Shown: positions 1 through 61,391 of the stretch, piece by piece | How the letters are laid out: every line of letters begins with the position of its first letter | Position numbering within the stretch: the stretch's first letter is position 1 | The notes under the pieces: model-generated | The model's input: the letters and a program-made list of their open reading frames with translations, nothing else | Told to the model about the DNA's origin: nothing | Database searches by the model: none | NCBI GenBank assembly: GCA_000934665.2 | Contig: KZ537963.1 | Span: 186,001-247,391, forward strand | DNA length: 61,391 bases | Direction of reading: 5' to 3' | From: Catajapyx aquilonaris | Lineage: Eukaryota | Translations under genes and position numbers: made by a program

Positions 1-3000
1 CATTGTCATCTGGAATGTACGTTACATTCAAACTTTTTCTATATGTTTGTCAAATTTTTTGACAATTTTCTGTCAATAATTTTTTTTGACTACGTATTAT
101 TAAACGTCACACAGTGCATAGTAGTGTTGCCTGAAAGCAACAAAGCTATACACATATGTTCCCAAATATTCCAACTACTAATCTTCAATTATATGTCATA
201 TTTTTACGGTTAATTTTTAATAAAAGGTCAGCACATTTGCACAATGTGAACCAAAAGCAACAGTCAGCAACATCTCTTCTAACTTACTATAAGACACTTT
301 TTCAATAATTGCAATTTGAATTAAATGTGAAAGTCTGTGTCGCCATGTTCAATTACTGTGGAATCCAATCCGGTTATTAACTTTAGTGTGTAAGTACCTT
401 TCATTAGCCCCGTAATAAACTTGACCGGGCCAGTTTACCTCGCCCCCTTGCTAGGTGCAACACCAATTCCCATTCCACGGCAAACCTCCCCAAAAAATTT
501 ACTGTTGATGCCTTCCAAATGACCGAACCACACAAAAATTACGACTCTTTTAAAATCCCTCATTACCGTCCTGACCCTGACTTAATGCAACAGGCTCAGG
601 TACTAATTTCCACCCTCAAGACACACACGTTTTACTGTACTTGTGAGGTTCGAGTTTTTTGTGTGTGTTTCCTCAGCAGAAGACCCAAGCGTTATATTCA
701 GCTTCCCCAACTTTTTGGTAGTTATTATTATTCCGAAGAGCTGATGGCCTTGGCATTCTCCAAGTTGCTGGCTCCATTTTGGCCTGACGGGTCAGAGGGA
801 CCAACCAACAGTGTGCCCCGAGGGCGACGGAAAAAGGGGCAGTGCTTCCATCGCAGGCCTCGATTTATTGCAGGAGAAGAGGGGCAATCCTATAGTTCTG
901 GTGCACTTGGCTCTCTTCAAGGATGACATGTGCCCTCGAGGGATCCGAACCTCGCTTTCCCTTCATTTTCTTTTTTTTTGTGTGTTTTGTTTAGATGGAG
1001 GGGGGGACTGGCTACTCTGGCCATGTATGAAAGCTCTGGGACCAACAGTGGGCCCCCTTGGTGAAATGATCTTCGATTCAAATCATGCCATGAATTTATG
1101 ATTCGAAGCAGGCGCCGAAGGTAAGAGTGATCTAGCCTGGCAAGATTGTAAAGTCATTCATATCGGAATTCAGTGGGAAAGGCTTCCAGTTGAAATATGT
1201 CTTCAACACGAGGGCTGTGATGGCTTCGTCAACATTGTAGCAAGTGTTAGGCTCAATAGTATATGCCTACTGATTAATTGGATTTACAAAAAAAAAGAGC
1301 GGCACTCTACATACAACTTGACGTTGGCTTTCTTATTACACTCGCCTGATGAATGAGGCTTGGTCGGGGCTTCCCAAAAAGGCAACCCCTCCACAATTTC
1401 CATGGAATTGGCGAGAGTAGCTGTATCGAAGCGTAAATCCGGGGGCTTTCCTCTCACCCCCAACCCTCTCTGAACTGCATATACTCCTCATCCAGCCAAC
1501 CTCGCGTGCAAGCTCTGGCTTCAATTACGACCCAAACATGGGGGGCTACCATGTGTATAATGAAACACCTTCAACAAACTCCCTGGGAGCTGAGTACACC
1601 TTCATCCACCTAGTGGTGTGCAACAGGTGATTACGACTTTTTTTCCCCCTATATATAACCGAGCAGTAAAAGTCGCACCAAATTTGGATTGTCTAGAAGT
1701 AAAATGCTCTAAAATTCAGCGTACTAACCTAACGTGAATGGCTGTTGAGGTAATCATATTTTTTGAATAATAAAAAAATCCCAGCCAGTTTTTCTATAGA
1801 GGTTATAGATGTTCTCCAGCGCCATCTTTTTCCTGGCAGTAATTTTCTCGACCATTTGCAAGACCTCAAAGGCATCGAATTTGTCTATTTTTTGGGAGCT
1901 CCAAAGCTGCACACGCGACTGTCCTCAAAGCGCCACTTGTGAGTTTTGAATATCAGACGTCGTGACCATTAACTCTGATAACAAGCTGCAGTTCGAGTCC
2001 TCTCGGTTTTGTGTCCGACGGAGTTTCAAACATCGGTTGGAGGGCCCTTGGAATCCCCCGAGTGCAAGAGTCACGTTTCAAAGAGCCTGGTCCGCAGCAG
2101 CAGGAAATGGGTCAAGATGTGGACCCGAAATTCTGTCGGACACGGTGACAAAGGCGAACCCTTCCTCTATTGGGACGGTCATTATAGAGATATTAAATTA
2201 ATTACCGCCTTGCCCTCCCCCCTTCATGTTGGAGTTGCAAACTTTCCGTGATGTGCTGCTTCGGCCGGGTGTTGTCAACCCTTATCTTGCGACAATGCTT
2301 TTTTGCCAACCTGACTGATGAAAACTGTCAGCGCTGCCAACTCCCCGGCATGTCTAATTCATCTGGAGGTCCCAACCTGGCTCCCGGTTCTGATAACAGG
2401 GGATGTGTACAATGCTAAAATTTTTGCCAACAACGGCAACGAGCCCTTTTGGCACGTCAAAAGTGGCTGATAATGTCGGACCGACCGGGTAGACAAATAA
2501 GGTACAAGGCATTTTAGTCACTCACAAGGTGTGGGTGCAGGTTGATAACAGCAGGCGGGGCTATTCCTTAGAGAGAGAAAAATTGCGTAGGTGTGATTAT
2601 ATACCCCCGATGGGGATATTCTCAAAAGTACAGTCCGCTACATATAGGACACTCGGGGTGGAATGTAATTCATTTTTTAATTAATTCAGGTGCCAACTAC
2701 ATATAATTTGTTACGAGTGCAACCAAGTGCGCACCCACAGTTGCTCAGATCCATTGTTCTAACAATAACGTTGCCAGAGTTGCTCCCCAGGGTACAAATT
2801 CCTGCCAGAGATTTGGCAACGTCGAAAACGTCCGCCATTTTGTGTTTCCTCAAGTGTAGCGTTGGAAATAAGTACATCGCACTACACTCTACTATACAGA
2901 GAGCTTACCATCGATCATTAATGCCAACCGTGCATGCTGAGCGAACTCGGGTGCGCAATCGGTTGTGTTCGTAAAGAAAGTTCATCAATAGTTCACCTTA

Positions 3001-5491
3001 GTGTGTCCGGATCATTATGATACACCCTGTGCGTCCCATTACATTTCTGGCATAATGAAGGCCCTCCCTGGAGCCAAACCAGGTCCGGATGTAAACCAAT
3101 CCGGTGTATCTGAGGAATCCATCTTGGGCTATTGAGAACCCTCGGCGGCTTGCTGCATAGTATAGTTGTCGTGTGAATATCAATGCGCCTTGGTGTAGGC
3201 AAATTGGAGTTTCTAGTTCCTGAGCTGGTCTGCCCCTAGAGAAGGCCATGTCTTCCAGCTATGAATTACAAGGTTCAGGACAAACACGTTTGGCTGCATC
3301 CGCCCTTTTACGGGGGCCTCTCCATGAGGTCTTGCCTGGATTTATAAAGTAGTGTGCTCCACCTGTACTACCCCCCTTTGTCTTCCGTGTGGGTTGTCAT
3401 GCCACTGGGTTTTCGACCTATTAAAAGACGTATGAAACTACAAAAAAACATAATCTCCACAATTCCACACATACTTCAGATCGTCACATTCCACTTTAAT
3501 TAAAGCCCTCCCAAAACTCCATTTTTTTCAGCACTAGTCGAACCCACATTTTTGATGATTTTTCTCATCATCGGCATAATAGGACCATCGAGTATAGCAG
3601 CACGCTTCGTCACATCATGCACATAAAGAACTGCATGGGAGAGAAGGCTAAATTCCAGCCCCACAAAGGGCCGACGTCCAGAAAAATTCCTTGGAGGATT
3701 TGCGAGCATCGAGTGCTCGTAATCTGTTATGCTTCGTCACCGCCTAATTGTATCATTAAGTAGTCGAAGGGGCCACCATTTTTTGTTATTGTCACGCGGC
3801 CGATCCGCTGAGAAAGAATCAGTTCGTGTCCAGAAGATCAAGATGCCATTAATTCCAGCTAATCGTGCAACTCTTAAAATAAAACACTCCTGGTCAGTCG
3901 GCCGGACTTTTTTTTTTGCAAACATTCTTTGCAAGTCATATGTATAGTGAGCCGGATGCCAAAATTTGGCACGATAGTGACAATCAAACAACTTTAATGA
4001 GATAGCCCGCCGATTTACCACGCACTACTATTCTTCACACAGAGATGGCGTGTACTCCCCTGCATGGTCCTGCTACCGTGCGAGAGATAGGGATACTAAC
4101 TTGTAGCGGCGGAGAGAATTTACTGAAAGTTTCTCGAAAAAACTGAGCTCTGTTGGTAATCCGACGTTCTATGCAAAGGAGTGTCCTCGTAGCGTCCCCA
4201 ATTTGAACGGACGACCATTAACTGGGACAAACGATATGTCCAGCAGCCAAACGACACCGTGCACATTCGACGCGGGTTTGTCCATCCGTGAATAGTTATT
4301 CCCAACGTTAGTTGCATCAGGGGGCTGTAATACGCGTTTCACCATCAAGTGAGGGTGGGGAGGTATATCGCTCACTGATGGTTGAAGGCCTGTGATCTGT
4401 GATGCGGCCCTCTCTCTCTCTCTCTCCCCCTCTCATCTACACCACACGTTTAATGAGTGCTGTCGGCAGCGGCTTGATGCCAATGAGCATTTTCGGTGGG
4501 GTCCGAACAGGGGAAGTTTGGCTAATTCCATGCGGTTTAGGTGCCAACATACACACCAGCAGAATCCTGGTGGAAGATAAATCCTGGCATATTTTGCGTG
4601 CCTTTTAGTATCGAATTTGGGATTGGCTTTTTGTGCAGAAGCGTTCACATTTTTTTCTCAGCTCTTTAAGCGGTGACGACAGGACTTGTATGTTGCGGAA
4701 GAAAAATCGGCGCAGTCTTCCTTTGTTTGCAGAAAAGCTACTGGGGGAAAGACGGGTGATTTATCGCTTCTTCTCATGGAGAAGCGAGGAGCCAGTATGC
4801 ATTACACACAGTCAGACCTGAATCCGCATCTGTGAAGCACGACTTAAAAAGCAGGCCCCGACGGTTTCTATCACGAGCTGGCACTGACCATATAATAACC
4901 GGCTTATTTACGGGTGGTTAAACTGGCGCAATAAATGTTCCAAAGTTGTGGATCGAAAGACTCATCGACGAAATAATGGGATTGTTGAGATGACACAATG
5001 TCTGAATTTTGTTTGCAAAAATAATGCGTATTTACTTATTTGAATTAATAAAATAGATATGAACCTACTATAGTAGACGACCTCCCAGAAGCCCCTCCCT
5101 TCCCCTATAAAAGCCCAGTGTTATTATACCTCTGTCAATCACCTCACCCCTTGATAATCTGACAATTAAAAACCTGTTGTCTCGCATGCAATTAATGGCC
5201 GCGGACTCGGATTCCTCAGGTAATCCCCATCTACGGCGCCACGGATAATAATGAACTGCTTGGAAAATGCTGTGAGTTGTATACCAATTCGTGTAACCAC
5301 CAACCTACAGGCCTTTTTAGGCGTCATCATCCTCTCGGTGTTTCTTCCGCGTTCTCTAAACAGGTCATTGAAGCCTCTTGTAAATTATACCCAGCCCCTT
5401 TTGTGCCAGCAGGTGCCGCGCAACACACATGCTCGAATATTTCATTCGAAGGTGAGCTCCGAATAAAATTAATATCAGCAAAATGCATGTA

Positions 5492-5556
5492 ACTTACTAT
5501 ACAATGCTGGATGTCAGGAAAGCACCAACTCACCTGGAAGACAAGAAAATAAAGTG
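5492..5556 (-). other. Candidate recursive splice site with 36-nt cryptic RS-exon (or microexon)
   Basis: Minus strand reads CACTTTATTTTCTTGTCTTCCAG|GTGAGT (junction 5534/5533) after an AG-free stretch of ~68 nt, then ATA|GTAAGT at 5497-5492. Confidence 0.55.
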
Positions 5557-8500
5557 TCATGAACAATGCCGCCATAATCATAATAAAGAAGGCAATGATA
5601 TACACTGCTGAAAACACGCTCACAACAATGTGTCGGCCCTTTCCTGTCCGCAATCAATCAACTTCGAGCGAGAATTGAGAAGAAAAAGGCCCAGTGAATC
5701 AAGCCCATTCCGTTCCATTTGCCATAAAAATGAAGTTGAACTGGTGAGGACTTTCCCCTTGAAATAGAAGCGCGTTTGAGGGACAATAAAATCCTAATTG
5801 GAGCTCGTAGTCTTGATTGCCAACTGGGGTCCTCCGAAAGTGCTCAGGTGAAGTCACTAGACAGCCAATCGGCTCTTAGAATAAAAAGAAACGGAGCTGA
5901 AGCAGACGAGACCTTAGTAAGGAGAAGGAGAAAAAAAAGTCGCAGGGTTGTCGTCGCCTTCTCGACACGAGTTGGCAGGCCAGACAATAAAATGTACGCC
6001 TCAAGTGTTTACGGCCTGTAAATCTGCCGAGTGACATGAACTATCTTCCGAAGCAGCTTCCTCTGATTGTACAACCGCTCGATTATGGTTTTGCAAAAGA
6101 GTTTTTGGCAACGTTTGCTAGAACGTCATGTATGAATATATTTTTTGGGGGTTCGTTCAGTCGCCATAAAACCCTCCTGCGGCGTTATGCCAGTCTCGTT
6201 CATAAATATTACATTAAGGAAAAGCCGGCTTTGCCTTTGGCCCCGAGTAGATTTCACACACTGCCAGGCCCTGGGTTGGTTGCTGGTCTAGAATGGGGAG
6301 TGACCTCCGCTCAAACTGGGGATTCGTGGGACTATTCATCATCATGGGATACCAACCGCCATTAACTCTCACAACCCAGGCAATCAGGATTATGGTTATT
6401 TTCATCCCTATATACCGTCCTGCAATGCTGGGACTGAAAATTACTCATTCAAAAGCTATACAGTACGAAAGAAAATTACACGTTTAAAAGCAGGCAACAT
6501 TTTCGTAACTGGGAGTAAGGAAGAAAATTAATTAAATATTTTCCCAGAATTTTAGTGAAGTACGGTACGACTTAGAGGAACTGGTCTCTTGAGTGAAAAT
6601 TAATCAAATAGCTATAATCGTGTTATATAAGTGGAAAGTGGAGGGAGAAATAACTGAAATTGAGCCAAATGTTTATTTTTCGCTGGAAAAATATTAGTTT
6701 TAGAACGTGCTCAGTATGCATATATATTATGCAAATATTATACGTATAATGTATCTTAATGCCTATGAGAATTATCAACATTTTGAAGGTGACAATGTGC
6801 GATAACAGATAAACTCTCGCCATAAAAATCATATCGGTCTAAACCCTCTGGTATATATCTCCCTCCAAAATCCCAATCAGCCGTTCCATTAATTGGTCTT
6901 ATCTAAATTAAGATCAGAGTTGGTGCGACGTCGTCAGGCCGCAAAACCCGCAGACAAACGGCGGGTTGCCCCCTACCCTTAGCTGGCTGACCCTTACTAA
7001 TCACGTCATTTGTCAAGGAAGTCTTCCCAATCTCTGCCATGGACAGCTACATCAGGGCGTGTGTTGGGATCTTTTACAAGCCTGACCCCCCCTACACCAC
7101 AGGTTTCTCATGCACAAAAATTGGCTAGAAAGTCGGCCCCACCGAATTAGATGTCCCGACAATCGAAATGGGAGGAAAGCTCCCAGAGTGAAGAATGGCG
7201 GCGGAAAAAGGGGAACAAAGAAACGATTCCGTGCCCACATCACTTGAAGGAGGAAAAGGAAGTGTCCGTCCCCCTCTTCCCTCAAGATTTGTGGGCCAGT
7301 AACTTAACGTGTGTGACGTAAAATGTGTCAGTCTTAAGAGTGAGTGTCAGCCTCCCCGGTAGGAAAGCATTTAAGCAGTTGCTGCTGGGTTTGGACTGGC
7401 GAAATTTATGGGTGACGTGAGTTTTCTTTTATGGGGTCAATTTTGCGAGCGATTGCGAGGTAATTGCACGATTAAAGAAATTTTTTTCTGCGCATTTCTC
7501 AAGTGAAACTGCAGGCAGATAAGGAACCGTTAGCGTACTCCTGGGAACAGACCATTAATACTGAAGATATTGATAAATTATTGAGCAATTTTGCGAATGT
7601 GAATATTTTAAAACACACTATTCATATTGTGGCCAGCTCCACCTATTACTGAAAGAACTGATGATTCCGGTTCTTGCAAAAGTGATCAGATGGCGCCACT
7701 TCCTTAAATGAGTGTACACACCACCAGACATTACAGATTATAACATTTGCCCCAATGAAAAATGCAATTATTGCAATTGTTAATTACAAAATAAATGCCG
7801 GAAAGCATTATACACATTCATTAATCAATTTATAGGCGCCGATTGCACACATTTCAATACGTCACTATTATCCTGACCAGACGGCTAACCACAAGCCAGT
7901 GCCGCCTGACTGGTTGCCTAATACCAAGGATGTAACCTGAATACCTCTTCTTTACAATGTGAAAGACAACAGTAAGCCACTGAGAAATTCTTTCTCCTCG
8001 GGTCTCTCCAAGGGCCTAATCCACTAAGGTAAAAAAAGGGTCGGCAAGAACAAAGGAAAGAATGAAATATGAGACGCAAAGTTGGAAGAGATGAAAGGTA
8101 TGTAGCCATAATACGAGCGTATACAACTAGCTGGAGTATGTCTGCACTGTGAGCACAAAAGCTTGCAGATAAAGATTTTTATGCATGCAAAAAATATATA
8201 TATATTGTAAGGTCCCGTTTGGTTGATCCACGCGGCTGCTGCCATTTATAATAACGTGTGATCTCAGCAGTTATATCTCCCTTCCTTTCCCTTCCTCCTT
8301 CCTGCAGGCGTCTCATAAATTATAGACAACCCGCATTTTAGAACACGACAAAGCGTAATCGAAACAATAAATCTCTTTTTTCTTCCAGACTAAGACGAAT
8401 GAGTTTGATATTCATGGAATCTTTTTCGATTTCCCTAGTTTTTTTTAAAGGTTCGCTGCTGTTGCTTCTGTTTCCTTGTCCTTCGTGTCAAATCCCCATT

Positions 8501-11500
8501 CACACAATGCTTTTTTTTTGTGCGAGATTTTTTTTTGTCAGATACTGTTATGGGGACTGGAGATTTCCAACGCGGAAAGGCACTTGGAAACAGTCCAGTT
8601 GCAGTTCGATATGCATTTACATGGTAGCCTCATCCGTTCCGACAGGATTTGTTCGAGCGGAAAATGACAAACAAATCCGACCCAAGAATTGGACAACAAA
8701 AAAAAACTTAGAACATTTTCATTTTCGATCCTGAACCTTCCTTTTCCGCAACAGTTACTCGGACTGTTATTTTCATCTAAAAATGTGTGAATCTGGCACT
8801 TTCTAGAGCAGCTTGCCCACAATATAACAGACCAGTAATAGATTTCTTTTTTTTTACAACAACTGGTAGAAAAAGTCGAATTAGTCCCCTAGAGACCACG
8901 TGGCGAAATAAGTTTCGTGGCAAGAAAGCTCCTGGGTCAATTCTTCGGCCCTTCTAGGTCCCTCAACCACACAGCGACCTAAAAAAAAAAGGTCGAAAGG
9001 AGAGGAAGAAAAAAAGAGAGAAAATAAATTCGAGGCACGCTCACACGTTCATAACGAATGTGGCACCCGAGGGACGACATCCTGGGCTTTTTTGGCTTTT
9101 TCAAAATGGCCTCTACATCCAGGCATTACAGTTCCCTTGCCTCCCTCGAAACGTGAGATGAAAGGGCTTGACGGGAATCAGCAGCGTTTCTTTGGAGAAC
9201 CTGTCACCAGCACTGTTCAGAAAATGGCCAAGTTGGCTTGGGGAAATTCCCACTTCTGTCCGTCTAGACGTTATCAAACCTAGCGCTTTTTAAGCCACCA
9301 GGAAAGAAGAAGGGAAATTGCTTCCAATAAAACATTCAAGCTTTTCTCGAGGATTTCCAAGAAGTGTGCACTCTCGATTCAATCACCTTCACCTCACTCT
9401 CATATCCCTTCCCCACTATATTAGATTGGGTCTTGTCACAACTTGACATGGAGACATCAAATCATACTCCACGACTTTATTGAAATGAAGGAAACGCGAC
9501 ACTTTAATTTTTCAATCCGTTGTGCTGGGTTATTGTCCAAGAATGTGCCTTACTTTTATATTTGAAAAATGCAGCCAGAATAAAATTATACTATGGCAAA
9601 GATGAAAAATGCGAGAGACCACAAAGGATGTATTTTTAGTCAGATAATACAAAATATTTCTATGGTGTTGAAAAGGCCAGCAAAAAACAGTTGCTTTCCA
9701 GTTTTTCAGAGTAACATCTTTTTTTTGGTGTCCGCGGTACAGTACCTGTATTTTTTTACAATATACGAGATTATACGCGTATAAAGGAACTTTTCATTAT
9801 TTAACAAGTTTTAATTATCGATAAAAAGGCGCTAATCTGTTTTAATTTGTAGCATTTTGTTCCAAACGGTATAATTTGTGTGTATCTGTTTTGCCTACTT
9901 GTAGGAATTTTTTTGAAGAAAAATTTCTCAAAAGGATGCTGCAATATTTGCTTGACTCATACTTGGTCTCTGACACAATCACTGGGGGAAAACCCTGGAT
10001 AAATCTGATCTTGCCATGATAAGGTCTTTGAACATCCCTGTCTTTCGGGGATTACACAGGCACAACATAAATCCATTTTTGGTATTAAAAATAAGATTAC
10101 TTTTGAAGACAAGCTTAGACAGGCGTACATTGCCATAACAAACAAATGTTTTTCTGCAAATATTGGAACGTTCGAGATAAATCAAATCTCCAAAAGTTAG
10201 CTTTCTTTTCATATTTTTAATATAAATATTTAATATGCCACAGGTTGTTTGCGATAGTCAGTTTTCGGCTGTTATATTTTATCCCCGCTGCAATATATTC
10301 AGCAAACATATATAGCTGATACTAACTGAAAAGAGTAACATATACTAGAACCTACTCCTTTTGAATTTTTCTCTAAACATTCCGAAAAGTTAAAGCCTAC
10401 GCATGATTTAAAATTCCGTTGGCTCCATTTTTGTACTGCGTTTGTATAATATTTTTTTGTAAGAAATTAGTGGAGTACTGTGGTGCATTAGAGTCAGAAC
10501 ACTGCTGCAGTGAATACCTCCAAGCCCGGCAGAAATAGTTTCCATCAAAACTATCCGTCTCGCCATGATTATTTAGGCGCAGGGTGGACGTTAAAAAGCG
10601 GGAGCGAAGGTCTATTAAAACTTTATCTGATTTGTGCCGGAATGGCTCTCCGGGGGTAATTCCTATGTAAATGTCACGAGGTTTAATTAGATGCGTGCGA
10701 TATGGACGACATCAACATGCTGGTTGATGGCTTGAACGACGGAGCCAGACGAGAGACACCATCCCCCATCCTCTCCCCCCTCATCCTAGCTTCATCCTCC
10801 GCACCCATCCATCCGTCCAAATATTTGGCAGGGAACCCATTTCGCTACGTGCAACTCGGCTCAAAACGTCGCCTAAGTGAAGCGACTCTGCCCGGATCTT
10901 CCGGAGTAAGAAAAGTCGCGGAAGATTTGATTAGCAAAAATATGAGTGAAAGAAGGAGCTGAGATTGCTGGGATGGGAGAGTCAGAGAGGAGGTTGGGTA
11001 AGGGAGGAGGGGGAGGGGGGGGAGGGGGAAAAGCGCAATTTCTACGGGCATAGGGCCCTCCAGGGAAGTGAGATAATGGCCGTAAAAGGAGCCTCGTTTC
11101 TAGTAAACAACCAGGGCCATCATAAAAAGCCATCTAAAAATTAACGTCGCTAGCTAAGAGATAATCTTCACGACTGGGAAATAGTGCCGATTTATTCAGT
11201 CAGGTGAGCACCCAAGCTTGGATTTCACTGCAAATGGATGTAGCCACCTTTTTTTACTCTTTGGTAGTGTAGAACAAGTGCGAAGGGGAAATGATGATGA
11301 AAGCAAAGTTACGATCCGGGTTTATGTGCGTCGGATTACCTGGAATTATCCGGAGAAAGCCCTGTGATTTCTGAGAGAGCCAAGTGAATATTACACACTC
11401 CATTCAAGTACAGTCAGTTTTACTATAAGCAGTGTTAGGTTTAGAAATAATAAACTCACTTAAAATAATTAGTGGAATTGTGCACCACCTTGTATGTGAA

Positions 11501-14500
11501 AGTTGTGTCCCAGCAGAATCTTCCCCTCTTATGCGCAACCCCTGCCAACTTATCTGAGAGTTAGAGACATTGATAAATGTCCAGTGCGGCATTACAGTGC
11601 TTGGTTCCCTCATCTGATAACACAACATTAAAGCGTTTGTTGATAAATGGTGGCTCCGATACGAGGGGAAAAGGTGAACAGGGTCGCGATTAAACCTCTT
11701 ATTTTTGCAGGGGAGAGAGACCTGCTGTGTCACAACGTTTACTACCAGTATACTGAGCAAAAACGGAAGGTAAATCACATTATTACAAGGGGGCAACCCA
11801 CTGGAAATTTAATCAGCCTGTTTTAAAAACTAAATAGCTCATTTCTCAATTACTCCTTGCCTCCGAGCAAACAGCCGTACTTTTGTAGGCACAGGTACGC
11901 CTCATTTGCACAACAATGTCCTGATGCGCACCCAGTTGTGAACAAAAACCTCCCAGTTATTTCTCCACGTGTGCTCTGGTGGGTATATGAACCAGCATTA
12001 GTTCGAGGCCATTAGACCAGCAAAGAACGCTGCTTGCAGGCCTCCACCATCATCATCGCAACCCATTCCCATCCGCCCTTGCAAAAAGCCTAGCAGTCCC
12101 CGGAATTTTCCTCCGGATTACAACCCCTCACAGTACAGGGTGAGCCAGAACGGTTGTCCACCAAAATGCTAATATTGTCTAATAAACCGAGTGCGCACTA
12201 CATTTCGGCGCATCGTGCAGGGTTGGAATTATCAATGATACCTGCTGTACTCACCCTGTGCGGCAGTCACCATTTCCCCCTCTCTATGCAACATACTCCT
12301 CTGGGTAAGCGAGTAGATTCATTTAACCAAATTGGAATAAGCGTGGCCGCCCACTTCCATCATCATCCGAGGGGGGGAGAGTCATAACGGCTGTCCGGGT
12401 TGCCGGCGTCGGTGATCAAGACAAATGCTTTGTCGTCGTCCCAAGAGAAAGGAGCAGAGGGGTCGAGTGGACGCAGACTGGAGACGCACCGACACGATTC
12501 TCATTAGCCTGGGACGAGCTTTGCCTTTCGTCAACCCGTCGACTCCGCGAATTACAAGCTGGACCCTGGGTTTTTGGTGGTGGGGGTGGGGGCTACCTTT
12601 TTACCCCTAGAGGCAGAAGCACAGTGGGAACCAGCCCTCTTTTGCTTTACGGGCTCTGTTAATTATGCTGGGCATTAGTAGTCTAATTAACTGGGCCGTG
12701 CTGGATATCGTTATGTCTGTCGGCTCGTTGCCTTTATCTGCCTATGGGCGAACATCGCGGAGATTTTTGGGGACCCCCGTACGCTCTTCTGGGATGGGAA
12801 TTGCGCTGGTGGACAGTTGGGCCAGGGACGGATACTTATTTGTTTTGCATTACCATATTTGCACTGCGGGGTGAGGGGATGGGTTCGAAATATTGCTTTG
12901 GTTATCGCGGTAATTTATTTTAAACGTGGAAGCATTATTGGGACGTGGCTTTGTTTACGTAACGTTGCATAACCAACATGTGGTCTGGGGGGTTTTCAGG
13001 TCATAATATTTGTGAAGTGCTATGGCGCGTGGTAAGCTCATAATGTATCTACTAGGCTAATATAGCTTTCAATGTCAGTATATCCACATATTTAAAAAAA
13101 TTATACAGCTCATAATCACACTTTGCACCTGGAAGGCTCGACTTTTGCATGGACTATTGCTATCCAACAAGGTATGAAAAATTCGACCCGCCCTGTAAAT
13201 CCCTCGTTAATCAGACCACCCGGTATTAAAATTCTGGCTGCAACGTTTATGTCGCGTGTTTTCATGTGATACAAAACGGGAAAGGACACTTATCAATTGT
13301 CGCAAATGGCCCATAAAAAGGTTATCGCAAGTCGCACAAAATTATCGGGCCGGGACTGACAGGTAGTGTTTTTAGAATTGTTACCGTACTTACACGATGC
13401 AATTCCGGTAATTAATGTGGGCCTATGGTGACTTCCTCGAATTTACGATATGTCCAGCCCATATTCGGGACACGTATAACGGATTATTATATGACTTGCT
13501 GGCACGTTAGGTGAGCAAGGGGAGTAGAGAGACAGGAGAGAGAAAAAAAGCTCTACCCCTCAGTTCTCTCAATATAATGAGATTAGCTACCCCGAAGGAG
13601 CACTGAAGATTAGGAAGAGGGAGGGCTGAAGAGACAACAGAGACAAGGAGGAAGGCACCAAAAAAAGTCAATAGCAAATACCAAAAAACTGACAGAAAAA
13701 ATTCAGGGAACACCCCCCTCGTGAAGCTCTCTCTCTCGAGGGAGACGTGGCCAATGCAAAGTTTGTCTTCGCGTGCTTTCTCCTACTTTTCATCATTTTG
13801 CCCCAGCATAAATCACTAGCCCCAGCACCACACGCTCGATATTCTACACTTCCCAGGGATACTCAGCAAATGATGGCTTTGCCCAAGTCGGACCGATTCA
13901 TCAAACAGCCGAACGAGCTTAGATCGTTTTTTATTTGGAGAGGAAGATGTCTTCAGTGCGACTTTTTTTGCGCTATGACATTTTTCGCTTCAAATTATAC
14001 CTTGTGTAATATTAGGGAATGTGACTTTAATGACACACATGCTTACAGTTTCCTCCAGAAGATAGTAAGTCTGTCATGTATTCTATTTCAACTCAAGTCC
14101 CAAGCCTGCCGTCACGTCGCTCACAATGCACGTTTTCGAAAAAATAAAAAATAAAAATGCGAGGCGGAACAGGGAGCGGAAATGAAAACCAGTGGGACCC
14201 CGTCGTCTAAACATAACCTTCGTGTCTCGCTGAAAGCTCGAGAAAGATGTGAACAAAATTGGGCTAATTTGGACTAGGAAGATGCTTGCCTGGGTTGGTT
14301 TCCATTAAGAGATGCTGTCGTCGTTTTGGGGGTTTGAGTGTCTGGCACTGTGCTGGAGAGACAGGCAGCCGGCCATCTGGCGGCACGTGTTGAAGAGTTG
14401 GGATAATGGCAACGTAAAAACCTCAAGAAGCCATTTTGGAAAAGGGCGAAGCTGATGTGCCCGTGGGTCCAAACTTCTCGGAGCCAGGAAGACACAAACG

Positions 14501-17500
14501 AAAATTTCCCCCCACTTGTTATCCTTGTGCCCTTTCGACTCCTTTCAACTGCCGCCTGAGATATGGCTGCTATAAAACTTCGTTTATGCCACTTTCAAGT
14601 TAGGATGGCATGGTCTTTAAAGTCGCGCGCGCAAAAAAAGGCGCTTCAAGAATAATTACTAGGTGCATTTCACGGCTTGTAGTGTCTATCGCTCTATGTT
14701 TTAAAAAAATAATCGCATTTTCACAACTTGAGCAGTCAACAAGAAAGTTAATTATATGGTAATTAAGAACGCCTGTTGTGCACATAAATATCCCATAATT
14801 CCTTACTCCAGTTGTTACACTTTTGCAAGTGTCCAAGAATACGTAAGTCATCTGCGTAATCCTCACCTCCGCTGTAAATATATGGGGAGGAAACAACTTT
14901 TCCTCAGGAGTTGGTAACATGGCTTCATGAAAATGTAAACGGCGCTTATTACCATATAAATTAGGAAATTTGAGCATCTATTTTGAGGCCTTGGAAAGGC
15001 ATCCGTCTCGTCATATTCCCCCGCAGTAACGAGGCTAATATAGAACGGAGTGGGGAAGTGAGTACCTTAAGGCAGCTGACAACCCAACTTTCGCGATATA
15101 CAGCACCATTTGTGCACTGCAATTTCACCCATAGTTGGGAGCGTTTCCTATTTCAGGGCGCTTGCTGCGATTACGAGGTGGCCAATTCTTGCCTCTAACA
15201 CACAACATTTTGAAGAAAACAGGAGCTGAAGATGGGGGGGAAAGGAGAATGCAAGTTGTATATGAAAGGGGAGGGTTGTCTGGTAACACATGCATTTTAC
15301 AAGGAGGAATTTGGGTGAAAGGCATCCACCTAATGAGTCATCCTGCTTAATCGTTTCCCATTGCAAATTGCACGAGAGTCAAAAGCATAAGGTGTGTGTA
15401 GGAAAAATATGGGCAAGTTTACGTGTTGTTTAACTTGGTTAAAAGATGGTGCGTTAGAAACATTTTGTCTTACGAGTTCTTGACACGGTGTTTACTGGTA
15501 CCTCAACGTGGTTTTTAAAATATGCGTGGCGAAAAGATAAACTTGCACTATTTTATTCATACGCACGTAACAAATATGAAAATATTACCTATCAACCCGG
15601 CAGTTTTTTAAGGAAGGTAAGCCATACAGTATTGGCCCTAAGTTATAAGCTGGATGACTACCTGAGGCACTTACATTTCCCCAATTTTCAGAAGCCTAAT
15701 GTAATGCATAAAGCTTGGCTTAAAGCCTCCTCATCACGTACTGTATGCCTGCCTATTCATAGCTGAAAAATAAATTAACTGCCTATCATACAGGCACGTA
15801 AGTAGCTTTTAATTTCACGGACTTTGCCGAGTTTTATCCATACACTACTTATTTAATTTATTTGAGCCCGTTTGTTAGCGTACTTAGTAAAATTAATGTT
15901 TAATTAATATTAGCTATTAACTTTTCTGCCAGCTGTAGAAAGAGTTTGAATTTCAGAATATCATCCTGGCTTCCAGGCAACCCAACAGGCTGGCGTGTGA
16001 GGCAGTTTGCGTGTAATTCAGGGGTCACTGGAAGAGATCTACGTCATTCTAATCTAATCTTTGGGAGGGATTGCAGGGGCGACCCCCTGTACTTGCATGG
16101 TTCATGGTCTCTGCAGGCTGTTTGCCGTAACTTACCCCATCGCAGCAGTCAAGAGGAGAGAGGGGACCCTAGGGTACAGGGGTGGGTAGGGGGTCCGATA
16201 TGAGGATTCATGACATTCTCGCCAACACTTTTCTCTAACCCAACCCCCCTGCCTCAGAGACCTTCATTTAATTTTCGGGGCTTGATTAAACTGTTGCAAA
16301 AAGGGAGCCAGAAAAGATGAATGGAATTGCGGCAAAGGAAAGGGGTTGCCCGCACTTCATATTCGCCCGGTGCATTACGCCAGCGGATAACAAAAAGTTA
16401 CTGCAATGGGTGCAAGCCCCTTGCATAGTCTATACTGGTTAAAAGCAACTAGTGTTTATTATTCTTATTACCCCCCATTTTTAGTATCGCTGTTACCGTT
16501 GTTTTTATTATGTAATTCGCCAACTTCCGAGCGTAATAAAAATTCCGGGTGAATTCAAGCTGTACTGCACAGGAACATTAATGCATCTGTCGGAATGTAG
16601 CGAAAGGGTCATAATTCACATTTTTAATAGTTCCTCACTTTTTAACAATCAAATTATCACGCTTTAAATATTTTTAACTTTCATAAATAACGAACAAGTA
16701 TTGTTATTCGCTGCACACTTCTAACGCATGGCTCAGTTGTATTATATTAATGTTTCATTTTTTTCGCCTCGTTTGCACTGTCCTGGAGGCTCACTTGAAC
16801 CTAAATTATTTATCAGCTCCTACTACAATATGGGTTAAAACTAACAGGGCCGACATTTTCCTGTACAGTCTATAGATGCATTGTCTTAAAGGCTTAACAT
16901 CTGAACTCAAGCAATCGGCGTCAACAACATAAATCATACATTAATGGCCCTGCCAAAGTATAATCCCTTCCACAAGCGAAATTCCTCGCGACACTCCCCG
17001 CATTTTCGCCAAAATTATTTGCCATTCGCCTGAGAAATCCCCCTTAAAAGCAGGCTTAGAAAAAGTCTCGCGCAATAAACAACCGGATTATAATATAAGG
17101 GTGAAGCTCTAGACATATCAGGACGTAGGAGTGTCCGAAACGCCCCCCAAACATTCTGGGAGGGTTGGCTTTTTCGCGTGCGATTCCCTCATCATGAAAT
17201 GAACAGTCCCCACTAGTCAGGCCCATTAGGATCAGACCCGATAAAATATCCGGACTCCCCCTTAATAGTCTGTGGTCGAAAGGGAAATTATAGGAGAAGC
17301 CGCACATACGCCTATAAGGCAACACGCTGAGATTGTGCACATATGGTAGCCTCAAACTGACTTCTTTATAGGCGGACTCCGGAGTCTGCTGTGGTTTTTG
17401 TGGCATCGCCGCAGTGCAGATCCGGGCAATCCGGAAACAAATTGTCGTGAGGGGGCTTGTGAAACATGCTACTAAACAACTCAGTGGTCGTTCCACTATT

Positions 17501-19307
17501 ATTAAGAGTAACATTCGGAGCTCATAATCCCCACTAGAGAAAGTTGGCATGGGGCCCCCTACTCTTGCTTCTGTGTGGAAAACCCTGTTTTAAATAGGGC
17601 TATACACTCTTGTTACAAGCTAATTATATAACAGGACATCCCACGGCGGCGGAGGTGCGGCAGGCCATGACAAGATTTTGCCAGGATTTGCATGCTCTTG
17701 TTGTATCAGGATGAGAGGCTTACCTCAAATCTGGGCTGGGACACTACTGGGTTTGGAGGAAAATGTAGCTAGACACAACTGTTGTGTTAGCCACAGGTCC
17801 AGAGGAATTCTGTGGTACAACAGCACCTAGCAACAACATTGCTGAGATGTATCCATTAGTTAATGTGGAAGAATGTCATACTATGCCATAAAGTTGACAG
17901 TTATTGAGGGAAAGGTGCGCCACCTCAAGAAACACGCACACCTCACCCAGTTATGACTTCAGAATACGGTCATCCTCCCCCATGATAACCTGCTTCCAGA
18001 CCGGAAATGTAACCCGAAATGAGTACTAAAATTGTGAAATAAGCTGTTAAGACATATGGGATGTGTGTTAGAACGAACTCCCCATACGTCGTAAATAATA
18101 GGTTGGCACAAGTGCAAGTTTAGTGATAGATGAGAACGGAGTTAATGGATGGCTAAAGAGTGCGGGACAACCCAATATATCGTGCTTATAGATGCGAACA
18201 ACCATGGATGACAATACAAATTACAGCAATTTTAAAGGAAACAGTGATGAAGAACCCTACACCTTAAAACCCAAAAGAAAGTAATCGACCGATCATTCTG
18301 TAAACTGTTACCATTTACACAGTAATTATTATGTGACATGAGTGCCAGATTTTGTCGATTTATTACACATTATTATTATTTTGCTGCAAAAATATAGAGT
18401 GTCAGATTTGGCTGAGTTAACAATATTGTTTCGGCGTCTCATTGCACTGTCAACGATTTGAAAATGTGTCGAATAAATTTCAAAAGTGATAGACCTATTA
18501 TTCAAATCAGCAGTACAGTAGTGTGTGATTACCAATAACTACTTCATACACCAGTCACAAACAACAAACAGTACATCCCCCCAACAGCATTCGAACTATT
18601 TGCAGTTAAGCTTTAATTCACCCTAATTATACACGCCCGAAATGGCCGGCCACGCACATGTACCACAGCCCCAGCTTTCATATGCACACAGCAGACAAAA
18701 CAGGCATATACAATACTCTAATTATAATTAAAACGATGCCCCCGAAATACCAGCGCATTGGGGGCATACATGCCGATAAATTCGATTGTCACATTGCAAC
18801 CGCCACTCATCATGTCAGTCTGCACGTTGCAGTTGTCATCCAATTTTGGGTACAACTATAGTCAAGGTGCACGCGATATTGCAGATACAGTTTTGCTCTA
18901 AAATTCTGAAACACACGGTGGAGCCATGTGCATTGGCCCACGATTTATGAGATGTGCGTGGGCGCGTCCGACCCCCCCAAAACCCTCGCCATTTATCACT
19001 TTCCAAGGGGGGGGCCACCCTTCCCTCCTCCAAATTATAAAAGAGAGAGGGTTTGGGTTGCTTCTTTTCCTAACCCCTTGGACCGGGCGTCTGTTGCTGA
19101 CGGGATGCCAAGGAGTTGCCCTCCCTGCCTATGATTTATGGGCGGATATAATTTGTCGCCACGACCCCCCCAACAATACACGCTGCTTTATTGCGTGTAC
19201 TGCTCTCTCTCTTTTTCGAATATCTGTACAGTGCACAGCAAGAGGTATTGCGTGTGTTAATTAGTGACCAGAATGTAGTCAAGTACTATTTCTAATATTA
19301 GGCCGTA

Positions 19308-19607
19308 CACTGTAAATCATGTACCGATTTCGGAGGTGGCATTTTGTGATATAAAAATACCGCGTCTATAGTACTGACTTGTAGACAGCCCATCAATAAG
19401 ATGTACTGACTTGAAATGGTACATCACGGTGTACCGATTCATGTACCGACTTGTAGATGGTATTTGACGTCCAAATTGGTACATGTATCGTGATGTACCG
19501 TTTTCAAGTAAGTACATCTGAACGATGAGCTGTCTACAAGTCAGTACTGTAAACGGTATTTGTAGATCACAAAATGCCACCTCCAAGTCGGTACATGAAT
19601 TACAGTG
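19308..19607. mobile_element. 300-bp foldback MITE with CACTGTAA termini (CACTA/EnSpm-like, non-autonomous)
   Basis: Arms of ~120 bp are near-perfect inverted repeats (CACTGTAAATCATGTACCGATTTCGGAGGTGGCATTTTGTGAT... / ...ATCACAAAATGCCACCTCCAAGTCGGTACATGAATTACAGTG), flanked by TA on both sides. An internal motif GTAC(C/T)GACTT is repeated. The superfamily assignment is inferred from the termini. Confidence 0.85.
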
Positions 19608-22600
19608 TACATGCATTGTATTTATAAAATTAAACTTAATTGCATTTCTCATATATACGACAAAAATACAACAAAAATTAGCATAAATGGTAATGAGTGG
19701 GTGGAACGATATTTCTGTACAACTCTTTGGAGATTTGCACGGATGACGGGGACATTAATTAAGGAGTGCTTTTACTGTCATAAATAACGTTTCGCTCGAG
19801 TTGGAGCCTATCTGCTAAAAATATCGTTACAAGTTACAAGAAAATTTTGGGGAGCGACATAAATTAACTATTTCATGCCTGGAAGCAACGGTGAAGGGGG
19901 GCGCCCTCATGCTCAAAAGAGCAGGCAAAGTATGGCATTCGTATATATAAAGCGGGAAAAAACTTTTTGCTTGTAAGGAAAATCGGGCCTCGTTTTTCAG
20001 ACTCGCAATTTCAGATTCTGTTTATCTGAAAGCTCAGATTACAAAGAAAATATAAGAGAAAAAAAACTTTTTATTTTCCATTACGAAAAGTATCCTCAAA
20101 GAACTTTGCTGTAACGATTGCTTTTTCAAGAGAAAAAAAAACTCTAGTGAGAAGAAAAGAACACAAGAAACCATTCCGAGCCAATCGACCCGTACAAAAA
20201 GCCCGTCACTCTTGGACACCTGCACAAAATATATCCTACAATATAGCTTACATTGAGCAGTTTTATTCAGTCAACAATATAAAAGCTATTCTGTTGAGTT
20301 AAAAAATTATTTCAAATTCTGATCCATTTTGTATGTAATATTTCACTATTTCTTGCCTAGACTTTAAGCTGAATAATTTTTTTGGAGCAATGTCCGCTGA
20401 TTATTTTGGCAAAATCCCATAGCCAGCTGTTGATTAAACCCTGTTGCCGAAATCAGCAGGAGATTGACTTGCTCTGGCAGAGATCAAAGTGTTGGCGGAG
20501 ACGCCAGCATATAGTAATCGTCGAAGAGCGCCGCTGTTAGCCGGCTGGAACTAACGGATTTAAAGCTCAAATTCACTTATATACCTAGGGTTCGTCGATG
20601 ATACGACACGTTTCGGGCCCCCACAGGTTTGTGTGTGCATTTTTCACGGTATGTCTCTCCCATTTCCAGCCAGTATATATAGGCAGCACGGGAGTAAACA
20701 AACAGAGTTTGGAGGGGGTGACACGCGAACCGTTTTATGCCGACACTATGGTCGGTTTTTAGATCCGTAACCTACATTTTCGGGAATGGGCTTTATGCAG
20801 CGAGGGATTATGAATCTTCCTCCAAACGATTTGCGTGCTCAAGTGGTGTGCATGCGAGCCACATTCCGGCACATGGGACACCACATTTTTATAGCAGAGG
20901 GTGATGACACTGCTGGACACTGTCGACCATGTCGGGTCAAAACACCGGTAAAATATCTACACATCAAAATTTAATGTTGAAATTTGGATGAGGCGATTCC
21001 AGATATTTCTATAGCAATGACAAAAAAATGCTCTTACCAAGTCATTGACCACAAGTGTCCTTTCTCTTCCAGCCCTCCAGCACCACAAAAATTTCACTGC
21101 GGTCGCCAGAATCGATATTCATCCCCACAGAACCGGTGGGATTTGAGTCCTAACTTTAAATAAAAACCATTTTCCAGAGGCACAGTGTCTCTCAAAAATA
21201 ATTATATGAAAAATGAAAAAAAAGTGGCGCTGGACTTGGATGGTGTTGTCCGAAGCTTGTAGGCTGCCAACCTTCTCCGAACCACGTGGACGTACTGGCG
21301 GGACAGCCCAAAAGCTTCCAGGCTCAAATGTTGGTATATCGATCCTCCAGCAGCTCCAGCCTACAACACCAGGCCCAGCACCAGCAGTGTTCCTTCTGTG
21401 CTGTGCCAGCCAACCAAAGCTTCCATGTAGAAGGCGCAGGCATCGACTCGCGCCTTTCCCATCGAATTGGCCGCCTGCCACCCCCACCATGTTTTTTTGG
21501 AGAGCTTTAACCCCCCCACCCCTCCCACAACCCGTTTTTTTTTGGGGGGGGGGGGGGCACAACTTTTTTGAAGGGGACAATAGAAGCGACAGAACCAAGA
21601 GACATTCCATGCGCATCTCACTGTACGAGTATTACAAGCTGGAAGGCATGTAGAGCAAAATGGCAGTTTTTAAATAAAAAAGTGTGTATCGATGTATAAA
21701 CTCAGTTAAATTATTTTTCTAGAACAGTATAAGTACAGTACTAATTATTTTTGGAAAAGTTCTGTTTAACGGTCAGTTCGGAAAAGTGTGACTGGTGCAA
21801 CCTCCATGGGTTGTCGTAATTTCAATAAGATATTCATATAATATGTTTAATTTTTATTTACATAATTTAATAATTGTTTCATAATTTTAGGTTCAAAATC
21901 CTCATTACTATTTTAATACGATGCTATGAATTCCCACTATTGCCGATTTAAATTGTTTTCAGTAATATTTGCATGCAATAAATTATATTAAATTCGCAAC
22001 CTTTTTATGCATTTATCTGCCTGTCCTTTGCATTTGTATTCACACTGATATACGCACCAAATTGATTAATTTTTATACACACGTCTTTAATTTTGTTTGG
22101 TTATTATTTCCCCCAGCACTATGCAGCCTCTAAGTAATTCCATTTTCATGACGATAACACAGGTGTATAAAATAGTTCAAACAAAATAGATCTGATCTAT
22201 ATTCATACGGTGTAACCCAAGCTGGCTGAAAATTTAGTTACAGCTTGGCAGTGTCTTTCTGCTCGTGGATGACTCAATCAATAGCAAGTTCTCCATCATC
22301 TATTCGGGGCCCGCCACCTCATCATCAGGAAAATCAAACCTCCTTTTGCGGAAACCACATCTCTGGAGCTGAGGCAAAGTTTTCCCCCCACCAAACTGCT
22401 GCATGGAATTTTTGGGAAAAACTGAGAGAAGCAGAGTGGGAAGTTGGCACGTGTCTTTTATAACCGAGCAGCAGGGTTGCTCGTGATTTCCTATAGGGAC
22501 GCAATGTTATTTTTGTATTACAAATTTTGAGCCATGAATACAGTGCTGTGCCTGTTTTGAATCAAAAACGAGAGAAGGCAAACTAGATGATTGTATCAGA

Positions 22601-23612
22601 CAAATCCCGGGCAAACTTGCAAATATTTCTAGAAAATCTTCAGATGTTTTATACTGATAGCCTATTTCTATTTTAAAAACTTTTCTCACACTTGCACCCT
22701 GTATCATGTGAGAGAGCATAATCTCGCATTTCGATCATAATCTCACCCACTTCCTCACCTGCACACACGTTTTTTGGCCATCATAAATCTTCGCAATTAA
22801 TTTTATATTAAACTCTCATGAATCTGACTTATCAACGACCCTGCCTACGACCTCGTCAGGAATTTTGTCGTGCCACCTGCTTAAATCCGATAGCCCTCAC
22901 GCATATTTTTGTAACTTTTTTTTCCCCCCAGAAAAAAGACCATGTTTGGCTCATATCACATGCCAGTTCATGACCTCTCTAACGTGTACGAGATATCAAT
23001 CACTCGAAATCCTGCGCAGCACCGGATAAATTTCTGACTGAACCCGGACAAAGCCCTTCTAGTCCTTCCCCTTTTGCAAGGGACCCAAGGAAGACCCTTG
23101 GCCACAGTCTGATGTAAAGTATAAAGGACTGGCGTGAGTGATCCCAGCCGAGCAATCTCGTTTCCAAGAAGCTTAAGGGGAAGGTTCTCTCCCTTGAAGA
23201 GGATATGCAGAAAGAGAGAGGAAGGGGGGGGGGAGGGTTAGAATAAGAAAAAAAAGAGAGGAGGAAGATACGCTTTTTCTTTTTCGGAGTTATGTATGGC
23301 ATGCAGGATTCAGAAGAAGCCGCTCCGGGCCTATTAAAGTCGGAGGAAAAACCCTGTGAAAAGTGCATTAGAGCCAGAAGCGATTCGCGGGGAGAATCGA
23401 GAAAGCACCGATTACTTGTGAGGAGGGGCATTAAGGATGAGGTGAAAATCCGGAAAATATTGGGAGGATAAGATGAGCATTAGCACCAAGATTGATTTTG
23501 CATTACTGATGCGTTTGAAGCCTCTATACTCAGCTTAAGAATTTTTCAAGGAAATGTTTCATACTATGAAATATTGCAGTTTTGGTCTAGAAAGATTTTC
23601 AGTATGCTATGT

Positions 23613-23817
23613 ACTCGATATATCGGACATACTCGATATATCGAACGTACTCGATATATCGGACATACTCGATATATCGAACGTACTCGATATATCGAGC
23701 GTACTCGATATATCGGACATACTCGATATATCGAACGTACTCGCGGATTCGATGTATCGAACGTACTCGATTTATCGAAAGTACTCGATGTATCGAACGT
23801 ATTCGTTGTATCGGCGT
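23613..23817. repeat. 18-bp minisatellite (~11 units), consensus ACTCGATATATCG(GACAT/AACGT)
   Basis: Seven near-perfect contiguous units 23613-23738, an 8-bp interruption, then four degenerate units. Each unit has the palindromic core CGATATATCG. Confidence 0.95.
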
Positions 23818-24208
23818 ATTTCGTCAAATCAACACACAATTTCATGCCTATGTTGTTGGCTATGTACTTTCATGACAAAATGTGTTTAGAAACATGCCCG
23901 TGCTACCTGCTGAAGTAATTCAGACACGGGGGGCGACACGTCCGTTGCAGGTAATTGGCCTCGGAATAGTAAAGAGCTCGGAGTCAGATGCGGGACCATC
24001 TGAAGGCGCAAGCCAAGATGAAAGTGTTGCTAAGTCTGCGCAAGTTGGACAATGAAGGCTGTTCTTTGAAGCAGGAAACGCTTCCCTGGCGATGAACACG
24101 CTTCTCCCTCCCCCCCTCCCTTTCCATACCCCCTCCCTCGCCCCCCCTCCGAAAACCCAGATTACCTCCCATCCACGCCTCTATTTCCATGGAAATAGAG
24201 GACGCTAA

Positions 24209-24331
24209 NNNNNNNNNNNNNNNNNNNNNNNNNNNNNNNNNNNNNNNNNNNNNNNNNNNNNNNNNNNNNNNNNNNNNNNNNNNNNNNNNNNNNNNNNNNN
24301 NNNNNNNNNNNNNNNNNNNNNNNNNNNNNNN
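24209..24331. other. Assembly gap (123 N)
   Basis: Run of N, followed by a poly-G tract; a single N also occurs at 30356. Confidence 1.
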
Positions 24332-27300
24332 NGGGGGGGGGGGCGGACTCTTAATTAACGACCGATGCAATTTTCATCTGCGCTTACACCGTTTGCAGTG
24401 TTAGCTCCTGGTATTGTAGATAATGGTCTGATCCGTTTAACGGTCCGGGGGAATGCAGATAACTTAGTTTGATAAATTGTGACAGGTCAAGATGAACTCA
24501 TGGGTTGTAGATTTTTGACACATCCTAACAGGACACAGAGCACGTGCAAAACTGCATTTATTGCACCATTCTTCCCCAAAATATATACCGCCCACCTCCA
24601 TTTCTCTGTCCGAGTTGGAAAACTGTCCACGGCAGGTATTTCTGGAGCAGTTTCGTGACTTGTGGCGCAAATGAAAGGCCTCAAGGGACGCGATCTTGGC
24701 TGGCAGCCCGAGAGATAAATGATCCCCCTCCTAGTCACAATGGTCTTCCGCGTTGCTACATCCGAGCCCATTCCGTGAGCCGACTACCCAAAAACATCCA
24801 AACGTTATTTTGTTCCACTGCATGTCTTCGACTTCCGCCTCTCTGTACGACAATGTTTAAAAAAAAATCATGGAAATTGTTTGTATAATTGGACGTAACT
24901 CACCAACTGTTGGGAGCTCACCTGTATCCTGCAGGTACTGCACAGGAAGTGCTTATCGGTCAGGTGGTCATCATAGGGGTACCGATTCCGCACATTTTTC
25001 AGCAGGTGGTGATAATGTGGGAACCTTGTAAATTCCCACCAACGTGAGAAACCGACACACTTCACTTCCTTCCTCTTTTCCGCACGTGTAAAACGCGTTT
25101 GCAGTTCTCCCCCCAAAAAATAAGAGGACGGAAAAAATTTTTACTATGAGGAGGGTATACAAAAAAAAGCCTACTAATTCAGATGAAAAGTGCCTTCCAG
25201 CATGAAACTCTGGACAGCTAGGTTTTTGTGGGGGTTTGCTGGAGATATACCCAGTAGTTTTCCTACTGCTGGGGACGGTTTCATTAACGCGGTCGACCAT
25301 TACAGCAACGCTGCTGGGATGTAATCGTCATTTCTATTCGGGAGTAACGATCCAGATATGGATTCAAGCTCCAATTACCTTGTCGCTTCAAATTAGGGGC
25401 CGGGCTGTACGTCAGTCCGACGGTTCAGAACCTTTGAAAACGCGCCGATGGGAGAGAGGTCCCTGTGTGTGCAAAATTTAATCCGGGCAAAAATCACCAG
25501 ATAACTGAATAGCGTGCGAGTCGAGTAACTGATCCAATTTGGGAGGCTTTTTGCGGGATAAATCAACCAGAAAGGCTTGTCACTGTTTCGGTATTTCCGC
25601 CATGCAAAATTGGGAACGGTGCGCCTTATTTTAAACCCCAATTTTTTTCTTCAAAAGAGTGGTGATTAATATTCCAGGATTATCCGGATCAAATCTCAAG
25701 TTGCAGAAAATCCGGTACATTTTTTTTCTGAAGCTAAACTGACATTGCCTCCATTTTCTAAGCGAGTTTTCCAGGCTTCAAAGACGCCCCTTTTCCGGAA
25801 GCGGATGCAGGGTGAAGTTGCCATAAAGGAATGTCATGATTTTCTTCATGCTGTCTGCCTTTTGTCTCGACTTCAGGAAATCGCAGCATTCCGGGCTTCC
25901 ATCCGGATCTCAGTGAGTCGCAGTGTCAGCTCGAAACTTGACTTGAAGTGCGGAAGAACCATTTTGATAGCATTGCAGGCTAGGATTCCTCCGGCTAATA
26001 TTTTGGTTAACACGCCACATCGTCTGAGGAATCTGGCTTATATCAAACTCATAAGGAATCTGTCAGGCCGTTAATGCGTCGTAATCGGAGAAAACTGGCA
26101 AGAAAAGTCTGCAGTCTTCGAGCTTAGAAGACATGGATTACTCCCTGAGCCGCAGCGGAATTGCCAGAATTACCTCCCCCAAAACTTCCCAGATCTTTAA
26201 GAGAAGGAGACGGATTCAATCTCATCAAGCGCACGTGTGATGCGGATAATAGCAAGATACGCCTGCAGGGTGCGGGGAAGGATAGAAGATTATAAAAGTT
26301 GAGAAACCGATAAGGATACTGTGGGATAGAAGCCCTCCCCCTTTTCTGCTGGGGAAATGGCGACAGGCGAATCCCTCAGACCCATTTGCACCCATGATAT
26401 GGAGCGACAAAAGTAGGCCCCCGGATTATGCCTCGACGTCTTTCATTTTCCACAAGGGCAAGTCTCAGTCCCAATCGACGATTTGCAGCAAGGTATACTA
26501 CCCCCGGATTCTTTTTTTTCTTTCTTTCCGGGTTACCCCTGCCGGTTCTTGGCACGTGACAAATGGGAACGTCGGGTTCGATTCGGCTCAAGCTGTTCAC
26601 ACGGCGTCAGTTCGCTTTTATACCTAATCTTCCACACCTGAGCCTGATCCGGAAGAAGGGGACCCGTCATGAACCCACTTTATGCCCTTCCAGCTTCCAT
26701 CTTTGTTCATAATTGCACCACTCACCCTCTACTCTGATTTATTATTGCTACCTTCCCCCAGCAGCACCCTATGTGATATCCGGAGTAGCGTCATGGAAAT
26801 TCCTCCGCGTCTGATGGCAGAAGGGGGGGACATCAATTCCAGATATGTGGTCCTTGGTCATCCATCATATCCCCTCGAGAAGACAGGAAGCCAAGGGAAG
26901 GAAAGTTTGAATCAATTTCCCCTCATCATTCCCGGACAAAGTGTTTCGATCTATCAGGACAAAACCCTCGCCTGAGTTTGACCGCGTCGTAAAGCCCCGA
27001 CGGGGAAAAGACAAAAAGTGCTGAAACCCCAATGGTACTGTTCGGGAAGGGATCCGCATAGGGTGTGTCAAAAAGGCCGCCTGAAATTTCTTTAAAACTC
27101 CTAGCAATTTTTCAAAAAAAAATATTTGACCGGCTGTGTCCATCCGTCTGGACAGTGGACAGTTATCAGGGCACAAACGGTATTCGGAGTCAGCTGACCC
27201 TAAATATAGGTTTCGTGGTCAACTTCCGGTTCCAGGATCACTATCTGCCAAGGTCAAGTCTACAGGCTGGTGATCTTGGACTCCTTGGGAACAAGAAATG

Positions 27301-30300
27301 AGACTGTCAACATTTTATGTCATTGTTGTCAAATTTGAATTTCCTTGGCAATGAGAAAAAGTCAACTGGCGTGATTTTCCAATGGTTTTTGAAAGTGTTT
27401 CCAACCCTAATGTGACCACCACTGAATTCAATGAAATGTGAAGAACTTTTTGGCACATTCTGTAGGCTATTGGAAACACTTACTTGAATTATGAGTAGGT
27501 ACTTGGCAAATCGACAAACGCACTTTCCGGGCGCAACTTTTTTCATAATAGAGTAGAGCGTGCTCAAAGCTTCTGATTGATTAACATCTACTCAGCGAGA
27601 GATTAATCGCGACTGCACTCGGCGGCCTGTCATTCGGTACCCTGCGTGATATACGCCCGGAACATAAGTTGGGAGGGGTGCGACTATTCGCCGGATTCTC
27701 GAACGCTGTCAAAAGTAATTACTCGCAATCTGTAAAGCCCGAATTGTGATGGAGGAAAAAAGAATCGAATTAATCAGGAAAACGGAGCCGGTCTTACCTT
27801 CCAATATGAGCCAACTTCAAAAGCACAGCTTTCCTAACACGAACCTTGTGCTTGACTCTGGTCACTGGCAGCATCCCTACCCTTAATTATTTCTCTCCAC
27901 TAAATTTTGTCGACCTGATTATCCCAGAAGCGTATGCCCAGACCTCGACTCTGTGAGTGACTGCGAAAAGACCAGCCTCAAGAGTTTTCTGGGGGTGTGT
28001 ATAGGGGAACATTACTGCGGATGACTAACCCTCGCTCATTTTGCCTAGCTCTTTTGATTAGGGTTCGCTTGTTGGGTCTGTGGGTGTTGGTTTCCCCCTC
28101 TATGCACCATTTCATCCCTCAAAGTCCCCACCCCTCTTCTTACATTCTGCTGCCATCCACAGGGTAAGTCAAAAATCCATGGGCAGATGGCCCCTCCAAA
28201 ACGAGTGCTAAATGTGGAGACACCAACCGCTACTGCAGTTCCTACTCACCCTGTATATACATGATGGAAACATATCCTTTCCTTTGCTTCAGAATGAGTC
28301 GTTAGTCAAGGGCTGACTCACTTGCCGAAATCGTTTGGACCCCCCCTCAACCCCCCATCATCCCTTCAAATTTCGTCACCCAAGTTATTGACTACCGGAC
28401 ACCCTCTTCTAAATTTTTTTTTCACGATGAGTATACACAATACGGCACCCTTCTGAGCAGGAAAAAGGAAGTACAGATGACAGCAATTCCGGGGGTGCGT
28501 TGGAATGCGTCAGTAGGAATGGAGTCCCATTAAAAGGATTTTTAACGCCTGCGAAAATTCGTTGCACTCCCGGAGAGTGGAATTTTTGCGTTAGGAACTT
28601 AAGATGGGTTTCATTAGTGATGGAGCCAAAATAGCGTGCCAGATGTGATGGGCTACACTAAAATGCGTGAATTTCTGGTGCTGCAAAAAAACAGCTTCAT
28701 TTACGCGGCAAAAATATGCAAATATTTCTCACAAAACGCAACTTCCTAATATGAAACGTCTGGTTGTGGTGTAAGGCCCAGTTAAACAACCTGTTATGAT
28801 GACCTCGAAAAGTATCCTGACCACCAGGCAACCACCATAACTCGACCGAATTTCAAACGAGCGCCCGCGAGTGAAAACGGGCACGTGTGAATGTTCCCTC
28901 CGAGTGTTTGAGAGTGAATTTCTGGAACACGAGAGAACCGAACACGCCCATGACTTGAGAGGACACCGAAAGGGAGGATCTGGGATCCCCAGCATCCGAT
29001 TTCAATTCCTAGGAAAACCCCAGCAGCATCTCATCACGTCTCCCTCTTCATTCATTACAGGCTTTACTGCCAAACCGCCTTTCCCCCCCCCCCTCTCTCA
29101 AGCTTCTTCTTCTAATTGCAAGCAATAAAAATATTGTCTCCTCCGCAGACTTTTCCCTGGGAATTTGGCTGCTGCGTTCGTACCAATTACGACGGTCATC
29201 TGGAAGATTAGAGTGTGTCACCTCAGGACAGATGGCGGAAGAGCAAATGGCAACGACGGTTAACGCCACTTGGCCAATGACAGTAACAAATACAAGTGGT
29301 GACGGGCTCGGAAATGGTCTTTTTGCAGATTTACGGACCACTCTTGCAGAAAGTCGAGGGAAGAGAGAATTTTGGGGAGGCTTATACTGTATATACAGAG
29401 AGAAAGCTGGTAGTGCCGGGAAGCAAAAGGTCTATAATTTGCGGATGAACGCTCTCACGCACTAAAATTTCATATACGGTGGTTATTAGATGAACTGGTT
29501 TCGCTGGTTGGGCCATAAATCGGGTTTATTTGGGACAATGGCTATCATCCGTCATTTTCTATAATATTGTTTTATTGCGCTTTACCAGCTTAGTGTTGGG
29601 GCGAGCTCGGAATTTTTCTACCACATCAGCAAAGCATTGGTGGTGCTGTTCGCAATATTTTCTCATGAACATTGCCTTTTTCTCTAGTTTTAATTTTCGT
29701 AAACTATTGGTCGTATTTTCAACATTTGGCATGAAATCCATCCAATTTCCCGAAATCGTTTCCTGAGCACTTAAAACGTGAAATAAAACGCAAAATCTAT
29801 CGTCGTGATCTGACCTGTCGCGTCGAAGCAAACATACGATTCGCTAACAGAGGGCTGATCTGCTAGCGTCGACAACTTTGTGAAACATTGCTGCACTTGA
29901 GATCGAAAGGCATAAAAAGTCCCCCCCTCAATTCCTTCAAGGAGGATTTATATCGCCTTCGCAGATTCTCCCGCCTCCATTCATTTTGCCAGATTTTCCT
30001 TGGGTCCTTTTCCCCTCACTGGAATTGGGGAGCAGCAGGTGGATAAGTCAACATTCATGTCCTAAGAAGAAGAAAAAAAAGACACCTCGGACCCCCTCCG
30101 TACCGAAATGCAGGAGGTTTAATCCTCGAGCAAACACGCGATCCAATTTGCAAACTACCTCTGCCGAAAGGAAGGGAGGCTCCAATTTGATTCTATCAGA
30201 AGGAGTAAAACAGCTGGGACCTTCCTCGGTGGGCGATCTGGCACAATCGGACTAATTTCCTTTGCGGGGGCGAAACCTAACTTCGAAACCTCTCCTGCTG

Positions 30301-31234
30301 GGTATGGGGGGGAAGAGAAAACGATAATGATTCCCCCCCACCCCCCCACCACTCCNAAATCCTATCGGCAACCAGGGTCACGTCTGGTGGCCTGCTCTGG
30401 GATTCCCCAATTGCACCTCCTGACAACTTTACTCACTTTGGTCGCTCCCTGTACTGGCTTTAGTGTCGTGAGAAGAGCTAGTGGGTGACAGCCGACTGTT
30501 CATGAATTATACAGAATTACGGGGTAGTAAACAGAGTCAGGCAGGGGCTGGATTGGTTAGGAGTTAGAACCATAGAGACTAGCTGCTACCTGCTTTGCAC
30601 CTTACTGGTTTGTTTCTCAACATGTCTCATGTATTTTAAAGCTTATAAGCCACAAGTTCGCCACATGGATGAGATGGACAGCCGATTAACATACGAATAT
30701 TCAAACGCAGATGGACCATTCTCCATCTGCATACACTCCTGCCACCCTCAGGTCGTGTGAGAGATAGCAGTACTATCAGGTCGGCTTCTGTGTAACATAT
30801 AAGATTCTAGCAACTGGCACTTCGGACTCACCCTGTACACTAGTCCAATAAGCAATTTGTATTCAACAAGTGCTGAACCGATAGAGCGATAATACAAGGC
30901 ACGCACTTATCATAATTTCATGTTACGTATCATTTGGATTTAGTCCAAGAGATGGGCAGTGGGCAGCACGTCCGGTGCATGTAATTAACAGCTGCATAAC
31001 TATATACGGGGTCCGGAATGGTAACAGTAGCGTATAAATCACCAAAGCGTTTCATTTCCGGAAAAGGATGAAAGCGATGTAATTCAGGATACAGTCAACT
31101 GCAGACCTTCCCACGATGGGGCTAATAAATCGTTGGTTCAACCTCATCGAAACAACTGCGGAAGGTGCTCGTTTGTTAATCACAGACCCGGGGAATATGG
31201 CACAGCCAGAGGATATTAAAATATACAGCGTGAA

Positions 31235-31325
31235 ACTTACCGTTAGGTCCAGATGGTAACCCTTCACTGTATGAAACGAACAAATTTTCCATGCGTGTCA
31301 CTCACCTGGAAAGAGAGAAAGTAGC
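31235..31325 (-). other. Candidate recursive splice site (ratchet point) with 65-nt cryptic RS-exon
   Basis: Minus strand reads GCTACTTTCTCTCTTTCCAG|GTGAGT (junction 31306/31305), then ACG|GTAAGT at 31240-31235. Confidence 0.6.
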
Positions 31326-34300
31326 GTGCTCAAAAGTCCAGACACTCGGAATGAATTATTCTCACATTCTCCTTCGCAAGGAGTTGCGCTCATATATGGT
31401 TGCAATGCAGGAAACGAAGAATTTTCTTTGTCCGGTCTGGATGGAAAAAAAAATTGCAGTAGGGAAAGACACGGGCAGAAAAATTCACAAAAATGTTCTC
31501 AGGGTGTGTTTGCAAATGACTAATTAGAGTGTAACGCAAACACTCCCTGAGAACATAGTCATTTTTATGACTACTGTCCACAATTAATTATTGAGGGGTT
31601 TAAAATGTTATGAACAGTATGCCATAATTTGGGTGCTACAACCCGACAATCTGCACCTTTTTATGCAAATGTGACAAAATAAAATAATTCAAAGAAGGTC
31701 ACAAATTTTCAACACCGAAAGGGCCCTCCCAAAATAACGCATTCCCAACGTTCTCGCTTAAAATTCACATAAAAGGGAGAGGACGTAAAATTAAGTCATT
31801 CCTTCCGCTTCCCGAGAAAGAAAGAGAGAGGAAAAAAAAGAGGTAGACGAAGTCGCCCTATTTGCGTTCCAAAATCATCCTTTTCCCATCTCCCTTGTGC
31901 CCCCTTGAAGACGAAGAGGAAGAGGAAACTCCAACAGCTGTTGGGGGTCCTATGAATAGATCCGATAAACTAACACTGCTCCTCACGGCTCATGCAACGC
32001 CCATGTCATGTACTGCACACCATTTTCAACAGGTCCAGAAGAGAAATTGGGGTCCCTACTCTTTCCTCTCACACCCATCCATCACTTTCAGGGCTTCGTC
32101 TTTTGGGGGGATGAGACTTGGAAGATGGTGCCAACCGCCATTTTTTTCTCATTTTGCTCTCCTTCCGACGCTGACATTTTGACCTAGGCAATATCGGGAG
32201 TCGTGATTGACAACCTTTGGGGGGGTTCAAACGTTGGAAGAATGCCTGAAACGTGCATCTGGTTGCAATACTCAACTTGCAATTAGTCGGTGTTGAAAAG
32301 TTTACATTTCTAGCCTGAGAAACAACCGTTTGTATTAGACTGAAGCTTCTTGTATTCTAATGTTTTCTTCCCCCCCTCACGGTTTGAAACGAACAAGAAA
32401 TGGAAACGTCTCCTCTCCGGAAATTCAATAACAAAACTTGTGGCAGGAACGTCGTAGGCGTGATGGATTGCGCCAGTTTTTCCAGCGACCCCCTCACGTT
32501 CCTCAGACTTCATGAACCAGCTTCTGGCATTTCTTCCAGGCCCTTTCCATTAACCTAACTTTGCCTCTGGAGCCAACCTTCCAGTGGAAAAAAGTGCCAA
32601 AAAAATACATGCCCGCCTTCTCTATATACACAACAAAAGGTGAGAGGAACGTCGGAGCACTTATTTACACCGTGTCTCTTGGCGAGAATTTTGTCGCGAG
32701 ATGCTTGAACTTGGACCAGGCTTGAATTAGAACATCTTACACACCGGTTTGGTGCAATCAAAGTTTTTAAAACCCAACAACAGATGTAAAACAGTCAAAA
32801 AAATTATGTAAACTTAAAAAATTGTTGGTAGTCCTGTCTGACTGAAATAGATAGTCTAAACAAATTTTTTTCAAGGTTATGAAACCTGCATTGAGTTCAC
32901 TGCTCTGCTTAAATGGGACGCGACTATGAATAGCTTTACTACCCCTAAGGGGTTCCAGTAAATAACACAGAACATCCTGTTTCAAAATGGCAAAGTTCGA
33001 AATCCAAGCTACAAACTTTAAAAGTTGGCAACCTCAGTTTTATTTCAAACGACTATACTCGTAATGTTATCCACGCAAGTAGGCAACACCCTTTACCTTC
33101 CAAGGTCGGCAAATGCACGCACATTTTCAGTAGTGAATCACTCTCCAGTCGTAAAAATCCGCCTCTTGTTACAAGTCGTTCTTTTTTTTAACAAATAAAA
33201 AGGAAAGAACGGCGTCTTGTAAAAGCAAGCACCGAAGCTCATCGCGTGTTAATTCTAGTCATCAATTACATCGCTTTCCTTTCAAAGATCCTCCTCGCAT
33301 GTGATTATGAGCGTCCATTACAATTTATGACCGTCCGTGAACTGTTCACATTCCATTGGACATTACCACACATACAGGGCATAACAGTTTTTAAAATAAT
33401 ATATAGCATAATAATTCAAACCTGCCAAATACCTGCCATCATTTTATAGTCTATTAATTATTCGGGCTTTTGAAGCGAGTCTGTTTGCTATTATTTTGTC
33501 TTCTCTCGCAAAAACCTGGTGGCGTGTTTTTTTCCCTGGCTTCGTTAAGGCTATTATTTAATTACGGGCTTTCGACTTAATTACCGGCACGCCCCGATGC
33601 ATATATCAAGGGTGTTTTGATTACCTGTTGCAGAGCGATGTATAGCGTTGCTGTGACAAAATTCCGGGCTGCAATTCTTCGTATTAAAAAAAAGACAAAC
33701 GAGGAGGGTGTTGACTTATTAGGTTTGCAGAGTTTTATGCGACAGGCTGATTGAGTTATATTTTTTTTTGCAAAATTTTTCATTCCGTTTATGTGTGCTT
33801 CCATTGAAAGCCAGAGATGGAAAAAAATACTGTTGCAGGTTATGTGCCAGCCAAAAATTTGCATATATTCAGTTTCACATTACAACAGTTAGCATGTAGT
33901 CAATTAACTGCTGTTCGAATGTACTGTAATTCGCCTGATATCAACTTCCATTACGATATCTTCCGGAGATAAAGAATTACTTACTGCGAGAACACTTCTC
34001 ACAACACACAGTTACGCAGCATTGTGATCGAATTAGTGAGCCATAATAGACCCAACTGCTCGTAACTGTATCCTGATTATGTGAAAATTCGGATCATGAT
34101 CCCAAACAGGATCCAGTCTTGCTTACCCTCCATATTTTTTTTTTGTATAATCTTCGTGGGATACATCCCACGACGCTACAACTCCAAGAGAATTTCAAGA
34201 ATTTTCCAGACCCCTAATTTCCCCACCTCTAATCAAAAGCCCCCCCTCCTAGTCCTATCTTTATCGAAACCTCAGGCGGTGTTGCCAGCTCTCTAAATCC

Positions 34301-37300
34301 CGCCACCTGTCACGATCCCTTTTCTATTTTTAAAACTCGGGTGAAACAGTTTCATAAGCATCGACGAAACAATATCCCACGCCAAACAAAAGGAGTGAAC
34401 AATTGGCGTCATTAATTATTGGTAATAAGTCATTACACCTCATTCTTTAAGGAAATCGTATGTTCTGAGCGTAACAAAAAGATGGAGGGGGAAAAGATAA
34501 TTCCTTTTTGATCGATGACCCTCTGAGATGAGCCTTCCTTCTTTGAACTGCCTTGAGGGGATGTAATGCCTCAAACTCCTCGGACCCCTCCATTATTCAA
34601 GACCCAACTTCACATTGGAAATTACACCTTTGGTGGAGTTCGAATAAGGTTGACTTCACGATATCCCATTACGGAAGAGCCAGGTTTTAATTAAATAAAA
34701 ATTGTGCCGGTAAATTTTGCAATCGCACTGTCGCTTCTAATCTTCTGGTGTTACAAAAAGGTGGTAATGATGAATACGATCGTTCGGATGTACTTTAATG
34801 TGGCGTAATTTGTTGCCAATTAGTTATTCGATTGCTGCAACCCACAATCCATTACGTGTAAATGCATCGGTAGGGTCAATTACCACCAGTGTTTTATGCT
34901 TGTAACACACTGTGTGCGACCATGTCGCTTTATGCTCGCTCAGTATCTTGGAGCACCAATAAAATATTTCAAAAACCTTACACATTGTGTATGCATAATT
35001 CAAACCATGGCGTACCCCGCCCTGCACCAGTAAAACCTACGAAAAAAAACCGCTACACCCTGAATAAACACGCCACGCTCTTTTTCCTCCCACAACTTCC
35101 TTTAACTGTACAGACTCTTCTTACCTTATTTTATCTTTCGCAACGAAACGGAATCACCCAAAAAATCACTTCCTCTCCCCTAAAATCCACCTGTGAGTGT
35201 CACCACTTCCTCCTAGTAACTTCCTGCGAGCTTCACCATCTGCCAAACTCACACTGGGAGAGAGCACTGAGCACCACAAACCGAAACAACCCAACCGCCA
35301 CCGGGTTGCTTGACTGACTCCCTGGGCTGGCTAGGCCTCTAACTTCTAACCCAAGTGGGCAACCAAGCGAGAAGGGCAGCCCCTCTCTCATGGTTAAGAA
35401 AAAAAAAGGTAAAACGAAGAAGAGGAGGCCCACCTTTCCAAGGCGAAGAAGTCGTGACATGGCCAGCCTGCATAGGCACGCAATGGATGCTGTTCACTCT
35501 CTAGTGTAGCACCTCCCATATGAGCATATTTCTCAGGAATTTCGACCTTCATCAATTGCGGTCAAGGTATTGTTGGTGATTGACATGGCGTGGTGATCGA
35601 TAGGCAGTGTGGGGAGGGGATTTATCATTACAGGGGCGGTTATTGTGCTCGGTGCTGTAGTTTGTTTTAGGGGGTTGAGCCATGCTATTGTTGACGGCTT
35701 ATGGGCATCGACGATCGGTTACAATATTGTGACATTATTTTCTAGAGAGCGGGTGCAATGAATCACATCAAACTGCTATCGTGTTACGGCATCGGGTATT
35801 TCAAGCTCGCAGCTGTTATGAAATGCGGATATTATTATAATATTGTAAATAGCAATTTTGTGTAGTTTGAAGCGGTTCTATGAATATTACCGTCCGCTGT
35901 AATGTTTATAAAAACAACTCTAAGCAATTTATTTGCAATAAATCGACGTGAACCTCATATTACTGAATTTTTAATTCTAAAACTACTGTAATCATTTATC
36001 ATTAAACATGTACTGCTCACTAATAAGCATTAGTTGAAAATGTTGAGATTTGACACGACTATTCCTTTGATCCCCTCTAATAGGCCGCGGTTCGCGCTAA
36101 AATAGCAACTGCAACAAATGAGTTCCGGCATGAAAATGGCACATGATATTCCCTCTGTAGCTGACACCTTTTAAACTCCCAAGCTGCTGCATACCCCTTC
36201 AGGATATTCACCTCAGTACCCCTGACAATGCCTGTCAGGCGTATTTGTCAATATCGCATTTCCACCAGACAACAAACATCTGATTAATCACGAACTAACG
36301 GTGCCAGCACCTTGCGGTACACTGCACTGGCGCAAATAACCATGCAGTCATCCTAGTCAGATATAGCCATATGCTGCAGGAAAGATTTTTTTCACTGATG
36401 TGGTAAATGACTCCATTAAATTTTTTTTTGTTGCTTCGTTTTAAAGTGGTTACTGTGAACAATGGCGTCGTGCGTACGGTGGCCGAGTTGTGACACGGAC
36501 ATGCCAACATGCCCATACTGACCACGCCCTCTTTGTGTACTTCCCCCTCTCCCAGCATCAGAAAGACAAACGGTTATTACAGCAGACAGATATCACTCCG
36601 GGGGCATTTTTGTGGACGATCGAAGGAGAGGTCAGCTGGCCAAACTTTGCCTCACGGTTTATCTTCACGCTCGTTACGTCCGACAGGCGACTTTCAATAA
36701 AAAGAGGGGGGGGGGGGATTGCTGATTACCCCCGCTTTTCCTTTGTTGATGATGGAGGGAGGCTAAAATGAAGCCTCTCTCCAACATACTCCTCTTCTTT
36801 TTTCACACGTGACTATCTCCAACTTCCTCATTCCAGTCACTCCATTTGCATGGGGATTCATCTCTGGCCAGGAAACAATTGGAACCATCAAAGGGGGCTC
36901 GGTGACCACATCTCGTTAGCCCTCAGAACGGGCCGTGGAATAATGATAAAAAAAGAAGCAACCTCCAGGATGAGAGGCACAATGGCCGCATGCAGCTTCG
37001 TTAATAACTTCTCCGGCATAATTGAAGGATGTTCGCCGTGAAAAGGGCCTCTCTATAAAAGCATGTGTAATCTTTAAATGGCGCGTACGATAATGTGGGG
37101 GAACAGTCGCTGAGCATATGAAAATGTAACGCATGATATGCATAAAAAAGTGTAGGCAAATTGTGCCATGACTACCGGTATATCGCTCAAAAAGATAAGA
37201 GACGATTTTGCATCGAGACCAAATGCAAAATTGTCTCCATCATTTTCAATGCCTGATATAGTACAACAGGATGTTATACTTCACGATAAAGTGCCAATTA

Positions 37301-40300
37301 CTTCTGTAACGAGGCGTCCCGTTGCAGACCAAATGACATCCATACATCCTCGAGTGAACCGGAATACATCCCGTAGAAGTGTGTCGGTCCAGTTAAGAAA
37401 ATACCCTCAAGATACGAGTGTAATTGGTGCAATTAGCCCTTCAAAGGTTGCGAAGAGAAAGGCACGAGAGACGCCTTCCAGTAATAAAAGCTGATAAACC
37501 ACTATTTGACATAGCCTTTTTTTGTAAGCTACTTTACATGCCATGAATCAAGGTTAATTAATATTTACGCCACAGCGTAAAAAACCGCGTTGTAATCAGA
37601 CGTTTCAATACTGGTACGAGACCTATTGAGCTATAATATTTTTCGCGAATTATTGCCTTCTCCATTCCTCCTATAGAAAAAAAGCCATTTTCTTCTCCAA
37701 CCCCTGCGACCTTAATTGAATTAATCTGGAGTATGACCACAGACTCTCCTCGAAGTGTCCTCGGAGTCATCTAAACCATCGCCCTTCATCACCACCCCTC
37801 ATTCACTTGGACTTCCCGATGACATTACCCAGCATCTTCTCTTGCATCGAAATGCCTGCCAGATCCATCCCCCAGCCATTTCCATCAGTCCACGTCACTA
37901 TTCTACTAATTGGCTGAGATCCCCCACCCACCCTATATATACGTATATATTTTTTATGAGCCCGTATTTTTTCGAACAGGACATAAATCTAAATTTATGA
38001 GACCTGCCGGCAAGATGAACGATGAATTTTGCTGATCGCGACATATTTTATCAACAAAAACGATGTCAAATTTGTACAGAAGTTATACTGATGTTAGCCG
38101 GCAGTTAGCAAGCAACTGAATGGTTTCTCTACCCATTGCGCATGTGTAGAACACGGGCCAATAGGAAGCGTCGCGGTAACATGCCCACTACGATTGTAAT
38201 ATTATATAGTCTCACATGTCGCAGGCAAAGCCCTATTGTTGAAACTGAATTAGAACAAGTTGGCATGCTGGCGCCGGCGCCTGTAGAAAACACCTTTTAT
38301 TGTAAAGGCGGTACCGAGGAAGGGCTCTAAGTTCTGCACTAATTAGATCTGGTGTCGTTAATCACCAGACTCCTCTGCCAAGGAAAGTTAAGACCTTAGA
38401 TACGAATCTTCCTCTCATTGTAAGTCTCCACTCCTTCACCCGGAGAAGTCACCTGGGAGACAGGAGAGTGCCGGATTATCGGAGCAAAATGGCACTAGCA
38501 CAGTCTACTCTGCGACATTTGGCGACGGGATTGTTCTGGCAGAGTTTCCGGGCCCTTTGAAAGGGTCAGAAGGAGGACCCAACCTATATATAATTTAATG
38601 CCAACAAATGTTCCGGACAATACCAACTGGACGCAGTGCACCTTTATAAGTAATTAATATGGTATTCATTGGCCTATTTTCATTGCGCTGTAGTCAAAGC
38701 TTTGCGGGGGTCCAGATATTGGAGGCTGCAGCTACAATGAATATGGAAATTTCCCTATTATTGCATTCAAATCGGTGGAATTTACATTTCGACACTTTGC
38801 CAACCTAAAGAGTCGAGGGCCTCTCATGCAAATGAAAATCCTGATCTGTTCAAATAAGGAAACTTAAATATTATTCCAGGTCCGTTCTCCCTGCTTTATA
38901 TACCAACTTGCGTGGCAGATAAACCCGCAAATTTGTTATTCTCTTGGTGAGCAATTTCTGGCATCCACATCTCCCAAGCACAAGCTGACGTCAGACTATC
39001 TTGATTCATGTAAATGAACTCAAGCACTCAGACCATTAGAGGCGCCATCTGTATATATAGGTCTCTTCTCCCTCCCCCTTCTTTGGTGGCCAGAGGAGGG
39101 AAGGAAATTATGATCTTCTGTTGACTTAATATTGCCTCTGTCGTATCACAAGATGCATTAATCCCTTTCTCAGATGTCGTGATTAAATTGGGAGAAGTCG
39201 AGGGAAACTTTCTCGCCCCTGTTTCTATGGGAGTAAATGGTAAATGTTCTGTCGGGCCAACTGTTTATCCAAGTTTCTGGCTTTGCTGTCTTGTTGGGAA
39301 ATAGCTGGTACTTAAACTGTAGGTGTGGCAAAGGAAGGGGATGTCGAGGAATGGAATTTGCCAGTGTGACACCGCTTGTCTTTGGTCGGATCAAGTACCG
39401 CAAGAGAAGTTATGAAATATTAAATTCGACTGATAGATATGCTTAAATTTTTGCGAATTAAATGTTGATCCGTGTGTTTAACCTTCTGCGTCAGTAAACA
39501 AAAGAACCACTAAACCTTAATTTCCTCTCCATGGCCCGCCTACTTCTCATTACTGCTCCCCCCAAAAAATTAGGATCAGTATACATTCAGCACACGTATC
39601 GAACCTAACCGAATTAATCCCACCTTTTCATTCTCGGACCGTCCGAATTGCCCCCCTTTTTCCGAGCTGTTTGGGACGGATCGGTGGGTCCGTCCGAGTG
39701 AATAGAAACTGGTAAAGAGAGAGCGAAAAAAGGGGGGGACACAATAATTCTTGTGCCGGAATGCTCGTCCTAGCTGATTGCAGTAGTAAAAATGAAGTGG
39801 AACGCGAACAACTGCAACTCGGCACGCGGCTTTTAATGCCTTTTTCCCCCCTCCTTCCTCTCTGTAGGTCTGGCAGAACAAAGACTTACGGAGGAAACTA
39901 TTTCTGCCGTACTTCAGATGGCATCAGACCTGAAAATGGCGCAAGAGGGAGGGAGGAGACATCAAGCGTCAGAAAAGCTCTGTCGAAATCGGAATTTTTA
40001 TGCCTGGAAATGACGACAAAAGTATAACGGACCTGCCGGCAAACTCGTTTAATATGACGTTGACGTTATGACCCGATCAATAAAATGACACTTTTTTCAT
40101 ATTTAAAAAAATGGGGTGTGCCAGATTGCAATTATGGCCCTCCCTTCCTTTATAAAAAAGGGCATAAATAACCACCCTGTGTAACAATGTGCGAAAAAAG
40201 GTCGAGAACTATTTTGGAAATGATTGATGACGTCTTATGTAGTGATTATGTTGGTTAATACCATTTTAAAGGAAGTAAGAACGTGGCGGTATAGTCGAAG

Positions 40301-43064
40301 AAGAGGGCTTTGGGATAAGAGAGATGTTTTTGTCGAGTCAGGAGTTAACATTATACTTTCAAATTTTAACCGTTGGGTTAGGCCTCGCATAAAGCATCCT
40401 GGTTGGATGAGGCTGTAGAATTTAAATTTGGAGGAACTTGAATGAAGTGTCCGCATTACAATAATTTCAAGCAGAGAAGTTTACAAACACACTGCATCAA
40501 CTGCTGAAAAAAAATTCATTGCCTCCTGAGTGTGGGAAAAAAATCCAGCATCATTACCATATATGAAATGAACAATATTGTTCAGGACTCACCCTTGTCT
40601 CTGAATCACCGCACGACTATAACAGTGGGTCCCATAAAAAAGTACAAAACCCTTGGTCCTCCTTTTTTCGATTATCATTTTGAGCGTTATCGTCACCAAT
40701 TTTACAACGTAGGCATGGAAATGCGGGGGAGGCAAGAAGGCGAGCGGAGGATTCTGCACAAAATGGGGCCATTTTCAAACGAACCAATTCCGAATGCATC
40801 CATCTGGGGGGGGAGGAAAATATGAGCCCTTACTTCACCCTCGTCTATTATGCTTCCATATCGAATGGGGATTGAAGCCGGATGAAGAATGCATAAGGGG
40901 ATCATGCAAAATATGCCCCCAACTCTCGCTCCATTCTTCTTATATTACGATAAGATTTATGTAGCGATCAGGCTCCTTACCAGTCAATCCATATAGAGTT
41001 GAGCTTCACGCCAAAAAATGATGGGACGGAAAAATTGTTGAAAAAGAACATCTGCTACTCATCATCAACCCCATGTTTACCTAAAGCTTAAGTTAACTTC
41101 AAGAGTGAAGCCCACACAATAAACATCTTGATTAAGTCTGGTTCATCTTCTATCGCGATGGGTGAAGCCTTAAAAATATATCTATATACACCCCCCCCCC
41201 CCACCTCAAGAGACATCTTCCCCATCCTCATTCCTCCCCTCAAACGAAAGAAGATGGGGAAAAAAAAGAATTTATTCCCAGAAAAAGGCTGGCCCAAAAC
41301 TTGAATAACATATCTTCCCATGGCATCAGCGAGAGGAGGGTTGAGTTCCACTTTTCCCCTCTGAGAGTGTGCACAAGAGCACATTGTGACAGCATCCATC
41401 CCAAATTGGAAAACGTTATCGCGGAAACAGCGGTGATGTACGGAGAGGGGAACTAGAGGCCCTTTTGTAGTCAGGAAAAGAAAATCCTTGGGTGCAAGCC
41501 CCATGTTTCAAGCTTCCCCCCCATCCCCAGATTTTGCATTTAAATTCATAGAAGTAGTGAATGGGCAGTGGTTGAGGGAAATTCCGATGCTGCTGTGCAT
41601 TTGGATCCGAGTGTATCCTAGCCTCTGTTTAATCTCAGCTTTGATTCCATGCCCAAATACCCTCGCGAGGGGATAAATCGACTAGAGAGAAAGGGTGGGG
41701 GGGAGGGGACTTTGCTTTTTAGGAAATGAATCCGTCGGATTTCCCAGGCGCTGTAATTGGCGGCAAATTTGATTTGCGCTTGCTGCGGAGAGAAGACACC
41801 GGTCGGGGAGGGTTATCCAATTATAACTGCACTGTCTGAATGCGTTATTGGCGATGGGGAAAGGTGCGGAAATGAGATGTGTTGTCTTGCGGGTTTTCGG
41901 TATACGTGCCAGCATCAGATTAGCTGCCAATTGGTTTTCGCGGGGTGCTGCCAGGCCAACTGGCTTTCCGGAGTTTGCTGCCGCTGTGGTCACGCTATCG
42001 GGTGATAGGACTTGTGTATAGAAAAAGAGAGTGAAAAATGGGCTTTGTGGTATGTTTGAATTTGTAATGAGCGAATAATTTCATAATGGACTGCAGGGTT
42101 CTCATTACGTCTGCAAGATCGCATCAGTGTAGAATCAGGTGCTTATAATCAAAATTGGCAAAATTTGATAATGAATTATATAACTAAATCTACCTAAATG
42201 AACATTCATTTTAAATATCACTAGAAAATTTCTTGAAAAGATGCCAATTTCTAATTGTTTAAGCAACAATGTTTGCGTTTTACTAGAGAGCCTCGAGGGA
42301 AGTTTTACTGTTGGTATACATAATAAGCAATACAAACAATCACTCTTGCACTGAACGCTTGAATGGAAGTTAATTTAATATTCAATATTCTAGATCAAAA
42401 TATTTGCATTAAGTTACAGGGATACGTAGCAATATCATTGAAAAAAATATTTCACACACTTGCAACTCGGTTTGGAAGTGAAATAGCCGGAAGGAAAATG
42501 TTATGCATAACTAAAGTCAATACAAAGTTTCGAGACATTCCCAACTAAAAGCGGTAGTTTATTTTATTACAAGTACTGTAATAATGTATTCTGGCAGCAC
42601 TAACAAGCCTTACATCTAAAGGAATGTCAATATTTTGCATTTTAAATGCCACACAAGGCAGTCGATTTGGAGGAGACCAACTTTATGTTTTTTTCTTTAC
42701 ACGGCTTCTGAGAAGTAGGACTGTAACGCATATTTAGATATGCAAATTATCGAGTCAAGCCTGGAGGCAAAAAAGAAGAAAAAAAACCCGAGCATCATGA
42801 GACATATAGGGTGGAGGCTGGATGTGTGATTGGTGGGCGGAGTTTCCAAGTATATCCAGGCCAAAGGCAAGTAGTCAATGTACGAGCAAGAATTTCCACA
42901 TTATTAACTAATTATTCGCTGGATTAATTTTGTCCACGTCTGCTTATAGAACTCTGTCCATATTTTAGAGCATTTTTATTTGTTAAATATTTTTTTAAAA
43001 ATATGCTTCAATCTCTCATTAAAATACAGATTGAATATGTGGCCCAAAATAGACATGATCAATT

Positions 43065-43110
43065 ACTTACAATAATGAAACTACTTACCTGTAAATGATG
43101 TAAAGGCTTT
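43065..43110 (-). other. Candidate recursive splice site
   Basis: Minus strand reads GCCTTTACATCATTTACAG|GTAAGT (junction 43089/43088), with a second GTAAGT 18 nt downstream (43070-43065). The pyrimidine tract is weaker than at the other two sites. Confidence 0.4.
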
Positions 43111-46100
43111 AAATTTTTCAGACCGAATCTACAGATACGCTCCGAGCATTTTCATATCAAGGGTAAAAAGCCATTCAAACTTTTTCTTCTGCTAAGAGGT
43201 CCTTCCCCTTCCATCTCGCAAATCCAAAATATATATAAAAAAAGAAAAATGGGCCTGAATATCCTTGAAGGAAATGAAGTCTTCTGGGCAGAGTGGCCCG
43301 AATGCCTTGGAAGCAGCGTAGCCGTGTCGGGCATAGAAATATCCTGATATAAAATAATAATTTTGGGGAGCCAGCCCCCCACGTTTTCTGGGTGGAGGTG
43401 GGGAGGGGGGGGGGGGGAAGTGCAGACAATATTCTCAGAACCTTATTGCCAGCACCTCCCTCAACACTCCCTTTGGATAATTACGTATGCCAAGGGGAAG
43501 GCGCACGTCCCTGCTGCTCACAGCTCATTATCATTGACTAGTAGGAGAGGTGAGGAATACTACATGTGCCATGTACATTTTCCTCTCTCAACCCTTTCTA
43601 GAGTTTCCATGGCAGCCGATGAAAGACACGACCCTGCAAAATTTTAACTTGTCAAATAGCTTCCATGCCATTAGCGGAAGTAACTTTTAAAAAAAGTGTT
43701 AATAAGATTTTGAACAGCCTTAATCACTCAAGCATTAATGAATGTGGCCGAAAAAGTTAAGCGATAATTTGACGGTATTCATCAGTTAAGCTGATTAAAA
43801 TTAAGGCAAATTTGCAGTCAGTGTTTTTTTTTTGCCACCTTGCGCAGTGTGTGATAAATTGGAGTTCTACACGGGGGTTGAGTAAACACAACCGGTGTCA
43901 TTTTTCAGTGACTGTGGAAAGCTGTGAAATATTTTGTTGCAGTTGGCACTTTCAAACACGCCCCCAGTTCCTTATTGACATTGGCATGCAAGACTATTTG
44001 TAAGAAAAAAAAATATCTCGAATAATGATTTGGAGCCATTTTGACGTTATCAATCAATAACTGTGCTCAGCTTACTAACATCACGATCAAAATTAAAAAC
44101 GCTGATGTTGAAAGTAACCAACTTTCCCTATATGGTTTAAATATTAGGGAATCAAAACATGATAGTATTTTTGTAATATCCGACCCTCCATGTAACGCGT
44201 CATGATTTCGCGTGACCTACCCTACCCGCCCCTTCTAAAATTACACAACGCTAACCACTCCTACCTACACACCCCCATTTCCAAAAGCAAACACATCCGG
44301 CTTAATTTCTATGAAGTGCCGGCTCCTGAACCCACTAATTCCTCTCCAAATGAAGCATGCTAAAAATGCATCAGAATAATAATGAATATTGTTAAATCTG
44401 AATATATAGTGGTTACAGTAATCCATTTTGTTGTGTAACTAGGTCGTACAATTACATGTCCTCTTCATATGTGTGCAGTACATTGCAACGTTTTAAATGT
44501 TTCTGAGACAAATTCGTCAGATCATATTAGTAAAAAATTCTACATGGAAATGCACCATCTTTTAATAATAGTCAGTTTTTGCTACCTCATCTGAAAAATA
44601 TTCTTGAAGCTGAACCTTAATTATTTTGCAAGTGAATAATGCATCACGAGCAAAATAAATCGAGTCAAATAATTTATTTTTAATGACAACTACTGGATTC
44701 GTTCTCCAGCCATGTTGGAGTCATCGCACTTTTTTTTTGTCTCAATTCCTTCTCCTTTTGTCCGCTCCAAGCATGCAAATTCCCTGACCAGACCCGACGC
44801 CACCTGCCCAAGAGGCCACGAACCAGGACTCTCATCAATTAAAGGTACAGCAAGTTGGTAGCCCAAGGCGGGACAGGTTACAGCTAGTCCTTGATGCAAA
44901 ACTCCGAAAGTCGTCTGTAGGAATCCTCTTGAGAGAACCAAGCTCAAGGAGGGGGGGGTGTTTGACTGATCCCCGAAAAGGGAAATCCTCCTGTTAACAC
45001 AAAAGCCCAAGCCAGTACGTGAGATTTATGCGCGCGAAAAAACCGGAGAGAGACACAACATGGCCGCGATTGGTCTCTTTGTCTCTCAGCAACTCGCCGT
45101 ATAAAAAGAGAAGTTAACACTCATGGGGGATTCCCACTCTTTCCTGAATTTTACGAGCACTTGGACAAACTGCCCAACTGTTGCTAAGCAGTGTTTAGTT
45201 AATTCTGAACGTTCTGATTCCATATGTCTGGTGGAGGAAAAAAAAACCCCTGACGCGCATCGGTGTTTGTCATTCACAGAGTGATCTCATTTAGGGGCTT
45301 CAAGACGGAAATTCCTTCCCTGGGTTCTTTATCCCCTGGCTGCATGCCAGTCATGTCATTATGGATGATCGTTACATCGAAATCCACTTCGTAAGAAATC
45401 CTTTTAAGACCATCCTCCCTCCCTAAGGGGGGAATATATACAGGGTGGCCATAAAAAGACACCCGGATTTGAATTTCTCAGAATTACATTTTTTCCGCAC
45501 GATTCTGCTTGGACCACAGGTAAGACAATGTGCATCATGGCCAGCCTTTTTCTTTTCCAAAATGTTAAGCAAATTCTGACAATTATTGTCAGTAATGAGA
45601 CAGCTTTGTTCAAATTGCAGATTGTTTCTATATAATAATCCTGCAAAGTATGTAACAACAACTAGCCATATTGACAATCTGCAAAAGTGTGCAAATCTAG
45701 CTCTTTGCGTAAAACCCTCCCTCTTTTGCATTTTTTGAATCACCTCCTCTTAACCACCCAAGTGCCTTTACCTTGGTCAATATTTCTCAATTTAATGGTC
45801 GTCGTTAGCTAAAGGAGACCCATTAGCCAGTAATCCTCCCCCATTGGAGATAAAGAGAGAAGCGTATACCAGAATGGGAAATTCTCCTTCCAAAGAGGAG
45901 GGGGTTGGGCCTTTCCCCCCGATAACTATTGCAAGTCCTGGTTGATTTATTCGCTCCAGAAAATTATTCCAGCGCGTCCGCAATTATCTCAAATCCGTCA
46001 CAGATTAATCCCATAACGCTTCTGGCCCCCCCTTCCACAAACTCTATGAATCTATTCCTTGTGGCCAGCGTGATAGGAAGCTGTTTTATTAGGCCCGAAG

Positions 46101-49100
46101 AACACCCGGAGGGCTACAAGTCCGCCCTTCCTCGGTTGCAAAACCCATTAAAGGTTCACTCACTCTGCCCAATGTTCAAAAACCTGCTTTGCCTGACCTT
46201 ACTGGAGCGTTGGAGTATATACCAGCCCTGGATTTACTGGAGGAGGAAACAAAATTTCATATTGTTTTCTGAGCCAATTTTAGTACCACGGACTATTCGT
46301 GCAGCTTTTGGTAAAAAGACAGCGAAAAAAAATAATATTCGGGACACGTCGCTATCCATCATAATTCCCATCCGGTCCTGGGAAACAAGAGGGGATTCCT
46401 ATTTGCGCTGGAGACACGTGGACAAGAAGCCAGTGGAATTCCAGGAGGCTGCTCTGAAGCCGCAAACAAACTCTTCCATCACTCAAACGCCCCAGAGTTT
46501 TTTTTTCTCGGCCCAAATGTCGGGTTCTGGCCTCTCTGTCTTCATCACTCTGTATGAATGGCATTGCACGTTTGCCCGGACACTCACAAAAGGTATGGAA
46601 ATTATGTGACTAAAAGATGCACCAAGTAATTACACATAAATTGCTGGCGGTATACAAACATTGCATATTTCGCATCATTGAAATCTGAGATTACAGGGAG
46701 CAGTAATGGAAATCAAGTTTTGTCGGGAACAAGAAAAACTCCGAAATTCATTTCCCAGTTGGCTTCGTTTGCCATAATCGCATTTTTTGATCCCTTTTCA
46801 GTAGCTGCCGTTTCTCTCCCTTGTTTAACAACTTACGAGAGGAGGGGGAAAATGGAACATGTCGTCATCCCTTCGAGGGTTGGAAAGGGCCCCCCCAAAA
46901 AATAGAAAAAAAGAAGGAGGTTTTTATACTTCTCGAATCTTAATGGTTTCCTCGCTCTGACATTCCCCTCATTTTATTGTGCTCCGGTACCATGGATAAA
47001 AGCGTGCCGCCAGAGGCAGCACGGACCAACAACCAAAGAATATCCGGAAAATCTAGCATCGTTTATCAGTTATTGTTCCTCTGAGAACCGATTTGGGTAG
47101 GTCGTAAATTTGCCAATAAAGGTGAACCAACCCGTAAGATACAAGAAACAGCCTATAGCACAATTCCAATACTAGTATAAAAATGGAAGAATCGTTTTAA
47201 ATACCATTTGCAGAATTAAATGCGGTTGAATACACTTAACTGGCTAAGCCACTTTGTCAGCAAAATTAGCGATTATCTGGTTGAGTCGATTAGGAGGATT
47301 AATGGAACACCCCAGCCAGAATCAGATGAAACAAAAAAAAATCCAACTTTTAATAATGGATAATAACATTTGGGCAATTTGGCTACATTTTTTTGGGGGG
47401 GGGGGGTGCAGACTATATAGTTTAGGCCACACTCTTCATGATGTGACATGAGGCATCAGCCGTATTTCCAACCTCCGGACTGAATTATTGGACTGGAGGT
47501 TGTGACAGTTACCGTAATCCTCCCCACACGTTCAGGTTTTCCCTTAGCGTGCAAAGGGAAAAGGACAGAAACTTCACTGATATCATCTCCGTGCATCGCA
47601 ACTAAGACTTGGATACCAGTCTGACAACTTTATATGCCCCTCGCACCCTTATCTGCGACGACATTAAAACAAAAATAAGGATGGCTCCCATATAAATTTG
47701 ATTTAAAAAATACAAACTTCATCATATTGCAGTACACACAACACTAACGGTAATAAGTCGGCTAAGTATACACGGAAGTCCTATGGAGGTAAGTAGGCGT
47801 ACGGTGTTTCCAATTGATCCGTGCTTATACTGCAAGATTATTTTATTGCATTATTTATTAATTTATTTCTAGTTTTTGTGCTTTGAGTACTGTTGCTCTG
47901 ACCTTCGAGGTCCGCAAGGTTACTTCTTTTCGGTTGGCTTTTTGGAGCCATGGCTATCGTCAAGTTCCATCGAACTGGTTCTGGAACGCCAACTTTTCTT
48001 AATGAGTTTACATGGAGCATGCCGATAAATACTCTCAACTGTCGAGTGCCGGATACCGAGAGAATAAATTCTGGTCAATGATCATTGTCATTAATACCCA
48101 GGTATTCCATTAATTTAAGTGACAGCAAAAAACCCCGCAGGAGCCGCCAGTCACGTACGTAATAATATGATAAAAATTTCAAAGTAATTGCGATAATTAA
48201 GCGGCAGCGACACCGCAGTCAAAATTACTCAGCGTGGGTAATAAGGCAGAGCAATTTGCAAGCATGACGAGCCCGTTTCCTAACTCTTGACAATGTTTTC
48301 GCAGAGTGTAACAGACCTGAATAAAACGTCGTGTTAAGTACTAATGGGAGAAAAACTATTCATTTTTTATATATACCTAAGTTCTTGACAGCTGACACTC
48401 CTCCTTGGTCCTTTGTCCCTCGGCAAGCTGTCTTCAGGATACCAACAACCGATCATGTTGAAGGACCACTTCAATGAACTTGCTCGCTTCATATCCGCAC
48501 TTTTCACAATCACTGCACTGCACTGCTTCTGAAATACTTGTGTGCGATGATACTCTTTTTCCAGAGCAAAGGTGGGCTAGGTGCTGCCACCGCTTTGTAT
48601 ACCAGTTACGTCCCACACGATTCGAAGGCCGGCTTTATAGGGATCACTCTCCAGGTAGGTACACCAAAAAATTGTGACCGACAACAAAAGGTGTCCCGTT
48701 CCGTTTGGGAAAGTTTTTCCCGTGGAAATCTCGATTGGGACACGCCTCTTGTCTCTAGCAGGTGATCCGAAAGGAGACCGCAAAAGTTTTTAAGAGACTC
48801 GGATGGGTGGTAGGAGGGTTTGGATTCTCAGCACCTGTTGCACCTTGCGTTCGTCTCAGGTGAGCAGCTAATGGGATTTATGGGCTGTGGTGGCTCTCAC
48901 CGGGTTGCCACTTATGGTTCAAGAGGCGCCACTTGTTACGCTGCCTTGCCTTCGGAGCACGGTAAAATTTTTTTTTTAAAGAAGTATAAATACAGCTGGG
49001 TACTCTGCATCATCGAGAGTAAATAATTGGTTGATACATAATCATACGATTAATAAACTGCTCGTGATTTTAAAATGTGCAAAATGTTAAAATAATAGGG

Positions 49101-49410
49101 CTAACCATTCAGCAGCATCGACATAAAAATTATAATAATTAATATACATTCATGTATAGAACTAATATGGCCAATTTCAAGTTATGTTATGTTAATTTAC
49201 ACTGCACATAAGCAGTTTGAAAAATTCATAAGGGTGATAGTTTTCAAAGAGAGCGTGACTTGTGATTGACAGGATCAAAAGGTGAAGACTGATTAGCAGT
49301 AAATGCAAAGTATAATACAGTAGAGGTTCCTTATTACTTCATATGTCGGCGATAAGAGACGAGCCTGGAATAGAAATCGGTCATAGACTTGCAATAGGTC
49401 AACACAGAGC

Positions 49411-51134
49411 ATGCACGGCAAATTCACGTCTGGGTGCATTTTTCGCACTTTTTGTATTTCATTATTCGTAATTCACAATGCCGTCGGAAGTGAATTTTCT
49501 CATATTGCATTTCCTTCCAACGACGACGACCTTGAGTGCAACGTGGAAAGAAAACTTCGCCAATTTGGTAAGGATTAATTGGTATTTAGATGAATGCGTG
49601 AATGTATGTTATCGACCGTTTTCTCCAGCTATTGCAAATGTTTTCACATACTTAGTTAGTATGCAAATAGTCAGGACACAATGGAATCCAAAGGTTTGAA
49701 ATATTTTCATCCTTTGTGTTGGTTGAACAGGCAGGAATAATTTGGTATAGGTTCTCAAATACTGTACATCGATGTGTTTAGCAGTGATGCTCTAATCAAG
49801 TTCTAAGTCTTACTAAAAATGAGCAGTGATTACAATATTCTTGCAGAGGAAGACTGGAAAGTGGAGAGAAAACAAATAGATCAGAAATTAGACCAATTGG
49901 TGAAGCTCGACAGCAATGAAGGAACTCGGAAGCAATTTTCAACTGTCGTGGACAAAATCGACTTCATGACAGAAAGACTCATAGAAGCAACAAATGCATC
50001 AATGGTAAGAAAAGCTTTTGTAATATTTTGTAATATTTTTCTGTCTGTCCATATCTCAGGCACTTTATGGGAAAATGGCAGAATCGCTACATGCACAGCC
50101 TCGAGCAGAAGAAAGAAATGCTCACATTGTTGCTCAGCCTATTGAGAGTGACGCTGAAGAGCTTCCTCCGTCGTACTTTCCTTCTCCCAAACGATTTGAC
50201 CCCGTATTCACAGTCGACAAATTCACTGGTTGGTAGATTCTCGTTATTATTAATCGACATTAAGGTGCATCACACTGCTCACTGTTCCAGAATATGCCGC
50301 CAATTGCCTTGAAATCCTTAAGTCTCCAGGACAACACAGGAGTGGATTGTATATTTTGAAAGTTGCTGATTACTATTTTCAGGTACGCATGTTTTACCAG
50401 CAATTTTTCAGAGTGCTGCTATAGCATAATGTTATTAGAAATTTGTGCCTATTATTTTTTAGGTATGGTGTGACATGGTTACGGATGGAGGGGGATGGAT
50501 AGTATTCCAGCGAAGAACATCGGAGGTCCGTCGGGAAAATTTCTTCAGATTCTGGAAGGACTACCAGAATGGATTTGGCAACTTGGAAGGCGAATTTTGG
50601 CTTGGCAAGTAAAGCGCAGACTTGATTATAACGTGTGAATTCAACACTAATCGACATGTTTCCACAGGATTGGATAAAATTCACTTGCTTACATACGGTG
50701 AGCCCATGTCCTTACGAGTTGACCTGGAGGACTTCAAAGGGAATAAAGCCTATGCGTTTTACTCTCATTTTGACGTCGGCGATGAGAATGAAAAGTACAT
50801 GCTATTGGTGGACGGATACAGTGGAAATGCGGGAGACTCTTTGCTATTTCAACACGAGATGGCTTTCAGCACCAGAGACTACGACAATGATCTGTCCCAG
50901 AGGAACTGTGCGGTTGACAGCCGTGGAGCTTGGTGGTACAAAAGTTGCCATCAGTCTAATCTCAACGGCAGGCCATCAACCAGTGGAGCGGAAGTTGGTC
51001 CACAGGTCATTTCATGGCAACTATGGAAGAATACCCAGGAAGCTCTCAAGATAACTGAGATGAAAATGAGGCCCACGTTTGATTACAAATCCGATATTGT
51101 GTTCCCTAATTTTAGAAACACTGTTGACGAATAA
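49411..51134 (+). CDS. FReD gene 1: secreted fibrinogen-related domain protein (tachylectin-5/angiopoietin-like), 6 exons, ~394 aa
   Basis: Manually spliced exons 49411-49567, 49847-50004, 50060-50228, 50291-50382, 50463-50604, 50668-51134 (intron phases 1,0,1,0,1) give one open frame: hydrophobic N-terminus [26 protein letters not shown], then [10 protein letters not shown], a coiled-coil-like exon 2, and FBG motifs [92 protein letters not shown]. Intron 5 uses a GC donor. The start codon and exon 1 are less certain than the FBG exons. Confidence 0.9.
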
Positions 51135-51135
51135 A
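51130..51135 (+). other. Possible polyadenylation signal overlapping the gene 1 stop codon
   Basis: GAATAAAT contains both the TAA stop and AATAAA; further AATAAA hexamers occur downstream (~51473, ~51584). Confidence 0.3.
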
Positions 51136-51971
51136 TCCGTGCACTTAGCAGCCTCCCAAAAGGTGAGTACCGTCTTACAAGGCTTCACCATTTGCCTGCA
51201 AACCTCGCCCAAATTCTAATGAACTCGATGGAGTTTTACGACATTGATATTTTTTCGACAATGATGGTAGGCTGCACATACAAACGAACCTGCTACATGT
51301 GGAGAAGTTTCTTCACTGCCAAGTGAGAGAGGTTTATGGATTTGTCTTAAGTCTTGACCTACATACTTATTACTCACAGCTGGCAAACGCGAATGTTGTG
51401 TATGCAAATCTCACTGCAGTCCAGTTGTGGCAAAGTGATGCCATTGTGATATTTGGTTCAAAAACATACTAAAATAAAGGCCTATTTAATAATAAGGACT
51501 GACGCTCTGGCATGACCAACCAATTCTGCAATAATTGTAGTGAATGTATGCAAATTCCTCGATATTCGTGTACTGTATAGTGAATAAAAGGCTATATAAG
51601 AAAGAGCTTCCTCGTCAATATGTTTCAATTTTTCTCCAGGTAGCCAGATTATTCCTGTAGGAAAAGGTGTGTTAATTTGCCCTTTCTTATTACAACTGAC
51701 CTGAGCTTCAATATCAAGTGCGACTCTTGCAAAATGGTACGTTTTGATTTTAAAATCTAGAATTCATTGTTTAACGTGTCAAACTGTAAATATTCCAGCA
51801 TACTTATACTCAATTAAAAGTAGACAGCTTTCCCGTTGCATTGTTATTCAAGCATCTCCAGATACGTACTGCACACATTTATTATATAAGGTGACTTCGA
51901 CTTACCAGATGTAAGCCCCATGACGGCAGGTATTAAGAAATCACTTAATCTAGCACCTGCATGTTATGCAG

Positions 51972-52010
51972 TATAAATCGAAAAGCACTCGCTGTACGCA
52001 ACACAGTCAC
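51972..52010 (+). promoter_or_regulatory. Putative TATA + Inr core promoter of FReD gene 2
   Basis: TATAAA at 51972-51977 and an Inr-like ACAGTC ~30 bp downstream, just before the ATG at 52014. Confidence 0.45.
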
Positions 52011-52013
52011 ACA

Positions 52014-53701
<1,688 letters not shown>

Positions 53702-54516
53702 GAACGAAAACACGGATCTTCAGTATTAATGATCGAGTTATGATACGTATACCTCGAATTTATACTGTAATAGTTTTTAAACGTCCTGCATAACTTAATC
53801 TCAGCTGTCACTCGAATATTGCTTTGTGAATAGTGTAGATGTACTGCACAATAAGACATTGTTGTAGTTTTGCATGATCTCTGCTGATTCCTTACGTAAC
53901 TTATTATTCCATCCTTTCCAGGAAAACTATGAAAGGATTCTCCTTCCTTTCCTCCTCTTGAGTTTAAATAATTGAGGTAACTTAATCACTATGCATTCCT
54001 TTTTACGTGATATACATATCACAAAACGTATACATAATTCCGTCAAAGCTCAGGCTTGCTAAGACAGATTATTCGGGTATTACAGTAGATGTTTGTGCAT
54101 TTAATGGGGATATTCTGGAAATTTGCATTGCAGTTCAGTGAAAATTTCGAGTTATAAAACCCATGCTCAGATGCTCTGTATGAAATGGAGGTTACACAAA
54201 TAACAATTTTGAACCCCTAGTTTTATCATGTCGAGAACCGTATCCCAACCATGGCACCAAAAAATGCTGCCAATCTTGGCAAGTGCAAAGTTCACTATTC
54301 CTTAATACGTGGCGTGATGTAAGCAACAACTCCACACTCCTCACCTCATAACCCAAAAAATGTGAATGATACACCAACCTCTTATCAATTCATGGTGTCA
54401 CTTGCTAAAGTGAGTTTAAACAGCCTTTTATATTGCATTTGTTAATAATATCAAAGTGTCAGATACGGACTGTGACCCCACGTCACGAGTGCCATTTCTG
54501 CTCTTCCATCCACGCA

Positions 54517-56842
54517 ATGAAGTCAGGTCTAGCTTTTCTCTGTGTAGTTGCTGTAGCAATTGCAGCTCTGCCTGATAAGGTAGCCAAGAATGTGGCCATT
54601 CCTAGTTTATTTCAACCCAGCGAAAGCTTCAAGAACGCAGTTGGTTGCATTGTGGATGAAAAAATTCAGAACATGGGTAAGTCTAATATTATTCCCTTGG
54701 GTTGAAGGGGAATAATAATACTGTAATCAATGCAAGGAATGTAATCAATGTAATCATGCAAGTGTGTGGGTCAGTGATGACATTAAATTATTAAATTAAA
54801 TTAAGCGATATAAAATTTTTTGATATTACAAACACAGTCAAGGACTGGAAACAAGAGCAAGAAAATATGGAGAAAACGTTAGAGAAGAGTCTTGAGAATA
54901 AAATGACAATCATGGAGAACAAATTTCTGGAAAAGTTAGTCAGCGCCAAGATTGAAGAACTTCTGAGGCAACAAGCTTCCATTAAGGAAGATGTCGCTGG
55001 CATTGCATCTCAGGTGAACATGACGTACAGTACTATTCGAACTGCACATTAGTCGTGGATTATATAATTTTTGTGCAATATATTCATACACCATTTCAGC
55101 AGGCATCGTGCGATAAACGATTAGTGCCGGCCATAAGCACAAGCGAAACATCCGAAGGTCATCAGTCTCATGCTCATGAAGGTACAACAGGCAACAAGAT
55201 TTCTTAATATGCTACTTGGTTTAAGAGTTCCTCTCCTCAACTGTAATTAGGGAAGGCATTTTAAAAGGCTTATTGTGCTTGCTTGTTAGGCCTATAACAA
55301 TGGCTTTGTCAAACGCACATTAAAATGGCAATCCCTTTATCAGGTGGTAATTCATCGTTTCCGTCGAACTGCCTGGAAGTTTTGAATGCTGGTAATTCTA
55401 AGAGTGGGATTTATACCATACAAGTTTTGAGCCACCAATTTCAGGTAAGTCCATAAAATAATGAAAATGTACGAAATATCCTACTGTGCAGTACAGTGTT
55501 TCTTTTTTTTACTTCACGTAGATCGGTATACACTATAAAAATAAGTGTGCCTATTTCTAGGTAGGCGAGTAATATACACTTTACAATTTCCACTCTGAAT
55601 AATTGTCATGAGTGGAGATGCATTGCATTGTTATAAACCGCCAAAGCTAAGGTTTCATTTTGGATATCATCGAATGTCACATCTCTGGCTCAGACGACAT
55701 AATTATAGTATAGAGTGTTCCAATTAAAGTGTTCCTTTAAGTGAGCAATTTCTGGCACTAATAAGCTGCACATTTTTAAACGTTACTTATGAATATATTC
55801 TTTTAGGGCTTAGCAAATAATTCTCTACTAATGTTACGTTGCTTTGACCAGTCATTTATAAGGACTGCAAAAAATGGGTTAAGTTAATATATAATAATTA
55901 TTGACGTTTCATGCCAATAATTCCAGTGGGGCATACCCATGGAGAAGGAAATATTCCCTACCAATTCAGAGCGAGGATGGGTAATTCAATTCAGCATATT
56001 ATAATACTGTACATCATAATTCTTGATAACCACGATAACCACCCGAACGAAACAGCTTAAAATAAGCCGTTAAGTGCTACAAATTGCTAAATAAAACATC
56101 ATTTTAATTGCTGTTAATGTAATGCCACATCTTTCCAATATTACCGCTCTGATGCTCTATTTTGTTTTATTCTCACAGGTGTTCTGCAATATGGACACAG
56201 ATGGAGGAGGGTGGACAGTGTTTCAAAGAAGATCTGCAGACAAGCCTCGAATTAACTTCTTTCAGTCCTGGAAGGATTACCAGGATGGATTTGGCGATCT
56301 CGACGGTGAATTTTGGCTCGGTCAGTATGTCATTCTGCAGTCCGTCAAGATCACGCTCTTCTCACTATAATACCCATATTGAAGTGTATATTTGATTAAT
56401 GATGTTTTCTGCTTATTTGATATTTTCAGGCCTAGAGCACATCCACCTGCTGACTTACAGCAAGCCAATGTCTCTTCGTGTGGATGTAGAAGACTTCTCA
56501 GGACAGAAACGATTTGCAGTGTACAAATATTTTGATGTCGGCAATGAGCAGGAAAAGTACAGGCTGAGGGTGACGGGGTATAGTGGAGACTCTGGAGATT
56601 CTTTGAGTTATCATAATTACATGGCTTTCAGCACGAGAGACGCTGATAATGATAAGTATGAAACAGGAAATTGTGCCGTTGACTATTACGGTGGCTGGTG
56701 GTACAAGGTTTGCCATGAGTCTAACCTCAATGGTAGGCCAAGTTTGTTGGAAGCTAGTCCAGAAACTGTTTGTTGGAAAGGATTTAAAGACAATTACGAA
56801 TCAATGAATCAAACTGAGATGAAAATGAGACCAGCATTTTGA
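54517..56842 (+). CDS. FReD gene 3: secreted fibrinogen-related domain protein, 6 exons, ~356 aa
   Basis: Exons 54517-54676, 54838-55013, 55103(or 55100)-55181, 55344-55444, 56179-56320, 56430-56842. Signal peptide [20 protein letters not shown] motifs [58 protein letters not shown]. Confidence 0.93.
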
Positions 56843-57706
56843 ATATCGAAATGTTCCTGAATGATTTGTTATTGCACTGAACAATAAGAATTTTATAGGA
56901 TTTCATTCACACTCTTATCTGAAGTGTTATGCATTCGATGATTCATCTTGCTGGAAAATGAGTCATACAAAAGTTATTAGCCTTCCACCTGAGTCACTCA
57001 CTTGCTACATCAAGCACCGAATTGTACGCACAGTCTTCGACCATAAAATATACTCTACTCTACAGTATAAAGAAGTTTGTTTCTCACATCATGCACCTGA
57101 ATTAAGGTTCATAACGAGATCAGCACCATGTGCTGAGATAAGCTGTGATTGCTGTTAGATTCACGTTAGTTTTTGGCCCTATTTCAGAATAATCCTTATC
57201 CTTTTATATTAGCCAGGCTCAGACAGCCACCAACTTTACTCAGGAAATATTTTTGTTCTAGTAGTTGTCTACTAGCAACTGGGACAACAATCAATAATGA
57301 CAACACTGGGACAACAATTAGTCCAATAATGTCATCTTTACTCAGGTAATACTGTTGCCTGCCTCACATTTCACCCGGAGTGCTCTCTCTAGGTATAATA
57401 TATATTACAGCAGAACACTTTGTGTAGCCTATAGGAATTAGTACTTTACAAGGTTCTACTCGATATTAATAGTTGCACACAAATTATGTCAGATATAACT
57501 CCAGCAACTATACCACACGTGACAGACGATATTATGCTATACTGTTGGGACCCAAAATTCTGGTGCAGCCTTCCGTAATACGTATATACATGGCGTGATA
57601 TAAATTATGTGTTCTACTGTTTATATGATCTATTAATAGTATCGAAGAGTAAATCCAGACTGTGACCACACGTCACGAGTACCATTTCTGCTCTTCCATC
57701 CACGCA

Positions 57707-60223
<2,517 letters not shown>

Positions 60224-61280
60224 GAACGATAACATGTGTGTTCTCACTGTAAAATGTAAATGATCAAGTTAAGTTATGCTATATATTTCTCGAGGTTACG
60301 GGACATTATGTTTAAATACCCTGCATACCATATTCTAATATGTCATCCTAATACTGTATTGCTTTGTGGAAGTCGGCAATGTGAATGTTGTCGACGTACT
60401 GCACAATAAGACATTGCTGTAGTGGTTTTGCATAACTTATGCTGATTCTTAACACAGTATTTCCCCAATTATTTTCAGAGAAACGCTGAAAAGATTTTTA
60501 TTTGTTGAGCCTAAATTCAGGGTGATTTATTCGCTGCGCAACCTTGTTTATGTGATACATCCCTGGAGCAGGGACCTGGAGAGTGTGAATATGCGAAATC
60601 AAAAGGTTACCGAATCGCTTTCACATTTGGATCAACGCTTTTTATACGGCGTGTAAATGTTTCCGAAGCATTCACATACTTGCACCAGGTGCTGAATTAA
60701 ACTACATCACTAGTTCGACAGTATATACGTATGTGCATTGTGCTGAAAAACGCTGATTGCTGTTAGGTTAACGTAAATCCTTGACCAAATTCAGAATAAA
60801 TTATTTACAGGCACACTTATGTTGTCTGTGCGTCGCCTATAGTTGTCCGGCCCTGTAACGCATGTTAAAATTACCTCGAAGCTCAGGCTTGATAAGAGAC
60901 ATTCGGATATTTGATGTTTCATATGAAGCCATTCTTTAGAGTTTAGGCCAATGGAAGTTTGTATAGCAGTCAAAATTTCGAATCATAAAGCACAAGCTTA
61001 GAGGCCCTCTATGAGAGGGATGTTAGAGATGTATAAATATTTAAAACCCCTTGTTTTATCATGACAAGAACCGTATCTCAACCATGGCACCAAAAATGCT
61101 GCCAGTCATGGCAGGAGTGCAAAGTTCACTCTTGCCTAATATTATGTGGCATGATGTCAGCTATACTGTCCATGAATATTTTCAACCTATCTCCCCATTC
61201 CACACCTCATAGTCCAAAAATGTGAATGATACACCAACCTATGATCAATTCATGTTGTCTCTTGCGAAAATGAGCGTAAA
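60224..61280 (+). repeat. Segmental paralogue of the gene 2-gene 3 spacer (53702-54420)
   Basis: Shared blocks in the same order: GTACTGCACAATAAGACATTG, AAGCTCAGGCTTG, AACCATGGCACCAAAAA, AAATGTGAATGATACACCAACCT, ATCAATTCATG. Confidence 0.85.
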
Positions 61281-61391
61281 GAGTCATCTCTATCTAGTAG
61301 TAGCCCACGGCTTATTACGGAGCCTCATGGAAAAATTCCGCAGTGTCGCCACCGTCTATGCGAGTTTAACATGGGAAAGCGCTACTGCGGC

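Follow-up and report, generated by a model that had tools for sequence, protein, structure and literature searches.

Three sites on the minus strand of the window, the whole 61,391-nt stretch of DNA that was analysed, are probably fly-type recursive splice sites (ratchet points): in each, a 5′ splice site follows a strong 3′ splice site directly, and the pair heads a candidate cryptic RS-exon. Fusion and a second donor downstream occur together in all three, and the splice signals of one of them recur in a public metagenome contig (L001).

Architecture of the fused sites and their surroundings

The three sites have the form CAG/GTRAGT (slash, junction) and the same (minus) orientation. On that strand they read TTTACAG/GTAAGT (site 1), CTTTCTCTCTTTCCAG/GTGAGT (site 2) and TTTATTTTCTTGTCTTCCAG/GTGAGT (site 3), and the junctions lie where the first-pass annotation had placed them, at 43089/43088, 31306/31305 and 5534/5533. 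The second GTAAGT that it had claimed for each fusion is also present, at +18 (43070), +65 (31240) and +36 nt (5497), and its gaps of ~12 and ~26 kb between the fusions come to 11,783 and 25,772 nt, the latter including a 124-N assembly gap.

The acceptor half of site 1 (43089-43110) has a moderate pyrimidine tract ending in TTTACAG, with pyrimidines at 15 of the 23 positions from -3 to -25, TT at -6/-5 and the nearest upstream AG at -20. It is followed by the regenerated donor GTAAGT with a putative 18-nt RS-exon (43071-43088) and by the downstream GTAAGT that would be the RS-exon donor (43065-43070). Site 1 is comparatively weak, both in its pyrimidine content and in the length of its RS-exon, which is short for exon definition. 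In site 2 the acceptor half CTTTCTCTCTTTCCAG (31306-31327) has 18/23 pyrimidines, TT at -6/-5 and the nearest upstream AG at -25; the regenerated donor GTGAGT heads a putative 65-nt RS-exon (31241-31305) with stops in all three frames, and the downstream donor block GTAAGTTTCACGCT (31226-31240) is collinear with GTAAGTTCACGCT of L001. The acceptor half of site 3, TTTATTTTCTTGTCTTCCAG (5534-5555), likewise has 18/23 pyrimidines and TT at -6/-5, with 70 nt upstream free of AG; GTGAGT and a putative 36-nt RS-exon occupy 5498-5533 and the putative RS-exon donor GTAAGT 5492-5497. The AG-free zones at the three acceptors thus measure at least 20 nt, and TT at -6/-5, found in all three sites and in L001, occurs in 38 of the 402 AGGT sites. 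The interior of the proposed intron would run on the minus strand from 43088 to 5534, with segments of 11,783 nt (31306-43088) and 25,772 nt (5534-31305) and its true ends outside these bounds.

The DNA around the sites is poor in coding signal. Pfam searches with 282 ORFs of at least 60 aa from 1-49.8 kb gave no credible domain and no transposase or RT domain; matches below threshold were DUF3417 (20.3 bits, cutoff 25), YgaP-like_TM (17.2, cutoff 25.3) and Med31 (19.5, cutoff 25), and none of these came from the second batch of the ORFs. No flanking exon, promoter or terminal acceptor of a host gene was identified. A difficulty for the proposed intron is that an ORF and an array of genes, both on the plus strand, lie upstream of the sites, so a 5′ exon would have to fall within ~43.1-47.7 kb unless the intron enclosed the array. 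The adjoining fibrinogen-domain genes have best matches of 37-56% identity, spread over cephalochordates, bivalves, corals and vertebrates. The minus strand shows a weak excess of G over C and T over A (plus-strand GC skew -0.017, z -2.1; TA skew -0.023, z -3.3), which is slight and reverses in the bins at 10-15 kb and 40-45 kb, and CpG observed/expected varies from 0.60 to 0.94 in an uninformative pattern. Rfam and tRNA scans returned no matches; the antisense sequence ACTTACCTG, considered as a U1 snRNA gene, was ruled out by the same absence of Rfam matches.

Composite motif statistics and a counterpart of site 2

The fused octamer by itself is at background level and not remarkable. AGGTRAGT occurs three times on the minus and five times on the plus strand of the window, with 1.27-2.07 expected per strand (Markov orders 0-3); YAGGTRAGT occurs five times on both strands together vs 1.36 in 100 shuffles, three of which reach five. 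The minus strand shows no depletion of GTRAGT (33 minus vs 23 plus). The composite of fusion and downstream donor is clearly non-random. Of the window's 56 GTRAGT sites, only three are followed by a GTAAGT within 100 nt, and these are precisely the three fused sites. AGGTRAGT-N(5-35)-GTAAGT has two matches vs 0.04 expected and AGGTRAGT-N(36-66)-GTAAGT one vs 0.01; the total of 3 vs ~0.05 expected from shuffles corresponds to a Poisson P(>=3) of 2e-5, computed in the same window in which the pattern was spotted. Among the 402 AGGT sites, a downstream GTAAGT follows 3 of the 8 with a perfect donor vs 3 of the 394 others (Fisher p = 1e-4).

A relaxed filter is passed by six of the 402 AGGT sites, three of them those described here, which alone combine a perfect donor with the minus strand; the relaxed scan also returned one further weak plus-strand candidate, at 48859. 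The earlier statement that the non-coding part holds no equally strong plus-strand site is borne out, as the only plus-strand AGGTRAGT below 49.8 kb (47787) is a GAG site with 45% pyrimidines. All five plus-strand AGGTRAGT sites pass the octamer test and fail the composite test, and three of them are paralogous exon-end donors in the fibrinogen-domain array. In this window, the downstream donor is thus what tells the candidates apart from ordinary strong donors.

The site-2 module is carried by contig L001. The core (bases 31299-31320) is identical at 22/22 nt, and the layout of L001 is a T-rich tract with CTCTCTTTCCAG/GTGAGTG, a 57-nt interval and then G/GTAAGTTCACGCT. The downstream donor block matches site 2 at 15/18 positions and is collinear; with the search 20-mer left out, its banded score is reached in 5/1000 shuffles. 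Unbanded, the significance is modest (62/2000 shuffles). Any GTAAGT within 100 nt turns up in only 58/5000 shuffles of the L001 downstream sequence. In the RS-exon interior 26/56 positions agree, at which level conservation is not demonstrable, and the flanks are unalignable. Upstream of -16 there is no similarity between L001 and site 2 (score reached in 1459/2000 shuffles), which speaks against a conserved exon of the ordinary kind with its end at the junction. Sites 2 and 3 were considered as ordinary exon donors, with 64 and 41 open codons upstream but no domain there; as the main reading this was rejected on account of the missing domain and because L001 lacks conservation upstream of the pyrimidine tract. 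The pattern in L001 fits the description 'ultraconserved SA/SD, exonic content poorly conserved', on the strength of a single contig that may represent an orthologue, a paralogue or the same species. Pfam found no matches in 26 ORFs of L001.

The 20-mers of all three sites had no matches in viral_contigs. In genome_contigs the site-3 20-mer matched one contig (L002) of a bacterial MAG. We take this for a chance match: L002 has no extension into a pyrimidine tract and no GTAAGT in 140 nt downstream, and it served as a chance control, indicating that a 20-mer can match by chance. For sites 1 and 3 these scans gave no counterpart.

Proposed splicing route and alternative explanations

The first-pass annotation interpreted the region as a long minus-strand intron removed at ratchet points with cryptic RS-exons. 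What this predicts at the level of sequence, as far as it could be examined here, is found: the composite, the pyrimidine tract with TT, RS-exons of 18-65 nt, segment sizes, co-orientation, an origin other than repeats and, at site 2, conservation confined to two splice-signal blocks. The rest of its proposal, that the minus strand is transcribed here and that one giant intron would be removed step by step, we infer from this layout; the course would be as follows. A minus-strand transcript of the host gene would enter the region above 43.1 kb and leave it below 5.5 kb. At each site a short exon would be defined by the pyrimidine tract and AG together with the downstream GTAAGT, and joining of the upstream exon to this RS-exon would rebuild a full donor, (exon)AG/GTRAGT, at the junction. 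The rebuilt donor would beat the RS-exon donor in competition, as the exonic side of the latter is poor (ATT, ACG, ATA), so that the RS-exon would be skipped and removed together with the next segment. The intron would in this order be excised in pieces of ~12 kb and ~26 kb, plus first and last pieces of undefined size.

The exon-definition signals would be identical if the 18-, 65- and 36-nt intervals were real short exons, constitutive or alternative, included in a minus-strand mRNA or lncRNA, or if the junctions were dual-use or alternative. The GTRAGT at the exon start would then act seldom or never, as in expressed RS-exons, poison or decoy exons. Deuterostomes, sea urchin included, are reported to keep many annotated RS-exons in mRNA (PMC6224609), and the 18- and 36-nt intervals of sites 1 and 3 are multiples of three with one stop-free frame each. 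The site-2 interval, however, is stopped in all frames and measures 65 nt vs 57 nt in L001; with these stops, the 8-nt difference and the unconserved interior, it is not a conserved coding exon. No Pfam signal lies nearby, and for three independent exons all to begin with a perfect GTRAGT, the recursive donor would have to be under selection in any case; we consider inclusion unlikely. A smaller probability still attaches to conserved non-coding elements to which splicing factors would bind while the intron stays undivided (U1/U2AF landing pads against premature polyadenylation, decoy exons favouring intron retention) or to elements of an unrelated kind. Conservation limited to blocks of ~22 and 15 nt and the failure to identify a host gene agree with such elements, and decoy exons have been described in large introns (PMC7373989). 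An exact AG/GT fusion with a full pyrimidine tract is nevertheless required for re-splicing and not for U1 binding alone, and the entire layout agrees point by point with the description of ratchet points.

Two further explanations carry less weight still. Splice-like motifs may co-occur by chance in intergenic DNA, be picked out by eye and have no function, and the background-level octamer, the finding and testing of the pattern in one window and the randomness of a lone 20-mer match in a huge collection are in keeping with this. The excess of the composite (p ~2e-5), the enrichment of pyrimidine tract and TT, which is independent of the composite count, and the downstream donor of L001, which stands in register, make chance a disfavoured and very improbable reading. 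An origin as copies of a splice acceptor-donor cassette, carried by a mobile element or a fragment of a gene, has in its favour only the short motif that the sites share. No repeat family takes in any of the three; similarity between their flanks is at shuffle level in 6/6 comparisons (173-429 of 500 shuffles reach the scores), and since the flanks are mutually unrelated the sites are not repeat copies. With transposase and RT domains also absent from the 282 ORFs, an origin of this kind is scarcely credible.

We therefore retain recursive splicing as the preferred reading of the three sites. The broader proposal, that a metazoan which is neither insect nor vertebrate uses fly-type ratchet points on cryptic RS-exons and that purifying selection acts on them, is a tentative one. 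If it is true, exon-defined recursive removal of long introns would be an old and widespread animal trait and not a dipteran speciality, and the site-2 module would represent a non-coding element of deep conservation that can be recognised between genomes which do not otherwise align. The kind of element would already be known and the lineage probably new.

Relation to known recursive splice sites

In the sources cited here, intronic recursive splicing is proven at the RNA level for Drosophila and for a small number of sites in vertebrates; on the remaining animals they offer no more than counts of motifs, for sea urchin, bee, beetle and mosquito (PMC2773006), and the annotation of sea-urchin exons (PMC6224609). 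A literature search found no RNA-level report of recursive splicing for sea urchin or for molluscs (incidental mentions only), and among the matches listed for 'recursive splicing' none concerned a non-insect invertebrate, by title or start of abstract. With its three textbook composites and one conserved counterpart, this locus is a cheap and concrete target for RT-PCR and RNA-seq that addresses the age of the RS-exon mechanism.

Intronic ratchet points with cryptic RS-exons are described in the fly genes Ubx, kuz, Bx and luna (Duff et al., 10.1101/006163; Joseph and Lai, 2021, PMC8605326; Pai et al., 2018, PMC6110457). TT at -5/-6 is given for 196/197 fly ratchet points, recursive segments measure 2.6-63.6 kb with a mean of 18 kb (10.1101/006163), and the cryptic RS-exon is ~50 nt, variable, and closed by a downstream 5′ splice site (PMC8605326). 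The sites reported here have in common with them the fusion of a pyrimidine tract and CAG/GTRAGT, TT at -6/-5 and a short interval ended by a second donor. Their segments of 11.8 and 25.8 kb fall inside the fly range, they lie in long DNA devoid of coding signal, and at site 2 the agreement with one contig, L001, suggests conservation centred on the splice signals, the interior having diverged. The host, however, is not a fly, and the adjoining fibrinogen-domain genes match nothing at more than 56% identity. The regenerated donor is GTGAGT, and not GTAAGT, in two of the three sites, site 1 combines a weak pyrimidine tract with an 18-nt interval, and fly ratchet points are backed by RNA-level proof whereas these sites are known from sequence alone.

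RS-sites and RS-exons in long vertebrate genes were reportedly described by Sibley and co-workers in 2015. Vertebrate RS-exons in long genes are also treated by Blazquez et al. (2018, PMC6224609), including an expressed type in which the exon stays in the mature mRNA and the rebuilt donor is repressed by the exon junction complex. As in the route proposed here, vertebrate RS-exons involve exon definition followed by competition of the rebuilt donor with the RS-exon donor. Fully suppressed intronic sites are few in mammals, put at nine (PMC8605326) or, in humans, at n = 10 (PMC6224609); unlike this, three sites within 38 kb amount to a fly-like density. For non-drosophilid invertebrates, Shepard et al. 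(2009; PMC2773006, Table 2) computed a strand-specific excess of fused motifs in introns > 50 kb, with values per 100 kb of 0.54 vs 0.066 in sea urchin, 0.48 vs 0.12 in bee, 0.81 vs 0.10 in beetle and 1.03 vs 0 in mosquito. That survey scored the fused motif only, genome-wide and in annotated introns, whereas the present region is unannotated but offers, beyond the fused motif, a downstream donor and one conserved counterpart. At 3 in 38 kb, the local density is above the surveyed values under a different scoring rule. Dual-specificity splice sites, in which AG/GURAG serves as a 5′ or a 3′ site, are known from the borders of annotated alternative exons. Their core sequence class is that of the sites reported here, which differ from them in having a second donor and in forming a series in a long non-coding stretch.

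Three acceptor–donor fusions on the minus strand

Reading the minus strand bears out the three acceptor|donor fusions reported in the first-pass annotation: TTTACAG|GTAAGT at 43089/43088 (site 1), CTTTCTCTCTTTCCAG|GTGAGT at 31306/31305 (site 2) and TTTATTTTCTTGTCTTCCAG|GTGAGT at 5534/5533 (site 3). The second GTAAGT that it had placed 18, 65 and 36 nt downstream is likewise present, starting at 43070, 31240 and 5497. The spacings that it had put at about 12 and 26 kb measure 11,783 and 25,772 nt, the latter only approximate since a 124-N assembly gap (24209-24332) lies inside that interval. The acceptor halves of the three sites are independently good. Pyrimidines fill 15/23, 18/23 and 18/23 of positions -3 to -25 at sites 1, 2 and 3, the first AG met going upstream lies at -20 (site 1) and -25 (site 2), with none within 70 nt at site 3, and TT is found at -6/-5 in all three fused sites compared with 38 of 402 AGGT sites. 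Site 1, with its 15/23 tract and 18-nt interval, is weak. Two weaker fused candidates are also seen on the minus strand, at 38453 (CCCAG|GTGACT) and 1729 (GTTAG|GTTAGT), neither with a perfect donor within 110 nt downstream.

The octamer AGGTRAGT alone does not exceed chance. It occurs three times on the minus and five times on the plus strand of the window, where Markov models of orders 0-3 predict 1.27-2.07 per strand; YAGGTRAGT is seen five times on both strands together (1.36 expected), a count reached by 3 of 100 dinucleotide shuffles. Three of the five plus-strand octamers belong to a tandem gene array, as donors at paralogous exon ends. Because ordinary strong donors share the consensus MAG|GTRAGT, a bare CAG|GTRAGT does not distinguish a ratchet point (a recursive splice site, its acceptor fused directly to a donor) from one of them. 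The composite form of the observation, the octamer followed by GTAAGT, is clearly non-random. The window holds 56 GTRAGT sites (23 plus, 33 minus), of which only three are followed by a GTAAGT within 100 nt, and those three are the very fused sites on the minus strand. AGGTRAGT-N(5-35)-GTAAGT was found twice (0.04 expected from shuffles) and AGGTRAGT-N(36-66)-GTAAGT once (0.01 expected), giving a Poisson probability of 2e-5 for at least three composites given 0.05; these statistics were computed in the same window in which the pattern was first spotted. Over the 402 AGGT sites, a downstream GTAAGT accompanies three of the eight with a perfect donor and 3 of the 394 others (Fisher p = 1e-4). 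A relaxed scan of the same 402 sites (donor at least 5/6, pyrimidine fraction at least 0.6, pyrimidine at -3) passes six, one plus and five minus, among which only the three fused sites have a perfect downstream donor. In the comparison of motif frequency with a shuffled background that the first-pass annotation proposed, the octamer lies at background (3 minus, 5 plus) and the composite does not (3 vs about 0.05 expected).

Two other identities for the sites were rejected. As repeat copies they would share flanks, and the likeness of their flanks (-200 to -23 and +9 to +200) is at shuffle level in each of the six pairings: of 500 shuffles, 173-429 score as high as observed. As for ordinary exon ends, the open frame upstream of the junction runs for 64 codons at site 2 and 41 at site 3, but no domain lies there.

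A counterpart of site 2 in a metagenome contig

A 20-mer spanning the site-2 junction has a single match in a scan of metagenome contigs, a public contig of 2,344 nt (L001). It reads ...GTGTTTTTTTTCTCTCTTTCCAG|GTGAGTG, then 57 nt to G|GTAAGTTCACGCT, where site 2 of the window reads ...CTACTTTCTCTCTTTCCAG|GTGAGTG, then 65 nt to G|GTAAGTTTCACGCT. The two agree at 22/22 positions of the core and 15/18 of the donor block, compared with 26/56 of the interior, 17/38 on the upstream side and 14/37 on the downstream side; blastn (word size 7) detects no further collinear block in 4.5 kb. With the search 20-mer left out of the shuffle tests, the best local alignment of +8 to +150 is the donor block. 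Its score is equalled by 62 of 2000 shuffles when position is free and, once the alignment has to lie within 15 nt of register, by 5 of 1000. A GTAAGT anywhere in 100 nt arises in only 58 of 5000 shuffles of the L001 downstream sequence. The two sequences show no likeness upstream of -16, where 1459 of 2000 shuffles score at least as high, and none of the 26 ORFs of the contig holds a Pfam domain. In L001, be it orthologue, paralogue or same-species sequence, what survives appears to be confined to the acceptor|donor core and the second donor. The intervals differ by 8 nt (65 vs 57), which excludes a conserved reading frame at site 2. Conservation of site 2 is seen in this one contig. As a control, the site-3 20-mer matches one Porticoccaceae (bacterial) MAG contig (L002, 1001-1020, minus strand), with no pyrimidine-tract extension and no GTAAGT in the 140 nt downstream. 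Chance 20-mer matches therefore occur, and look different from L001; lone 20-mer matches in collections of hundreds of Gb require such flank checks. The 20-mers of all three sites have 0 matches in viral_contigs.

Surroundings of the sites

The description of a ~49 kb apparently empty region largely stands: 1-49.8 kb of the window contains neither a tRNA nor an Rfam family, its 282 stop-to-stop ORFs of at least 60 aa hold no credible Pfam domain (three matches fall below curated cut-offs), and its one internal repeat is an 18-nt minisatellite. The description needs qualifying at 45926-46606 on the plus strand, the longest ORF of the window (227 aa). Residues 126-193 of this ORF resemble the repeated PARP-type zinc finger of a 1376-aa protein (P0087) that carries 11 zf-PARP repeats and ends in a PNK3P-like region; 10 stretches together give E 2.4e-18, and each repeat is 34-39% identical. 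Cysteines are replaced in the zinc-finger-like stretch, so the ORF is probably a decayed gene fragment. The minisatellite (TCGATATATCGRACRTAC-like, 23597-23831, at least 10 overlapping 65-nt register copies) adjoins the assembly gap.

Between sites 3 and 1 the plus strand has a GC skew of -0.017 (z -2.1) and a TA skew of -0.023 (z -3.3). The minus strand accordingly has G>C and T>A, as would be expected if that strand were transcribed. This minus-sense skew is weak and its sign flips in two 5-kb bins. The GC skew of the fibrinogen-domain array is +0.043 (z 3.1).

That array, four fibrinogen-C-domain (PF00147) genes in plus-strand tandem, runs from ~49.8 kb to the window end (61391) with a period of ~3.2 kb. 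Its four C-terminal exons match PF00147 at 5e-40 to 6e-37, and repeat blocks of the copies share 65-97% identity. Five exons are modelled in the last copy (~57708-57866, 57990-58166, 58514-58612, 59504-59645 and 59805-60222). A protein search confined to ‘longer’ lengths, in which 85 of 226 candidates reached E <= 1e-10, gave best matches of only 37-56% identity. These come from Branchiostoma, bivalves, octocorals, stony corals and vertebrates alike, which points to a metazoan source with no closely related annotated species in that collection. In ATGGAG|GTAAGT (47783-47794, plus strand), ~2 kb before the first copy, a perfect donor stands right after an ATG, and this might be a very short initial coding exon of that gene. 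At 59080-59470 (plus strand), within the third intron of the last gene, a long (ATT)n microsatellite is followed by a stretch that by eye resembles an opposite-strand, tRNA-derived SINE head; judging by repeat families, the paralogous introns lack this feature.

Probable recursive splicing and its alternatives

The reading that we consider rather probable is of a minus-strand transcript spanning at least 5.5-43.1 kb, whose long intron would be removed stepwise at the three sites. At each, the short cryptic interval up to the second GTAAGT (RS-exon) would be defined and then re-spliced, the rebuilt donor being (exon)AG|GTAAGT or (exon)AG|GTGAGT. No exon of a host gene was found within the window. 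The RS-exon donors are preceded by ATT, ACG and ATA at sites 1, 2 and 3; by the donor-competition rule in PMC8605326, we infer that such poor exonic sides would favour skipping. In fly kuz and Bx, mutation of the rebuilt donor reportedly leads to inclusion of the RS-exon. Stepwise removal agrees with the sequence tests of composite architecture, acceptor quality and segment size, and as a candidate reading is partly supported.

The same architecture might belong to RS-type short exons that are included, or alternatively spliced, in an mRNA or lncRNA; given the excluded reading frame at site 2, we regard this as unlikely. Splicing-factor landing pads or decoy exons that leave the intron undivided are more doubtful still. 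Chance agrees with the octamer counts but not with the composite, and is improbable; a mobile cassette, set beside flanks that are alike only at shuffle level, is very hard to credit.

Fly recursive segments are listed at 2,596-63,580 bp (mean 17,953 bp), and TT at -5/-6 in 196 of 197 fly ratchet points (10.1101/006163); recursive 3' splice sites are described as stronger than ordinary ones (PMC6110457). Outside flies, fused sites in sea urchin introns >50 kb reach 0.54 vs 0.066 per 100 kb, a strand-specific excess (Shepard et al., 2009; PMC2773006) that the same source gives for bee, beetle and mosquito but not vertebrates. Putative annotated RS-exons have been counted in sea urchin (Blazquez et al., 2018; PMC6224609), and lungfish are the subject of 10.1101/2024.12.11.627982. 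Among the matches listed in the recursive-splicing literature, no RNA-level demonstration was found outside insects and vertebrates. If real, the sites would be ratchet points of the fly type, in a lineage that probably lacks RNA-level evidence to date; judged from sequence, their segment lengths, the TT at -6/-5, the acceptors and the short interval closed by a second donor agree with those of fly ratchet points.
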